Below, in pieces: positions 1 through 64,000 of a stretch of DNA of 64,000 bases; within the stretch, counting starts at the first letter, position 1, and each line of letters starts with the position of its first letter. The position numbers and the translations under genes are program-made. The DNA comes from an uncultured Eubacteriales bacterium. GTDB taxonomy: Bacteria > Bacillota > Clostridia > Christensenellales > UBA1242. The notes below the pieces were generated by a model, which was not told where the DNA came from, searched no databases, and saw only the letters and a list, made by a program, of their open reading frames with translations. The stretch covers positions 23,023 through 87,022 of the forward strand of contig CARJLX010000004.1 in assembly GCA_949001935.1 (NCBI GenBank), written 5' to 3'.

Positions 1-1704
1 AATTTTTCCATATATTATCCTTTCTCTCTTTTCGTAATCTTTTAAAACCTTTGTTTCACCAAAGCCATTTTCTTTCATAATCTTTCGCACGCTAGATCCT
101 TGCTTTGAACCGATTTCAAACATCAATATACCATTTTTATTTAATCTTCTACAAGCATCTTGTGTTATCTTGCGATAAAAATCAAGCCCATCTTCGCCAC
201 CATCTAGTGCAAGCCGAGGATCATATTTTTTTACCTCTTCGTCAAGTTTTTCTATCTCTTTGCTTTCAATGTAAGGTGGATTTGAAATTATTATATCAAA
301 CTTACGAGATTTTTTCAAGCCTTTAAACAAATCACTTTCAACAAAATCTATCTTTACATTATGTTTTTTGGCATTATTCATTGCAACTATCAACGCCGAC
401 TTAGAAATATCTATTGCTGTCACCCTAGCATTGGTATTTTTTGCGATTGAAACCCCAATCGCTCCACTACCTGTACAAAGGTCACAAACATCCTTAAATT
501 TATTACTGACAATAATCTTGATAGCCTCTTCAACCAATTGCTCGGTTTCCACTCTTGGAGATAAAACTTTTTTGTTAATATCAAATCTAAGCCCATAAAA
601 ATCTACAAATCCAAATATGTTTGAAAGTGGTTCACCTTTGGCACGCCTCTCAGTTGCAGACATTATTTCACGATATTGCTTGTTCGTTATAGAATGTATA
701 AGTTTAATTTCTGCACGATTTTTATTTAAAACAGTAGCAATAATCCAGTCAACATCGCTTTTTTCATAACGCTCTTTACTTTCAAGTTTGGTTTGCATTT
801 CTGTATAGACAGCAGAAAGAGCTATCATGCCATCTTCACTGACTGATAATTTTTCGCCTTTTGAAATTTCGCTTTCAAGTCCTGCCACTTTAGCAATTTC
901 CTCCTGAGTAATATTGGGTTTTATGCTAATAAACCATGAAGTTATTATACAAATGCGTGAAAGTTTGGGATATTTTTCTAAAAAAAACAGAAATTCATAA
1001 CAAAATCCCATACTTAACACAACAATTGCAAGATTTACAAGCAGATTTGCCCACCAATTTATGTTTATTGCAACCAATGATACCATAAAAATGCTAAACA
1101 ATAAAGTAAAAACAAAGAAATTTAAAAAATTTAGTGGTCTATGCCAATTAAATTTAATATTTTCCACCTCTTTTTGCTTTGTTATATTAAAATTTCGTGC
1201 ACACGCACCATTAAACTTATAAAAATATTGCATAGAAGGAAGAAATCTTAATACAAGTAAAATCAAATAGAATAAAAATACTTTAAATAAGGCTATAATA
1301 AAGGCCCTTAATCTAAAATTTAAAGAATTCCCCAACACGACAAAAGATAATTTTGCAGGGAATACACCTAAAACAAGATAACAAATCAAAAAACTCAAGG
1401 CGATACTTATTAAAATAAAAAAATATCTTGCACTAATATAAAATTTTTGAGAAATTGTTTTAGAAAGTTTACTTTCCTCTAAATTGAGCATATTGTATGA
1501 AATATTAAAAGCAGAAAAAAGTGCTATTAAACCGCAAAAAAAGTATTGAATACCACGAAACATAATCCAATTAAAATATATTATTTTATTTTTAGTTTTG
1601 TCACTTACAACTTTTTTCCCGCCATCTAGCCCGATAACCGCCGTCGAAAGTGTCTTACCATTGAAGCAACTTATACCATTACTTGAAGGAAAATAATATT
1701 TCAT
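1..1704 (-). CDS. prmC: Multi-TM membrane domain (possibly degenerate DUF1385-like) fused in frame to release-factor glutamine N5-methyltransferase PrmC; 3' end runs off the window
   Basis: Hand translation of the minus strand from ATG 1704 stays open to position 1 (568 codons). It is absent from the ORF track, presumably because it has no in-window stop. The C-terminal half carries PrmC signatures: KGEPLSNIFGFVDFYGLRF, VLSPRVETE, SAM motif DLCTGSGAIG, NPPY (271-282) and PRLALDGGEDGLDFY. The N-terminal ~290 aa is strongly hydrophobic. Confidence 0.8.
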   Translation of the reverse strand, partial: MKYYFPSSNGISCFNGKTLSTAVIGLDGGKKVVSDKTKNKIIYFNWIMFRGIQYFFCGLIALFSAFNISYNMLNLEESKLSKTISQKFYISARYFFILISIALSFLICYLVLGVFPAKLSFVVLGNSLNFRLRAFIIALFKVFLFYLILLVLRFLPSMQYFYKFNGACARNFNITKQKEVENIKFNWHRPLNFLNFFVFTLLFSIFMVSLVAININWWANLLVNLAIVVLSMGFCYEFLFFLEKYPKLSRICIITSWFISIKPNITQEEIAKVAGLESEISKGEKLSVSEDGMIALSAVYTEMQTKLESKERYEKSDVDWIIATVLNKNRAEIKLIHSITNKQYREIMSATERRAKGEPLSNIFGFVDFYGLRFDINKKVLSPRVETEQLVEEAIKIIVSNKFKDVCDLCTGSGAIGVSIAKNTNARVTAIDISKSALIVAMNNAKKHNVKIDFVESDLFKGLKKSRKFDIIISNPPYIESKEIEKLDEEVKKYDPRLALDGGEDGLDFYRKITQDACRRLNKNGILMFEIGSKQGSSVRKIMKENGFGETKVLKDYEKRERIIYGKI

Positions 1705-1737
1705 ACCAAAATTATTGACATATATTTTTATTATTTT

Positions 1738-1771
1738 CACTTTTCTTTTAAAGAAAAGTAAACAAAAGAAA
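1738..1771 (-). repeat. Polypyrimidine/polypurine hairpin element, copy A (5' UTR of the prmC fusion)
   Basis: The plus strand reads cacTTTTCTTTTAAAGAAAAGtaaaCAAAAGAAA. On the minus (gene-sense) strand this is TTTCTTTTG..CTTTTCTTTAAAAGAAAAG, about 35 nt upstream of ATG 1704. Confidence 0.7.
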
Positions 1772-1840
1772 AATAAAAATTCCCCTATTGACTCCTATAT
1801 GTTTTTGTGTTAAAATAATTATGGAATAAGGAGGGAACTT

Positions 1841-2158
1841 ATGTACGCAATTTTAAAACAAGGAAAAGCACACATATTGCACATTGTTAATACTGGCGTT
1901 AGATCTGCAATTAAAGATGGTAAGCCTATTTATTACAATTCAATTAAAACCTCATGCGGTTTTACTGGAGTTGATTATAATCTAAATAACAATATAAGCA
2001 GTTTAATTAAATACGAAACCTCTAATGTTTATATGCCAGACTACGAATTACCAATCAAGGAACGAATTTCACCTATTGAAATCTATTTCACTTTAAATAT
2101 GCCAGAGCAAATACACTATGATAAAAAATGTCCTGAGTGTTTTAAAGAAAATTTTTAA
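1841..2158 (+). CDS. Hypothetical 105-aa protein with C-terminal C-P-E-C-F-K motif
   Basis: ORF track. Strong SD (AAGGAGGGAACTT-ATG) and a terminator follows. The C terminus (YDKKCPECFKENF) resembles the C termini of the two lipoproteins at 22389 and 22786. Confidence 0.6.
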   Translation: MYAILKQGKAHILHIVNTGVRSAIKDGKPIYYNSIKTSCGFTGVDYNLNNNISSLIKYETSNVYMPDYELPIKERISPIEIYFTLNMPEQIHYDKKCPECFKENF

Positions 2159-2170
2159 TTATAAATAAAT

Positions 2171-2202
2171 AAAAAAATATCCAAAATTTTGGATATTTTT
2201 TT
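2171..2202. terminator. Bidirectional intrinsic terminator between the 1841 ORF and rpmE
   Basis: Hairpin AAATATCCAAAATTTTGGATATTT flanked by an A-run and a T-run. Confidence 0.7.
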
Positions 2203-2220
2203 AGAAAGTGGCATTGCCAC

Positions 2221-2424
2221 TTATACACCATATTTATTTTTAAATTTTTCAACATTACCACTGGCATCAACAACCTTCTTCTTACCTGTGAAGAATGGGT
2301 GGCATTTGTTGCAAATATCAATGCTCATTGTGTCACCTTTAGCGTTAGACTTTGTTTTGAAAGTGTTTCCGCAAGCACAAACAACGGTAATTTCATGATA
2401 ATCTGGATGAATTTCCTTTTGCAT
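2221..2424 (-). CDS. rpmE: 50S ribosomal protein L31
   Basis: The 67-aa product [22 protein letters not shown]...[11 protein letters not shown] carries the L31 Cys motifs. Confidence 0.95.
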
Positions 2425-2454
2425 AATCTTTCCCCTTTTATTTAAATTTTTAAA

Positions 2455-2745
2455 TTAATCTCCAACATATGGAAGAAGAGCTACATTTCTTGCACGCTTG
2501 ATAGCGGTAGTAAGTTCTCTTTGATGTTTAGCACAAACTCCAGTTTGGCGTCTTGGTAAAATCTTACCTCTTTCAGTGATGTACTTTTTGATTTTAGCAA
2601 CATCTTTATAATCAATTTCCTTTTCGCCAGCAACACAGAAAGCACAAACTTTCTTTTTTGCAGGTTTACGGAATTTCTTTGAAGGCATTGCAGCAACTTG
2701 AGTTTTCTCTTCTTTAACTGCAACTTCCTTGATTTCTTCGCTCAT
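2455..2745 (-). CDS. rpsR: 30S ribosomal protein S18
   Basis: ...[60 protein letters not shown]. The start was trimmed to ATG 2745 (SD AAAAGGAG). The longer track ORF reads through a repeat element. Confidence 0.95.
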
Positions 2746-2769
2746 GATTTTTCTCCTTTTAATGTTTTT

Positions 2770-2805
2770 CTCTTCTTTTCTTTCAAAGAAAAGAAGCAAA
2801 AGAAA
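2770..2805 (-). repeat. Polypyrimidine/polypurine hairpin element, copy B (5' UTR of rpsR)
   Basis: Gene-sense strand: TTTCTTTTGCTTCTTTTCTTTGAAAGAAAAGAAGAG, followed by ...AAAAGGAG...ATG. Confidence 0.75.
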
Positions 2806-2998
2806 TCTATATTACTGCTTTTTAAATTTGCATTAAGTTAAACGCTTCGTTTTACCAATTCGCAAATTTTGCAAAGCATTAAATTTTTTACTTTTTTATA
2901 ATTGATAGCAATTATAATTCACTTCCAATAATATAGTCGTGGGATATTTGGTACCTTGACCAAATAATCTATGTTTGTCAAATCAGGCTATAAGATAG

Positions 2999-3020
2999 CC
3001 GTGCAACATCTGGTTGCTAG
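2999..3020. repeat. GCAAC-N5-GTTGC palindrome motif, copy a (overlaps the ssb stop codon)
   Basis: The plus strand reads ccGTGCAACATCTGGTTGCtag, closely similar to the copies at 3485 and 45307. Confidence 0.6.
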
Positions 3021-3436
3021 AATGGAAGACTGTCGTCGTCATCAATAGGCTCAAGTTCACTTGTTTCCTTTTTAGCAGGCTTTGGAGTGGAAACTGGAGT
3101 GCTTTCTCCGTTGTCACTACTTCTTGAACCTAAAAATTCAACTTCGTCTGCAACAACTTCAGTTGTGTATCTCTTAGTGCCATCGCTTGCTTCATAACTA
3201 GAATTTTGAAGACGACCAACAACGGCACACTTAGATCCCTTCTTTAAAAACTTAGCACAGTTTTCACCTGCAGCTCTCCAAACAACAATGTTGAAGAAAT
3301 CTGCTTCTCTCTCGCCGTCAGCATTTTGAAATCTTCTTTGAACAGCGATTGAAAATCTGCAAACTGCAACGCCACTGTTTGTAGTTGCGAGCTCAGGGTC
3401 TTTAGTCAAATTTCCTATTAAAATAACTTTATTCAT
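3017..3436 (-). CDS. ssb: Single-stranded DNA-binding protein
   Basis: MNKVILIGNLTKDPEL... OB-fold N terminus and an acidic tail ending DDDDSLPF. The start was trimmed to ATG 3436 (SD GGAGG). Confidence 0.95.
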   Translation of the reverse strand: MNKVILIGNLTKDPELATTNSGVAVCRFSIAVQRRFQNADGEREADFFNIVVWRAAGENCAKFLKKGSKCAVVGRLQNSSYEASDGTKRYTTEVVADEVEFLGSRSSDNGESTPVSTPKPAKKETSELEPIDDDDSLPF

Positions 3437-3484
3437 AATTTCCTCCACGAATGCTCTAAAAACATTCTCTCTTGTATTTTTTTA

Positions 3485-3504
3485 TCGTGCAACATTTGGT
3501 TGCC
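3485..3504. repeat. GCAAC-N5-GTTGC palindrome motif, copy b (immediately 3' of the rpsF stop)
   Basis: The plus strand reads tCGTGCAACATTTGGTTGCC. Confidence 0.6.
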
Positions 3505-3786
3505 TTACTTTCTAACAATTTGAACGCGAACAACTGATTCGTTGATTGTCATAAGTTTTTTCAAACCGTCAACTTCATTTCCAGCGAGTTCAAAATTCAT
3601 AAGAACATAAAAACCTTCGCTCTTGAAGTTAATGTCGTAAGCAAGTTTTTTCATGCCCCATTTATCAACGCCGCTAACAACTCCACCTTTAGATTCAACA
3701 TAAGAAGAAAACTTTTTGATAATCTCCTCACGCTTTTCTTCGGTTTCGTCAGCAGAAATGATATAAAGAACTTCATACTTATTCAT
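3505..3786 (-). CDS. rpsF: 30S ribosomal protein S6
   Basis: MNKYEVLYIISADETEEKREEIIKKF...WGMKKLAYDI. The start was trimmed to ATG 3786 (SD AAAGGAGG). Gene order is rpsF-ssb-rpsR. Confidence 0.9.
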   Translation of the reverse strand: MNKYEVLYIISADETEEKREEIIKKFSSYVESKGGVVSGVDKWGMKKLAYDINFKSEGFYVLMNFELAGNEVDGLKKLMTINESVVRVQIVRK

Positions 3787-3810
3787 ATCTGACCTCCTTT
3801 TTGGACTATT

Positions 3811-3844
3811 GGTTTTCTTATATCTCAAAGAAAACAAAAGAAGC
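3811..3844 (-). repeat. Polypyrimidine/polypurine hairpin element, copy C (degenerate; 5' UTR of rpsF)
   Basis: Gene-sense strand: CTTCTTTTGTTTTCTTTGAGATATAAGAAAACC, then the SD. Confidence 0.5.
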
Positions 3845-3921
3845 AGTTTACTACTGCTCCTTTATATTAACATAATGAATATTTAATGTCAAGCATTATT
3901 TGATTTTAATTTATGGCTTTT

Positions 3922-4134
3922 TTATTCAACTTCTTCTAACAATTGATAAACTTCCATTTTAATATATCTAGCAATCTTAAATAATGCTCTAACATCAAAA
4001 TTGAAATCTTGATTAAGAATTTTTAAATAAGTTTTGTAATTAATACCACAAATTTTACAAAATCTTGTTCGACTTAAACCATTATTTTTTATAAAATCCT
4101 CAAAAATTTCAGTTTTTATTCGTGTTTCTTTCAT
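3922..4134 (-). CDS. Small helix-turn-helix (XRE-like) protein, 70 aa
   Basis: An HTH-like stretch (GLSRTRFCKICGINYKTYLKIL) and SD GAAAGGAGG. Confidence 0.55.
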   Translation of the reverse strand: MKETRIKTEIFEDFIKNNGLSRTRFCKICGINYKTYLKILNQDFNFDVRALFKIARYIKMEVYQLLEEVE

Positions 4135-4224
4135 ATTTTCCTCCTTTCAACTGGAGAATAACATAAAAACAGACACATAAATTTAAATCTGATTAACAAT
4201 CAGAATATTTTTGCTTATTTTTTT

Positions 4225-4385
4225 GAGTAAGGCGTTTGGTAAGCCCAAGGGAATTGAATGCTCTCGGTGGTTTTTGTCCACTTTTCACCAATTTGAAAAG
4301 TGAATTTTAAATATATCCCCATGAGAGTTGCGACAAATCGCCAACGCAAGTGCAATTTCGCTTGGTCGCAAATAGCGAGAACTTG
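4225..4385. ncRNA. Candidate structured RNA, unclassified, strand undetermined
   Basis: No ORF of 60 aa or more in any frame, and visibly more G+C than neighbouring intergenic DNA. It has several nested stems: TTGCGAC...GTCGCAA, CACTTTTCA...TGAAAAGTG, CTCTC...GAGAG. A bidirectional terminator bounds it. Confidence 0.3.
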
Positions 4386-4428
4386 CAAAAAACCATAGAG
4401 CTTTACATAGCAAAGTTCTATGGTTTTT
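4386..4428. terminator. Bidirectional intrinsic terminator (secA 3' end)
   Basis: AAAAAACCATAGAGCTTTACATAGCAAAGTTCTATGGTTTTT: a long stem flanked by A- and T-runs. Confidence 0.75.
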
Positions 4429-4442
4429 AAGCAAAATCAACT

Positions 4443-7172
4443 TTATTTTCCACAACAATTTTTATATTTCTTGCCACTTCCACAAGGACAAGGGTCATTT
4501 CTACCTATTTGTTTTTCAGTATTAACTATTGTTTGTTGTACATGAGGTTTTTTCTTTTTTGCTTGTTCGGCACGCTCTTCTGGCGTCAACTCCTTGCCCG
4601 TCATAACAACGGTATATTGAGGTTGAGGTGTCATTTGTTGAACTGGCTCTGGACGCTCAATTTGAGTGTTGAGTACGAATAAACAGGTCATATTTCTAAT
4701 CTTGTCTATCATCTTCTCAAACAACTCTGCACCGTCCTTTTTATATGCAAGAACTGGATCTTGATTACCAAATCCACGGGCAAAAATTTCATTTTTCATA
4801 GTTTGCATGTCTTCGATATGACTCATCCAATTAACATCAACCATTTTGAGTAAGATAAATCTTTCTATATCACCAAAATTATAGCCATACTCGTTTGCCT
4901 CTGCAACGCGGTCTTCATATCTCTTCACTACTAACTGAGTTAATTTTTCAACAACATCATTTACATCACAGTCTTCAACAAAGTCCTCTGTGACAACATT
5001 GCTACCTTTTTCAAAAAATCCCTTTTCTAGATCTTGATTAATCTCACTCAAATCCCATTCAAAATAAGGCTTATCGTCATTCAAGTATTTATAGCAAATC
5101 TTTGAAACCTGCTCTGGAAACATATTTAAAATTTGCTCATGAACAGGCTCTCCATCAAGCACTTTATTGCGTTCTGCATATATAATTTCGCGTTGTTTGT
5201 TTAACACGTCATCATACTGAAGAACCATTTTTCTAATTCCAAAATTTTGAAGTTCAATTTTCTTTTGAGCACCTTCAATTCTTCGTGAAAGCACTTTAAG
5301 TTGAATTGGAGTTGAATCGTCAAGACGCAAGAAAGTTGCCATTCTTTTGAACCAATCTCCACCGAACCTACGAATTAAATCATCCTCAAAAGAAAGGAAA
5401 AACACACTTGAGCCTGGGTCACCTTGACGACCTGCACGACCACGCAATTGATTGTCTATACGACGACTTTCATGACGCTCTGTTCCAATGATATGAAGTC
5501 CACCAAGAGCTTTAACCTCTTCCTTTTCTTTATCTGTTTCTTCTTTAAACTTATTATATAGAGATGTATATTTTTCTCTTGCTTCATTAAGTTTATTGTC
5601 ATCAACAGTGTTATAAGCGGTAGCATAGGAAATTTCTTCCTCTGTATAACCTAAATCTGTCATCTTCTTTTTAGCCATAAATTCTGGATTGCCACCAAGC
5701 AAGATATCTGTTCCACGACCTGCCATGTTAGTAGCAATTGTTATTGCATTCTTTCTACCAGCCTGAGCCACTATTTCACTTTCTTTTTCGTGGTTTTTAG
5801 CGTTCAAAACAACATGTTTTATTCCTGCATTTTTAAGTGCTTTTGAAACCAACTCACTCTTATCTATTGTTGTAGTTCCTACAAGAACAGGTTGTCCTTT
5901 TTCTTTACATTCCTTGATTTCTTCAATAATAGCATTAAGTTTTCCCTGTTCAGTCACATAAACAATATCTGCTTCATCAATTCGTTTTTTATCTCTATTA
6001 GATGGGATTGTGACAACATCAAGGTTATAAATAGATCTAAACTCGCCCTCTTCTGTCTTGGCTGTACCTGTCATTCCAGACAACTTCTTGTAAATTCTAA
6101 AGAAATTTTGAAAGGTTATTGTAGCCAAAGTTTGATTTTCGTCTTTGATTTGAACCCCCTCTTTGGCTTCTATTGCTTGATGCAATCCTGCACTAAATCG
6201 TCTACCTGGCATTATACGACCTGTAAACTCATCAACAATAACAACCTCACCTTCTTTTGTCACGATATAGTTATCATTTATGTGATAGGTAAAATTCGCT
6301 CTTAAAGCGTTATTGATATAGTGATTCAACTCTATATTTTCTATGTCTGAGAGATTGTTGAGATGGAAAAATCTTTCAGCCTTTTCAACACCACTTTCTG
6401 TAAGGTTGATTTGCTTGGTTTTTTCATCAATTTCTACATCTTGGTCTTTTTTAAGTGTTTTAGCAAACTTTTGTGCTGAAATATATCCATCACTTGACTT
6501 ATTACCTCTTCCGCTTATGATAAGTGGCGTTCTAGCCTCATCAATCAAGATTGAATCTACTTCGTCGACAATGGCAAAGTTAAGTCCGCGTTGTACACGC
6601 ATATTTTTATTAACAGCCATATTATCTCGTAGATAATCAAAACCAAGTTCGTTGTTTGTACAATAGGTTATATCTGCCTGATACGCCTTCTTTTTTTGTT
6701 GTTCGTTCATGTTGTTCAAAGTGACACCAACAGTAAGCCCTAAAAATTTATACACCTTACCCATCCACTCTGCGTCACGCTTTGCAAGATATTCATTTAC
6801 TGTAACAACATGAACACCATTCCCAGAAAGAGCGTTTAAATATGCAGGAAGAGTTGCAACTAATGTTTTACCTTCACCTGTTGCCATTTCTGCAATACGA
6901 CCTTGATGAAGAGCAATTCCACCTAAAATTTGGACATAAAAGTGACGCATATTCAAAACTCTCCAAGATGCCTCTCTTGCAACGGCAAAAGCCTCTGGCA
7001 AAATATCATTCAAAGTTTCACCAGCCTTTAGCCTATCTTTAAATTCCTGTGTGCAAGCAGTTAGTTGTTCATTTGTATATTCTTTATATTTATCCTCAAG
7101 AGCAACAACCTTGTCTGCTATTTTTTTAAGTTTTTTAACCTGAGTTTTATTTTCGCTAACAAAAAGCCCCAT
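4443..7172 (-). CDS. secA: Preprotein translocase ATPase SecA
   Basis: 909 aa with the Walker A region [20 protein letters not shown], a [19 protein letters not shown] box, and a C-terminal zinc motif [15 protein letters not shown]. Confidence 0.98.
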
Positions 7173-7355
7173 TTCAAAAGTCCTCCATTTTTATATTAGA
7201 TTTTAACACAAAATTATAAAATTGCAAAGGTTTTTTATTATTAAAACCCAAAACAATATCTCTAACCGACAAATTTCTTTAATTTTCGGGCAATTATTAC
7301 ATCAACCTCATTTCGTTTTATCTAAAATATTTGACATATTTTGTTTTATGTATTC

Positions 7356-7384
7356 TTGACTTTCGCTACTTTTGGTGTTATTAT
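7356..7384 (+). promoter_or_regulatory. Sigma-A type promoter for the 1,388-aa gene
   Basis: TTGACT, a 17-nt spacer, then TATTAT, with a TG at the extended -10 position. Confidence 0.55.
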
Positions 7385-7419
7385 ATATTTATATATTAAC
7401 TAAGTTTAAGGGGAAAGGA

Positions 7420-10400
7420 ATGACTAATAAAAAAATAACCAATAATTTAAAAGTTTTTAAAGACAAGGAAACAAGGACTCTTTCCAAAGCTGATGCCGAA
7501 GCTTTTATTAAGAGTTTTAAACATACACTATCTATGGTATCTTCTCCAGAAGATATACTTGCTATTTTTAAAACTTCTAATACAAATGTAGCAACTTTAA
7601 AAAGAGATAGTGTTGTTTTAAATGCGGAATTTTTAGGCAAAGATAATCTTGACGCATTAAAAGCCAAATTCCCTAACCTAAACTATAATGAAAGTGAACA
7701 AACAATCACTCTTCCTATGCAACCACCTGAAGAAGGTCATGTGGAAGTTTACTCTCGTGACTCTAGCGGTGAAGATGAACCAGATGGTGGCGTTTTTGAA
7801 GTGACTATTACAAATGAACAAGGTGTAAAATACACTTGTTTTATCGACCCTCTTGGCGTAACAATTAAAGATTTGAATGGAATTGTTGTTGCAGAAAAAA
7901 GAGCTAGTTTTGAAAATATAACTCAAGAGCAAATATTAGATGCAGATTTTTCACCTGAACTTGTTGAAATGATTATGGCAGGAAAAGGTCCTTTAAAATC
8001 TCCAAAAAATATAAAAGATCTTTCTCCACAACTACTTGACCTTTATTTCAAAAATGGAGTTATTCCAACTCCCCCAGCAACCCAGCCAAGATTAAAGAAA
8101 GATGAAAACAATGCATTATATTTAGGCAGTGAAGATAGTTTTCAAATTATGGCACTCCCAACTCCTAAGTCAAGTGAAAAAAGTCCAGAATTTTACTATC
8201 TCGTGAAAGATAAAGATGGTCACAAATATATTCGTGATGGACAAAATTTTGTTCCATTTGAAAAGTTTAATTTTATTATTGGGCATACTGCAAATGAAAG
8301 CAAGGACAAGCCTTTCGTGTTATTTAACAAAAATAAAGGACATGAACAAAATAGATTTGTTCAAATTCCTCTAAATGCCGATGGCAAACCAGACCCAAGA
8401 TTTGCACAAGCAATACAAGCTTTTGCCGAACAAGAACCTTCAAGAGGAAAAGGAGAAACTGTTGGTTTGGATGGCAAGCCTGTTGACTTAAATGATAAAA
8501 ATCAAATTGCATTCCAACATGCAGATATAGACTCAGCAAAACATATTGTTAAACAAACTGGGCTTTCAACTATTTCTGCTAATGCAGGTAAAGGGAAAAT
8601 AATTGATCATGATGACCCTAAACCAGATGAAAAACCTGACCAACCTAAAAAACCTTCTGCTTCTAAAGGTCCTAGAGTCAACCCTTTCCAAAAAACACCT
8701 TTAAAAACAATCAAAAAGCCTCCTATCAAAATCAATGAGGACGCTGTTCGTTATGGTGGTTTTGCACTAACCATACTAATGATTGTTTTAGCATTCATCA
8801 TGCCAGTTGCTGTTGCTCCTTTATTTGGGTTCTTAGCAGTTGGAGTACTGGCAGGTTCAACTGTACTTGCAAATAATGCTAAAGCAATCAATAATAACCC
8901 AGTAAATCAAGCCTATAACAAATATGTTCAAACATTAACTAAAACAGAACGCGAAGCAGAAAGCGAAGCTGGCAAGTTCTGGGAAGCAGAAACAGAACGC
9001 GGAAATGCTTATGATAGATATCAAGAATTTTTAGCTCAAATTTCAGGAGAAGATTTTAAAAACAGCCTTCAAGGTGCTTTATTCAATCGTTTTATTGAAA
9101 GCGGATTATGGACTGAAAGAGAATTTAAAGAGTTTTGGAGTCAAGACAGCACCGAAAAGCGTGAAGTTTTCTTAGAAGACTTACAAAATCTTTATGCGAT
9201 GCAAGCAAACACTCAAGATGAAATTAATGCAAAAACGACAAAGCAAACCGAATTTTTAAAAAAGTTTGGTATTTTAAAAGACAATGCAACCTCAACAGAA
9301 ATTGAGGAGGTATTAAAAATTTTCAACACCCCTCTTCAAGCACAAAATCCTGAAACTGGCGAACCTATGGAAATTCCTGCTGATGCTCTTATTAAAGGAA
9401 GCATTGCTTACTTAAAAGAATTTAATGGTCAAGAAGATAAAATGTTCAAGGCTCACGACAAAGTTGGAGACATCATTGAAAATTGCAGTGGCAATACTTT
9501 GCAAAAAATCATGTCACAAAAAGGCGTTAACTTTGATAGGTTTATTGAAGAACATGCACTTGATATAGCAAGACGCTTTATGTTTAGAAATGATATCACG
9601 GCTTCTCAAAAAGAAGAATTAATTTCTAAATTTAAACCTGAACAAATTGACATGCTCAAAAAGGCTAGCGAAGAAGTAAGCTCAGCAATTGCTTTTACAA
9701 GCACAACTGGAATAATTGCAAAAGGTAAAGACGACAAATTTGTTTCTGCTATAAAATCACTTGAGTCAATAAACAATGTATATACTTTAATAAATGAATC
9801 TGTTGTTCCAGCGCTTAAAAAGAAATCACAAATTGAAGACGATACTGAGGCACTTTTATGGGCCATTTATGCAGAAGATGTAAAACGCACAACAAAACCT
9901 GAAGGGACTACTGAAAGAGTTAATGTTGACTCATTATATAAAGATGTTGAAAAGTATTCAGAAAATTTCACAAATCTTATAAAATTACAACAACAAATTA
10001 TTGCCGATCCTAGAATTAAGAAAATACTTGGTGAAGAGATAGTTTTATTCAATGATAATGCAACAATATTAAGCAATATTGCTTATGGTCAAGCTGGTCA
10101 AAGTAGCATAAATGCAATATTGCAACAAATTAGCAATCAAACCAATGGTTCTCTCAAGAAAGATATAGAAACTGTTTTAAATTTAGATAACTCTCGTATT
10201 GAAGCTTTAAACAATATAACTGGCGGCATGGCTGAACAATTATATTATTCTAAAGACAACGGTGAAATATTTGAAGAACCTACAAAAGAGTTTTTAAATG
10301 AACAAATCTCTCAACTTAAAAATCAATTCCCTGCCTTCAATGGCTATTCAGAAAAAACTCAAGAATTGATTGCCAAAATGTATATTAATAAAGAAAATGT

Positions 10401-11586
10401 TTTCAACAAAATTGATGATACTAAATCTAAAGAAAAAGCCAAAGAGGAATTTGTTCAAACTCTAGATAAAATTGCAAGTGGCAACCTTGCCCAAGATGAA
10501 CTTGCCAGAATTGAAAGAAAGGCTTTTGATGAATCTACTATTAAGCCAAAGAAAATCACCTCTCGTGATGAAGCTCGTGCAAATGTTAAATCTTTTAATA
10601 ATTTGTTAAAAGACTTTGGAATTACAACTGGCATTAAACGCAAAATGGTGCTAGAAGAAGCTTCTCGTTTAGCCGGTCCTTTAATTTTTACAAGAGATAT
10701 GCTTGCTCAAGCAATTTTCAACACCTCTAACATAGATTTATCTGACTGTAGACTTCCACAAGAAAAATCTGCATATTTAAAAGAAATATTTGCTGAAATT
10801 TATGAGAATCAAGAAAAAATTGATGTTTCTGATCGCGAAAAATTTGCTAAGGCAAAAGCGTTAATTGAAGAAATGCAACAAAAACAGCTTGCAAGAACTA
10901 AACGCAAACTTAGAGCAAAAGAACAAATAGCTGGTCGCGAACAAGTTGAAAAAGTATTTAATTCTAGTGTTAAAGGTAATCCAATTGATATTTCAATTCA
11001 AAAAGGAACTTACACTCCTACTCGTGCCGAAATTAAACTTGCCAATGTGAAGAAAGAAAAAAGCATATTTAATGCAGATTCAACCAAAGTTTTAGAGAGC
11101 ATGAAAACTATTGGCAAAGATATGAAAGACCCTACCTCTTCTAAAACCATCATGAAAAATAATATTCAAAATCTTCAAGACTCTATTGAAAAGACTTTTG
11201 GAACAAAGGCTATGAAAGACCTATTTGATGATGAAAAAGGGCCAGATGCTATTTCTTGGGAAAAACTTAAGAGCGGAAAGTTATCGGAGCAAGAATTCAA
11301 AGTATTGATTGAAAAGATAAAGAAACTTATCAAGAAAAAAGAAAAGAAATTGAACAATAAACTAAAGAAGAGGAAAGAAAAGGCTAATAAAAATAACGCA
11401 AAAGGCAAGACTAAAAACAAGGCTAAAAATGGACAAGATATTGCAAACAATAATGAGTCCACCAATTTGGCTATTCAAAATGTTGAGGCTAGAAATAATA
11501 TTGAAAGCAATAAAGAAACTTCTTCCTCTCAAGCTTCTTCACCTGCACCTCAAGCAAGCAGTCAAAACGCCGAGAGCGGAAGATAG
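7420..11586 (+). CDS. Large (1,388 aa) membrane-anchored protein of unknown function with a central TM hairpin and long charged helical regions
   Basis: ORF track, start trimmed to ATG 7420 (SD AAGGGGAAAGGA). Two adjacent hydrophobic helices (GGFALTILMIVLAFIMPVAVAPLFGFLAVGVLAGSTVLA) follow a P/K-rich linker. The rest is E/K/Q-rich, and the C terminus is poly-Lys then Ser-rich. Confidence 0.75.
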   Translation: MTNKKITNNLKVFKDKETRTLSKADAEAFIKSFKHTLSMVSSPEDILAIFKTSNTNVATLKRDSVVLNAEFLGKDNLDALKAKFPNLNYNESEQTITLPMQPPEEGHVEVYSRDSSGEDEPDGGVFEVTITNEQGVKYTCFIDPLGVTIKDLNGIVVAEKRASFENITQEQILDADFSPELVEMIMAGKGPLKSPKNIKDLSPQLLDLYFKNGVIPTPPATQPRLKKDENNALYLGSEDSFQIMALPTPKSSEKSPEFYYLVKDKDGHKYIRDGQNFVPFEKFNFIIGHTANESKDKPFVLFNKNKGHEQNRFVQIPLNADGKPDPRFAQAIQAFAEQEPSRGKGETVGLDGKPVDLNDKNQIAFQHADIDSAKHIVKQTGLSTISANAGKGKIIDHDDPKPDEKPDQPKKPSASKGPRVNPFQKTPLKTIKKPPIKINEDAVRYGGFALTILMIVLAFIMPVAVAPLFGFLAVGVLAGSTVLANNAKAINNNPVNQAYNKYVQTLTKTEREAESEAGKFWEAETERGNAYDRYQEFLAQISGEDFKNSLQGALFNRFIESGLWTEREFKEFWSQDSTEKREVFLEDLQNLYAMQANTQDEINAKTTKQTEFLKKFGILKDNATSTEIEEVLKIFNTPLQAQNPETGEPMEIPADALIKGSIAYLKEFNGQEDKMFKAHDKVGDIIENCSGNTLQKIMSQKGVNFDRFIEEHALDIARRFMFRNDITASQKEELISKFKPEQIDMLKKASEEVSSAIAFTSTTGIIAKGKDDKFVSAIKSLESINNVYTLINESVVPALKKKSQIEDDTEALLWAIYAEDVKRTTKPEGTTERVNVDSLYKDVEKYSENFTNLIKLQQQIIADPRIKKILGEEIVLFNDNATILSNIAYGQAGQSSINAILQQISNQTNGSLKKDIETVLNLDNSRIEALNNITGGMAEQLYYSKDNGEIFEEPTKEFLNEQISQLKNQFPAFNGYSEKTQELIAKMYINKENVFNKIDDTKSKEKAKEEFVQTLDKIASGNLAQDELARIERKAFDESTIKPKKITSRDEARANVKSFNNLLKDFGITTGIKRKMVLEEASRLAGPLIFTRDMLAQAIFNTSNIDLSDCRLPQEKSAYLKEIFAEIYENQEKIDVSDREKFAKAKALIEEMQQKQLARTKRKLRAKEQIAGREQVEKVFNSSVKGNPIDISIQKGTYTPTRAEIKLANVKKEKSIFNADSTKVLESMKTIGKDMKDPTSSKTIMKNNIQNLQDSIEKTFGTKAMKDLFDDEKGPDAISWEKLKSGKLSEQEFKVLIEKIKKLIKKKEKKLNNKLKKRKEKANKNNAKGKTKNKAKNGQDIANNNESTNLAIQNVEARNNIESNKETSSSQASSPAPQASSQNAESGR

Positions 11587-11612
11587 GTAATAAAATTAAA
11601 TAAAATTTATTT

Positions 11613-11642
11613 AAGGCACTAAGAAATTTTACTTAGTGCCTT
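11613..11642 (+). terminator. Terminator hairpin after the 1,388-aa gene
   Basis: AAGGCACTAAGAAATTTTACTTAGTGCCTT: an 11-bp perfect stem with a weak T-run. Confidence 0.55.
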
Positions 11643-11723
11643 AAAATCGTTTTAAAAACTTATAAAAATATGTTATATTTATATAAATATATATTCTAAA
11701 TAAAAGAAGGAACTTATTTAATT

Positions 11724-12818
11724 ATGAAAATTGGAGTTGTTGGACTTCCTAATGTTGGGAAAAGTACATTATTTAATGCAATCACTGAAGCAGGTGCAGA
11801 AAGTGCAAACTACCCTTTTTGCACAATTGAACCTAATGTTGGAATCGTAGATGTCCCTGATGAGCGTCTTGAAGTTTTAGGCAAAATGTATAACACACAA
11901 AAAATTATTCCTGCCTCTATTGAATTTGTAGACATTGCAGGATTAGTTGCTGGAGCAAGCCATGGTGAAGGGCTTGGCAATAAATTTTTAAGCCATATTC
12001 GTGAAGTTGACGCAATCGTTCATGTAGTGCGTTGTTTTGACGACTCTAACATTATTCATGTTTCAGGTTCTGTTGATCCAATTCGAGATATTGAAGTTAT
12101 CAATCTCGAACTTGCTCTTGCCGACCTTGATGTTATAACAAAAAAATATGAGCGTGATGCTAAACTCGCCAAAACAGGAGATAAAAGTCTTATAGGTGGT
12201 GTGGACTTATTATTAAAACTTAAAAACACCCTCGAAAACAATGTCATGGTTAGAGTTCTCGACCTAAATGAGGACGAACAAAAGATTTTGAAAGGATTAC
12301 AACTCCTCACCGCCAAACCTGTTATTTATGTTGCAAATGTTGGCGAGAACGAAATCTCATCCGCCGAAAATAATTCTTATGTACAACAAGTAAAAAATCA
12401 TGCTTTAAAAGAAAATGCAAAGGTTATCACACTATGTGCAAAGATTGAAGAAGAGTTGACAGGTTTAGATAAAGAAGAGCGTTCAATTTTCAAAGAGGAA
12501 TTAGGCATCAAAGAATCAGGTCTTGAAAAACTTGTGACTGCAAGTTATGATCTTTTGGGACTTATGAGTTATCTTACAGCTGGCGAGAAAGAAGTTCGTG
12601 CTTGGACGATTGTGAAAGGCACTAAAGCTCCACAAGCAGCCGGCAAGATTCATACAGATTTCGAAAAAGGTTTTATCAAGGCAGAAATAGTTTCCTACAA
12701 CGACCTTATTGAAGCAGGTTCATATTTAAAAGCTCGCGAAAACGGCAAGGTTCGCATGGAAGGCAAAGAGTATGTTGTTCAAGATGGCGATATAATCCTC
12801 TTCCGCTTTAATGTCTAG
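11724..12818 (+). CDS. ychF: Ribosome-binding ATPase YchF
   Basis: [19 protein letters not shown]...[12 protein letters not shown]...VDIAGLV... and the C-terminal TGS-like end [15 protein letters not shown]. Confidence 0.95.
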
Positions 12819-12825
12819 TTTTTCC

Positions 12826-12878
12826 CTTTCTTTTCTTTTCAAGAAAAGAAACAAAAGAAAACTAAATGTTGCACGACT
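12826..12878 (-). repeat. Hairpin element copy D fused to a partial GCAAC motif (3' of ychF, inverted relative to it)
   Basis: The plus strand reads CTTTCTTTTCTTTTCAAGAAAAGAAACAAAAGAAAACTAAATGTTGCACGACTG. Confidence 0.7.
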
Positions 12879-12954
12879 GTCAGTAAATTATTTTTAAAAG
12901 AAAATTAATATATATCTAATTTCTATATATGGAGGTTTAATATGGAGGTTTAAT

Positions 12955-13237
12955 TATGAAATGGACAATGGAACACGATAAAATTTGTTGTCAAATTTAC
13001 TTAGACAAATTTATCAAAAGCGCAACATATTCTGATAATATTAAAAACGAGTGCATACTTCTTGCTAAAGCAAAAGGATAACCTCAAAGCCAAGGTTCAA
13101 TAAGAATGATATTTTCAAATATTAAAGCAATTTGTGATGAAGTAGGACTAGAACATAATAGCCCTTTCAAGTCACTAGAAAATTACTCACAACAAAACAA
13201 AGAAGCATTTGATAATGTTTTTAAAACTTATCTTTAA
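12955..13237 (+). pseudogene. Decayed small gene (about 98 codons) with one frameshift and one in-frame TAA
   Basis: Hand translation gives MKWTMEHDKICCQIYLDKFIKS, then a 1-nt frame change near 13020-13022, then ATYSDNIKNECILLAKAKG, then TAA (13079-13081), then PQSQGSIRMIFSNIKAICDEVGLEHNSPFKSLENY.... A perfect 13-bp tandem duplication (ATGGAGGTTTAAT x2, 12928-12953) covers the SD. Confidence 0.45.
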
Positions 13238-13250
13238 ATATAAGGGAAAT

Positions 13251-13655
13251 ATGAAAAATCAAGAAATTTTACAGCAAATTTTAACAAATGGAAATATACT
13301 GACGCTGGCGTTCTTAGGTGACAGCGTACATACTTTGTTTATACGTGAAAAAGTTTTGCAAAACAGCAATTTTAAAATGAACAACTATCATACACTGGCA
13401 AGCAAAGTTTGTAAAGCTTCATCGCAAGCACAAACATTAAAAGAAATTATGCCTACCCTAACAGAGGAAGAAGCCGACATTGTGCGAAGGGCAAGAAATG
13501 CAAAACCAAAACATACCGCTAAAAATGCGACAAGTGCAGATTACTCTTACGCAACAGCATTTGAAGCACTTGTTGGCTATCTATACTTAAAAGATGACCA
13601 AAAAAGATTGCAAGAAATTTTGTTAGTTTCTTGCATAAAGGAGGACAAATGTTAA
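13251..13655 (+). CDS. mrnC: Mini-ribonuclease III
   Basis: LAFLGDSVHTLFIRE...AFEALVGYLYL. Synteny is mrnC-rlmB-...-sigH as in Bacillus. The start was trimmed to ATG 13251. Confidence 0.85.
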   Translation: MKNQEILQQILTNGNILTLAFLGDSVHTLFIREKVLQNSNFKMNNYHTLASKVCKASSQAQTLKEIMPTLTEEEADIVRRARNAKPKHTAKNATSADYSYATAFEALVGYLYLKDDQKRLQEILLVSCIKEDKC

Positions 13656-14374
13656 TTGAAGGTAAAAACGCAATTAGAGAGGCGTTAAACAGTGAAATTA
13701 CAATCAATAAAATTTTGATTGATAAAAACTTTGCAAGCAGAAAAGATGAAATAATTTCTCTCGCTTCACAAAAGCGTGTTAAAATTGAATATGTGCCAAG
13801 GCAAATTTTAGATAAAAAGTCACTTACAGCTCACCATCAAGGCTATATCGCTGAAGCAGTTGAGTTTGAATATTCTTCTGTCGAAGATATTTTGGCAAAC
13901 GCAAAAAGCAAAGATGAATTGCCTTTCATAGTTTTATTAGACGGCATTGAAGACCCTCACAATTTTGGTGCAATCATTCGTTCTTGTGAGTGTGCCGGTG
14001 TACATGGAATTATAATTCCAAAAAATCGTGCATGTCAGGTTAATGAAACAGTTATTCGCACAAGCACAGGCGCAATTGCAAATATGCCAATAGCAAAGGT
14101 GACAAATCTTAAGGAAGCCATTGACACCCTCCGCGAAAACGACGTTTGGGTTTATGTAGCCGAAACAGGTGGCGCAAACATTTACAAACAAAAACTATCT
14201 AATCGAGGAATAGCAGTTGTAATTGGCAGTGAAGGTAATGGTGTAAAGCAATCGCTTCGTTCTTACTGTGACGGCGTGCTAACCCTTCCCCTTCAAGGCA
14301 AAGTCAATTCACTCAACGCTTCCGTTGCCTGTGGAATTGTAGTCTTTGAAGTATTAAGACAGCGTGGACTTTAA
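13649..14374 (+). CDS. rlmB: 23S rRNA 2'-O-ribose methyltransferase, SpoU/TrmH family (RlmB/YacO-like)
   Basis: MLIEGKNAIREAL..., DGIEDPHNFGAIIRS, VVIGSEGNGV, LNASVACGIV. SD AAGGAGG precedes ATG 13649. Confidence 0.9.
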   Translation: MLIEGKNAIREALNSEITINKILIDKNFASRKDEIISLASQKRVKIEYVPRQILDKKSLTAHHQGYIAEAVEFEYSSVEDILANAKSKDELPFIVLLDGIEDPHNFGAIIRSCECAGVHGIIIPKNRACQVNETVIRTSTGAIANMPIAKVTNLKEAIDTLRENDVWVYVAETGGANIYKQKLSNRGIAVVIGSEGNGVKQSLRSYCDGVLTLPLQGKVNSLNASVACGIVVFEVLRQRGL

Positions 14375-14454
14375 GCCATATTAAAAGTAGTAACCTATTC
14401 AAACCTCTACACAATATTTCCGAAGACCATTGTGTAAAATTTAAGGAGAAAATT

Positions 14455-14992
14455 ATGCAGGAACATATATTAGTCCTCGCCTACCCTGGTTCGGGCAAAA
14501 CATACTTGGCGGAAAACTTTAAAGATGTAAGCGATTTGGAATTTCAACATTATCGCTGGGATTATGGCGAAAACAAAAATTTGCCACTTGAACAGTTGAA
14601 AGGTTGCGAACAAAAATCCGTTAAACCGCAGTGGCCAGACAATTTCTTTAAAGTTTTGGAAGAAGAAACAAAGAAAACTAAACTTGTATTAGTGCCAATG
14701 GCAACCTCGCTTTTCCCAATACTTGACCACCTCGCAGCGGGGGGGGGTAAGAGTGATCTTTGCCATTCAAGACAGAGATTGTCTTGACGAAGTGCTTGAA
14801 ACTTATAGAAAAAGAGGAAATAAAGAAAAATTTATTGAAGATCGAAGAAATGATTTTTCAAAATTTCATGACTTAACTGCAAATAATAAATATGAAAAAG
14901 CATACATCCATAGAGGTGAACATCTATATGATGCCCTCACCCGCCTTGGAATTAAACTTGAAAAAGGAAAGGGCTATAAAAATTATTTCTAA
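14455..14992 (+). pseudogene. P-loop NTPase/kinase-like gene split by a G9 homopolymer (14739-14747)
   Basis: Track ORFs 14455-14787 and 14723-14992 overlap at the G-run. Removing one G joins ...PILDHLAAGG to VRVIFAIQDRDCLDEV..., giving a 178-aa protein with Walker A (AYPGSGKTYLAENF). Confidence 0.7.
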
Positions 14993-15068
14993 TTCACACC
15001 CATACCCATTCGTTCTGTAGATGGAAAGTCAAAAGAAAAAGTGCCATTGGCACACAAAGGAGGTCGCC

Positions 15069-15710
15069 ATGCAAAAAGAAAATGTAAAGCAAGAAGAAAT
15101 TGCGTCTTTAACAGACGAACAACTTGCCATCTTAGCCAAAAATTTTGACGAAGAAGCAATAAACGAATTGTTTGCAAGATACAAAAACCTTGTTAATGCC
15201 ATTGCAAGAAGTTATTTCCTTATTGGTGGCGACATTGAAGATATTGTGCAAGAAGGCATGATTGGTCTCTATAAAGCAATTCGCTCATACACAGCAGACA
15301 AAAAGGCATCTTTCAAGACCTTTGCAAACATCTGCATAAGACATCAAATTCAAAACGAAGTTAAAAAAGCAAGTAGTGAAAAAAATAAAATTCTTTCCTC
15401 TGCCCTCCCTATTCTTGAACAATTATATGACGAAGAGGAAGATAGCGGTGAAATAATTATTATGAGCAACTTGCCTTCCCCTGACGACCAAGTGATAGCA
15501 AAAGAAAATGCAAAAGAGTTAAATCAAAAAGTTAACGAAAAACTTTCATCACTCGAACGCAAAATTTTGTCGTTATACTTGCGAGGCTACAACTACACTG
15601 AAATTGCACATTTAGGCGAAGTCAACAAAAAGACAATTGACAACGCCCTAACACGAATAAAAAGCAAACTATCCTTCCTAAAAGAAGAAAACAACAAAAA
15701 GATAGTATAA
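15069..15710 (+). CDS. sigH: RNA polymerase sigma factor, SigH-like (sigma-70 family)
   Basis: Region 2 (DIEDIVQEGMIGLYKAIRSY) and a region 4 HTH (LRGYNYTEIAHLGEVNKKTIDNALTRIKSKL). The position downstream of rlmB fits sigH. SD AAAGGAGG. Confidence 0.8.
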   Translation: MQKENVKQEEIASLTDEQLAILAKNFDEEAINELFARYKNLVNAIARSYFLIGGDIEDIVQEGMIGLYKAIRSYTADKKASFKTFANICIRHQIQNEVKKASSEKNKILSSALPILEQLYDEEEDSGEIIIMSNLPSPDDQVIAKENAKELNQKVNEKLSSLERKILSLYLRGYNYTEIAHLGEVNKKTIDNALTRIKSKLSFLKEENNKKIV

Positions 15711-15719
15711 GGAGAAAAT

Positions 15720-16571
15720 ATGGAAATAATTGAAGTCGAAACAAAACGAGGAAATAAACTTTATGGTTGCCTTTATGGCGAAAACTACAAAGATATTTGT
15801 GTTGTTGTCACAAATGGAAATTGTGGCAACATATTTGAAAACAAATTTCTTCAAGTTGTCGGCGAAGAATTAGAAAAAAACAAAATTTCTTTTATATATG
15901 CTCACAATAGTGGTGCATTTCATAGAATTGACACCCCTACAAAAACAGGTAACCCGATTGGCAATACTTATGAGCTTTTTGATAATTGTCTAGAAGATTT
16001 ACAAACCTATGTGGATTTCGCAAAACAAAAGGGATATAAACAAATAATTTTAGGAGGTTATAGTTATGGTGCAAATAAAGTAGTTTATTATCTTTCAAAA
16101 AATCAAAAAGAAAAAATAGATAAATATATTCTTATTTCACCAACCGATACAAGCAATTTAAAAGAACATGAAGTTTTATCAGCACAAAAACTTATGCCTA
16201 TTGCATTACAATATAAAAAAGAAAAACGACTTGATGAAATTTTACCAATTCCTTTTGACGATTACAATTTGTACACTGCCAGAGCATTTCTAGATTTTAT
16301 TGAAAACAAAAATGCAAAAAACTTGCCAATTTATTCAAAAAATGGTAATTTTAAACAATTAAAACAGATAAATCAAAAGGGCTTATTTGTTATGGGTGAA
16401 AAAGATGGATTTGCTTATGGCAACACCCTAAACCATCTTTCAACCATAAACAAAAACACTAAATACAAAGATAATGTGGTAAAAGTAATAGAAAATTGCG
16501 GGCATACATTTAAGAACGGAAAAGAGTTTGAACTAGCAAAAGCAATCTTAGATTTTGTAAAGGAAAAATAA
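15720..16571 (+). CDS. Alpha/beta-fold serine hydrolase
   Basis: Nucleophile elbow G-Y-S-Y-G (ILGGYSYGANK) and a C-terminal CGHTF His motif. Confidence 0.6.
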   Translation: MEIIEVETKRGNKLYGCLYGENYKDICVVVTNGNCGNIFENKFLQVVGEELEKNKISFIYAHNSGAFHRIDTPTKTGNPIGNTYELFDNCLEDLQTYVDFAKQKGYKQIILGGYSYGANKVVYYLSKNQKEKIDKYILISPTDTSNLKEHEVLSAQKLMPIALQYKKEKRLDEILPIPFDDYNLYTARAFLDFIENKNAKNLPIYSKNGNFKQLKQINQKGLFVMGEKDGFAYGNTLNHLSTINKNTKYKDNVVKVIENCGHTFKNGKEFELAKAILDFVKEK

Positions 16572-16581
16572 AGGAGAAAAT

Positions 16582-18258
16582 ATGGATTTAAATAATATTA
16601 TTCCAGAGAATGATTTGGAAGAAGAAATTATTGCAGATTTAAAGTCTGGTCGAAGCAAAGAGGTTATCACTCGTTGTCCGCCAGAACCAAGTGGTTATTG
16701 GTACATCGGTCATGTTAAAGCATGGACTATCAATTTTGAAACCGCTCAAAAGTTTGGAGGTAAAACTTATCTTCGTATGGATGACTCTAACCCTACAAAA
16801 GAAGATGGCGAATTTGCAAACAGTTATTTAGCAGATCTTGAATGGCTTGGTTTCAAACCAGAGGCTCTTGTTTATGCAAGTGAAAGTTATTTTGACGAAA
16901 TTTATAATATTGCCGAAAAGATGATAATGAATGGTGACGCATATGTTTGCGATCTTTCTGCTGAAGAAGTTTCAGCAACACGTGGCACATTGACTACTCC
17001 TGGGAAGAATAGCCCTTATAGAAATAGAACTCCTGAAGAAAACTTACAACTTTTCCGCGATATGCGAGATGGCAAATTCCCAGACGGGAGCAAGACATTA
17101 AGGGCAAAAATAGATATGGCTCACCCTAATATCAACATGCGTGACCCTGTTATGTACAAGATTGCAAGACTTCACCACTATCGTGTTGGCGACAAGTGGT
17201 GTATTTGGCCTCAATATGACTTTGTTCATCCTATGGAAGACTGTCTTGAAGGCACAACCTATTCCCTTTGCGATAAAGGTTTCCAAGACCACCGAATTGT
17301 TTATGAATGGTTTGTTGAACATGGTTGGGGCAAGCCTTATGCACCTAAACAAAGAGAATTCAGCCGTTTGACTATCGAAAATGTTTTGACTGGCAAACGC
17401 TGGCTTAAACAAGTTGTAAACAGCGGACTTGTTAATGGTTGGGATGACCCTCGTTTCCCTACTCTTGTAGGTTTAAGAAGAAGAGGTTATACTGCAAAAG
17501 CGGTTAAAGATTTTGTTCGCTCAGTTGGTTGGGGAAGCACTATTGAAGTGACTGTTCCATACTCCGCCCTCGAATATTATGTCCGTGAAGATCTCAATAA
17601 GATTGCAACTCGTGCCATGGTTGTAATTGAGCCACTTAAAGTTGTAATTACAAATTATGTTGGTGATGGCGAAGATGTCGAGATTGAAAACAATCCTAAT
17701 GATGAAAATGCTGGCAAACACAAAGCAAGATTTTCAAAAGAGATATTTATTGAACAAGAAGACTTTTCAACCAATCCGCCACCAAAATACAATCGTTTGG
17801 TTGAAGGCGGAGTTGTAAGACTTAAAGGGGCTTACATTATTCGTTGCAACAAAGTTATATATAAAGATAATGGCGAAATTGACCATCTTGAATGTGAATA
17901 CATTCCAGAAAGCAAGTCTGGAAATGATACAAGCGGAATTAAGTGCAAAGGAACTATTCATTTCGTTTCCGCTGACAACTATTTCCCTATTACAATTAGA
18001 GAAATCAAAAACCTTGTAAAACCAGAATATCCATTCCCTGCAAAAGCACTTGCTGAAGGCGTGGCAATCAGTGACATCTTAGAGCCAAATTCATTAACAG
18101 ACCATGTTGCTTATGCTGAAAACTTTTTGAAATCTGCCAAAGTGGAAGACAAGTTCCAATTTATGCGAAAAGGTTATTTCTGCATGGATAAGGACAGTAC
18201 AAAAGAAAACTATATTTTCAACTCTACTATTTCTCTTAAAGACGGCTTCAAAAAATAA
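16582..18258 (+). CDS. glnS: Glutamine--tRNA ligase
   Basis: Collinear from memory with E. coli GlnRS: RCPPEPSGYWYIGH, DDSNPTKE, TLTTPGKNSPYRNR, LRAKIDMAHPNINMRDPVMYKI, WDDPRFPTLVGLRRRGYTA. Confidence 0.9.
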   Translation: MDLNNIIPENDLEEEIIADLKSGRSKEVITRCPPEPSGYWYIGHVKAWTINFETAQKFGGKTYLRMDDSNPTKEDGEFANSYLADLEWLGFKPEALVYASESYFDEIYNIAEKMIMNGDAYVCDLSAEEVSATRGTLTTPGKNSPYRNRTPEENLQLFRDMRDGKFPDGSKTLRAKIDMAHPNINMRDPVMYKIARLHHYRVGDKWCIWPQYDFVHPMEDCLEGTTYSLCDKGFQDHRIVYEWFVEHGWGKPYAPKQREFSRLTIENVLTGKRWLKQVVNSGLVNGWDDPRFPTLVGLRRRGYTAKAVKDFVRSVGWGSTIEVTVPYSALEYYVREDLNKIATRAMVVIEPLKVVITNYVGDGEDVEIENNPNDENAGKHKARFSKEIFIEQEDFSTNPPPKYNRLVEGGVVRLKGAYIIRCNKVIYKDNGEIDHLECEYIPESKSGNDTSGIKCKGTIHFVSADNYFPITIREIKNLVKPEYPFPAKALAEGVAISDILEPNSLTDHVAYAENFLKSAKVEDKFQFMRKGYFCMDKDSTKENYIFNSTISLKDGFKK

Positions 18259-18262
18259 TTTT

Positions 18263-18302
18263 CACTTTACTTTTCTTTTAAAGAAAAGTAAACAAAAGAA
18301 AG
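18263..18302 (-). repeat. Hairpin element copy E (3' of glnS, inverted relative to it)
   Basis: The plus strand reads CACTTTACTTTTCTTTTAAAGAAAAGTAAACAAAAGAAAGC. The core is identical to copy A. Confidence 0.75.
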
Positions 18303-18391
18303 CTAATTTACAATGCTTGACAAAATTTATCTTCGCATTGCAAACAAACTTTATTTATTTTCTTTATAAAATAAGTAAAATTATTTAAATC

Positions 18392-18425
18392 AAAGCATTT
18401 GACAATAATCAAATGCTTTTGTTTT
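18392..18425 (+). terminator. Intrinsic terminator
   Basis: AAAGCATTTGA-caataa-TCAAATGCTTT (11-bp perfect stem) followed by TGTTTT. Confidence 0.7.
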
Positions 18426-18429
18426 ACTA

Positions 18430-18462
18430 TTCTTTTGCTTCTTTTCTATAAAGAAAAGAAGA
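18430..18462 (+). repeat. Hairpin element copy F (upstream of the 18524 membrane-protein gene)
   Basis: TTCTTTTGCTTCTTTTCTATAAAGAAAAGAAGA. Confidence 0.75.
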
Positions 18463-18523
18463 TAATATAAAAATATTATCAAATTTATTTTTGAAAAATA
18501 AATTTTTGTGTTAAAATGTTATT

Positions 18524-19192
18524 ATGTTAATGATTGCTTTTATATGCTTACTATTGGTTTGCCTTATCACTGGCACTTTCTATAGCATATATTCAAACAA
18601 ATATACAGTTGTCAATGCGGTAGTAAAATTTTCTGCCATACTTTCTTGTTGTATTCTTGCAATAGTCACTGCAAACCTTACTTCTGCAATTGGCGGTTAT
18701 TCTATATTTGTTATAATTGGTCTAATATTCATTCTCATTTACGAATTTTTTAATTTAAGCAATTTTGAAAAAACATCTGCCTATTTCTATTTTAAAAATA
18801 TAACTCTTGCTCTAGGTTTTACTTGTTTCTTTGTATCGGGACTTATTTATGGTGATTTTAAGATTTTTGCACTTCTTTGTGGAATATTTATAGCAATAGG
18901 TCTAATTTGTCTTAATTTTGCCCTTAAACGCCAAGAAAAGACTAAGGCAGAAATTATATCACAAAGCATACTCATCTCAATTTTAAGTTTGTTTTTAAGC
19001 CAAGGAATAAATCTACTTTTAGGCACTCACCTTTTAACAGGCCTTTTCTTCCTTGTAGGCGGAATATTTGCACTTGCTGGAACTATGGCAAAAGTCCTAA
19101 AAAAACAAGGTGATAATATTGCTAGAATAATAGCGAATGCGTTATACATTTTAGGTTTAATTTCAATTTCATGTTCAATTTATTTTATTTAA
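18524..19192 (+). CDS. Polytopic membrane protein, 222 aa, unknown function
   Basis: ORF track; about seven hydrophobic segments. Confidence 0.6.
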   Translation: MLMIAFICLLLVCLITGTFYSIYSNKYTVVNAVVKFSAILSCCILAIVTANLTSAIGGYSIFVIIGLIFILIYEFFNLSNFEKTSAYFYFKNITLALGFTCFFVSGLIYGDFKIFALLCGIFIAIGLICLNFALKRQEKTKAEIISQSILISILSLFLSQGINLLLGTHLLTGLFFLVGGIFALAGTMAKVLKKQGDNIARIIANALYILGLISISCSIYFI

Positions 19193-19219
19193 AAAAGAGT
19201 GATAATTCACTCTTTTTTA
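19191..19219. terminator. Bidirectional terminator between convergent genes
   Basis: AAAAAAGAGTGATAATTCACTCTTTTTT. Confidence 0.7.
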
Positions 19220-19223
19220 TTTT

Positions 19224-19961
19224 TTAACAATGCCCGCCATCAACAACTAAAACATGACCTGTTATATAACTTGCCTTGTCACTGGCTAAATACACTATTG
19301 CATCGGCTATTTCTTGTGCCTTAGCAAGTCGTTTAATGTGATATTTTTGCATTTCTTCGTCTAAATACTCTTTTGGCAAATCGACATTCATATCTGTATC
19401 CACCCAACTAGGTGCAACTGCGTTAACATTTATTATTGGTGAAAATTGCATAGATAAATCTTTTGTTAAGGATTGCAATGCAAGTTTAGACATGCAATAA
19501 TCTGCCGTTCCTGGACAAAAGTCTTTCATTCCACTTGTTGAACTCACATTAACAATTTTGCCATAGCCATTTTTGACCATAATTGGAGCAACAAGTTTAG
19601 ATAAAAACAAAGGTGCAATTGCGTTAGTTTTAAAAACCTCCAAAACTTGTTCATATTTTATGTCTTCAAACTCGCGATCATAAACAATTCCAGCGTTATT
19701 AACCAATATATCTATTTTGCCAAATTTCTTTACAATCTTATCCACCATAGGTTTTAAATTGTCTACATTTGAAATATCTGCTTGAATGGCGAAGCCAACT
19801 CCCCCACCCGCATTTATCTCCTTAACAACTTTATCTGCTTCCTTCTTGCTGTGGTTATAATTAACAACAACAGTAGCACCTTGTCTTCCAAATTCAAGTG
19901 CTGTTGCCCTTCCAATTCCTCGGCTAGCACCCGTGATTAAAACAACTTTATCTTTAAACAT
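19224..19961 (-). CDS. Short-chain dehydrogenase/reductase (FabG-like)
   Basis: VVLITGASRGIGRA, NNAG, and a YxxxK motif (YCMSK). The start was trimmed to ATG 19961 (SD AAGGAG). Confidence 0.85.
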   Translation of the reverse strand: MFKDKVVLITGASRGIGRATALEFGRQGATVVVNYNHSKKEADKVVKEINAGGGVGFAIQADISNVDNLKPMVDKIVKKFGKIDILVNNAGIVYDREFEDIKYEQVLEVFKTNAIAPLFLSKLVAPIMVKNGYGKIVNVSSTSGMKDFCPGTADYCMSKLALQSLTKDLSMQFSPIINVNAVAPSWVDTDMNVDLPKEYLDEEMQKYHIKRLAKAQEIADAIVYLASDKASYITGHVLVVDGGHC

Positions 19962-20068
19962 AATTTTTCTCCTTGAATAAATTATATCATTTTTCTCAAA
20001 CATCGCCAACTTTTTTAGTAATAAATCACAAAATGTTACATATATTTAAAATTGTTTGCAAAAAAGTG

Positions 20069-20097
20069 TTGACAAACGGGTTTTTGTAGCGTATACT
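20069..20097 (+). promoter_or_regulatory. Promoter of the tRNA gene
   Basis: TTGACA, a 17-nt spacer, then TATACT, about 18 nt upstream of the tRNA 5' end. Confidence 0.65.
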
Positions 20098-20114
20098 AAC
20101 AAAGTATCAAATAT

Positions 20115-20191
<77 letters not shown>

Positions 20192-20267
20192 GATTGAACC
20201 TAAATTGAACTTTTGTTTAATTTAGGTTTTTTATTTATAAATTTTATTTAAAAGTCAATAATAATTT

Positions 20268-20852
20268 ATGACCTTTATTAAAAATTTACTTTTATATATA
20301 TCGGCGTTTATGCCTATGTATATTTTAATTTTGATTAAACTGATTGTTGAGATATTTAACGACAATCTTCATTTTAATGTTTTGAACACTCTTAATCTTG
20401 TTACACTTATTTCGCTTATCTCTCTTGGCGTTATTGGGCTTATTTGGAACATTCACTTTGAAAAAGAAAAATCAAAAGAAATCATTATTTTAGAAAAGAA
20501 AAACATCACTGACCAACATTTTTTAGGTTATTTTTCGCTATTTGTCTTTTTTGCTATTCCACTTGATCTTGCCAATATGAGCAATTACTGTATCTATGTT
20601 GCTATTTTAATTTTAATAGGAATTGTTTATATTAATAACTCACTTTACTATATAAATCCCCTTCTAAACATTTTGGGTTATAACTTTTATACAATTACCT
20701 ACCGCGAAAAAGACAGCAATGAACAGCGAACTGCCAAGATTTTTTATCGTGGAACACTTATTCTTGAAAACAAAACATATTGGGTAAAACTAAAAAATAT
20801 CAACTTTGCTTTTATAGATAAAAAACCAAATATAAAAAAAGATAAGTTTTAG
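20268..20852 (+). CDS. Hypothetical membrane protein, 194 aa
   Basis: ORF track; four hydrophobic segments and a soluble C-terminal ~50 aa. Confidence 0.5.
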   Translation: MTFIKNLLLYISAFMPMYILILIKLIVEIFNDNLHFNVLNTLNLVTLISLISLGVIGLIWNIHFEKEKSKEIIILEKKNITDQHFLGYFSLFVFFAIPLDLANMSNYCIYVAILILIGIVYINNSLYYINPLLNILGYNFYTITYREKDSNEQRTAKIFYRGTLILENKTYWVKLKNINFAFIDKKPNIKKDKF

Positions 20853-21466
20853 TTTTTATCTTTTTTTGTAATTACTGCTTCTTCAGCATTTCCGCCAGCT
20901 TTGTCAACTTGATTAAACTTATCGTTTTTAGTCTTAGCCTTTGCCAAATTATTCGTATTGATTGAATTACCAAACACAATAAATCTATCGTATAAAAATT
21001 CAGTTACAAAATTGATAATCATTATAAATGGTGTAACAACAAGTTCTGGCCAACCTGCTCTAGTAGAAAGTAAGTGTGCCCCTGCAAGCGACATTGGTGT
21101 GAAAATTAAATAAAAGAAAAATACTAAAGTCATTGCAATTGGCACATTCTCGGCAGATTTGAAAGTGTATTTTCTATTAAAAGTGAAATTCCAAACAACC
21201 GAAGCAACTAAACCAATTAAATAAGCAAGCCAATAAAGTGGGAATTCTCCTTTATTATTAAGCCCAATAAGTTCAAGAATGTAAGTTAAGCCAAGTTGAA
21301 TAACCCCAGCCGATATTGAAAAAAGTGTAAACTTAACAACCTGCCATAAACTTTCTTTTGCAGCAGATTTTTGAGTTTTAACATTTAAATTTTCTTTATT
21401 AACATCCACATTATTTACAATCATAATTTGATTATTGTTTTTCTTTCTATCTTCTTTTTCTTCCAT
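20849..21466 (-). CDS. GtrA-family membrane protein
   Basis: VKFTLFSISAGVIQLGLTYILE ... WNFTFNRKYTFKS matches the GtrA-like pattern. The start was trimmed to ATG 21466 (SD AGGTGA). Confidence 0.6.
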   Translation of the reverse strand: MEEKEDRKKNNNQIMIVNNVDVNKENLNVKTQKSAAKESLWQVVKFTLFSISAGVIQLGLTYILELIGLNNKGEFPLYWLAYLIGLVASVVWNFTFNRKYTFKSAENVPIAMTLVFFFYLIFTPMSLAGAHLLSTRAGWPELVVTPFIMIINFVTEFLYDRFIVFGNSINTNNLAKAKTKNDKFNQVDKAGGNAEEAVITKKDKN

Positions 21467-21621
21467 ACCAATCACCTAGAATATAATAACACAAGTTACG
21501 CAAAAATCCAAAAAAAACTACAAAATTTTGCAAAAAATTTTTATTTAATTATTGACATCTTGCTCAAGTCGTGATAATATATTCTAGCACAAAAATTATA
21601 AGTATATAAGGAAGAAAAATT

Positions 21622-22161
21622 ATGAAAACAAAAACTACTTTTAAAAATCCATTACTAACATTATTAAAATACACAGCAAAAACAGTTGATGAAATTAGGG
21701 CATATAAACCATGCGTTTATCAAGAAGATAATTTAAGAAGAATAAAATTCTCAAAAAAATTTAGATATGTTTCTGGAAAACGCAAATCGCCTTTATATGT
21801 TGCTGCTGATAATTATAATAATCAAGGTTATGCTTATGTTTTAAAATCTTTTGATACAACTTTTTATTATATTGATAAAGATTTTGACCCTGTTCTTAGT
21901 GAAAAGAATGTCACTTCTGTTAAAGACTTATCAGAAGTAATTTTATCAGCACCTAGAAGCGTTTTGAAATATCTTTCTTTAGCAACTATTCAAAAAATTC
22001 ATGATGAAACTTACTTTGAAATGACAACTAGCCAAAATGCTAACACTGAAACTTCCAGCCAATTTGATGTAATCGAAAAATTCATGAAAAAAAATCAATT
22101 ATTTCAATCATTGACAGAAGGCCATCCACAAAAAATTGCAGATGTATCTATTAGTGCTTAA
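21622..22161 (+). CDS. Hypothetical protein, 179 aa
   Basis: ORF track, with SD AAGGAAGAAAAATT-ATG and an upstream TTGACA-17-TAATAT promoter. Confidence 0.5.
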   Translation: MKTKTTFKNPLLTLLKYTAKTVDEIRAYKPCVYQEDNLRRIKFSKKFRYVSGKRKSPLYVAADNYNNQGYAYVLKSFDTTFYYIDKDFDPVLSEKNVTSVKDLSEVILSAPRSVLKYLSLATIQKIHDETYFEMTTSQNANTETSSQFDVIEKFMKKNQLFQSLTEGHPQKIADVSISA

Positions 22162-22181
22162 AAAATTTCATAAAAAAGGTA

Positions 22182-22340
22182 TTGACAATCATTGTATTTT
22201 ATGCTAAAATACATTTATACAAAAAGGGAGTAGTCCTATTGTTTATAAGGCGTCAGTACGGCGTTTGCTCGCTTTATAAAGTGTTTACAAAAACATTGAC
22301 AAGACTTTTTGGAGAAATCCAGAAGGTCTTGTTTTTATTT
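22182..22340 (+). ncRNA. Promoter-to-terminator unit: candidate small RNA or attenuator/riboswitch-like leader of the lipoprotein pair
   Basis: TTGACA (22182-22187), a 17-nt spacer, then TG-n-TAAAAT (22205-22210). About 90 nt follow, including a 9-bp stem TATAAGGCG...CGCTTTATA. Then comes the hairpin CAAGACTTTTTGGAGAAATCCAGAAGGTCTTG (22301-22332) and TTTTTATTTT. Confidence 0.4.
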
Positions 22341-22388
22341 TACCCTTCTGGCATGAAAAATCTTATTTCATAAAAGGAGGGAAAGAAA

Positions 22389-22772
22389 ATGAAAAAAGGA
22401 TTAGTAAAAGGTTTAACTTGTTTAGGTTTGGCTGGGGTTATGATTGGTGCAGTTGTAGGAATGAGTGGATGTGATAGACACTATGAATACGATTATTCTA
22501 GTGATAGTAAAAAAACAATTTCTACATTACACAAAAATGTATATATCGTTGTAAAGGAAAATGATGTTTCAACGCTTCATAAAGGAGATATTTGCACTGA
22601 ACATCCAAGTGGCAGTGGTTCAAGTGATTCAGCCTATGCTCTTTTGAGATTTAATTGCGGTAAAGAAATTGGATCTACAACATTCAATTTTTACCCTCAA
22701 ACTCGCCCAGACGCAAGCAAATATAATGAAGTTTGTGAATGTGCCCACGAATGGATTTCGGAAAATAATTAG
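22389..22772 (+). CDS. Lipoprotein, 127 aa (paralogue 1)
   Basis: Signal peptide plus lipobox ...VVGMSGC. Shares TLHKG and PDA-KY--C-EC motifs with the next gene. Confidence 0.75.
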   Translation: MKKGLVKGLTCLGLAGVMIGAVVGMSGCDRHYEYDYSSDSKKTISTLHKNVYIVVKENDVSTLHKGDICTEHPSGSGSSDSAYALLRFNCGKEIGSTTFNFYPQTRPDASKYNEVCECAHEWISENN

Positions 22773-22785
22773 AGAGGAAAAGAAA

Positions 22786-23157
22786 ATGAAAGGATTTACT
22801 AAAAAATTGATGACTATTGGACTCGCAGGCATTATGCTTGGTGGTGTTGTAGGTTTGGCTGGATGTAGCAAAAATATAGATATTTCTGAAACCGAAAGAT
22901 ATTATTATACAATTAAAAAAGATATTTATATCGTGCATTATGAAAATAAAACTGCAACGCTTCACAAAGGAAACCTTGTGGTAGAAAAAGAGGCTTCAGG
23001 TTATTCAAGTGTTAGTTTAACACCAGTTTTGAAATTAAACTGTAACCCTGAAGGAATACCAACCTATCTTTACAATCCATACGACACAAAACCTGATGCA
23101 AATAAATATACAGATATTTGTGATGAGTGCTTTAAAATTTTTGAAAAACAAAATTAA
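22786..23157 (+). CDS. Lipoprotein, 123 aa (paralogue 2)
   Basis: MKGFTKKLMTIGLAGIMLGGVVGLAGC lipobox. The start was trimmed from track ORF 22669 to ATG 22786 (SD GAGAGGAAAAG). Confidence 0.75.
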   Translation: MKGFTKKLMTIGLAGIMLGGVVGLAGCSKNIDISETERYYYTIKKDIYIVHYENKTATLHKGNLVVEKEASGYSSVSLTPVLKLNCNPEGIPTYLYNPYDTKPDANKYTDICDECFKIFEKQN

Positions 23158-23278
23158 TTATTAAAAGATTGCTTTATAGCAGTCTTTTTTATTGCTTAAA
23201 TTTCAAGAAAAAGGTTTAAATGCTTGCTTTTTCCTATATAATTATATATAATATATTATATTAATATATATGGGGTGA

Positions 23279-25273
<1,995 letters not shown>

Positions 25274-25421
25274 GCAAACTTAGTTTGCATCAGTGTCTTA
25301 TAAACAGACAACAAAAGCAAGATTTATTCGGTCTTGGTCAGGCAAATGCTGGGCGACTGTCTTAAAGCAAATTTAAAAGTCAAACTTTATTTGGTCATGG
25401 CTATAAAACAAAGGAGAAAAA

Positions 25422-25730
25422 ATGGAGACATTAGGAAATGTTCTACTTGCAATAGTTTCAATCTGCACATTTATTTCTTTCTTTCCACAAATCGTTAAAT
25501 ATTTACGCACTAAAAAAGCACAAGATTTAAGTATTTGGTCTTGGGTATTGTGGGTTGTCAGTTCGCTTTCTTACACCCTTTACGCAGTGCTTTGCACAAA
25601 CACAATCATGCTTATTTTTGAAACTTCAATGGAACTGTTATTCTGCGTTATAATTTTGATTTGCTCTATTGTTTTTAGAAAAAAGAAAGCGCCTCAACAA
25701 GATGCAGATAATAAAGAAAATAATATTTGA
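25422..25730 (+). CDS. SemiSWEET / PQ-loop family small transporter (3 TM)
   Basis: 102 aa. The TM1 PQ motif (FISFFPQIVKYLRTKKAQDLSIWSW) and overall layout match remembered bacterial SemiSWEETs. Confidence 0.65.
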   Translation: METLGNVLLAIVSICTFISFFPQIVKYLRTKKAQDLSIWSWVLWVVSSLSYTLYAVLCTNTIMLIFETSMELLFCVIILICSIVFRKKKAPQQDADNKENNI

Positions 25731-25733
25731 TTA

Positions 25734-25762
25734 ATCTTTTCTTTTGCGAAAGCAAAAAGAAA
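25734..25762 (+). repeat. Variant hairpin built from the flank module (TTTCTTTTGC-gaaa-GCAAAAAGAAA)
   Basis: Seen directly, 10 nt upstream of copy G. Confidence 0.55.
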
Positions 25763-25772
25763 TGTTAATAAA

Positions 25773-25814
25773 TTTCTTTTGCTTCTTTTCTTTAAAAGAA
25801 AAGAAGATAAAAAC
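25773..25814 (+). repeat. Hairpin element copy G (5' UTR of gyrA)
   Basis: TTTCTTTTGCTTCTTTTCTTTAAAAGAAAAGAAGATAAAAAC, then GGAG and ATG 25825. Confidence 0.8.
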
Positions 25815-25824
25815 GGAGTATATT

Positions 25825-28416
25825 ATGGACAAAAACGAAAAGAAACCGCTTAGCGAAATGTTTCATGAAACCAAAATTGAAAAGATAGACACTGTGGACA
25901 ACCTTAAGAGGTCGTTTATTTCCTACGCAATGGCAGTTAATATCTCGCGTGCCATCCCAGATGTTAGAGATGGCTTAAAACCAGTTCATAGACGTATCCT
26001 TTTTGGTATGGGTGAAATGAACAATTTTTACGATAAACCAACTAAGAAGTCGGCAAGAATTGTGGGTGAAGTTATGGGTAAATTCCACCCTCATGGCGAC
26101 AGCTCTGTTTATGATGCTCTCGTAAGACTTGCTCAAGACTTTTCTATTCGTTATCCACTCGTGGATGGTCAAGGTAACTTTGGATCTGTTGATGGTGACC
26201 CTCCTGCTGCTTCTCGTTATACAGAAGCAAGACTTGCTAAAATTGCAGGCCTTATGCTTGAGGATATAGATAAAAATACAGTAAACTTTTCTCCTAACTT
26301 TGATAATACTTTGGAAGAGCCTGATGTTCTTCCTGCAAAGTTCCCTAACCTCCTTGTAAACGGTGCGGATGGTATCGCAGTTGGTATGGCTACAAATATT
26401 CCACCTCATAACTTAACAGAAGTTTTAAATGGGTTAGAGGCTTTAATTGATAACCCTGATATCGACATTGACGAACTTATCAAATATATTCCAGCTCCTG
26501 ACTACCCTACTGGCGGTATCATTATGGGTAGAACTGCAGTTAAACATGCATACAAAACAGGTCGTGGTGGTATTGTTGTTCGTGGTCGTGCCGAAATCGA
26601 AGAAACTTCTTCTGGTAGACAAAGAATTATTATCACAGAACTTCCTTATCAGGTAAATAAGGAACAGTTCATCTTGCAAATGGTTGACCTTGTTAAAAAC
26701 AAACGCGTTGAAGGAATTGCAGATATCAAAGAAGAGTCTGACCGTGACGGAATGCGTGTTGTTGTTGACATTAAGAAAGACGCAAATGCACAAGTTGTTT
26801 TAAATGCATTATATAAGCATACCCAACTTCAAAAAGGTTCTGGTATTATTTTCCTTGCAATCGTAGATAAAACTCCAAAAATTTGCAATTTGAAGGAAAT
26901 GCTTTATTACTATCTTGAACATCAAAAAGAAGTTTTACGCCGTAAGACTGAATTTGATCTTGCTAAAGCTCAAGAGCGTGAACACATTGTTAAAGGTCTA
27001 GTTATCGCACTCGCAAACATAGATGAAGTTATTCGCGTAATCAAATCTGCTGACGATAAAGCTGATGCCTGCGTAAAACTTTGTGAAAACTTTGAACTTG
27101 ATGAAATCCAAGCTAATGCTATTCTAGAAATGAAGCTTTCTAAACTTGCAAAACTTGAGGTTGAAAAACTTAACGAAGAATTACGCGAACTTGAAGCACT
27201 AATTGCAGACCTCACTGACATTTTAGCTAAACCAGAACGCATTTTACAAATTCTTAAAGAAGGCTTTGAAGAAATTAAGAAAAATTATGGTGATGCTAGA
27301 AAAACTGAAATCTCACTTGACGCTGGCGGCATAGATATTGCCGACCTTATCGAAAAGGAAGATGTTGTTATTTCAATGACTCATGAAGGCTATATTAAGC
27401 GTATGTCTACTAGTGAATATAAAGCTCAACATCGTGGTGGTGTTGGAATAACCGCTCATAAAACCAAGGAAGAGGACTTTATCGAGCAAATGTTTATCAC
27501 AAACACTCATGATGACTTACTCTTCTTTACAACTTTTGGAAAAGTTTACAATATAAAAGCATATGAAGTTCCTGAGGCTCAACGCACAGCTAAGGGAAGA
27601 GCGATTATCAATCTTCTTCAACTTTCCCCTGAAGAAAAAGTTACCACTATTATTCCAGTCGGAGAACATATTTGTGGCAACCTTGTTATGGCTACAAAAT
27701 ATGGACTTATTAAAAAGACTAAATTCTCAGAATTCTCTTCTATTAGAAAAGTTGGAAAGATTGCAATCAAACTTGTGGAAGGCGATAGTCTTATTGGCGT
27801 TGCTCAAAGTGACGGCGATGACGATATCCTTGTTGCAAGCCGCGAAGGAAAATGTATTCGTTTCAGTGAAAAAGATGTGAGAGAAATGGGTCGTGACAGC
27901 CAAGGCGTTCGCAGTTTGAAACTTGGCAAAAACGATTATATTGTTGAAATGTGTGTTGTAAAGGCCGGAGATAATGCAGAAAAAGACGCACAAATCATCA
28001 CAATCACTGACAATGGCTACGGCAAGCGCAGCAGTGTAAATGAATATAGACTACAATCTCGTGGCGGAATGGGCGTCAAGGCCGGCATATTCAATGAAAA
28101 AACCGGCAGACTTGTTGCACTAAAACAAGTTGTTGATGACAGCGACATAATGCTTATAGCAGACAATGGCGTAATCATCCGCACCCCTCTTGATGACATC
28201 AGCTGGCTTTCAAGAGTTAGCCAAGGTGTACGCATAATGAAACTTAAAAACGAAGCCAAGATTGTTTCAGTTGCAATCACCGCCAAAGAAGAGGAAGACA
28301 GCGAAGCTGAAACTAATAACAGCGAAGCGACTTCTGTTGGAAACGATGAAATTGACGAAAACGAAATAACTGTAAATGTTAACACAACTGAAGTTGATGA
28401 CGACAAAAAAGAATAA
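25825..28416 (+). CDS. gyrA: DNA gyrase subunit A
   Basis: RAIPDVRDGLKPVHRRILF, GKFHPHGDSSVYDALVRLAQ, AASRYTEARL, beta-pinwheel repeats and an acidic tail. The start was trimmed to ATG 25825. Confidence 0.98.
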   Translation: MDKNEKKPLSEMFHETKIEKIDTVDNLKRSFISYAMAVNISRAIPDVRDGLKPVHRRILFGMGEMNNFYDKPTKKSARIVGEVMGKFHPHGDSSVYDALVRLAQDFSIRYPLVDGQGNFGSVDGDPPAASRYTEARLAKIAGLMLEDIDKNTVNFSPNFDNTLEEPDVLPAKFPNLLVNGADGIAVGMATNIPPHNLTEVLNGLEALIDNPDIDIDELIKYIPAPDYPTGGIIMGRTAVKHAYKTGRGGIVVRGRAEIEETSSGRQRIIITELPYQVNKEQFILQMVDLVKNKRVEGIADIKEESDRDGMRVVVDIKKDANAQVVLNALYKHTQLQKGSGIIFLAIVDKTPKICNLKEMLYYYLEHQKEVLRRKTEFDLAKAQEREHIVKGLVIALANIDEVIRVIKSADDKADACVKLCENFELDEIQANAILEMKLSKLAKLEVEKLNEELRELEALIADLTDILAKPERILQILKEGFEEIKKNYGDARKTEISLDAGGIDIADLIEKEDVVISMTHEGYIKRMSTSEYKAQHRGGVGITAHKTKEEDFIEQMFITNTHDDLLFFTTFGKVYNIKAYEVPEAQRTAKGRAIINLLQLSPEEKVTTIIPVGEHICGNLVMATKYGLIKKTKFSEFSSIRKVGKIAIKLVEGDSLIGVAQSDGDDDILVASREGKCIRFSEKDVREMGRDSQGVRSLKLGKNDYIVEMCVVKAGDNAEKDAQIITITDNGYGKRSSVNEYRLQSRGGMGVKAGIFNEKTGRLVALKQVVDDSDIMLIADNGVIIRTPLDDISWLSRVSQGVRIMKLKNEAKIVSVAITAKEEEDSEAETNNSEATSVGNDEIDENEITVNVNTTEVDDDKKE

Positions 28417-28503
28417 TAAGATTTTAAAGGCAACTCTCAAAACTTTGAGGGTTGCCAACCTCTTATCCCCTAACACTTGCACCAAAGAATAAGGAGGAAA
28501 AAT

Positions 28504-30564
28504 ATGGACAAGAAAGAATTAGAACATTTGAGTAGAACCTTACAAGGTTTAGACAATACTTCAAACGAGTTAGCTCAAAAAATTCAAAAAAATAAACAAA
28601 CTGTTGAAAAAGATAGAACTTATATTGCAGATAATTATTATGAACTTTCTAAAGGTGATAATCTAATTCGCTATTATACAGAACTTAGCGAACTTGATGA
28701 TACTTTAACTAATCAAGAAAAAGAATTTTCAAAACTGCGAAAACAGCGACAAACTCCATATTTTGCACGCTTTGATTTTACTCCTGATGGACAAACAGAA
28801 GCCGAAAAGATTTATCTTGGACTTGCTACCATTGTCGACAAAGATGAAATTTATGTATATGACTGGCGTGCTCCTATTTCCTCTATGTATTACGACTTTG
28901 GGCTTGGTAGGGGTTTTTATTATGTTGACCGCAAGGCAACGGCTGGCGAAATAACCTTAAAACGCCAATATAAAATCGAAAACGGAGTCTTAAAATCTTA
29001 TTTCGATACCAACCTTGCAATTGAAGACGAAATTTTACGTGACATTTTAAGCAAAAACACCTCTGTCAAAATGAAACAAATTGTTTCAACTATACAAAAA
29101 GAACAAAACAAAATCGTTCGTAGCGAAGAATATGATCATCTTCTTGTTCAAGGCGTGGCAGGTTCTGGAAAAACTTCAATTGCCCTCCACCGTGCTGCTT
29201 ACTTACTTTATAGACACAGAAAAACTTTAAAGAGTGAAGATATTCTTATCATCTCGCCTAATAATATTTTTTCAAGTTATATAAGTGATGTTTTACCAGA
29301 GCTTGGTGAGGACAACTTAGTTGAAACCACTTTTGCACAAATTGCATCTGCAGAGCTTAAAAAACCAATGCAAACACGAGAAGAAATGCTAGACGAAATT
29401 GCTACAAACCCTAAGCAAGAAACCTTGAATGAAATATCTTTTAAATCTAGTTTTGAATATTTAGATGAACTTCTTAACTTCTTAAACGGCGACCTTGCAG
29501 ACACCTTCACTCCTCAAACTTTAAGATTTGTGACTAAAATTGATGATGAAGGCAATATCTTAGAAAAGATTGAATTTCCTGAAGAACAAACAAGAAAGCT
29601 TTTCTTTGATACATTTAAAACTTATTCTATATTCGATCGAATTAACAAAATAGCTTGGCAATACGCAATGGTGTTCACAACTCAACGACATTATAATAAA
29701 GACCAAAATCGAGGCCTTAAAGCCCGTTTTACCAAAATCCTATATAATTTTCTACCTATCAATGATGTTGATAAAATATTTGAAATCTTTTTAACCCGAA
29801 TGGGCTTAAGAATAAATAAAAAAGATAGAGTACTTTATATGGACAAAGGCGCAATGCTGCTCATAAAACATTTCTTATATGGATTTAATCATGATTTCTC
29901 GGCAAAATACCTTATTATAGATGAATGTCAAGACTTCACACCTGTTGACCTTTATATGTTCAAAAAACTTTGGCCTTGTCCAAGTATTCTCCTAGGCGAT
30001 ATAAATCAATGTATAGAGAAATGCCTTCCAGAGGATTATAACTCACGCGTTGCCAAACTTTGGGGGAGCGAATATGTTGAACTTAGCAAAACATATCGTT
30101 CAACCAAGCAAATTGCTCAGTTTGCTCATAACATGCTTGGCTTAAAAAATATTGAATATGTAAATCGTGATGGTCAAGAGCCAAAAATTATTAAATCTAG
30201 TGTTAAAAACATACAAAACGATATTGCTGACCTTATAGATAAAGAATGTGCTGAATTTGAACATGTTGCTATCATATGCAAATGCAAACAAGAAGCAAAA
30301 ACTCTAGCAAAACTACTTAAAGGAAAGATTAATTTCAAATATATCGAAAATCCAGAAGATTATAATAATAAAGTTCTTTTAACTACTTGTGCCACAGCTA
30401 AAGGCATTGAGTTTGACGCAGTTATAATCCCTTATGCTAACAAAGAAAACTACAAAAACAATCTTGATAAAAACATAATGTATGTTTCATCAACAAGAGC
30501 TTTGCATAAATTATTCTTTATTGCAACCGAAGAGCCTAGCGAGTTCTTAAGAAATCTTAAATAA
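28504..30564 (+). CDS. helD: HelD-like (helicase IV) UvrD/Rep superfamily 1 helicase
   Basis: RQTPYFARFDF...IYLGL...VYDWRAPISSMYYD, Walker A VQGVAGSGKTSIALHRAAYL, IIDECQDF. SD AAGGAGG precedes ATG 28504. Confidence 0.75.
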   Translation: MDKKELEHLSRTLQGLDNTSNELAQKIQKNKQTVEKDRTYIADNYYELSKGDNLIRYYTELSELDDTLTNQEKEFSKLRKQRQTPYFARFDFTPDGQTEAEKIYLGLATIVDKDEIYVYDWRAPISSMYYDFGLGRGFYYVDRKATAGEITLKRQYKIENGVLKSYFDTNLAIEDEILRDILSKNTSVKMKQIVSTIQKEQNKIVRSEEYDHLLVQGVAGSGKTSIALHRAAYLLYRHRKTLKSEDILIISPNNIFSSYISDVLPELGEDNLVETTFAQIASAELKKPMQTREEMLDEIATNPKQETLNEISFKSSFEYLDELLNFLNGDLADTFTPQTLRFVTKIDDEGNILEKIEFPEEQTRKLFFDTFKTYSIFDRINKIAWQYAMVFTTQRHYNKDQNRGLKARFTKILYNFLPINDVDKIFEIFLTRMGLRINKKDRVLYMDKGAMLLIKHFLYGFNHDFSAKYLIIDECQDFTPVDLYMFKKLWPCPSILLGDINQCIEKCLPEDYNSRVAKLWGSEYVELSKTYRSTKQIAQFAHNMLGLKNIEYVNRDGQEPKIIKSSVKNIQNDIADLIDKECAEFEHVAIICKCKQEAKTLAKLLKGKINFKYIENPEDYNNKVLLTTCATAKGIEFDAVIIPYANKENYKNNLDKNIMYVSSTRALHKLFFIATEEPSEFLRNLK

Positions 30565-30741
30565 TATCACTTTTTTAAAAAACAAATAATTATGCATAAA
30601 CCAAGGTAATTTTATAGTTATTTATGCATAAAATATTACACGCAAAAATCAAAGCAATTTTGTCAAGCAAAATGAGGTAATTTTTTACCACAATATATGG
30701 GACTAAAAGTTATGATTTAAGACAATTTTTGCAAAAATTCA

Positions 30742-30867
30742 TGTGGAAATGTGGATAACTACCAAAAAAACACCCTATTTAGGGTTAATATTCAACAAAA
30801 TGTATAAAAATTAGCACAAATGTATAAATATTTACTTGTGGAAATGTGGATAACTGTTTGTGGTAAA
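30742..30867 (+). promoter_or_regulatory. DnaA-box cluster
   Basis: Two perfect boxes TGTGGATAA (complement of TTATCCACA) at 30750-30758 and 30845-30853. Each is preceded by the overlapping TGTGGAAAT, forming an identical 19-mer TGTGGAAATGTGGATAACT 95 bp apart. A further TGTGGTAAA lies at 30859-30867. Confidence 0.6.
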
Positions 30868-30905
30868 CTTTTATTAAATTATCCTAAAAAACTTATACAA
30901 AACGC

Positions 30906-30934
30906 TTGACTTTTATCTTAAAAAGCATTAAAAT
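30906..30934 (+). promoter_or_regulatory. hisS promoter
   Basis: TTGACT, a 17-nt spacer, then TAAAAT. Confidence 0.55.
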
Positions 30935-30993
30935 ATGCGTCAATTTTATTGGACAGGCTTACATTTATAAATTATTAATTCAAAGGAGAGATT

Positions 30994-32319
30994 ATGTCAA
31001 ACAACAACCTTATAACACCGCGAAAATTGTCAGGTTTTATGGAATTGCCTCCATATAAACAAATTATCTTTGACAATATGGTTGGCAAAATAATAAATGT
31101 ATATAAAAACAATTGCTTTATGCCTCTCAACACCCCTATTCTTGAATATACAGATATTCTTATGGCAAAAAGCGGTGGCGAGATAGACAAAGAAGTTTAT
31201 CACTTTTCAAAAGGCGATAACGACCTTTGTATGCGTTATGACCTTACAGTTCCACTTGCTAGATTTGTTGCCATGAATACAGATACAATTTCTTTTCCTT
31301 TTAAGCGTTATCAAGTTGGCAAGGTTTTCCGTGGCGAAAGACCTCAAAAAGGTCGTTTCCGCGAGTTTATCCAATGCGATGCAGATATTATTGGTATTGA
31401 TAGCCTTCCAATCACTGCCGATGCTGAATGTATCAATCTTATACATGAAACCTTTGAGGCTTTAAACTTAGATATTTTAATAAGCATTTCAAATAGAAAC
31501 ATCTTGTTTGGTTATATTGATTCTCTTGGCTACAAAGATAAAACACAGAACGTCTTAACAATATTAGACAAACTTCCTAAGATAGGAAAAGAAAACGCGT
31601 TTAAAGAGCTTGAGAGCCTTGAAATAGATAGAGAGGATTGTGACAGGCTTATCAAACTTTCTGCCCTTAAAGGCGACTTTAAAGACATTATAGAAGAAAT
31701 TAAAGGTCTTAGCGATAACATTCTTTTTCAACAAGGAGTTAATGACCTGTTAACACTATCAAATAACCTTGAAGCTTACAATATTCCAAAAGATAAATAT
31801 ATTTTAAACTTAGGTATAATTCGCGGACAAAACTATTATACTGGCACAATATTTGAAACCCTTCTTCCAAGCCATCCAGAGTTTGGAACAATATGCGCAG
31901 GCGGACGCTACGATAATCTTGCAGGTTATTTTACAGATAAAAAATTGCCAGGCGTTGGAATGAGCATTGGATTTACAAGACTATTTGACTTGCTAGATAA
32001 TAATGAAATGCTAGGGAATTTCCCCCTCTCTCCAGCACAACTTGAAATTATCCCTCTTGGCGACACCTTAGATAAGTGTCTAGAACTTTCTACCTTCTTC
32101 CGAAAAAACAAAATTCGTTGTGAAGTCAATTATGATAATCGTTCATTTAAAGCCAAGTTGAAAGACGCCAATAAGAAAGATATACCATTTGTTATGGTTG
32201 TTGGGGAAAACGAAGTTTTATCTCAAATTTATACGCTTAAAAATATGTTTGAAGGCGTACAGGAAAATTTGAATCTTGAAAACTGCCTCGAAAGAATACA
32301 AAAATTTTTAAAAAAATAA
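30994..32319 (+). CDS. hisS: Histidine--tRNA ligase (class II)
   Basis: Motif 2 region (FKRYQVGKVFRGERPQKGRFREFIQCDADIIG), GGRYDNL, and a C-terminal anticodon-binding domain (IPFVMVVGENE). Confidence 0.85.
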   Translation: MSNNNLITPRKLSGFMELPPYKQIIFDNMVGKIINVYKNNCFMPLNTPILEYTDILMAKSGGEIDKEVYHFSKGDNDLCMRYDLTVPLARFVAMNTDTISFPFKRYQVGKVFRGERPQKGRFREFIQCDADIIGIDSLPITADAECINLIHETFEALNLDILISISNRNILFGYIDSLGYKDKTQNVLTILDKLPKIGKENAFKELESLEIDREDCDRLIKLSALKGDFKDIIEEIKGLSDNILFQQGVNDLLTLSNNLEAYNIPKDKYILNLGIIRGQNYYTGTIFETLLPSHPEFGTICAGGRYDNLAGYFTDKKLPGVGMSIGFTRLFDLLDNNEMLGNFPLSPAQLEIIPLGDTLDKCLELSTFFRKNKIRCEVNYDNRSFKAKLKDANKKDIPFVMVVGENEVLSQIYTLKNMFEGVQENLNLENCLERIQKFLKK

Positions 32320-32346
32320 AAACGGAAATAATTTTCCGTTTTTATT
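32317..32346. terminator. Bidirectional terminator
   Basis: AAAAACGGAAATAATTTTCCGTTTTT. Confidence 0.75.
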
Positions 32347-32355
32347 TTTATGTAT

Positions 32356-32679
32356 CTATTTTAAATCTTCCAATTTGCACCCACTCTTTGGCAAACTCAC
32401 TGTATATTCTTTTCGAAAAACAACTCCTTCCGCAATCAATAATTCTTTTTGTCTATCTCTCCCTCCAAAAGCATCATCCTCTGCAAGATCTCCATACTTA
32501 TTAACTACTCTATGACAAGGGATAAGAGTTGGTTGCTGATTCGATCGCAAAGCCCAACCTATTTGCATAGAAAGACGATCCCCACCCAGCAAAGCAGAAA
32601 TTTGTCCATAAGTAGCAACTTTCCCTTTAGGAATTTTTTTTACAATAATATAAACTTTTTGAAAGAAACTTTGCTCCAT
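32356..32679 (-). CDS. MGMT-family DNA-binding-domain protein (single domain, active-site Cys retained)
   Basis: 107 aa. VPKGKVATYGQISALLG and the PCHRVV motif. Confidence 0.8.
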   Translation of the reverse strand: MEQSFFQKVYIIVKKIPKGKVATYGQISALLGGDRLSMQIGWALRSNQQPTLIPCHRVVNKYGDLAEDDAFGGRDRQKELLIAEGVVFRKEYTVSLPKSGCKLEDLK

Positions 32680-32923
32680 TTTCTACTCCTTTATTGAAAA
32701 TAATATATCACTTTTGTACAAAAAACACAAATAATCGACACAAAAAATACAAAAATCCACCAAAAAAGATAAAAACATGCATTATTCGACAATTTTCTTA
32801 TAGGGGATTGTGTCGAATTTTGAAAAATAATGGCAAAATTGATACTATTTTATACAAAATTATTTTCTATAAATTAACAATATTTTTGTTTGAAAAAATT
32901 GAATAAAGTTATATAATATTTTT

Positions 32924-33763
32924 ATGAAATGTTTTGACTGTCCTAGAAATTGCGGTGTTGATAAAGAGTTGAATAAAGGCTTTTGTCGAGAAAGCAACAA
33001 AATTCGCATAGCAAAAATAATTCCAAATTTTATGTGGGAAGAGCCATGCCTAACAGGCAAGAAAGGGGCTCTTGCTATATTTTTTTCTGGTTGCAATTTA
33101 AGATGCAAGTTTTGCCAAAATTATGAGATCTCTCATATTGGCAAAGGCAATGAGTACACACCTCAAGAATTTAAAGATTTATTAAACTCCTTTAACCTTA
33201 GAGATTTTTCATGCATTGATCTTATCACCCCAACGCACTTTTCTAGCCTCCTTCATGATGCTTTAAAAGGCTTCCAACCCCCTATCCCTATTGTTTGGAA
33301 TTCTAGCGGGTATGAAAAGCTTGAAACAATAAACAAAGTTGCAAGTTTTGTAGATATATTTCTTGTTGATTTTAAATATTTTGATTGCCAACTTTCTAAA
33401 AATCTTTCGTGCGCCGATGACTATTTTAAATATACCTCTGCCTGCATAAAACACATCTCAAATTTAAAAGCCAACAAATTTAAAGGCGATTTAATGGTAG
33501 AAGGCATGATAATTCGCCATTTAGTTTTACCAAATAATTACAAAGATAGTTTAAAAATTCTAGACTTTATAAAAGACAATGTAAACAATCCTATTATTGC
33601 AATTATGAGTCAATTCACCCCAACAAAAGAAAGCCCAATTAAAAACAAATTAACCCCTATAGAATTCAAAATTGTTTTATCTCATGCAAGAAAAATTGGG
33701 CTTGACAAAGGTTATTTCCAAGATTTATCAAGTTCTTCAACAGAATTTATACCAAAATTTTAG
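32924..33763 (+). CDS. Radical SAM protein, PflX-like (pyruvate formate-lyase activase homologue)
   Basis: N-terminal CFDCPRNCGVDK...GFC plus the CxxxCxxC cluster SGCNLRCKFCQNYEIS. Confidence 0.75.
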   Translation: MKCFDCPRNCGVDKELNKGFCRESNKIRIAKIIPNFMWEEPCLTGKKGALAIFFSGCNLRCKFCQNYEISHIGKGNEYTPQEFKDLLNSFNLRDFSCIDLITPTHFSSLLHDALKGFQPPIPIVWNSSGYEKLETINKVASFVDIFLVDFKYFDCQLSKNLSCADDYFKYTSACIKHISNLKANKFKGDLMVEGMIIRHLVLPNNYKDSLKILDFIKDNVNNPIIAIMSQFTPTKESPIKNKLTPIEFKIVLSHARKIGLDKGYFQDLSSSSTEFIPKF

Positions 33764-33806
33764 TCAAACATTTGACTTTTTTGTTTGAGACTGATATTCT
33801 TTTTAT

Positions 33807-34145
33807 ATGATTAAGACAAATTCACAACAAAATATAAGAGTTCAATACAAAAAATATTTAAAAACAAGGTTAAACACTATTCGTTATACCAGTCTTTTTG
33901 TTTCTTTGATGATTTTAGGACTACTTGCAATTCAACAGTTTAAATTACTAGACAGTATTTGGAACTGCGTTTCAATTCTTTATAGTTGTGGCATACTTTT
34001 CACATTGTTTGCTCAATATCAAGATATTAAATTAAGAAAAGGATTTGCAAGGTTTTCTAGAGTAATCGCAAGCCTTCTCTATCTTTGCACACTCACCCTT
34101 TTAATTTTAATCGTTTTGGACAAATTCTTTATTATTGTATTATAA
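33807..34145 (+). CDS. Small membrane protein, 112 aa
   Basis: ORF track; three hydrophobic segments and a terminator follows. Confidence 0.45.
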   Translation: MIKTNSQQNIRVQYKKYLKTRLNTIRYTSLFVSLMILGLLAIQQFKLLDSIWNCVSILYSCGILFTLFAQYQDIKLRKGFARFSRVIASLLYLCTLTLLILIVLDKFFIIVL

Positions 34146-34172
34146 AAAACAACCTATTAAAGGTTGTTTTTT
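34144..34172. terminator. Bidirectional terminator at the point where plus-strand and minus-strand gene blocks converge
   Basis: AAAAAACAACCTATTAAAGGTTGTTTTTT. Confidence 0.75.
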
Positions 34173-34509
34173 AATTTAAAACTATAATTGTAATTCCAGG
34201 ATTAACTTTATTTAAATCTTCATCGGTGATACTTTTGTCTTTATTTAATAAATATAATGTCTTTTTATTAAATACATCCCAACTTTCCCCACCAAAATAG
34301 TCGTAAATTTTACCCTGTTTTTTATATTGTCTTAACATTTTTCTAAGTTCTACCAAAATTGCACCACCCCTGCCATGCGAACCATAGCCATGCAAGACCT
34401 TAATTGCCGATACCCCCTCTCGCCACGCATTTTCTATCGCTATTTGAACTGACGCAATCGCAATATCCACAGTTGGTGAAAACTCTTTAAGGTTAACAAC
34501 TTTTAACAT
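34171..34509 (-). CDS. Smr-domain protein
   Basis: An A...A...EGVSAIKVLHGYGSHGRGGAI pattern typical of Smr domains. It overlaps the gltX stop by 7 nt. Confidence 0.55.
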   Translation of the reverse strand: MLKVVNLKEFSPTVDIAIASVQIAIENAWREGVSAIKVLHGYGSHGRGGAILVELRKMLRQYKKQGKIYDYFGGESWDVFNKKTLYLLNKDKSITDEDLNKVNPGITIIVLN

Positions 34510-36143
34510 TCTCCCGCCTCTTTAAGACGATTTAAAACCTCTTGCTCGCCCAAAATAGTCATAAGTTCATATAAATCTGGGCTATCTTTTCTTCCCGTTA
34601 AAGCTAAACGAATATACTCACATACCTTAGCAGTATTGCCTTTATAGCCCTCTGGATTTGCCTTATAAAGTTTATTGTCAACAGCGTAGCCAAGTCTTTC
34701 CGCCACCTCTTTAACACCCACAAACCAAGTATCTTTATCTTCTGGCAAAACAAAGTTTTTACTATATTCATTTAAAAATTCTTTATAGTTCTCTTTATTC
34801 TCAATCTCATCAACAAGTTCAGGTTTATTAAACATATATGAATAAAGTCCTTCAATCATACTCCATTTATATATATCTTTTCTAGGCTTAGCACCGCCAC
34901 GACCAATTCCACAAACTTTGAGTGCCAATTCTTTTTTATCTTTAAGAGTATCGGCAAGCGTTAGATTAAATTCTTCCGCCCAAGACAGCCAATTAGCATA
35001 AACTTCTTCTGCTGACATCTTAGCAACAATATTCTTCCCAACATCATCAAGTTTAACAAAATCAAAAAGTGGTGACCCTGCGGTGATATCTGTAATTCCA
35101 AACTTAAATTCGCTATAATGAGCTTCAGGATTTTTAGCTCGCCATGGTTCAAAGCCAGAATTGATAAGATTTAATAAATATTCAACAACAGCATAAATAG
35201 GATAACCTTGTTCAGCAAAATATTGCATATTACTTTCAGGGTCTTTACGCTTGGAAAGTTTTCTCTTATTTCCATTTTTATCAATCTTGCAAATAACTGG
35301 TGTATGGCAATATTTTACAGGCTTAAAACCTAGAGCATTAAAAATATCTAAATGCGAAGGGGTTGAACTAAACCATTCTTCACCACGCACTACAATTGTT
35401 GTCCCCATTAAAGTATCATCAATTGCATGAGCAAAAGCATATGGAGGAATTCCGTCATCTTTAATCAAAATCACATCTCGAGCATTCTCTGGAAGTTCCA
35501 CATCTCCCTTAATTATATCAAAAAATTTTATGCGTTTACTTCCATCATTAGGCGTTTTTAGGCGTATTGCAAATTTTTCACCATTTTGAACACGCTTTAT
35601 AGCTTCTTCTATTGGCATATCTCTACATGGGTCAAAAAATGCATTACTACTACTTTCGCTGTATCGTTCTTCTCTATCCTTTAAAATATCTTCCAGCCCT
35701 TCCGTTTTCTTACAAAAGCATGGAAAAGCCTTACCTTGAGCTACAAGATATTTTGCAAAAGCATGGTATATCTCAAGCCTTTTACTTTGAATATATGGGC
35801 CATACTCCCCAACAGTTTCACGCCCTAAAATTTGATATTCATCAGGTTTTTGTTGAAAGCGCTCTAGAATATCAAAAATAATTTCCATTGCACCTTCAAC
35901 TTCGCGTTTTTTATCAGTATCTTCGTTTCTAAGATAAAAAACACCATTGCTATTTTTTGCCAAAGCACGATCGATTAAAACTTGGAAAAATCCACCAATA
36001 TGCATATAGCCTGTAGGGCTAGGAGCAAAGCGTGTCACCTCTGCCCCTCCCTCAAGTTTGCGTGGTGGATATTTTTTAAAGATATCTTCGACCGAAATTT
36101 TTACATTTGGATAAAGCACATTTGCCAAATCTTGATAGGTCAT
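34503..36143 (-). CDS. gltX: Glutamate--tRNA ligase
   Basis: RFAPSPTGYMHIGG (HIGH region) and KLSKRK (KMSKS). Confidence 0.9.
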   Translation of the reverse strand: MTYQDLANVLYPNVKISVEDIFKKYPPRKLEGGAEVTRFAPSPTGYMHIGGFFQVLIDRALAKNSNGVFYLRNEDTDKKREVEGAMEIIFDILERFQQKPDEYQILGRETVGEYGPYIQSKRLEIYHAFAKYLVAQGKAFPCFCKKTEGLEDILKDREERYSESSSNAFFDPCRDMPIEEAIKRVQNGEKFAIRLKTPNDGSKRIKFFDIIKGDVELPENARDVILIKDDGIPPYAFAHAIDDTLMGTTIVVRGEEWFSSTPSHLDIFNALGFKPVKYCHTPVICKIDKNGNKRKLSKRKDPESNMQYFAEQGYPIYAVVEYLLNLINSGFEPWRAKNPEAHYSEFKFGITDITAGSPLFDFVKLDDVGKNIVAKMSAEEVYANWLSWAEEFNLTLADTLKDKKELALKVCGIGRGGAKPRKDIYKWSMIEGLYSYMFNKPELVDEIENKENYKEFLNEYSKNFVLPEDKDTWFVGVKEVAERLGYAVDNKLYKANPEGYKGNTAKVCEYIRLALTGRKDSPDLYELMTILGEQEVLNRLKEAGEC

Positions 36144-36152
36144 AACAATCTC

Positions 36153-37256
36153 CTATTTTGTCATAATTTGATTTAAATAGGCAATATATTCACTGGAATA
36201 CACTGTGAAATAATTACCTATTTCTTTATAATAATTTTCTGCAAAAGTTTCATTTTCTATATAAGCTTTCATATTGCAAGAATAATTTACATAATATTTA
36301 TTTAAACTAAATTTTTCAAAAGACTTGTTTAACATAATTCTTTCATTATCTAAAGCTTCAAGCGTTTTGAAAAGGTTATTTACGCTTGTATTTACATACT
36401 TAATAACAACTGGTTTATCTTCGCCCACATTTTCCTCAATAGCCTTTCCTGTTAATACATTAAGCTGATTGTCTTGCTTAGCTAATAAATTATAAACATT
36501 TACTAATCCAAATTTAACATTATATATCAAGGTTGTAAATTCTTGCACCTTTTCATCTCCTGCTAAAGAAGAATAGTCTTCCATATCAAGATTCACGATA
36601 AGGCAATTAAAATAATCGTAGCCCAATTGCAAAAGAAAATAGTCACGAAGAGCTATTGTATCATTTTCATTTAAAGCTCTATTAGTTTCACTTAAAGAAA
36701 GATAATCATTGAAAACTTCATGTTTAACTTTTGCCAAGTTTAAAGCCACTTGATATGTTGATTTGAATAAGTTGAACAAGGTACGATTATAAACCTCAAG
36801 CATTCCTTCTATAACAACTGGTGCTGTCCCAACATTTCTTAAGGCGTCATACTCCCTCGCACTAACCCTATAAGCTTCAACCCAAGCGGGCAAAGAATTT
36901 GTTAAATTATTAATTACACTCTGTTTTTCACCAGATATATTCTCTAAATCTTTAATTCTTTCAAGGTCGCTCATATAATTTTGAATAAAATTCATAGGAA
37001 GTGCTAAAATTTGATTATAATAATTATATTTTGCATTATTTTTATAATACGACAACACATAATCACTATGCACTTGATTAATATTAGACGTTGTAAACAT
37101 GTTGTAATTTTTATCTTCTTTATTAATCGTTTCCAAGGCACTTGAAAGTGAGTCAAATTTTTGCAAATTATTTCCACCATCTCCACATGCCACCATTGTT
37201 ATAGCGGAAACTAAAACTACTAAGCAAGTTAAAATTCCTGTTAAAATTTTTTTCAT
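36153..37256 (-). CDS. Lipoprotein, 367 aa, unknown function
   Basis: MKKILTGILTCLVVLVSAITMVAC lipobox. The rest is N/Y/L-rich and looks helical. Confidence 0.7.
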   Translation of the reverse strand: MKKILTGILTCLVVLVSAITMVACGDGGNNLQKFDSLSSALETINKEDKNYNMFTTSNINQVHSDYVLSYYKNNAKYNYYNQILALPMNFIQNYMSDLERIKDLENISGEKQSVINNLTNSLPAWVEAYRVSAREYDALRNVGTAPVVIEGMLEVYNRTLFNLFKSTYQVALNLAKVKHEVFNDYLSLSETNRALNENDTIALRDYFLLQLGYDYFNCLIVNLDMEDYSSLAGDEKVQEFTTLIYNVKFGLVNVYNLLAKQDNQLNVLTGKAIEENVGEDKPVVIKYVNTSVNNLFKTLEALDNERIMLNKSFEKFSLNKYYVNYSCNMKAYIENETFAENYYKEIGNYFTVYSSEYIAYLNQIMTK

Positions 37257-38164
37257 ATTGTTAGCCCTCCTTGTAAGAAGGTTTTTGTTTTTTCAAGAAC
37301 GCCCTTACTGTCACTACCCTCAAACGCAAAACCATCTTCATTAATACTTTCTATAACATTAACAAGATTTTTGTCTTCACCATAAACTTTTGAGAATGTT
37401 GATATAAGAGCAAAATCTTCTTGTAAAATTTCGCTAAAATTATATTTAATCAAAACTCTATTGTCTTTTGTATTTAAATAGACTCTAAACTTATCTAGAT
37501 ATTGTATTTTATAAGTTGCTTTCTCAAAATCCTTATTGATAACATTTAAATAATTATCAATGTTATCGAGAACTAAATTTGTAAGCTCATTTGCTAAAAT
37601 TCCATTTGGAACACAGTCCTTATAAATTTCGCAAAGACTGTTTATAACAACAACATAACTATTAAGATAATTTAAGTAATAGCCTTTAAATTCCTTCCAA
37701 TAACTTTCAAAGAAGGTGTTGTCTTGATTGCCCAGTTCTTGAATTACCTTAACAATAACATCTTCCATTTTCTTTTGTTCAGCATTAGCAACATCATAAT
37801 TTTTCATAATCAAACCATAATTTGCTTGGAAAGTTGATTTATCTTGAGAAAAAACAATATACTCATTGTAAAAGTCCATAATATCATTTATTGCCAATGT
37901 TAAAGCATAAACATCACGCGTTTCTTGACCATACTCTTTATTGATAGCCTCAATACTAGTGATTTTAGTTTGGAAATCTTTATACATCTTTTTATTTTTA
38001 TCTTTCTTTAAAAACATTGTTTCAACTTGAGTATTTGTTCTCTCAATTGCATTGTTAACATTCTTTGGTAGAAAGACTATTATAAGTGTGACAGCGATTG
38101 CCACTAAAATGACAACACTTAAAACAATAATCCACTTTTTGCCTTTAACTTTTTCTCCGCTCAT
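37253..38164 (-). CDS. N-terminally anchored protein, 303 aa, unknown function
   Basis: A single TM (WIIVLSVVILVAIAVTLIIVFL). Its stop overlaps the next start by 4 nt (ATGA). Confidence 0.65.
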   Translation of the reverse strand: MSGEKVKGKKWIIVLSVVILVAIAVTLIIVFLPKNVNNAIERTNTQVETMFLKKDKNKKMYKDFQTKITSIEAINKEYGQETRDVYALTLAINDIMDFYNEYIVFSQDKSTFQANYGLIMKNYDVANAEQKKMEDVIVKVIQELGNQDNTFFESYWKEFKGYYLNYLNSYVVVINSLCEIYKDCVPNGILANELTNLVLDNIDNYLNVINKDFEKATYKIQYLDKFRVYLNTKDNRVLIKYNFSEILQEDFALISTFSKVYGEDKNLVNVIESINEDGFAFEGSDSKGVLEKTKTFLQGGLTI

Positions 38165-38175
38165 TTCCCCTCCTT

Positions 38176-39609
38176 TTATTCGTCATCACCAAATACGTCG
38201 ACGCTTTGATTAGCTTCTAAAGGCGCTTCTTCAATATCGGTTGCACTCACAGTTTCAGTTTTTTGAACCTTGGTTTTATCACCATAATTAACAAAGGTTG
38301 TATATTCGCCAATCCAACGAAGTTTAACAGTTCCAGTTCCACCATTTCTGTGCTTTGCAATAATAAGTTCAATTGTACCTGGCTCATCCTCTTGAGGTGT
38401 ATCGTTATATTTTTCTGGATTAAATAAGAAAAGAACAATATCAGCATCTTGCTCAATTGCACCTGAATCACGAAGGTCACTAAGCATTGGTCTGTGATCT
38501 TGACGAGATTCAACCGCACGAGATAATTGAGAAAGCACTATGATAGGAACATTTAACTCTTTGGCCGCAATTTTTAAAGTTCTTGAAATCTCACTCACTT
38601 CGTTGGTTCTATTTTCTGTAGACTTCTTTCCCGAACTCATAAGTTGAATATAGTCAACCATGATAAGATCTATATTATCTTTAGCCTTTAATCTTCTACA
38701 TTTTGAAATAAGGTCAGTTGGACTTGTCATTGCAGAATCATCTACATAAAGACCACTTGATTCTAGTTTTTTTGTGGCTGTCCAAATGCGTTGCCACTCT
38801 TCAGCACTCATAGTTCCCTTTAAAGCCTTTCCCATAGGTACTTTAGCAAGTGAGCAAATTGCTCTTTGCATAAGTTGCTCTCTAGACATTTCAAGTGAGA
38901 ACACCGCACATTTTTTACCAAGTTCGACAGCGGCGTGAGTAATAATATTCATTGAGAAAGAAGTTTTACCAACACCAGGACGAGCAGCGAGCAAAATCAA
39001 GTCTGAATTTTGAAGACCATTAGTTATCGCATCAAAATCTCTAAAGCCTGTTGGAATACCTTTTATTGAGGTAGGGTCTTTTGCAATAGTATCAAATTTA
39101 TCAAGTACTTTTTTGATTGCTCCACCTGGTTTCCCCACATGTTCAAGAGAAGAACGAGATTGTTTTTCGGCAATATCAAAAACAACTTGTTCTGCAAATT
39201 GAAGATCTTTGTCTTTATCTTCATTCTTAAAACTTTCTTCAATAATTTCTTGTCCAGACTTGATAAGTTTTCTTCTTATCGAATTGCTTTTAACAATATC
39301 GCAATAATAAGTAAAATTTGCAGCAGAAGGAACTGCGTTTGTCAAGAATGTAATATATTCAATTCCACCAACTTTTTCAAGAAGTTTATCTGTTTCAAGT
39401 TGAGCAGCAAGTGTGACAAAATCAACAGGAACAGAGCGTTGATAAATTTTAAGCATACAATTATAAATCTCTCTGTGAGCATCTGAGTAAAAATCGTCAT
39501 CACTCATAATAGGAAAAATATCTGCTTGAGCAATATTATCAAGCAAAATACAGCCAAGCACTGCCTGCTCGGCCTCTAAATTGTGTGGAAGCATTTTATA
39601 ATCTGCCAT
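38176..39609 (-). CDS. dnaB: Replicative DNA helicase DnaB
   Basis: LPHNLEAEQAVLGCILLD, Walker A ARPGVGKTSF, IMVDYIQLM, SQLSRAVESR, SGAIEQDAD. Confidence 0.97.
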   Translation of the reverse strand: MADYKMLPHNLEAEQAVLGCILLDNIAQADIFPIMSDDDFYSDAHREIYNCMLKIYQRSVPVDFVTLAAQLETDKLLEKVGGIEYITFLTNAVPSAANFTYYCDIVKSNSIRRKLIKSGQEIIEESFKNEDKDKDLQFAEQVVFDIAEKQSRSSLEHVGKPGGAIKKVLDKFDTIAKDPTSIKGIPTGFRDFDAITNGLQNSDLILLAARPGVGKTSFSMNIITHAAVELGKKCAVFSLEMSREQLMQRAICSLAKVPMGKALKGTMSAEEWQRIWTATKKLESSGLYVDDSAMTSPTDLISKCRRLKAKDNIDLIMVDYIQLMSSGKKSTENRTNEVSEISRTLKIAAKELNVPIIVLSQLSRAVESRQDHRPMLSDLRDSGAIEQDADIVLFLFNPEKYNDTPQEDEPGTIELIIAKHRNGGTGTVKLRWIGEYTTFVNYGDKTKVQKTETVSATDIEEAPLEANQSVDVFGDDE

Positions 39610-39618
39610 AAATTCCTC

Positions 39619-39882
39619 CTAGTGTGAAAAAGGGTCTTTTGTTTGATTTTCGACCGCTTCTCTTTCCTTCTTTTTATCAATTTTAGCACAAATCAAGAGA
39701 AATAACAAATAGAAAACCCCCGCTGTGACGATAATTATAAATCCATTCCAAACAGCAGGAATTTTAGCATAATAATCCAAAATATAACATTCAATTAAAC
39801 AAAAAATAAATATGCCAACAATAAACCACATAGTTCGCTTCAAACTTTTCTTTAAATTTCTGCTTTCTTTTGGAGCAATCAT
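39619..39882 (-). CDS. Small membrane protein, 87 aa
   Basis: ORF track; two TM segments, 9 nt upstream of dnaB. Confidence 0.5.
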   Translation of the reverse strand: MIAPKESRNLKKSLKRTMWFIVGIFIFCLIECYILDYYAKIPAVWNGFIIIVTAGVFYLLFLLICAKIDKKKEREAVENQTKDPFSH

Positions 39883-39975
39883 GCTTTTCCCTCCTTCTTT
39901 TTAAACTAAATATAAAATAAAATTTATTTTTTACTTAAAACATCCTTATTTATGCTACAATCTTTTAAAATTATC

Positions 39976-40031
39976 AACCAGCATCAATTCCGTAGTCTTT
40001 GCTTGCAACCAACAAGGAATTGATGCTGGTT
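39976..40031. terminator. Long perfect inverted repeat (16-bp stem, 24-nt loop) 3' of typA
   Basis: AACCAGCATCAATTCC...GGAATTGATGCTGGTT. Confidence 0.5.
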
Positions 40032-40045
40032 AATAATTCGCTCTC

Positions 40046-41878
40046 TTATATTTCCCCTCTCATAATCTTACCCTTCTCACGAAGTCGCATGTTATGATCA
40101 AGAATAATCTTTCTAATTCTCATACTCTTAGGAGTCACTTCCAAAATCTCGTCATCAGCAAGAAATTCGATAGCATCTTCAAGACTTAATCTCTTTGGAG
40201 GAGTTAATCTAAGAGCTTCATCAGAGCCTGATGCACGGCAATTTGAAAGATGCTTTTTCTTGCAAACATTTACAACAATATCATCACCTTTAGGATTTTG
40301 TCCAACAACCATTCCCGCATAAACTGGCACACCTGCTCCAATGAAAAGGTCCCCTCGCTCTTGAGCATTGAAAAGTCCATAAATGATAGCCTCGCCACTT
40401 TCGTGAGCAATCAAAGAACCATATTCACGGCGGTTAATTTCCCCCTTCCAAGGTTGATAACCTTCATAACTTGTGTTAATAACACCTTCACCCTTAGTGT
40501 CAGTTAAAAGTTCGCTCTTAAAACCAAAAAGCCCTCTCTCAGGAATTAAAAACTCCATTTTCATACGAGAACCGTGAGGAGTCATCCCAACAAGTTCACC
40601 CTTTCTAACTCCCATTTTCATCATTACAGTACCAGTACAATCTTCTGGGACATCAAGGAAAAGTCTATCAATAGGCTCACATTTAACTCCGTCTATATTT
40701 TTAATCAATACCTTAGGCATTGAAACTTGAAATTCATAGCCATCTCTACGCATGTTTTCAATCAAAATTGAAAGGTGCATTTCACCACGCCCACAAACTT
40801 GAAATCTTTCGGCAGTATCGCCATCGGTCACTTTTAAAGAAAGGTCCTTAACAGCCTCTTTATATAATCTATCTCTAAGATGACGGCTTGTCACATATTT
40901 GCCTTCCTTGCCAGCAAATGGACTATCGTTAACCATAAATGTCATTTCAACAGAAGGCTCTGCGATTTTTACAAATTCTAGAGGCTCTACTTTGCTTGCA
41001 TCACAAATTGTATCACCAATTTGGACATCTTCAAGCCCTGCAACACAAACAATTTCACCGATAGGAACTTCGTTTACTGGCACACGCTTAACACCTTCAA
41101 AAACAAACAAAGAAACGATTTTAGATCTAACTTGTTTTGCCTTATCGTGATAGTTGCAAAGCACAACACTTTGCCCAACACTCAATTTACCTTGTGTAAG
41201 TTTACCAACGGCAAGTTTACCAACATAGTCGTTATGTTCGGCAGAAGAAATAAGCATTTGTGCAGACTTTTCAGCGTCACCTTCTGGTGCTGGAATATGT
41301 GAAATAATTGTATCAAAAAGTGGAGTCATATCAGTTCCAACTTTGTTTATATCTGTTGAAGCAATACCTTGACGAGCAGATGCAAAAACAAATGGAGAAT
41401 TTAATTGTTCTTCATCGGCATCAAGCTCAAGGAAAAGTTCGAGTACTTCGTCTACAACTTCGCTAAGTCTTGCATCAGGTTTGTCAATCTTGTTTACAAC
41501 AACCACAACTTTAAGTTTTAATGCAAGCGCTCTTTCAAGTACAAAACGAGTTTGAGGCATTGGACCTTCATAAGCATCAACAACAAGCAAAACACCGTCA
41601 ACCATTTTAAGTACGCGTTCAACTTCCCCACCAAAGTCGGCGTGTCCCGGAGTGTCGATAACATTGATTTTTACACCATTATAAAGGCAAGAGCAATTTT
41701 TAGATAAAATAGTAATTCCTCTTTCTCTTTCAATGGCGTTTGAATCCATAACTCTGTCTTCAACCACTTGGTTTTCTCTAAAAACACTTCCTTGTTTTAA
41801 AAGTGCGTCAACCAAACTTGTCTTACCATGGTCTACATGGGCAATAATCGCAATATTTCTAATCTTTTCGTTTTTCAT
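40046..41878 (-). CDS. typA: Translational GTPase TypA/BipA
   Basis: [38 protein letters not shown], over 610 aa. Confidence 0.96.
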
Positions 41879-41912
41879 TTTTCTTTCTATCCTTTTATAT
41901 TTCTAACACTTT

Positions 41913-41941
41913 ATTTTACCACAAACAAATGCATTTTTCAA
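41913..41941 (-). promoter_or_regulatory. typA promoter
   Basis: Minus strand: TTGAAA, a 17-nt spacer, then TG-n-TAAAAT. Confidence 0.5.
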
Positions 41942-41972
41942 GGAAGTAAAGAAAAAAATATGAAAAAGTTTA

Positions 41973-42494
41973 TTATTTTAACTCTTCATCTAATTTGTCG
42001 GCAACATTAAATATTGTTTTCCCTCTATTTTTTGCATACCTAAACATAATAGAAGTTCCACTTCTTGTCAAACCAGCTTTATCTTTATTGTAATACATAA
42101 TCAAAAATTGACTATCTTTAACAATTTGTTTATCTCTCATTAAATAAGAAACTTTACCTGCATTGAATTTTTCATTGTAATAGACACCGTCAAAAAATGC
42201 AATTCGAAAATTATTATCCTTATGATCAATAGCTTCTAACTTGTTTGCAAGCTCAGACTCCTCTTTCAAATAAGCAGTTTCTGAGCGAGTGCAATATTTA
42301 TATATTTCAACATGTGGATATCTGGCTAAAATATCAACTATTGCCCAATAGCATGCATGAGTAAATTCACTACGAGAACCAAATAATATTCTATCTACAT
42401 ATTGGTTTTCAATTAAATCAACAACAATCTTTTTTACTTCTTCTAGTTTCTCTTTATCATCAAAATCTCTATGACCTAAAATTCCTAATGTCAT
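41973..42494 (-). CDS. SLOG/DUF1273 (YpsA-like) family protein
   Basis: The layout ILGHRDF...RILFGSRSEFTHACYWAIVDILARYPHVEIY... resembles B. subtilis YpsA, from memory only. Confidence 0.45.
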   Translation of the reverse strand: MTLGILGHRDFDDKEKLEEVKKIVVDLIENQYVDRILFGSRSEFTHACYWAIVDILARYPHVEIYKYCTRSETAYLKEESELANKLEAIDHKDNNFRIAFFDGVYYNEKFNAGKVSYLMRDKQIVKDSQFLIMYYNKDKAGLTRSGTSIMFRYAKNRGKTIFNVADKLDEELK

Positions 42495-42547
42495 TTACGC
42501 CCTCCTTAACGATACATTCACAACTATTATAAGCGTTTTTTACAATA

Positions 42548-42635
42548 GTTGTCAACATATTCACAATCTGTGAATACATTCACAACATATTTTTTTTAAA
42601 AATGCTAGTCTTTTCTTGTGAATACATCCACAAGG
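42548..42635. promoter_or_regulatory. Cluster of palindromic operator-like sites (TTGTGAAT-AC-ATTCACAA family) between the SLOG gene and XRE-1
   Basis: TTGTCAACATATTCACAA (42548-42565), TGTGAATACATTCACA (perfect, about 42569-42584), TTGTGAATACATCCACAA (about 42616-42633), and a half-site at 42511-42524. Confidence 0.6.
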
Positions 42636-42642
42636 AGGGAAC

Positions 42643-42876
42643 ATGAAATTACATGAGGCTGTTGCAAGAAGAATTCTTGATTATTGCAACGAAAGAGATC
42701 TTACACCTAACAAACTTTGTACAATGTCGGGCGTTATTCAATCTACAGTTAACAGCATTTTTTCTGGAAGAAGTAAAAACCCAAAAATAGGGACAATTAA
42801 TGACTTGTGTACAGGTTTAAACATAACACTTGCAGAATTTTTTGACTGCAAATATTTTATTGACCTCGAAGATTGA
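42643..42876 (+). CDS. XRE-family HTH repressor, 77 aa (copy 1)
   Basis: MKLHEAVARRILDYCNERDLTPNKLCTMSGVIQSTVNSIFSGRSKNPKIGTI.... Confidence 0.8.
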   Translation: MKLHEAVARRILDYCNERDLTPNKLCTMSGVIQSTVNSIFSGRSKNPKIGTINDLCTGLNITLAEFFDCKYFIDLED

Positions 42877-42877
42877 A

Positions 42878-42939
42878 GTTGTGAATGTATTAACAACATT
42901 AAAAATGTAAAAAGTTTAAAATGTGAATACATCGACAAC
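42878..42939. promoter_or_regulatory. Second operator pair upstream of XRE-2
   Basis: TTGTGAATGTATTAACAA (about 42879-42896) and TGTGAATACATCGACA (about 42922-42937). Confidence 0.55.
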
Positions 42940-42953
42940 TTGTGAGGTAAATT

Positions 42954-43187
42954 ATGAAATTGCATGAAGCAGTCGGCAAAAGAATTTTGGAATATTGCAA
43001 AGAACAAGACATAACTCCAAACAAACTTTGTACAAAATCGGGTATAATACAATCCACAGTAAACAGTATTTTTTCTGGAAGAAGTAAAAATCCTAAACTT
43101 GAAACGATTTACAATCTTTGTATTGGCCTTGGCATAACTTTGGAAGAGTTTTTTGCCAGCGACTTATTTATTAATTTAGACGATTAA
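42954..43187 (+). CDS. XRE-family HTH repressor, 77 aa (copy 2, tandem paralogue)
   Basis: MKLHEAVGKRILEYCKEQDITPNKLCTKSGIIQSTVNSIFSGRSKNPKLETI.... Same length as copy 1 and about 70% identical by eye. Confidence 0.8.
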   Translation: MKLHEAVGKRILEYCKEQDITPNKLCTKSGIIQSTVNSIFSGRSKNPKLETIYNLCIGLGITLEEFFASDLFINLDD

Positions 43188-43249
43188 AAAAATAAATAAT
43201 AAAAAGCATTTCGAACTTTCTATAAAGAAAGAAGGAATGCTTTTTATAG

Positions 43250-43294
43250 TTTTCTTTTGTTTCTTTTCTTTAAAAGTAAAGAAAGATAAAAAAG
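43250..43294 (+). repeat. Hairpin element copy H (between the convergent XRE-2 and uvrB 3' ends)
   Basis: TTTTCTTTTGTTTCTTTTCTTTAAAAGTAAAGAAAGATAAAAAAG. It is preceded by a mini-hairpin CTTTCTATAAAGAAAG nested in the XRE-2 terminator (43201-43245). Confidence 0.65.
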
Positions 43295-43311
43295 TAAGTA
43301 CGCAAGTACAC

Positions 43312-45270
43312 TTATCTTTTCTTATCAAGTTGTTTTTTAAGTTTTGCGATTTTGTCGCGGAATTCCATGGCACGCTCAAACTCTAATGAATTGGACGCAA
43401 TCTTCATCATAGCCGTCAACTTTTCAATCTCGCGTGGAATGTCTTCTCTCTTCAACTTGCCGTCATCAACCTTCTTGGTAATTTCAAGAGTGTTGTTTAT
43501 CTCTTTGATAATAGTCTTTGGAATAATTCCATGCTCCTCATTAAACTTCTCTTGAATTGCACGCCTACGCTCGGTTTCGCCAATTGCCCTCTTCATACTA
43601 TCGGTTATATTGTCGGCAAACATGATAACTCTGCCATTAGCATTTCTAGCAGCACGACCTATAGTTTGGATCAATGCACCTTCGCTCCTAAGAAAGCCCT
43701 CTTTGTCGGCATCAAGGATCGCCACCAGTTCAACCTCTGGCATGTCCAAACCTTCACGCAACAAATTGATACCAACTAACACATCAAACTCACCCGAACG
43801 TAAACCATTGATAATCTCGACGCGTTCCATGGTGTCTATCTCACTATGCATATATTTTGCTTTAATTTTATGCTCGGTTAAATAGGTTGTTAAACTTTCA
43901 GCCATCTTTTTAGTTAATGTCGTGACAAGAACTCTTGCCCCACTGTCGACAGTTTTATTAATTTCAACCATAAGTTGTTCAATCTGATTCTCAATCGGCT
44001 TAACTTCAATCATAGGATCTAAAAGCCCTGTTGGACGAATAACCTGCTCAACAACCTGTCCAGCCCTTTCAAGTTCATACTTGCCAGGAGTTGCCGAAAC
44101 ATAGACAACTTGCCCTAATTTAGAATTAAACTCTTCAAAAGTAAGAGGCCTATTATCTCGCGCAGCCTCCAAACGAAAACCATAATCGACAAGAGATGTT
44201 TTTCTTGCTTTATCTCCATTAAACATTGCTCTAACTTGTGGAAGCGTCATATGGCTTTCATCAATGATAGTTAAAAAGTCTTTTGGGAAATAATCTATAA
44301 GTGTAAAAGGTGGCTCACCTGGTCTACGCCCATCAAAATATCTAGAATAATTTTCTATTCCACTACAATAGCCAATCTCTCTCATCATTTCAAGGTCATA
44401 AGAAACGCGTTGAGCAATACGCTCACTTTCTATATATTTACCCTGCTTTTCAAAATCTTTTGCAGCCTTTACTCTATCATTTTCTATTTTCTCAAGTACA
44501 TTCTCCATTCTCTCTCGGCCAACTACATAGTGAGTAGCAGGATAGATTGACACAACTTTCAGTTGATTTATAAGGTTGCCAGATACAGGTTCAAATTCAT
44601 ATATTTTTTCAATCTCATCACCAAAGAAAAGAACTCGAATAGCCATTTCACTCTGGTTTGAAGGGAAAATATCTAAAGTATCACCTTTAACTCTAAAAGT
44701 AGAACGTTTAAAATCTATATCATTTCGCATATATTGAATTGAAATGAGCCGAGATATAATTTCATCTCGATCTACCAAATCACCCTCACGAAGAGAGATG
44801 TGTAATCTTTCATATTCTTCTGGGCAACCCAAGCCATATATACAAGAAACTGATGCTACAATTATAACATCATCACGCTCCAAAACCGAAGCAGTGGCTG
44901 AAGAGCGAAGTTTATCAATCTCTTCATTGATAGACATATCTTTTTCGATATATGTATCCGAAGAAACAATATATGCCTCTGGTTGATAATAATCATAGTA
45001 TGAAACAAAAAACTCTACTCGATTGTTCGGGAAAAACTCTCTAAATTCATTGCAGAGTTGAGCGGCAAGCGTTTTATTATGTGCAATAACCAAGGTTGGT
45101 TTTTTATTATTTTTTATTATGTTTGCCATAGTGAAAGTTTTTCCACTACCAGTCACACCTAAAAGAACCTGTTCTTTTAAACCATCCTGCAAGCCTTCTG
45201 TTAATTTTTCTATTGCCTCTGGCTGATCACCAGCAGGCTTATATTTAGATTGCAAATCAAACTCTGCCAT
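43312..45270 (-). CDS. uvrB: Excinuclease ABC subunit B
   Basis: [45 protein letters not shown], and a C-terminal UVR motif [15 protein letters not shown]. The start was trimmed to ATG 45270. Confidence 0.97.
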
Positions 45271-45278
45271 TTTTAACC

Positions 45279-45326
45279 TCTTCTCTTCTTTTCTTTTAAA
45301 GAAAAGGCAACCAAATGTTGCACGAC
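45279..45326 (-). repeat. Hairpin element copy I fused to a full GCAAC-N5-GTTGC palindrome (5' UTR of uvrB)
   Basis: Gene-sense strand: GTCGTGCAACATTTGGTTGCCTTTTCTTTAAAAGAAAAGAAGAGAAGG, then TTAAAAATG. Confidence 0.75.
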
Positions 45327-45343
45327 TTTTATTTAATAAAAAC

Positions 45344-45372
45344 ATTATATCAAATTCACTAATATAAATCAA
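45344..45372 (-). promoter_or_regulatory. uvrB promoter
   Basis: Minus strand: TTGATT, a 17-nt spacer, then TATAAT. The composite repeat starts about 18 nt downstream of the -10 hexamer. Confidence 0.55.
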
Positions 45373-45377
45373 CATTA

Positions 45378-45737
45378 TCACTTAAATATTGCTTTCAAAA
45401 TCAAACCAAAAACAAAAGAAACAGTAGCCAAAAACATACTGCGTAAAACTAATAACCCCAAAGTTTTTCTCTGGCGTTTGGCATCTTCTAAAAAAGTCTG
45501 ACCTTTTTTCTTTAATGTGACGCAGTAATAATAGCCATTTTTTGAATCACTTACCACAAAATCAATATAATTTTCTAAACTAAGAGATGTCATAATTTCA
45601 TCAATTTCCGCCACCGATAAAACCGCTTTTTTACTTGAGTTCAATGCTATATCGTGTGGAGAAACAAGATGTGTCTTTTTACCAGTGCACACCTTGCAAA
45701 GATAACTCATAACTACCTTTTCATTTCGACTTGTCAT
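45378..45737 (-). CDS. Hypothetical 119-aa protein with a winged-helix-like N-terminal part and a C-terminal TM anchor
   Basis: ORF track. The C terminus ([26 protein letters not shown]) is hydrophobic. Confidence 0.45.
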
Positions 45738-45822
45738 TTTGCTCCAATTATTCTTGTGTATTATTGCCCTTTAAGAAATTTTTATGCGTTGACAAAATTA
45801 TGAGAAATCTATTAAATTAAAT

Positions 45823-45851
45823 AAAAAAACACCTAAATTGGTGTTTTTTTT
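45823..45851. terminator. Bidirectional terminator
   Basis: AAAAAAACACCTAAATTGGTGTTTTTTTT. Confidence 0.75.
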
Positions 45852-45863
45852 ATTTAATTAATT

Positions 45864-46991
45864 TTAACAATGGCCATGGCAATCATCACAATCGCAACCA
45901 TGTTCACAAGCAACCTCTTCCATATATTTATGAAGTGGTTGTGCTTTATAAAAGTTTTCAGGCATCCAATCAGTTGTTGTGAAACCTGCTGGAGCACACA
46001 TAACTTCTGGAATACGATTGATAACTGTTGCACAAGTAAGTTCTACTGTGCTAGGACGTTCAATAACCACTCTTGTGTTAGGCTCACCTTCAATAGTCCA
46101 GTCATTGCAGTCAAATTCGTTCTTATCGTAAACCTTACCAATTGCTTCAGCTTCAATGATAATTCCTTCCTTAGTTTCAGTTGTGACTACAGCACTCATA
46201 CCTGTACAATTGCCTTTTGGAATTGTCATGCCAAGCGTTGAACTTTTAATATTCTTATTAGCAATTTGTGGAACACATTTTTGAGTTTGTCTTGTCACAT
46301 GAAGCCCAAGTTTTTCACAGAGCCATCCATTAACATTCCACATATAACTAGGAGCAAATTGACCAGCATTGATAATTTTCTTTCTTTCTTCATCAGAAAT
46401 GTTATCTGCTGATGCAACCTCTTTTTCAAACTCTTCAACTGTAAGTCCAGCACCATGAACTTGAGCTAAAGAAATACCATAGTCTTCAACATTATAACTG
46501 CTCTTTCCTCTAATCTTAGTTATCTTGTGAGTTGCACCTGCAAGAACGCTGATAAGATTTCCCCAGAAAACATCTTGATAACCGCTTCCGCAAATAGTAC
46601 AGCCAGTTTCTTGACAAAGTTTATCCAATTTTTTGAATAACTTTGGATTGCTGTTTTGAGGGAAAAATGCCTCTTCACATGTAGAAATTGCATTAACACC
46701 ATTTTTAGCACAAATTTCATAAGCTGGATAATTTTCAGCAAACACGCTTGTAGTTGTAATAATAGCAACATCTACATCATTATTTTGAAGAAATTGCTCA
46801 AATTCTTTTGCGTCTTGGATTTTAACTCCAAATTTTTTATCGCTTCCAATAACCTCAGCAATGTCCTTCCCAATAATTGCAGGATTAATATCAAACGCTC
46901 CTACAACTTTAACGCCCTTTTCGATTGCATAACGCATTGTATATGCACTCATCTTTCCGCAACCATATTGAACCATTTTTATTTTTTCCAT
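45864..46991 (-). CDS. DapB-fold NAD(P)-dependent oxidoreductase (2,4-diaminopentanoate/amine dehydrogenase-like) with a Cys/His-rich tail
   Basis: The N terminus (IKMVQYGCGKMSAYTMRYAIEKGVKVVGAFDINPAIIGKDIAEVIG) matches the remembered amine-dehydrogenase pattern. The C terminus is CEHGCDCDDCHGHC. Confidence 0.5.
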   Translation of the reverse strand: MEKIKMVQYGCGKMSAYTMRYAIEKGVKVVGAFDINPAIIGKDIAEVIGSDKKFGVKIQDAKEFEQFLQNNDVDVAIITTTSVFAENYPAYEICAKNGVNAISTCEEAFFPQNSNPKLFKKLDKLCQETGCTICGSGYQDVFWGNLISVLAGATHKITKIRGKSSYNVEDYGISLAQVHGAGLTVEEFEKEVASADNISDEERKKIINAGQFAPSYMWNVNGWLCEKLGLHVTRQTQKCVPQIANKNIKSSTLGMTIPKGNCTGMSAVVTTETKEGIIIEAEAIGKVYDKNEFDCNDWTIEGEPNTRVVIERPSTVELTCATVINRIPEVMCAPAGFTTTDWMPENFYKAQPLHKYMEEVACEHGCDCDDCHGHC

Positions 46992-47056
46992 TTATAAACC
47001 TCCAATAACATTATACTATTATTGGCAGAAAAAACAAAATATTTTCACACTATTTA

Positions 47057-47773
47057 TTAATTTAAAGCAAATTCAACTTTGAGTTTAGCTTGAATAGTAA
47101 TCTTACCAACCAAATCATTTTCAACCATAGCATCTGTATAATCTTTATAAAGCGTGCCACAGCAATAAACATATTCTTCGCTAATTGAAAGTACTGGAAG
47201 TTCGCCCTCACCTTCAACAAGTTTGCTAGCTTTTAATTTAGCATTTTCTAAAGCATCAATCATGGTTTGGTTATAAATCTCTTCATAATTAGAAACTTCA
47301 TAGTTAATATTCCTAACAGTAGTCACGCCGCAGTCGGTAATCACATCAATTGCACCTTTAATGTTTTCAAGATTTTCGATATAAAAGCTGAAATTTGTTG
47401 TAGCATAATAACCCTGAATCTCTATAGCATAACTATTATCATAACTAGGATAGCAGGTAAAATATTCTGTTCTTATACCTTCGCGGTCAACGCCAAAGTC
47501 TACCAATGCTTTAATAGCACAATCCAAAATATCAAAATTCTTTTCTTTTGATTCCTTCATATCACTAGAAAGAGTTTGAATACTTGCAGTAATTTTAGCC
47601 CTGTCTGGAGCCACCTCTGTTGACGCTTCACCAATAACACTAACAGATGCAAAATTATCATCTGCCAAAGCTTCACCACTAACATTTTCTACATTTGTAG
47701 CAATAGAAAGCACACCAAAGCAAGAACAGATTGCAATTAAAATTGTCAATCCAAAAATATAAAATTTTTTCAT
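47057..47773 (-). CDS. SIMPL/DUF541-domain exported protein
   Basis: A signal/anchor (MKKFYIFGLTILIAICSCFGVL), then VSVIGEASTEVAPDRAKITASIQT, typical of SIMPL. The start was trimmed to ATG 47773 (SD GGAGG). Confidence 0.6.
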   Translation of the reverse strand: MKKFYIFGLTILIAICSCFGVLSIATNVENVSGEALADDNFASVSVIGEASTEVAPDRAKITASIQTLSSDMKESKEKNFDILDCAIKALVDFGVDREGIRTEYFTCYPSYDNSYAIEIQGYYATTNFSFYIENLENIKGAIDVITDCGVTTVRNINYEVSNYEEIYNQTMIDALENAKLKASKLVEGEGELPVLSISEEYVYCCGTLYKDYTDAMVENDLVGKITIQAKLKVEFALN

Positions 47774-47893
47774 AAATACCTCCGCTATTATCATGGCTAA
47801 TCCTTTTGATTTTATGAAAAATTTATATTTTTTCAACAAAAATCCTGCTTTTTAGTGCTTTTTTACTATTTTATTTTAAATTTCTACATTATT

Positions 47894-47936
47894 AAAAATA
47901 AAAAACATTATAAAGTTCATTGAACATTATAATGTT
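47894..47936 (-). terminator. Terminator after cls
   Basis: AACATTATAA...TTATAATGTT stem followed, on the minus strand, by a T-run. Confidence 0.65.
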
Positions 47937-47947
47937 TTTATACCACT

Positions 47948-49399
47948 CTAAAATAGAGGAGCAAGCAGTCTAAATATAGCCTGTAAAAATTTGGTCAACC
48001 AACGCTTTCTTTTAAAGTAAACTAAATTCACTTCATAAGAATTATTTACATCATCTAAAAATGTTTTTTGATAGGTTGCGTTAAGTTTTGAAGAATATAT
48101 TATTGCAGTGTCCTCAAAATTTAAACCAAAGGAACGATTGTCCATATTGCAGGTCCCTATAGAAAGTTTATTATCATCAATAAGCATTGTTTTACTATGC
48201 AAGAAGCCTTGATACAAATAAACTCTACCACCCATCTCGACTATTTCTTTAAGATAAGATATAGTCACATAGTAAACAGACTTTTTATCTGGTTTGTATG
48301 GAACCATTACTCTAACATCAACTCCACTTTTTATTGCAATTCGAAGTGCAGAAAGAAAACTATCATCAGGAACAAAATATGGTGTTTGAATCCAGATTCG
48401 CTTTTCAGCAGTTGCAATCAACTTGATAAAAGCCTCTTTAATTTTTTGAACTTGGCTATCTGGGCCAGAAGATAAAACCTGCACAGTTATATCTCCTTTA
48501 AGTTCTGGAGTTGGGAAATAGCCTTTTTCCAAATACACCTTTGGTGGAGTGTTGTCTTTTTTACAATATCTCCAATCATCAATAAAAATATTTTGCAAGC
48601 CATAAACCCCTGCACCTTCAATACGGATATGTGTATCTCTCCAAGGGTTTAATTTTTTATTTAAGCCCATATGGTCATCACGAATATTAACTCCACCAGT
48701 ATAGCCAATCTTTCCATCAATTACTACAATTTTCCTGTGATTGCGATAATTTAATTTAAGATTGATCAAACGAATATGCATAAAAGGAGGAAAAAATTCT
48801 GCGACTTGCCCTCCCGCTTTGGTCAACTTTTTAAAAAACCTACGCGGAGCTTTTCGAGAACCAATAGAATCATAAATCAGTCTAACATCAACACCCTCTC
48901 TTGCTTTTTGACAAAGAATATCCATAATCTGTCTGCCAGTTTCATCTTTGGCAAAGATATAATATTCAATATTTATCGACTTTTTAGCTTTTAACAGATC
49001 CTCTTTTAATGAAGCTAACTTTTCTATTCCATTATTAAAAATTTGAACATCACTGCCAGGACAAGGATAGGCACCATAATTATAGCAATAAGTTATAACC
49101 TGCCTATCCTTTTCTGTCAGTCCATCAAGTTTAGCATTATTAAGATTTTGTATCCCGTCAATGTTTTTGATTATATCTCTTTCAGAAATAGCCTTTTTCT
49201 TTATCATTCGGCGAGTTCGAACACTAAGCCCACTGCCAAAAATAATATATAACAAGAAACCAATAACGGGAAGAAAAGTTAAAACGGTAAGCCATGAAAT
49301 TATAGTTTGAGGTTTGCGTTTTTCAAGAAACACCATACCAATAAGGAGCAGAAAATTCATGCTTGCAATCACACAAATAACGATTAAAATCCAATGCAT
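47948..49399 (-). CDS. cls: Cardiolipin synthase
   Basis: Two N-terminal TM segments and two HKD motifs (NHRKIVVIDG..GG.N and LHSKTMLIDD). Confidence 0.93.
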   Translation of the reverse strand: MHWILIVICVIASMNFLLLIGMVFLEKRKPQTIISWLTVLTFLPVIGFLLYIIFGSGLSVRTRRMIKKKAISERDIIKNIDGIQNLNNAKLDGLTEKDRQVITYCYNYGAYPCPGSDVQIFNNGIEKLASLKEDLLKAKKSINIEYYIFAKDETGRQIMDILCQKAREGVDVRLIYDSIGSRKAPRRFFKKLTKAGGQVAEFFPPFMHIRLINLKLNYRNHRKIVVIDGKIGYTGGVNIRDDHMGLNKKLNPWRDTHIRIEGAGVYGLQNIFIDDWRYCKKDNTPPKVYLEKGYFPTPELKGDITVQVLSSGPDSQVQKIKEAFIKLIATAEKRIWIQTPYFVPDDSFLSALRIAIKSGVDVRVMVPYKPDKKSVYYVTISYLKEIVEMGGRVYLYQGFLHSKTMLIDDNKLSIGTCNMDNRSFGLNFEDTAIIYSSKLNATYQKTFLDDVNNSYEVNLVYFKRKRWLTKFLQAIFRLLAPLF

Positions 49400-49410
49400 G
49401 CCTTCCTCCC

Positions 49411-52400
49411 TTAACTACTTTTAACTAATTGAAAAGCAAAGTTAGATAAGATTGTAAAGACTTGCCCACTTGTATCAACAATAAAATTAAGTCGTGTTCC
49501 TTTATAATTTGACATAAGTATATATTCCTCATTTAGAGATTCACTACTTCTATCACTGAAATATACATCATCAACATTATTTAATAGTATGCTATCTTCA
49601 GGCTCTTCGTAATAGTTAGATAATGTAAAACCACTGAACATATAATCCGCTCCTGCTGTTGTCTTAGCAGAAGTTAATAACCAATAATCCTCGCCATCAA
49701 TGGTATGTTTATACCAAGAAGCTTTTATCTTATCTTCTCCTATGAAAGCAACTTGATCTTTAACAAGATTTGACTTTTCAACTTTCAAATCTTCATTTAA
49801 GAATGTATTTTCAACAAGAGTTAATTTATGATAATAGAAATCTGCAGTAACTGGGAATTTATAAATTCCATTTTCAAAACTTGCGGCACTTGCCTTAAAG
49901 AAATATCCGTTATATTGAGATGTGACATCATTAAATCTCACATAAGTTTCATCCCCAACCTTTTCTTCATAATAATCTATAGCTGATGTGTCAACCTCTG
50001 TTCCTTCAGGAGGACTGCCCGCTTGATATTCAAAAGATTTTTTAAATAGAGGCATTCCTTTCATAAATTTAACATCTGCATCGGTTATTGAAACACCTGA
50101 TTGATTAAATTTAACTGCACTAAATTCTTTTAGATTAAATGTAGAAGTTTGTTGTTTTTCCACCACTTCATTTTTCCATAAAGTTGTTGCTTTTGGAATT
50201 ACTGTTGCTTGACTTAAGTCTGTACCTTCTGGAAGATTTACAATTTGTTCTTCATAAGCAATCTCGCCAGAATTATAAACTCTTTGAGTTAATACAACTT
50301 GAGTTGTGTTATATTTCAAAGCATCAAGTGAAATTTCTGTATCACTTGTACCTCTTGGCATCAAACGAAGCATCAATGTTTTGCTATTTGTGTGGTTGTA
50401 ATAGTTTGAACGATTGAAATCTGTTATATCTGCCCAATCACCTGAAATACCTGAGATTTTTTGTCTAATTACCACTGTAATATAGTGAGAACTGATATTA
50501 AAGTCTTTATTAGTAGTAATATTCCCATATTCATCAATTGTAGCAGCACCTGATGCCTGACCACCAGAAGTTGTTGATGTTGTGATTTGGAAATCAAGTT
50601 TATTCAAACAATCATTGCTGAATGTGTCATACATTCCATTTGCCTCAGAAACTCCTCCAGAAGATGAACGAGTAGCTTTGGTCAAATACATTCCTTGAGT
50701 CCAATTTGCCAAAGGAATTACATAAGTTGACTTCTCATCATTATTAATTTGAATATAATCTTTAATTTGTTTCTCTTGACCTGAATAATTGTATTTAAGT
50801 GAGTAGAAATAGCCTGTAACAGTATAGTTTTGCGTAAATCTATATTCAACTGTTTCTCTATTGTCTACACCTGTTTCAGGTTTATCACCTTGTGGAATGC
50901 TGATTAGATAATATTGAGTTAAACTATCTATTTTATTAGAAGTAAACCTTAATGGATTTTCAATATTGATACGATCATAACCAATCATTTTATTAGCTTC
51001 ACTTCCAATTGAAACAGGTTGAAGAGCAATATTATCTCCATCGCTTCCGCCAGTACCTTCGATCTTGTTGCCAACAGCAATTTCAATATTATTATACATA
51101 AATTTAACTTTGCTAATATCGCCTCTTGTCACGTTTATAGTGAAGAAATAATCTTTCTCAAGAGTTCGGCCTGAAAGGCTTGAAAGTGAACGATATTCAA
51201 CATAATCATAAGAAGCAGTATTTTGAATTGTATATGTTTGAGGAATATATTGTCCTTCAACAGTATAACCACTTGCTGGTAGTGATGTATTATCTTCCTT
51301 AGAAGTTCCATTCATCTTAAATGCTTCATAAGAGAATGTGACGCTTGAATTAGCAGGAACTACAACTGCCAATGTGTCATCATAGACAGAATAGTCATTA
51401 ACAATAGTTGCCGCACCACCATCAGGATTATTTCTTGTGATGTATACATAATCTTTTACATTAAATTCCTTTCCATCTTGAACAACATTGTTTGGATATG
51501 AGATAAAGTTTGTAGACTTTCGAACTGCAACTTTAGCATGAACCTCATGTTTTTCTTCAATATCATTGTCTGCAAGATTTGTACCTTTATTATACAAACC
51601 ATTTCCATAACCTAGAGTAATAACAATTTCAACTTCAACCTCATCGTTATCATCATAGATATAACCTGGGAGTGATGGCATTATATACTTAGAACTAGCT
51701 TGACGATATAAGTTGTATGAAGTAGTATTCTCAGTTAAATACAAATTACTATCACTTGCTAAAACTTGATTTTCATTATTGTTACCTTCTGAAATAATAT
51801 CAATACCTTCTTTAACAACAGACTTTCCTTCATATAAGAAATCTATATCAAGTACACGCAAATACATAAATTCTGGGAAATGCTCTAAATAAGATTGTTT
51901 TCCTGTATTTTCACGAAGTTTATAGCCTGTTTTTGCAGTACCGCCACCTGAAGATCCTATTTTAGTTTTATCAAAATAATTTTCATAGGTGGTCATATCA
52001 TCTATCTCCCAGAATGGTTTATCAAAACCAAATGCTTCAATACCTTCTAGGTTCAAGATTGTAACTCCTTGACCTTGTGCACCTCTAAGATTATCATCCC
52101 CAAAGATATCAAGAATTGTTGTCGTATTAGGACTTTCCCCTTCGGTTTCACCTGGAGTTATATTCAATTGATAGTTTTTAACACCAACATCAAAGCCTGC
52201 ACCTTCAGTTATATAATTATCAGCCGAAAGAGTTGGACTGATAAGGTTTTTATTAGACAATGCGAAGCAAACTACAAATTTATAACCAAATTTATCTTGT
52301 GCCTCTAATCTATAATATTGAACACCAAATTTAACTTCTTTTGCTCCTGCCAATGATATCTCTCCATTGTCAGCAGAGTTTTCCCAAGTATAATAAGTCG

Positions 52401-55400
52401 TGTTCGCTTCCGTTCTTTCTGCCCAGTGTTTACCTGTAGTAAGGACATTATCTTTCAACTTATTTTTTACATTCAATTCAATGTTATATAGCGTTCCATC
52501 TCGCTCATCATCAATTTGCATTTCATACTTAAAGTCTTGAGCTGCAATTTCATTGCCTGTTGTGTCATTTTTATGCTTAACTGAAACAATAGGATTTGTT
52601 GAGTTATTATTACCAGCCAATATTGTTGGAAGGTAAGTACTTCCATTGTTAACTACTTCATTGAGTGTATAAATTCTATTTTCACCTTGATTTGAAATTA
52701 TGCCATTTTCGTCAGGTTCAACAGCCCCTGCTTTTTCATAAACAATCTTATAGTCTGGCATTACCTTCATCATGATGTAGAAACCTTTTGAATATGTTGT
52801 AGCATCGCCTTCTCCAATTTGGAGTTTAACAGAATAAGTCATATAAAGAAGAACATAATTCCCTTTATTTTCTGCACCTAAGCCACGAATATAATAGTCT
52901 GTTGTGTAAATTTTATCACTAGCTAAAGCTACAGTTTCTGGCGAAACTAATTCTCCATTTTCTCTCTTTTGAATTGCTGAGATAGCAAGATATCTATCAA
53001 TTCCATTATTGTCTACTGTTGCATTAAATGAAGTATAAACCTCTCGAATTCTCTTAATATATTCATCACTTTCATCTAAAGCTTTATCAAGCCCAACAAC
53101 ATAAAGATTAAGGTTTATGTTATCATCCATAAATTCGCTATCTTTGAAAAGTTCTGCATTGCCTGTGCTTGGATGATAAACACCCATTGTTGATATAAGA
53201 TTTTGTTGAGTATAAGCCTCAATATTATTTGTCTTTTCATTTACTTTAGTAGGAGTTATCTTTCCATCTTCATCTTGAACTTCAGTAAACTCAAGTGCTT
53301 GACGAACTTGAATATCAAGGGTCAATTTATATGAATATGCAACACCACTGATTTCATAAATATTTGAAATTCGCTCTGTGGTTGCTTCACTACCTTCAAC
53401 CTGCTCTAAATATTTTACAGTACTACCATCATTTGGTGAGAATTTAAAATCTTTTACTGTAAATACTTTATCAAGATCAGACCCTGTTTGCTCTAACTGA
53501 TAACTATCAAGAGTTGCACCATTGCCCGAATTGTTTTCAAATCTCAATTCTCCTGCAAATTTATCAAAATCAACATTAATTTGATTGTAAGTTAACTGAA
53601 CTCTTGAAACAAGTTGTGGAGTTTTATTGAAAAGTTCTGTTGTAAAGTCTTTTGTAGCAGGTTTAAATTGTTCAGCTTTTCCTTCTTGTTCTGTAGAAGG
53701 AGTATTGCCACCTATATCTAAAATCTTGCCTTCAAGGAAAGTTCCAATATATCTATAGCCAGCCAAGCCTTTACCAAGATCTATATTAATAATTTGCCCA
53801 ATATCATTTCTTGAAAGAGTTAATGGTTTTGTTGAGTAATAATATTTTTCATCTTCGAATTTTTCAAACAACATTTCAAATTTGTCTGAAACAAGAGAAG
53901 AAATATTATCATTTTCAGATTGTCTTACAACCGAAAGATTTAACATTCTTTCATTTTCAAAAATTTGTGGAGATTCTGTCATCCTATCTGCATAGAATGA
54001 TTCAACCGAACCAGACGAATCAAGATTATTGTTAACTCTATTAAAAGTTATTCCATACAAATCTTTAACAAGTATAATTGTATATTCAGCAACAACACTA
54101 TTGCATGTTAACTGGAATGTAATGCGTGATTGATTTCCGTCATCATTCCATTCATATTCACTTTGTGAGCCTTCTTTTAATCTCCATGTTCCAATTTTGA
54201 AAGTTAAGTTTGATACATTAATATCTTTTCCATAAACTGTATTGCTTCCGCCAACAGATGTAAAGTGGTTATTCAAAATTGTATAATCGCCTGCATAAAC
54301 ATCTGCATTTTGCATTGAGATAATATTTAATGTAAAGTTGTTTGTTACAGTAGAAATTAAACTTTCATCAACTGTTGCTTTATAAACAACAAATCTATTA
54401 TATTTACCTGAAATGTTCTTGTTTGAACTTCTTGTAATAATTGTTCCGTCATTATTTAAACCAACAATATCATTTCCACCAACAAATACAGGTTGAGTAT
54501 TGATAAAGTTATCTAGTACATTTACAAAGCTAACTCCATCTTGAAGATATTCATAACCAATCTTTCTTCCCTGAGCATCACTTTCATAAAGTTCTGTGCC
54601 CTGAGGTGCTGATGCATTAGTTTCGACAACAACATTAGGTTTTACAGTAAAGTTATATCTTGCATAGAAGGTATTATACGCAGCTCCTCCTGCCATTAAT
54701 GAAACTTCAAGCAAGGCTGAACAATTTTGGATTAATCCAACTTCTTTAGTTTGAATTAAAACTTTTTCATTGTTATTGCCACTTTCAAAAGCATTCCCCC
54801 CTGAAATAGCTGTCCAAGTATATTTGATATTTTGTGATGATGGGATATCTGTTGAATTTGCAACATTAAAGATATCTGCCTGCAACAATTCTTTTGTGTC
54901 TTCTGCAAAAATTTCATCACTTCCATCTGTTGATCTTGGCAATGTGAAAGGATTATTCCTATCGGTTGTCACATTTGAAGAATCAAGATTAGTGATATTT
55001 TTAGTTATTGCCAAAGGCAAAGTAAATGTAAACTTTTCAGTTTTTCCATCCACAACAACCCAGAGTTCAATATCTAATTTGATTTCAACATCTTCAATAT
55101 TGGGAAGTGCTTTAATCTTGCCATTTTCTATTGTGACAAATGAATATTTTCCTTGATTTTGAATGGTTGCCTTTGTTAAACCAAAACTATAATCAGCAGT
55201 TTCGGCACCATTCTTAACACCTATATTACCATTAATTTTAACATTCTCAATTAAATTTAATAAATCTGTCGAAGTACCTGCTTTTACACTTTCTTGAATT
55301 TGTTCATATGTTACACTTCCTTCAATTTCGATTTGAAGGGTTCCTAAAAGCCCAAATTGTGAATAGAGGTAAACCTCAAACAACTTATCCTTTTCAATAT

Positions 55401-58400
55401 ATTCATCTAAAATTAAGGTTAAGGTATTACTATTAATTGTTTCACCTGTTACATCAATTTCCCCTTCATTGTTGAAAATTTGTTCATAACTTTGGTTGTT
55501 ATAATAAATTTCACATGAATTATTAGCAACTACACCTTTTGGATTAATGCTTAAAAGACCATATTTAAGAGTACTTGATGAACCTTCACCTTGTGCATTT
55601 CTATCTCTCAAATTAATCTTTGTGCTTATATAATTATTAACAGTCTTTTCTCTCTTAACTTTCCATTTATAAACACCATTCTCAAAAGTTAAGTCTTTGC
55701 CTGCTATATTCAAGTCTTCAAATTCAAGTTGAAGATTTGATTCTTCGTCATTAACTATAATAGTATATTCAAATTCGCCACCAACAACAGTTTGATATTC
55801 TCTTGAAAGTATTATAGTTAATTTACGATCTGTTTTAGGTGTTATTGTTACAATTGAATTGTCTGTATTATTTTCTCTCGTGTTAAATGTAATTTCAACA
55901 AGATTTGCATAATCTGCTTGATTTTCATAAGTGTTAACACCGTCACTAACACTCTTTATTGTGTCAACAACTGGAAGAGCAGAAAGTCTATCATCATTCT
56001 TATATACATTAAATCTAAAACTATCAAAGTTGCATGTTGTTTTATCATGAGCTTCATCAAGTTTAATCTCAACTGGTGTGTATGAACCATCCTGGCGTTT
56101 TGCTGAAATAATGTATTCTGCATCATCTCCATAAGGGTAAACAATATTCCCTAAAGTCGCATTTGGTTTTACACGAACTATATAATATATCTCTTGAGAG
56201 AACCCTTCACCTGATATTGTTGCCTTTAATGTCACATAAGCATAATCTGTAGCATCACCAACAAGATGATTTAATTTTAATACAACATCACCCTCTCTTG
56301 CACCTGAAGCTCCAATTTCTAGTTTTGTTAACATGTCATATGAAAGAATAGTTGCAAGATTATTTCTTGAATAATCATTTTTGATTTCTTCAATAGCGAT
56401 ATTGCTTTGTTTAAATTGTGTTGAGTAATAGTATAATTTTGCTCCATCCTTAGTTTCGCTTTCGCTTGCATAAGGAGAAGCAATAACATAATATTGTCCT
56501 GCATCTACTGCTTTAAATTTGTTTTCATCTATAAGTGTTTTGGCATTTGTTGTCAACAAGTCTTGAAGAGTTGCCTCAACATATTCATGCTCAATTTGTG
56601 CACCCTCTTCATCAAACTTATCATAATAAGCATGGACAGTTCCAATTCTTGAAACAACGCAAGGCACAAGCATAACTATTTGCAAATCTCCTGCCCTATT
56701 AAGAACTCTTACAACTAAATATTCTTTAGGGTCACCAAGTCCAAATAAACCGCTATTCCCTATCTCTAAGAAAGTGACATCTTGGTTTGTGTTATCATCT
56801 GTATTTTGGAAAGAATAGAAATTGCTCTTACTTCTATATTGAATTGTTGAGCCTGAAGAATAATCATAGTAATGTCTAGCAGTTTCAAACTTATAATTCT
56901 TTAAGGTAGCCACTTCATCATACAAGTTGTTCAATTTCCATTTATCTGTTGTCACTTTAAGATAGTCAACGCCATCTAAATTTTGAACTTCTGCTTTTAA
57001 TATTGCATTTCCATCATTTTTTATAAATCTATCTGCTAAATCTTTATATTCAACACCGCTTTCAAACTTAATTGTCTTTGTATCGTCAATCAAAAGCTTG
57101 TCTTGATTTGCTTCCTGAATATAAACAGTGATTTTATAAATGAAATCAGTTTCATTATATTTAAATATAGGAGTGATTGAAGTTCTTTCAATATACCAAT
57201 CATCATCTCTTTGCACAATATTTATAAATGGATTACTTTCAAGTTCAAAACTAATATTACTCAAAATATTTGCAATATCCGCATTGATTTCATCACTATT
57301 ATTGCTAATATCTTTGATTCTTGAAACCGAAATATAATCTTTAACTTTGTTAGAAATTTGTCCATCTAATACAAATTTATATGAGTTTTCAATATTATTT
57401 GTATTAACATTCTCAACTTTAATATTTCTTTGAACTTTGAAATTAAAAGTGTAGAAAGGTGTAAATTGATTTTCTATGCCTTCCAAATAAAAATTAATTT
57501 TGAAGGATTTTTCTGGCACATCCCAGAAATCATAGAATTTAAAGGCCCCATTAACAATTTCACCGACTGAAACATCAACTCCACCAGTCATTCTGTCTTT
57601 TGAAATTTTATAAGTGTTACCATCATCAACAATATAGTAATTTCCTTCTAAGCTACTAAGCAATCCGCTTATTTGTTTAGAAGTATGTAAAGAAATATCT
57701 TCACCATTTTGATAATTTACAACAACATCTTCATTTGAATTTAATGTTTTTCCAGCCATAGCATATACATCATTATCTTTACCAATTTCTGTTGAATTTG
57801 ATTGATAAGTAACATTTGCCAAAATAGTGAAATTCATTGTAATTCTAACAACGCCTGTTTCAATCTTGTCAGTTATTATAAACTCTAACTTTTCTCCACC
57901 AACTGCAAAGTTGTGATTAAATGTCAAACCTCTAACTTCAAAATTTGTCAAATCGGCTTTAACTCTTGATAAATATTGGCTATCACTTTCTCCATTCTCC
58001 ATAGCAGGCATTTCCCAAGTTCCATTTCCATTCCCAGATATGGTTATCATACCATTTTTACCAAAAAGAGATTTGAACTTTTCTGCCTCCAAAGATTCAA
58101 GATATTGTGAAGAGAAATTAAACTTATAATTTTCTCTTAAATACTGAGTCTCTGCGATCCCATCACTATAATATAGTTTTACAAGATAATCAAAATTAAT
58201 ATAACCACCAGTTTTGTTATCTTGTGTAGCATAACTAGCACCATATTTTTGAATGTCAATTATGCTTAATGATGTTTGCTCTTTTAGAGTAATATCATTT
58301 TGTCCTTGATTTTCAAGAACATCATAAGTTTGATCACTTTCTATCTTTTGAATACCTGTTGATGAAACAATCATAGTCAATTTATTTGTTGTTTCAATAT

Positions 58401-61044
58401 AACCTGTTCCAGAACTTACTCTTGCATATAAAGTTGTTGTACCTTCTGTTGAAGGGAATGTGAATGTTGTTCCGTTAAGAGTTATAACTCTTTCATCACT
58501 TGCACCAAAAGACCAAGAATTTTTGAAAATATCTGTATTATTATGTTGATCAACTACAGTCACTTTAAAGAGTTTAATAAATTCTTCTACAGCATTACTT
58601 TCAATAACATGAGTATTTCCATCTTTTCCTACATAAGAAATTGTTAATTTTGCTCCATCATTACTGAGGCTTTGTTTAACTTGAACAGGTTCAACAAAGT
58701 TAACTGTATCACTTTCAAGAGTGATTTCCTGTGGCTCTGGGGTGTAAAGATAATAATTGCCATCAAGTATATTTCTTTCCCAAGGTGCAAGATTTGAATT
58801 GTCAAGATCTTGCAAAGTAGCTTTTGCAAGTTTTAAATTGTCTACCTTATTTGCAAAAGTATTTTTAATATTGAGTGTATAAGAAACTTTATGTTCTGTG
58901 TTATTTAAAACAGGATTGCTAATTGTAAAATAATTATTTATGTTTTGTGTTCCATCAGAAAGAGTTAATTGAATTCTTCCTGCGTTTATCTTTTCTACAA
59001 ACACTCCCCAAGAATCGCTATTAATATCAAAAATCAACGTGATTGTTTTATCTGTTGCAGGATAACCATTTATTCCTGAGTTGAAATAATAAATATTTCC
59101 ATCTTGAACTGTAGGATCTTGAGTAGTTTCTGTTCTTAAGTCTTCAACAGATCCCTCATAGAGAGTTTTTGTGATATTTACTTTAATTGGAGAATTTACT
59201 GCTTGTATAATAATATATTTACCATCTTCTTGAACTATCTCTTTACCATCACTATCTGTTTGCACAGTTGCAAAGTAAAGTTCAAATTCCCCTGTGTCAT
59301 AAACTGTAATTTCATTAGAAACTAGATAAAGGTCAAGAGGTTGAGAAGCACCAAATGTGTATGTCTGCTTAACTGGATTTCCTCGCAAGATGTTTTTTAT
59401 TGTTTCTTCACTTACGCCCTGAGCAAATCTTGCAAAGAATTTAACTGTTTTATAAACATTTTCTTCAGGAATAACTGCAAGGTTAGATAATGCATATGTT
59501 CTTGGAACTGTATTATCTCCATCATAATCCAAAGTTATATTTATATCCTCAGTGTTAGCCCATGAAACAGGTTCGTCATTTTGAACAACAGCATTCAAGT
59601 TTATAACATAAGAAATTTCTTCATTTGCACTAGAATCTTTGAAAATCTCATAACCGCTTTCTCCCTCTATAAACAAAACTATTGTCATTCTAAATTGTTG
59701 AGAATCTTCAATATTAGAACTCAATCTCCAAAAAGCATATTGCGTATTTGGTGAAGTTGTATCAGCAAAATAGAATTTTCTTCCATCTTTATCAACATAA
59801 TCTACAACATCTCCACCAACAATATTTAATCTGTTTGAAGCATCTACCCATGTTTTACCATTATTTTCTGTATATTCAAAACAAATGGCAACATTTTTGA
59901 GCATTGATAAAAGTTCTTCATCATTTGTCGAAATAACTTGAGCTCCTATAAAGTCATCTGCATATGGAGTAGACTGCATTGTTAACGTAAAGTTTCTACC
60001 CACGGTCATTTCCATTGTTTGACCAAATTTCAAAACATTAAAATTTTTAATAAGTGCTTTTACAATTGAAACATCCAAAGCACATGATTTACTTCCTGAA
60101 CCCGTCCCTTTCAAGAACAAAACAACTTGATTATATGCTGTTTGTTCATTCTCTTCGTTTTCCATCATAATTTGATTATATCTATCAATTTGATTTCTTG
60201 CACTTTCAAAAGTGTATGCCATAATAGTATTATTATCACTTGGAGAATCAGCTGCAATAAAATATCTTTCATTATTTTCATCAAAGTGAGGAACTATGTT
60301 GTTTGTAGTAGACTCAAAGAAAACTCTGCGTTCCCGCTTTTCGTTTATTGCGTCATTGAATTGATCATTGAAAAGATATGCACTATTTGCTGGGAAAAAT
60401 GTGGTTTTAAGAGTAAAGTTTTCATTTAAAGTTATAGAATCAAGTTCTTTACCTGCAAAGTCAATTGCCTTAGTTTCAATACTATAAACTGGAGTATCAA
60501 CAGCAATTCTAGCACTTACAGGAGAAATAAATTTATTTTGACTAGTTGCTGTGATGGTTGCAATTCCACCAGTAATCCAATTTACTAAATTATTATTTTC
60601 GTCACGATATAAGTTTCCTTCACTATCTCTTAAATATGGGTTTCTCAAAGACACAGTAAAAGGCTGTCCTATTGTTACATATTGAGGAACTGATATGACA
60701 TCATTTCTAACCTTTACAATATCGTGAACAATTCCATTTTCATCAGTTTCTTGAACTGTATATGTAATTCCATTATCAAGCGAAAGTTCAATTCTGTTAT
60801 TAGTGATAGGATCTGTACTTGAAGTTGTAGCTTCGATAGTTAAATTAAAATCACTAGTCACCTCAAACTGATTATTTTCTGGATTGTAAATTTTTTCGTC
60901 AAGCATAAAGGAAATGCTGTCTGGATTTACAACCTTTGTTTTAAAGCCCCCTGCTAAATACACACCCAACACTGTCATTCCTGAAACAAGAATAACACTG
61001 GAGATAACTATAGCTAAAGTTTTCCAAATCGCCCATTTTTTCAT
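49411..61044 (-). CDS. Giant (about 3,877 aa) N-terminally anchored, probably surface-exposed protein of unknown family
   Basis: A single uninterrupted ORF with SD AAGGAG 8 nt upstream of ATG 61044 (the track starts at GTG 61053). It has an N-terminal TM (WAIWKTLAIVISSVILVSGMTVLGVYLAG) and a beta-rich N/T/Y/E composition. Big_2-like strands are faintly visible (GGIATITATSQNK, FTLKTTFFPANS). Confidence 0.85.
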   Translation of the reverse strand: MKKWAIWKTLAIVISSVILVSGMTVLGVYLAGGFKTKVVNPDSISFMLDEKIYNPENNQFEVTSDFNLTIEATTSSTDPITNNRIELSLDNGITYTVQETDENGIVHDIVKVRNDVISVPQYVTIGQPFTVSLRNPYLRDSEGNLYRDENNNLVNWITGGIATITATSQNKFISPVSARIAVDTPVYSIETKAIDFAGKELDSITLNENFTLKTTFFPANSAYLFNDQFNDAINEKRERRVFFESTTNNIVPHFDENNERYFIAADSPSDNNTIMAYTFESARNQIDRYNQIMMENEENEQTAYNQVVLFLKGTGSGSKSCALDVSIVKALIKNFNVLKFGQTMEMTVGRNFTLTMQSTPYADDFIGAQVISTNDEELLSMLKNVAICFEYTENNGKTWVDASNRLNIVGGDVVDYVDKDGRKFYFADTTSPNTQYAFWRLSSNIEDSQQFRMTIVLFIEGESGYEIFKDSSANEEISYVINLNAVVQNDEPVSWANTEDINITLDYDGDNTVPRTYALSNLAVIPEENVYKTVKFFARFAQGVSEETIKNILRGNPVKQTYTFGASQPLDLYLVSNEITVYDTGEFELYFATVQTDSDGKEIVQEDGKYIIIQAVNSPIKVNITKTLYEGSVEDLRTETTQDPTVQDGNIYYFNSGINGYPATDKTITLIFDINSDSWGVFVEKINAGRIQLTLSDGTQNINNYFTISNPVLNNTEHKVSYTLNIKNTFANKVDNLKLAKATLQDLDNSNLAPWERNILDGNYYLYTPEPQEITLESDTVNFVEPVQVKQSLSNDGAKLTISYVGKDGNTHVIESNAVEEFIKLFKVTVVDQHNNTDIFKNSWSFGASDERVITLNGTTFTFPSTEGTTTLYARVSSGTGYIETTNKLTMIVSSTGIQKIESDQTYDVLENQGQNDITLKEQTSLSIIDIQKYGASYATQDNKTGGYINFDYLVKLYYSDGIAETQYLRENYKFNFSSQYLESLEAEKFKSLFGKNGMITISGNGNGTWEMPAMENGESDSQYLSRVKADLTNFEVRGLTFNHNFAVGGEKLEFIITDKIETGVVRITMNFTILANVTYQSNSTEIGKDNDVYAMAGKTLNSNEDVVVNYQNGEDISLHTSKQISGLLSSLEGNYYIVDDGNTYKISKDRMTGGVDVSVGEIVNGAFKFYDFWDVPEKSFKINFYLEGIENQFTPFYTFNFKVQRNIKVENVNTNNIENSYKFVLDGQISNKVKDYISVSRIKDISNNSDEINADIANILSNISFELESNPFINIVQRDDDWYIERTSITPIFKYNETDFIYKITVYIQEANQDKLLIDDTKTIKFESGVEYKDLADRFIKNDGNAILKAEVQNLDGVDYLKVTTDKWKLNNLYDEVATLKNYKFETARHYYDYSSGSTIQYRSKSNFYSFQNTDDNTNQDVTFLEIGNSGLFGLGDPKEYLVVRVLNRAGDLQIVMLVPCVVSRIGTVHAYYDKFDEEGAQIEHEYVEATLQDLLTTNAKTLIDENKFKAVDAGQYYVIASPYASESETKDGAKLYYYSTQFKQSNIAIEEIKNDYSRNNLATILSYDMLTKLEIGASGAREGDVVLKLNHLVGDATDYAYVTLKATISGEGFSQEIYYIVRVKPNATLGNIVYPYGDDAEYIISAKRQDGSYTPVEIKLDEAHDKTTCNFDSFRFNVYKNDDRLSALPVVDTIKSVSDGVNTYENQADYANLVEITFNTRENNTDNSIVTITPKTDRKLTIILSREYQTVVGGEFEYTIIVNDEESNLQLEFEDLNIAGKDLTFENGVYKWKVKREKTVNNYISTKINLRDRNAQGEGSSSTLKYGLLSINPKGVVANNSCEIYYNNQSYEQIFNNEGEIDVTGETINSNTLTLILDEYIEKDKLFEVYLYSQFGLLGTLQIEIEGSVTYEQIQESVKAGTSTDLLNLIENVKINGNIGVKNGAETADYSFGLTKATIQNQGKYSFVTIENGKIKALPNIEDVEIKLDIELWVVVDGKTEKFTFTLPLAITKNITNLDSSNVTTDRNNPFTLPRSTDGSDEIFAEDTKELLQADIFNVANSTDIPSSQNIKYTWTAISGGNAFESGNNNEKVLIQTKEVGLIQNCSALLEVSLMAGGAAYNTFYARYNFTVKPNVVVETNASAPQGTELYESDAQGRKIGYEYLQDGVSFVNVLDNFINTQPVFVGGNDIVGLNNDGTIITRSSNKNISGKYNRFVVYKATVDESLISTVTNNFTLNIISMQNADVYAGDYTILNNHFTSVGGSNTVYGKDINVSNLTFKIGTWRLKEGSQSEYEWNDDGNQSRITFQLTCNSVVAEYTIILVKDLYGITFNRVNNNLDSSGSVESFYADRMTESPQIFENERMLNLSVVRQSENDNISSLVSDKFEMLFEKFEDEKYYYSTKPLTLSRNDIGQIINIDLGKGLAGYRYIGTFLEGKILDIGGNTPSTEQEGKAEQFKPATKDFTTELFNKTPQLVSRVQLTYNQINVDFDKFAGELRFENNSGNGATLDSYQLEQTGSDLDKVFTVKDFKFSPNDGSTVKYLEQVEGSEATTERISNIYEISGVAYSYKLTLDIQVRQALEFTEVQDEDGKITPTKVNEKTNNIEAYTQQNLISTMGVYHPSTGNAELFKDSEFMDDNINLNLYVVGLDKALDESDEYIKRIREVYTSFNATVDNNGIDRYLAISAIQKRENGELVSPETVALASDKIYTTDYYIRGLGAENKGNYVLLYMTYSVKLQIGEGDATTYSKGFYIMMKVMPDYKIVYEKAGAVEPDENGIISNQGENRIYTLNEVVNNGSTYLPTILAGNNNSTNPIVSVKHKNDTTGNEIAAQDFKYEMQIDDERDGTLYNIELNVKNKLKDNVLTTGKHWAERTEANTTYYTWENSADNGEISLAGAKEVKFGVQYYRLEAQDKFGYKFVVCFALSNKNLISPTLSADNYITEGAGFDVGVKNYQLNITPGETEGESPNTTTILDIFGDDNLRGAQGQGVTILNLEGIEAFGFDKPFWEIDDMTTYENYFDKTKIGSSGGGTAKTGYKLRENTGKQSYLEHFPEFMYLRVLDIDFLYEGKSVVKEGIDIISEGNNNENQVLASDSNLYLTENTTSYNLYRQASSKYIMPSLPGYIYDDNDEVEVEIVITLGYGNGLYNKGTNLADNDIEEKHEVHAKVAVRKSTNFISYPNNVVQDGKEFNVKDYVYITRNNPDGGAATIVNDYSVYDDTLAVVVPANSSVTFSYEAFKMNGTSKEDNTSLPASGYTVEGQYIPQTYTIQNTASYDYVEYRSLSSLSGRTLEKDYFFTINVTRGDISKVKFMYNNIEIAVGNKIEGTGGSDGDNIALQPVSIGSEANKMIGYDRINIENPLRFTSNKIDSLTQYYLISIPQGDKPETGVDNRETVEYRFTQNYTVTGYFYSLKYNYSGQEKQIKDYIQINNDEKSTYVIPLANWTQGMYLTKATRSSSGGVSEANGMYDTFSNDCLNKLDFQITTSTTSGGQASGAATIDEYGNITTNKDFNISSHYITVVIRQKISGISGDWADITDFNRSNYYNHTNSKTLMLRLMPRGTSDTEISLDALKYNTTQVVLTQRVYNSGEIAYEEQIVNLPEGTDLSQATVIPKATTLWKNEVVEKQQTSTFNLKEFSAVKFNQSGVSITDADVKFMKGMPLFKKSFEYQAGSPPEGTEVDTSAIDYYEEKVGDETYVRFNDVTSQYNGYFFKASAASFENGIYKFPVTADFYYHKLTLVENTFLNEDLKVEKSNLVKDQVAFIGEDKIKASWYKHTIDGEDYWLLTSAKTTAGADYMFSGFTLSNYYEEPEDSILLNNVDDVYFSDRSSESLNEEYILMSNYKGTRLNFIVDTSGQVFTILSNFAFQLVKSS

Positions 61045-61296
61045 AACAGACACTCCTTTATGTAAATAAATTACTTTTATAGTTTACAATTTTTTAATTA
61101 AAAAGGCAAATAAATTTACATTTTGTTTAATAATATTATTAATAATATATATCAAAAATATTTAGCGATTTTTTAAAAATTAAAAAATATTTATTCCCGT
61201 TATAAACAAAGGCAAAGAAATATTTGTTATTTTATACATTAATTTACAAATAAATTAAAAAATAAAACAACTTAAATTAATATAAAAATAATTTAA

Positions 61297-61362
61297 TTTT
61301 TTGTGATTTTTATTAAATTTTAATATTTTTTTGCTATTTTTTATTATTTTTTATTGATTTTT
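61297..61362. other. Seven helically phased T-tracts (predicted intrinsically bent DNA) inside a 460-bp extremely AT-rich divergent intergenic region
   Basis: T4-T7 tracts start at 61297, 61307, 61318, 61326, 61337, 61347 and 61358. Spacings are 10, 11, 8, 11, 10 and 11 nt. Confidence 0.7.
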
Positions 61363-61457
61363 AATAAATTATTTAAAAATTATTTTTTTATTTATTTGAA
61401 ATTTTTTATTATTTTTATTAAATTAAAAATTCAATTTTTTATTTTTTTAATTGTCGA

Positions 61458-61486
61458 TTGACTTTATATATTATATCATGTATAAT
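61458..61486 (+). promoter_or_regulatory. Promoter of the ABC-F gene
   Basis: TTGACT, a 17-nt spacer, then TG-n-TATAAT. Confidence 0.6.
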
Positions 61487-61515
61487 ATCTCAAGAAAAAT
61501 ATAGGAGCAAAAAAT

Positions 61516-63099
61516 ATGGTACAAGTTTCAAACATTTCTCTCGCTTTTGGTGGGAGAACACTTTATAAAGAAGTTAATCTTAAATTCACAAAAGGCAATT
61601 GCTACGGAATTATTGGTGCAAATGGTGCTGGAAAATCCACCTTTCTTAAAATATTAACTGGGGAATTGGAAGCAAATACAGGAGAGGTTTTTATATCTCC
61701 TGGTGAACGCATGAGTGTGCTTGCACAAAATCAAAACGCGTATGACAACGAAACAGTGCTTGACACCGTTTTACTTGGTCATAAACGCTTAATGGAAATT
61801 CAAAAAGAAAAAGATGAGTTATACATGAAGCCAGATTTCAACGAAGATGATGGTATTCGTGCTGGCGAGCTTGAAACTCTTTTTGCCGAACTTGGTGGTT
61901 GGGAAGCCGAAAGCGAAGCCAAAAACCTTCTTCAAAATCTTGGAATAAATGAAAGTGACTACTACACTCTTATGGCAGATATGGATCCAAAAATCAAAGT
62001 TAAAGTCCTTTTAGCTCAAGCTCTTTTTGGAAATCCTGATATTTTGGTTTTGGATGAGCCAACAAACAACCTCGACTTTAAAACCACCCGCTGGCTTGAA
62101 AACTTTTTGTTAGGCTTTGAAAACATCGTTATTATAGTTTCGCATAACCGCCACTTTTTAAATAAAGTCTGCACTCACATCTGTGATGTAGATTATGGAC
62201 AAATTAATATGTATCTTGGAAACTATGACTTTTGGTATGAAACAAGCCAACTTATGGCACGCCAACTTAAAGACCAAAACAAAAAAGCCGAACAACGTGC
62301 TAAAGAACTTAAAGAATTTATTGCCCGCTTCTCAGCTAATGCTTCAAAATCTAAACAGGCAACAAGCCGTAAAAAAGAATTAGAAAGACTTACAATTGAA
62401 GACATTAAACCTTCATCAAGAAAATATCCATATATCAACTTTGAATTTACTCAAGATATTGGTAAAGAAGTTTTAAAAGTTGAAAAATTAACTAAAAATG
62501 GTTTCTTTAAAAATTTATCATTTAACATAGAAAGAGATCAAAAAGTGGTATTTTTTGCAAAAAATAATCAAATTTTAAGCACTTTATTCAATATTTTAAT
62601 TGGTAAAGACGAAGCCGACAGCGGTGAAATCCGTTGGGGAAAGACAATCTCGAAATCTTATCTCCCACAAAGTTATGGCGAATTATTTGAGAAAAACGAT
62701 AGTTCAATTGTAGATTGGTTAAGGCAATATTCTAAAGACCAAAACGAAACCTTTATTCGTTCTTGGCTTGGAAGAATGCTTTTCACTGGCGAAGAAAACT
62801 TAAAGCCTGCAAATGTGCTTTCTGGTGGGGAACGCGTAAGATGTATGTTCGCAAAGATTATGCTTGAAGGAAGCAATGTTATTATTTTAGATGAACCTAC
62901 AAACCACCTTGACCTTGAATCAATCACAGCCTTAAATAAAGGTATGCAAAATTATAAAGGCGTTTTACTTTTCTCAACTCACGACCAAGAAATTATAGAA
63001 ACTGTTGCAAATCGCATAATTGACATGACTGACGAAAACAAAATCATTGACTTCACTGGCACATATGAAGAATATGTCGAAAAATATGGACAGAAATAA
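61516..63099 (+). CDS. ABC-F family ATPase (two ABC domains, no TM domain)
   Basis: Walker A (GANGAGKST), signature and Walker B (LDEPTNNLD / LDEPTNHLD), and a charged inter-domain linker (KDQNKKAEQRAKELKEFI). Confidence 0.9.
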   Translation: MVQVSNISLAFGGRTLYKEVNLKFTKGNCYGIIGANGAGKSTFLKILTGELEANTGEVFISPGERMSVLAQNQNAYDNETVLDTVLLGHKRLMEIQKEKDELYMKPDFNEDDGIRAGELETLFAELGGWEAESEAKNLLQNLGINESDYYTLMADMDPKIKVKVLLAQALFGNPDILVLDEPTNNLDFKTTRWLENFLLGFENIVIIVSHNRHFLNKVCTHICDVDYGQINMYLGNYDFWYETSQLMARQLKDQNKKAEQRAKELKEFIARFSANASKSKQATSRKKELERLTIEDIKPSSRKYPYINFEFTQDIGKEVLKVEKLTKNGFFKNLSFNIERDQKVVFFAKNNQILSTLFNILIGKDEADSGEIRWGKTISKSYLPQSYGELFEKNDSSIVDWLRQYSKDQNETFIRSWLGRMLFTGEENLKPANVLSGGERVRCMFAKIMLEGSNVIILDEPTNHLDLESITALNKGMQNYKGVLLFSTHDQEIIETVANRIIDMTDENKIIDFTGTYEEYVEKYGQK

Positions 63100-63177
63100 C
63101 TAAAAATCATAAAAAACAGCAAATTCCCTATTGAAATTGCTGTTTTTTGTGATATAATCTTGGTATAGGAGAAATTT

Positions 63178-63774
63178 ATGAAAAAGAATGTCATAAAAGA
63201 TTACAAAAACATGTCCATAGAAGAACTTGAAAAAGAAGTTGCTATTTGCAACAAGCAAGAAAAAAGATTTAAAATAGGAAAACTTATTGCATGTGCGTTT
63301 ACAGCAATTTTTGTTGGCGCAGGTGCAGGATTGTCAATAAGAAGTGGCCAAAATACTATCAATAGAAATGATAAAGTCGCAAATCTTATAGAATTACCTA
63401 AACAAGAATATGTTATAGCAGGAGTTGGAAATCTCTATAACAAAATAAAAACAGATCCCGAAAAGAAAGACTTGTATTTTTCACAAATTGAAGATTTAAT
63501 AAATCTTTCTAATAATGATTATATTCAAAATAACGCAAGCCCTCAACTCAAAGCCGAAGTTGATAAAGTATATTCACAATATCATACTCTTGACTATGCG
63601 ATTGCGGGTGTTTGTGTAGCGGTAGGTGGCACATCCATTACGTTACCAATTGCTTATGTTTTATATAAAAAGGAGCGCAACCATTTGGATGTTGTAGATA
63701 AATATATGGAAGAAAGTCGCAATAATATCAAATACTCACCTACTATTGAAGCGGAAGATAAAAACGAGCAATAA
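63178..63774 (+). CDS. Hypothetical membrane protein, 198 aa (two TM segments)
   Basis: ORF track; SD TAGGAGAAATTT-ATG and a terminator hairpin AAAGACTTTATTTAAAGTCTTT follows. Confidence 0.5.
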   Translation: MKKNVIKDYKNMSIEELEKEVAICNKQEKRFKIGKLIACAFTAIFVGAGAGLSIRSGQNTINRNDKVANLIELPKQEYVIAGVGNLYNKIKTDPEKKDLYFSQIEDLINLSNNDYIQNNASPQLKAEVDKVYSQYHTLDYAIAGVCVAVGGTSITLPIAYVLYKKERNHLDVVDKYMEESRNNIKYSPTIEAEDKNEQ

Positions 63775-63807
63775 AAGACTTTATTTAAAGTCTTTTTTGT
63801 TTTTCGC

Positions 63808-64000
63808 TTGACATGATTCATATTTTTACATATAATGGAAACATAAATTGCAATAACGGAGCTTGGCAACTCTATCAGCAAATCGCGTGTCGGCGTAAAG
63901 ATAAATAATGAAGGCATTGATTTTCAATGTGAATTAGGGTGGAACAGCGGTAAACAAATCGCCCCTATGTCAAACTTTTTTGGCATAGGGTTTTATTTTA
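63808..64000 (+). promoter_or_regulatory. T-box riboswitch leader, probably glycine-specific; the regulated gene lies beyond the window
   Basis: Promoter: TTGACA, a 17-nt spacer, then TATAAT (63808-63836). The T-box sequence AATTAGGGTGGAACAGCGG lies at 63932-63950, with antiterminator GGG/CCC and GCG/CGC helices and a UGGA bulge. The candidate specifier is GGC-A at 63913-63916. The terminator is CCCTATG...CATAGGG plus TTTT (63963-63994). Confidence 0.7.

Follow-up and report, generated by a model that had tools for sequence, protein, structure and literature searches.

The 64-kb window (the whole stretch of DNA analysed here) carries a recurring pyrimidine/purine hairpin that is a genuine repeat and belongs to a large, apparently undescribed family of short intergenic Clostridia repeats. 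The family is very probably one of triplex-coded hairpins, and we propose that it acts at the level of DNA, as a structured repeat of the REP/BoxC type. For this explanation as a whole, repeat family and DNA-level action together, we put the probability at roughly 55%, a compromise figure.

The preliminary description had placed the element at nine positions, and it was present at all nine (Table 1). Its occurrence is non-random: the core, CTTTTCT-N2-6-AGAAAAG, occurs 7 times in the window compared to a mean of 0.01 in dinucleotide shuffles, and 6 matches to all three blocks, TTCTTTTG-N3-5-CTTTTCT-N2-6-AGAAAAG, were counted where 0.00 were expected. A covariance model trained exclusively on foreign genomes recovered 7 full-length window copies (18260-, 25766+, 2766-, 1730-, 18422+, 12820- and 43244+; E = 1e-8 to 2e-3). 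Six copies run pyrimidine-pyrimidine-purine toward a downstream start codon, while three lie in the opposite sense at gene 3′ ends, as had been described.

Table 1. Copies of the repeat and a companion hairpin in the window. Sequences are given as block 1 / lower stem-5′ arm / loop / purine arm-lower stem unless stated otherwise; CM, covariance model.
Feature	Position	Strand	Evidence	Sequence	Setting
Copy A	1736..1773	-	exact three-block match; CM 36.3 bits, E = 3e-6	TTTTTCTTTTG / TTTA-CTTTTCTTT / AAA / AGAAAAG-TGAA	31 nt 5′ of ATG 1704 (minus strand); also upstream of divergent gene at 1841
Copy B	2772..2806	-	three-block match; CM 37.4 bits; RNA hairpin -11 to -12 kcal/mol	ATTTCTTTTG / CTT-CTTTTCTTT / GAA / AGAAAAG-AAG	ssb-rpsR spacer; rpsR ATG 26 nt downstream
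Copy C (degenerate)	3812..3842	-	blocks read directly; CM weak, E = 0.5	TTCTTTTG-TTTTCTT / 9-nt loop / AAGAAAAC (block 1 and both arms, without lower stem)	rpsF leader; ATG 25 nt downstream
Copy D	12827..12862	-	three-block match; CM 30.6 bits	GTTTTCTTTTG / TTT-CTTTTCTT / GAA / AAGAAAAG-AAA	antisense to ychF; hairpin begins 8 nt past stop codon
Copy E	18266..18302	-	three-block match; CM 47.1 bits (top score)	CTTTCTTTTG / TTTA-CTTTTCTTT / AAA / AGAAAAG-TAAA	antisense to GlnRS gene; hairpin begins 7 nt past stop codon
Copy F	18430..18461	+	three-block match; CM 34 bits	TTCTTTTG / CTT-CTTTTCT / ATAA / AGAAAAG-AAG	62 nt 5′ of ATG 18524; terminator-like hairpin 18392-18419 immediately before
Copy G	25773..25806	+	three-block match; CM 40.2 bits; fold z = -3.7	TTTCTTTTG / CTT-CTTTTCTT / TAA / AAGAAAAG-AAG	gyrA ATG (25823) 16 nt downstream
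Copy H (one arm mismatch, hence poor folding)	43250..43284	+	CM 24.3 bits, E = 0.0016	TTTTCTTTTG / TTT-CTTTTCTTT / AAA / AGTAAAG-AAA	antisense to uvrB, 27 nt beyond stop codon
Copy I (hairpin only)	45285..45309	-	hairpin pattern match at 45288-45306; fold; partial CM match (model positions 21-38)	CCTTTTCTTT AAA AGAAAAG; small hairpin GCAACATTTGGTTGC in place of block 1	uvrB ATG ~14 nt downstream
Companion hairpin	25737..25762	+	fold -10.2 kcal/mol, z = -3.3	TTTTCTTTTGC-GAAA-GCAAAAAGAAA	~10 nt 5′ of copy G

Read on the sense strand, the repeat consists of RAAG, block 1 (TTCTTTT), a single G, a lower stem, CTTTTCTT, the loop, AAGAAAAG and the complement of the lower stem, for a total of 40-50 nt. 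The all-pyrimidine 5′ arm, the all-purine 3′ arm and the second pyrimidine block ahead of them had been recognised earlier. The hairpin and block order of that consensus hold, and a separate, variable lower stem of 3-6 bp had to be added. Arms and lower stem form a well supported Watson-Crick hairpin: lower-stem positions pair in 462 of 513 cases (90%), against 52 +/- 2% when partners are shuffled. In alignment A2, pairing holds for 97.5% of cells, and 38 two-sided changes were counted, compared to 9.7 +/- 2.5 after shuffling, with none of 500 shuffles reaching 38. The upper stem is a near-perfect palindrome, and hairpin polarity is almost invariably pyrimidine-then-purine (n = 172; reverse, n = 2). 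With 20 G.T pairs against 14 A.C pairs, the lower stems display no strand bias. Structure is in family-wide excess 5′ of block 1, and the variant previously listed at 25734 exemplifies the separate hairpins that are frequent there; it was rejected as a copy of the element, since its pyrimidine/purine hairpin is a different one, closed by a GAAA loop.

Block 1 is coded by the stem. In divergent copies it invariably mirrors the 5′ arm and is therefore complementary, in the parallel Hoogsteen sense, to the purine arm (T.A-T, C+.G-C). All three blocks share their insertions, deletions and T-to-C changes. Examples (block 1 / 5′ arm / purine arm) are TTCTTTTT / CTTTTTCTT / AAGAAAAAG; TTCTTT / CTTTCTT / AAGAAAG; CTCTTTTC / CTTTTCTC / GAGAAAAG; TTTTCTT / CTTCTTTT / AAAAGAAG; TTTCTCTTT / CTTTCTCTTT / AAAGAGAAAG; TTTTTCC / CCCTTTTT / AAAAAGGG; and CTTCTCTTTT / CTTTTCTCTTC / GAAGAGAAAAG. 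The mean longest match of block 1 to its own arm is 6.28 (reached in 0 of 5000 permutations), compared to 4.98 for mismatched pairs and to 5.85 when block 1 is compared as a direct repeat. Of 264 cases, 186 have the same spacing for C/G in block 1 as for G in the purine arm (121 +/- 4 shuffled), and among the 116 with non-consensus blocks this is true of 39 (9.6 +/- 2.5 shuffled); in these comparisons index copies had been selected with a pattern fixing all three blocks, and the secondary copies alone are unbiased. As the three blocks change together and the mirror is kept, the strand would encode an intrastrand triple helix: judging from covariation, a single strand can probably fold into a pyrimidine-motif triplex. 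In the classification of Hoyne/Maher and Holder the sense strand is best read as ‘class IV’, and its complement is laid out as a purine-motif triplex of class II. Once the lower stem has formed, the single G links it to block 1. By analogy with loop 1 of H-type pseudoknots, triplex and lower stem could coexist, which A-form RNA would allow more readily than B-form DNA.

The same pattern recurs in 119 or more genome loci, for the most part from Clostridia (about 97 of the loci listed bear Clostridia-type labels). GC content of the listed loci ranges from 29 to 65%, and carriers include cultured isolates and closed long-read chromosomes. The preliminary description had named no family for this dispersed repeat, and a search of Rfam likewise gave no match. 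Among the matches listed with a callable neighbour, for which genes were called crudely as longest ORFs, the hairpin side sits tight against coding ends, facing the stop codon of a convergent gene in 73 of 117 cases and a same-strand start codon in 44. Where both neighbours were called (n = 98 among the matches listed), 35 spacers are convergent, 10 divergent and 53 same-strand, against about 20, 18 and 61 expected (p ~2e-4). Between same-strand genes, sense and antisense copies among the matches listed are balanced (27 vs 26). Thus the earlier placement ‘mostly in 5′ UTRs’ and its orientation bias describe the window, where six of nine copies face a start codon, but are not supported as a rule for the family. 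Even in the window the term 5′ UTR fits unevenly: copy C is inside the rpsF leader, because a promoter, TTGACA-17-TAATAT, lies at 3892-3864 (minus strand), while the promoters for copies A and F are likely at or 3′ of the element (a weak promoter-like GTGAAA-18-AATAAT overlaps the 3′ end of copy A).

Gain and loss between related genomes involve single units, and copies form subfamilies within a genome. At the orthologous gltX and ychF sites the element is kept in three species with compensatory lower-stem change, and unit-sized insertions or deletions are also seen. Two genomes of about 80% identity carry the element in different spacers, and at one orthologous site a related genome has a canonical terminator where the element sits. 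No mobilising enzyme was found with an E. coli RayT query against 5507 ORFs around the elements, which gave one weak match (E = 2e-4) without Pfam support; neither target-site duplication nor terminal inverted repeat was evident. The identical core in very different genomes and the orthologous retention despite diverged flanks would also fit a host function.

Intrastrand triplex repeats are known in bacteria as potential intrastrand triplex (PIT) elements and BoxC/TMECO, and RNA does support intrastrand triplexes of the pyrimidine motif (PMC4666352). The nearest precedent is BoxC/TMECO, a GC-rich repeat found in E. coli and other Proteobacteria (Hoyne et al. 2000, as cited in Holder et al. 2015, PMC4666352). 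In both families three blocks follow one another along the same strand (a pyrimidine arm, a purine arm and a Hoogsteen or reverse-Hoogsteen block); both have short loops, many dispersed intergenic copies, a complementary strand of the partner triplex class and ties to local sequence turnover. TMECO, CCCTCNCCC-N3-6-GGGNGAGGG-N3-GGGNGAGGG, is nevertheless a purine-motif class II element of Proteobacteria and Cyanobacteria, whereas the Clostridia repeat is A/T-rich, most readily assigned to pyrimidine-motif class IV, and has an additional covarying lower stem between third strand and hairpin. Holder et al. treat A/T-rich motifs as near chance and do not mention Clostridia (PMC4666352).

Like REP/BIME, the repeat combines a short extragenic palindrome and a single-stranded 5′ motif that is conserved; it is present in an estimated hundreds of copies per genome, in either orientation, near stop codons and enriched at operon ends, at positions partly conserved and partly variable among relatives. 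Unlike REP/BIME, it has no GTAG motif, and the stem encodes its 5′ motif; most copies stand singly and not as inverted doublets, the ORFs nearby yielded no RAYT gene, and the core, species-specific in REP/BIME, is here conserved between families and between orders. As in H-DNA, there is a homopyrimidine mirror repeat, made up of block 1 and the 5′ arm (7-11-nt arms, 4-7-nt spacer), although classical H-DNA has longer tracts without an adjacent inverted repeat, and here a single strand suffices because the purine partner is on the same strand. MALAT1, MEN-beta and PAN ENE combine U-rich Hoogsteen, U-rich Watson-Crick and A-rich strands, with U.A-U runs broken by C+.G-C; they are eukaryotic or viral single copies, in which a larger stem-loop holds the A-rich 3′ tail in a clamp. 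The Clostridia repeat would share their chemistry and strand order, but is a 45-nt contiguous bacterial repeat with half of its copies antisense to local genes.

The triple helix might instead act in RNA, the hairpin of a sense transcript taking the 5′ U-rich block into its major groove (U.A-U, C+.G-C). This miniature all-in-cis analogue of the MALAT1/ENE triple helix would guard mRNA ends from exonucleases or gate ribosomes at the Shine-Dalgarno sequence or the stop codon. RNA triplexes do form from blocks in this order (Hoogsteen U-rich, Watson-Crick U-rich, A-rich), and a 1-nt linker over a 3-6-bp helix would suit the A-form deep groove; 10 of the 27 tandem sense copies among the matches listed lie 11-26 nt from the start codon, the window gaps are 14-31 nt at five genes, and the element directly 5′ of gltX and ychF is kept in three species while flanks diverge. 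We nonetheless judge it rather unlikely as the main explanation, given the sense/antisense balance in same-strand spacers and the lack of G.U excess over A.C. Moreover, the commonest setting is antisense just past a stop codon, and purine-motif triplexes do not form in RNA; many copies are also preceded, immediately 5′ of block 1, by a hairpin resembling an intrinsic terminator, so that transcription of the sense strand would be rare there. A translational enhancer or sequestration element of the 5′ UTR that switches between two exclusive Watson-Crick hairpins, as suggested in the preliminary description, is very improbable and already contradicted by family-wide orientation and covariation. 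It would agree with the six window copies facing start codons and with RNAfold, which favours the alternative pairing for copy A. The register, however, requires a 3′ lower stem starting with AA, found in about a quarter of copies; the antiparallel alternative is unsupported because in variant subfamilies block 1 follows the arm in mirror order and not as a direct repeat, and a mirrored block is unable to pair antiparallel but suits parallel Hoogsteen pairing; start codons are on the hairpin side in a minority of the matches listed, and copies A and F are probably at or 5′ of their promoters.

In a plain REP- or MITE-like hairpin without triplex, block 1 would be a single-stranded protein recognition sequence comparable to the GTAG of REP, and its mirror relation to the arm would come from low complexity or shared descent. 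Placement and turnover are as in REP, T-rich background matches are high, and the direct-repeat score is only modestly below that of the mirror. But at least 12 distinct subfamilies retain the mirror through indels and T-to-C changes, clearly asymmetric arms included, no permutation reached the observed block-1/arm values, and a protein site is not expected to track stem sequence; we therefore hold this alternative to be improbable. MITE-like repeat is still the closest among the functions proposed earlier. The near-perfect upper-stem palindrome, the proximity to stop codons, the enrichment between convergent genes and the canonical terminator that one related genome has at the position of the element could point to an intrinsic terminator or a palindromic operator of a dimeric DNA-binding regulator, both highly doubtful. 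The weak terminator considered previously is contradicted by the lack of a U-run after the hairpin in either orientation (a U-rich tract precedes it in sense, an A-rich tract follows it in antisense), and ordinary terminators exist in the genome, e.g. at 2163-2202. As for an operator, the lower stem varies freely yet stays complementary, which indicates that a strand folds and not that a protein binds the duplex.

We thus return to the REP/BoxC-like structured repeat, of which the selected state would be the folded single-stranded form. Its action would most likely take place in DNA, upon duplex opening by replication, supercoiling or a mobilising enzyme. This would account for intact copies in either orientation, for the placement in dispensable spacer by coding ends and terminators, and for the within-genome subfamilies and single-unit turnover. 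That this DNA-level, mobile-like account is the main reason for the existence of the repeat is proposed tentatively. Where a copy is transcribed, the mRNA would gain a hairpin of -9 to -12 kcal/mol, and transcripts in the sense orientation could also gain an RNA triple helix. Lying 7-30 nt from stop or start codons, the mRNA hairpin could alter mRNA decay or ribosome access, with rpsR, rpsF, gyrA and uvrB as candidate affected neighbours.

Reading of the window sequence located the element at each position listed in the preliminary description. In this window of 33% GC there are 7 matches to the bare hairpin CTTTTCT-N2-6-AGAAAAG, compared with 0.01 in dinucleotide-preserving shuffles, and 6 to the three-block pattern TTCTTTTG-N3-5-CTTTTCT-N2-6-AGAAAAG, compared with 0.00 expected; the occurrence is non-random. 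The nine copies (A to I) in 64 kb correspond to about one per 7-9 kb, and their hairpins, folded as RNA, reach about -9 to -12 kcal/mol. The 'variant' of the preliminary description, at 25737-25762, is a separate hairpin lying immediately 5′ of copy G, which precedes gyrA, and not a copy itself. The spurious N-terminal ORF extensions noted earlier are indeed created by element copies.

Coordinates of element copies, neighbouring hairpins and other features (window positions unless a foreign locus is named)
Feature	Position (strand)	Remark
Copy C (rpsF leader)	3812-3842	long loop, without lower stem
Copy H (beside uvrB)	43250	arm mismatch
Copy I (beside uvrB)	45285-45309	upstream block absent
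Hairpin 5′ of block 1, before copy F	18392-18419	
Hairpin 5′ of block 1, before copy G	25737-25762	
Second short repeat, TCGTGCAACATTT(G/A)GTTGCC	3486-3505 (+), 45310-45330 (-), 12865-12885 (-)	small hairpin GCAAC-ATTTG-GTTGC
Direct repeat of 235 nt	42643-42877 and 42954-43188	73% identity; overlaps unannotated ORF 42738-43052; beside copy H
Near-threshold Rfam match, Staphylococcus sRNA S774	20050-20134 (+)	46.2 bits, gathering score 48; overlaps tRNA-Met start
Very A/T-rich stretch, 10-11-nt phased repeat (TTTTTTATTATTTTTTATTGA...)	61296-61439	divergent spacer between 3880-aa ORF (49411-61053, minus strand) and gene at 61516
Partial T-box leader match	63844-63969 (+)	44.7 bits, E = 1e-6, gathering score 93; cut by window end
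Tandem array, foreign locus L029	700-850	three or four units at 50- or 100-nt spacing; upstream of nrdR-like gene
Tandem array, foreign locus L063	1218-1566	three or four units at 50- or 100-nt spacing
Larger variant, foreign locus L079	2710-2764	arms CTTTTTCTTTTC / GAAAAGAAAAAG

On the sense strand, which reads pyrimidine-pyrimidine-purine, copies of the family follow the consensus RAAG - TTCTTTT (block 1) - G - NNN(N) - CTTTTCTT - TTCA-type loop - AAGAAAAG - N′N′N′(N′). Block 1 and the 5′ arm are separated by a stretch of variable sequence, complementary to the bases 3′ of the purine arm: 462 of 513 lower-stem positions are paired, compared with 52 ± 2% after exchange of partners between copies. 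In a 40-sequence alignment, 97.5% of cells are paired, two-sided changes occur at all four lower-stem pairs (e.g. CG 23, GC 10, AU 2, UA 2), and 38 cells are changed on both sides, compared with 9.7 ± 2.5 after shuffling, a number reached in none of 500 shuffles. The hairpin is therefore longer than first drawn, and is maintained as a structure. The pyrimidine arm comes first in 172 hairpins and the purine arm in 2. Mismatches in the lower stem are G.T in 20 cases and A.C in 14, a balance that marks neither strand as the transcribed one. The alternative Watson-Crick hairpin proposed in the preliminary description requires a lower-stem 3′ strand starting with AA, which only about a quarter of copies have; most window copies belong to this type.

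All index copies, i.e. the pattern-matched copies of the foreign loci, were selected by a pattern fixing the three blocks; secondary copies, found by a covariance model, are unconstrained by it. The latter comprise more than a dozen sequence variants (counted as sequences, kinship ignored), and in each of them block 1 mirrors the 5′ arm. Block 1 is thus the parallel complement of the purine arm. A mirror-image block cannot pair in antiparallel Watson-Crick fashion; it is exactly what is required of a pyrimidine third strand running parallel to the purine strand (T.A-T, C+.G-C).

Sequence variants in which block 1 and both hairpin arms correspond
Variant	Block 1	5′ arm	Purine arm
Additional T in each block	TTCTTTTT	CTTTTTCTT	AAGAAAAAG
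Each block shorter by one T	TTCTTT	CTTTCTT	AAGAAAG
T-to-C in block 1, stem T-A to C-G	CTCTTTTC	CTTTTCTC	GAGAAAAG
Shifted C	TTTTCTT	CTTCTTTT	AAAAGAAG
Other	TTTCTCTTT	CTTTCTCTTT	AAAGAGAAAG
Other	TTTTTCC	CCCTTTTT	AAAAAGGG
Other	CTTCTCTTTT	CTTTTCTCTTC	GAAGAGAAAAG

The match of block 1 to its own arm (6.28, compared with 4.98 to the arms of other variants) was reached in none of 5000 permutations. Among 264 hairpin strands, the C/G spacing in block 1 equals that of G in the purine arm in 186 (121 ± 4 shuffled), and the same agreement holds for 39 of 116 non-consensus blocks (9.6 ± 2.5). These permutation and spacing tests supersede a longest-common-substring comparison of mirror and direct matches in automatically parsed hairpins, a blunt test since T-runs match anything. 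A single G links block 1 to the formed lower stem. In loop 1 of H-type pseudoknots, one or two nucleotides suffice to span a short helix on its deep-groove side, and by this analogy a triplex with the lower stem formed and a one-G linker should be feasible.

Motifs of classes IV and II among the 'potential intrastrand triplexes' (PIT) are made of consecutive Hoogsteen, pyrimidine and purine blocks in T.A-T and C.G-C correspondence; their stems measure 6-15 nt and their loops 1-6 nt (PMC4666352). The element agrees with these sequence criteria, having blocks of 7-11 nt, a loop 2 of 3-6 nt and a loop 1 composed of the G plus 3-6 nt, and the parallel code is retained across variant subfamilies. 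Judged by sequence covariation, the element is very probably a triplex-coded hairpin repeat. A larger variant, found at four foreign loci (L026, L044, L061 and L079), carries a triplex-coded pyrimidine block on each side, so that both of its strands read as class IV.

The three-block pattern, scanned against a collection of species-representative genomes, gave at least 119 loci, where we estimate chance matches at roughly 1-10. Among the loci listed, about 97 have Clostridia-type labels and twelve have others; the Clostridia-type labels include Oscillospiraceae, Oscillibacter, Acutalibacteraceae, Christensenellaceae, Ruminococcus, Gemmiger, Faecalibacterium, Pseudoflavonifractor and Intestinimonas, and isolates and closed chromosomes are present among the element-bearing Clostridia-type loci. 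The matches listed span 29-65% GC, and the A/T-rich core is thus retained even in very GC-rich genomes. A few phage-like contigs also carry the element. The covariance model recovered many secondary copies at the foreign loci; under a strict definition, extra copies around the foreign index copies amount to at least 0.066 per kb, which, together with the density in the window, points to hundreds of copies per genome. Built from foreign copies alone, the model matched seven full-length window copies (E = 1e-8 to 2e-3). Within the foreign set the nearest syntenic loci to the window are Christensenella-like, and two window proteins that were looked up matched only short Logan contigs of one sample, ERR3473661. 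The only other public contig with the 18524 gene (L001) starts within copy F, which precedes this gene (window 18436), and ends within a tRNA; such a start is consistent with breakage of short-read assemblies by the repeat.

Several side observations concern the surroundings of the core. Lineage-specific modules were found around it at L014, L031, L066, L067, L073, L101 and L115; at L022, L065 and L070; and at L035, L040, L047, L077, L100, L102 and L120. High-GC Oscillospiraceae have on the 5′ side of the core the hairpin GCGAAAC-GNA-GTTTCGC, with covariation of its own, Oscillibacter has the flanks CACCAGAG..TAGAGCGGTAT in 5′ and CCGCCGGAGGCC in 3′, and Acutalibacteraceae a GCC..CGGCGAG hairpin 3′ of the core. 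Units of the L029 and L063 arrays differ in their lower stems. In the window, the second short repeat lies immediately 5′ of copies I and D (the latter 3′ of ychF); at 3486 it adjoins the rpsF stop codon and is followed only by a decayed element remnant. Finally, L021, L125-L128 and L132 share a conserved, related triplex-coded hairpin, TTCTTTTG ATT CTTTTCT CCGT AGAAAAG AAT, which here lies outside Clostridia: in phage-like contigs (95% mutual identity) and a Rikenellaceae-labelled contig.

Conservation could be followed at orthologous sites. In three Christensenella-like species, whose flanking genes are 81-87% identical, the element immediately precedes gltX as well as ychF in each; its core is retained while the surrounding spacer is unalignable, and one compensatory lower-stem change is seen (TTTA/TAAA compared with CTTA/TAAG). 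One extra unit of opposite orientation is present upstream of ychF in two of the three species, and an extra tandem unit upstream of gltX in one; these are clean unit-sized insertions or deletions whose flanks are not duplicated. Two Oscillibacter-like genomes (about 80% identical) do not share the spacers in which their copies lie: at one site a canonical terminator of one genome takes the place that the element has in the other, and at another the element supplies the last two codons of a gene and the stop codon. Several subfamilies coexist within single genomes.

Gene calls at the foreign loci are crude (longest ORFs). On this basis, 35 of the 98 copies with both neighbours called lie between convergent, 10 between divergent and 53 between same-strand genes, compared with about 20, 18 and 61, respectively, expected from spacer counts in the same loci (p about 2e-4). 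Orientation between same-strand genes is sense in 27 and antisense in 26. The copies nonetheless have their own polarity: the hairpin side is nearer to the flanking CDS than the block-1 side in 75 of 97 copies (p = 6e-8). When the hairpin-side gene runs towards the element (convergent or antisense-tandem), the hairpin base is at a median of 6-13 nt from its stop codon, which at times falls within the element; the TAA of 'TAAAG' is often the stop codon of the upstream same-strand gene. Structure is more pronounced in the 48 nt located 5′ of block 1 than in the 48 nt past the hairpin (mean z -1.70 and -0.53, p = 4e-5), the structure on the block-1 side being frequently an intrinsic-terminator-like hairpin. 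Promoter scans remained at background level in this AT-rich window, the rpsF and 1841 promoters being the only standouts.

Comparison with Rfam gave no family match. With Rfam 15 at the gathering threshold, the single match in the window is a tRNA and none falls on the element; at E ≤ 5 the sole overlap is '6A', at 23.9 bits for a gathering score of 41.2. Full-text literature searches with sequence words of the element returned only unrelated papers, and those on RAYT/Clostridia, triple helix, covariation and mirror repeats found no description of the family, the sole precedent retrieved being BoxC/TMECO. This abundant member of the PIT class is GC-rich, purine-motif and proteobacterial, with the pattern CCCTCNCCC-N3-6-GGGNGAGGG-N3-GGGNGAGGG; A/T-rich motifs were judged close to chance by the PIT authors, who do not mention Clostridia (PMC4666352). 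The element failed the BoxC/TMECO pattern test: its core is TTCTTTTG...CTTTTCTT...AAGAAAAG and its hosts are Clostridia. It would therefore differ as an A/T-rich, pyrimidine-motif, lower-stem-bearing triplex repeat family, the apparent novelty being the comparative evidence for the third strand. Like REP/BIME, it is a short intergenic palindrome in many copies, enriched between convergent genes. The genomic behaviour of REP elements is shared. REPs are associated with a RAYT (Y1/HUH) transposase gene, which they typically flank; a phmmer search with E. coli RayT of 5507 ORFs (about 0.9 Mb around elements) gave one weak match (L061, E = 2e-4), which lacks a Pfam match, and no RAYT gene was found near copies by this weak test, limited to loci around elements.

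Other candidates were set aside. Terminal inverted repeats, expected of a MITE, are absent, the hairpin being the only inverted repeat, and the unit-sized indels at orthologous sites come without a duplicated flank. CodY or LexA-type operators, DNA uptake sequences, attC, dif or parS sites, CRISPR repeats and anti-Shine-Dalgarno pairing were all dropped, since none accounts for a lower stem that covaries or for the number of copies. An intrinsic terminator, a G+C-rich hairpin with a U-run right behind it, does not suit the anatomy, with an A/U-rich stem and a U-rich tract 5′ of the hairpin in sense and CAAAAGAA 3′ of it in antisense; the terminator scan flagged neighbouring hairpins only and no copy itself. 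More generally, a terminator, a duplex operator and a translational switch of two hairpins are each rejected by a direct test, on anatomy, code or placement data.

The compensated hairpin, the third block in Hoogsteen register, the REP-like placement, the lack of an orientation rule and the gain or loss of single units lead us to infer that the folded single strand would be the selected state. The main rival is a triple helix formed by the RNA of sense copies and functional as such, with which their tight, conserved placement beside Shine-Dalgarno sequences and the one-nucleotide linker would agree. Half of the copies are antisense, many sense copies stand behind terminators and RNA does not form purine-motif triplexes (PMC4666352), so that the fold common to all copies would be a DNA fold, and we regard the RNA explanation as rather unlikely. 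In this common DNA fold one strand would be of class IV and its complement of class II. We give a probability of about 0.4 to the most parsimonious account, that of a BoxC/REP-like structured repeat, propagated or tolerated through its DNA fold, effects on the mRNAs containing it being secondary.

It is also possible, if doubtful, that the family represents a compact triple-helix module under selection in Clostridia, present in hundreds of copies per genome and used at gene boundaries, with a third-strand pairing that shows itself in the Hoogsteen covariation. The fold would then be adopted as RNA in sense copies and as DNA in all, and would, for example, cap mRNA ends or mark sites for a structure-specific enzyme. 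Intramolecular triplexes in living bacteria have so far been argued mostly from in vitro work and motif counts. The family adds evidence of a different kind, many sequence variants in which third strand and target duplex change together, which is the reasoning by which RNA secondary structures were established, and it offers a testable object, a defined 45-nt sequence carried by cultured gut Clostridia. A selected triplex module, if true, would constitute the first family-wide comparative evidence for functional intramolecular triplexes in bacteria.
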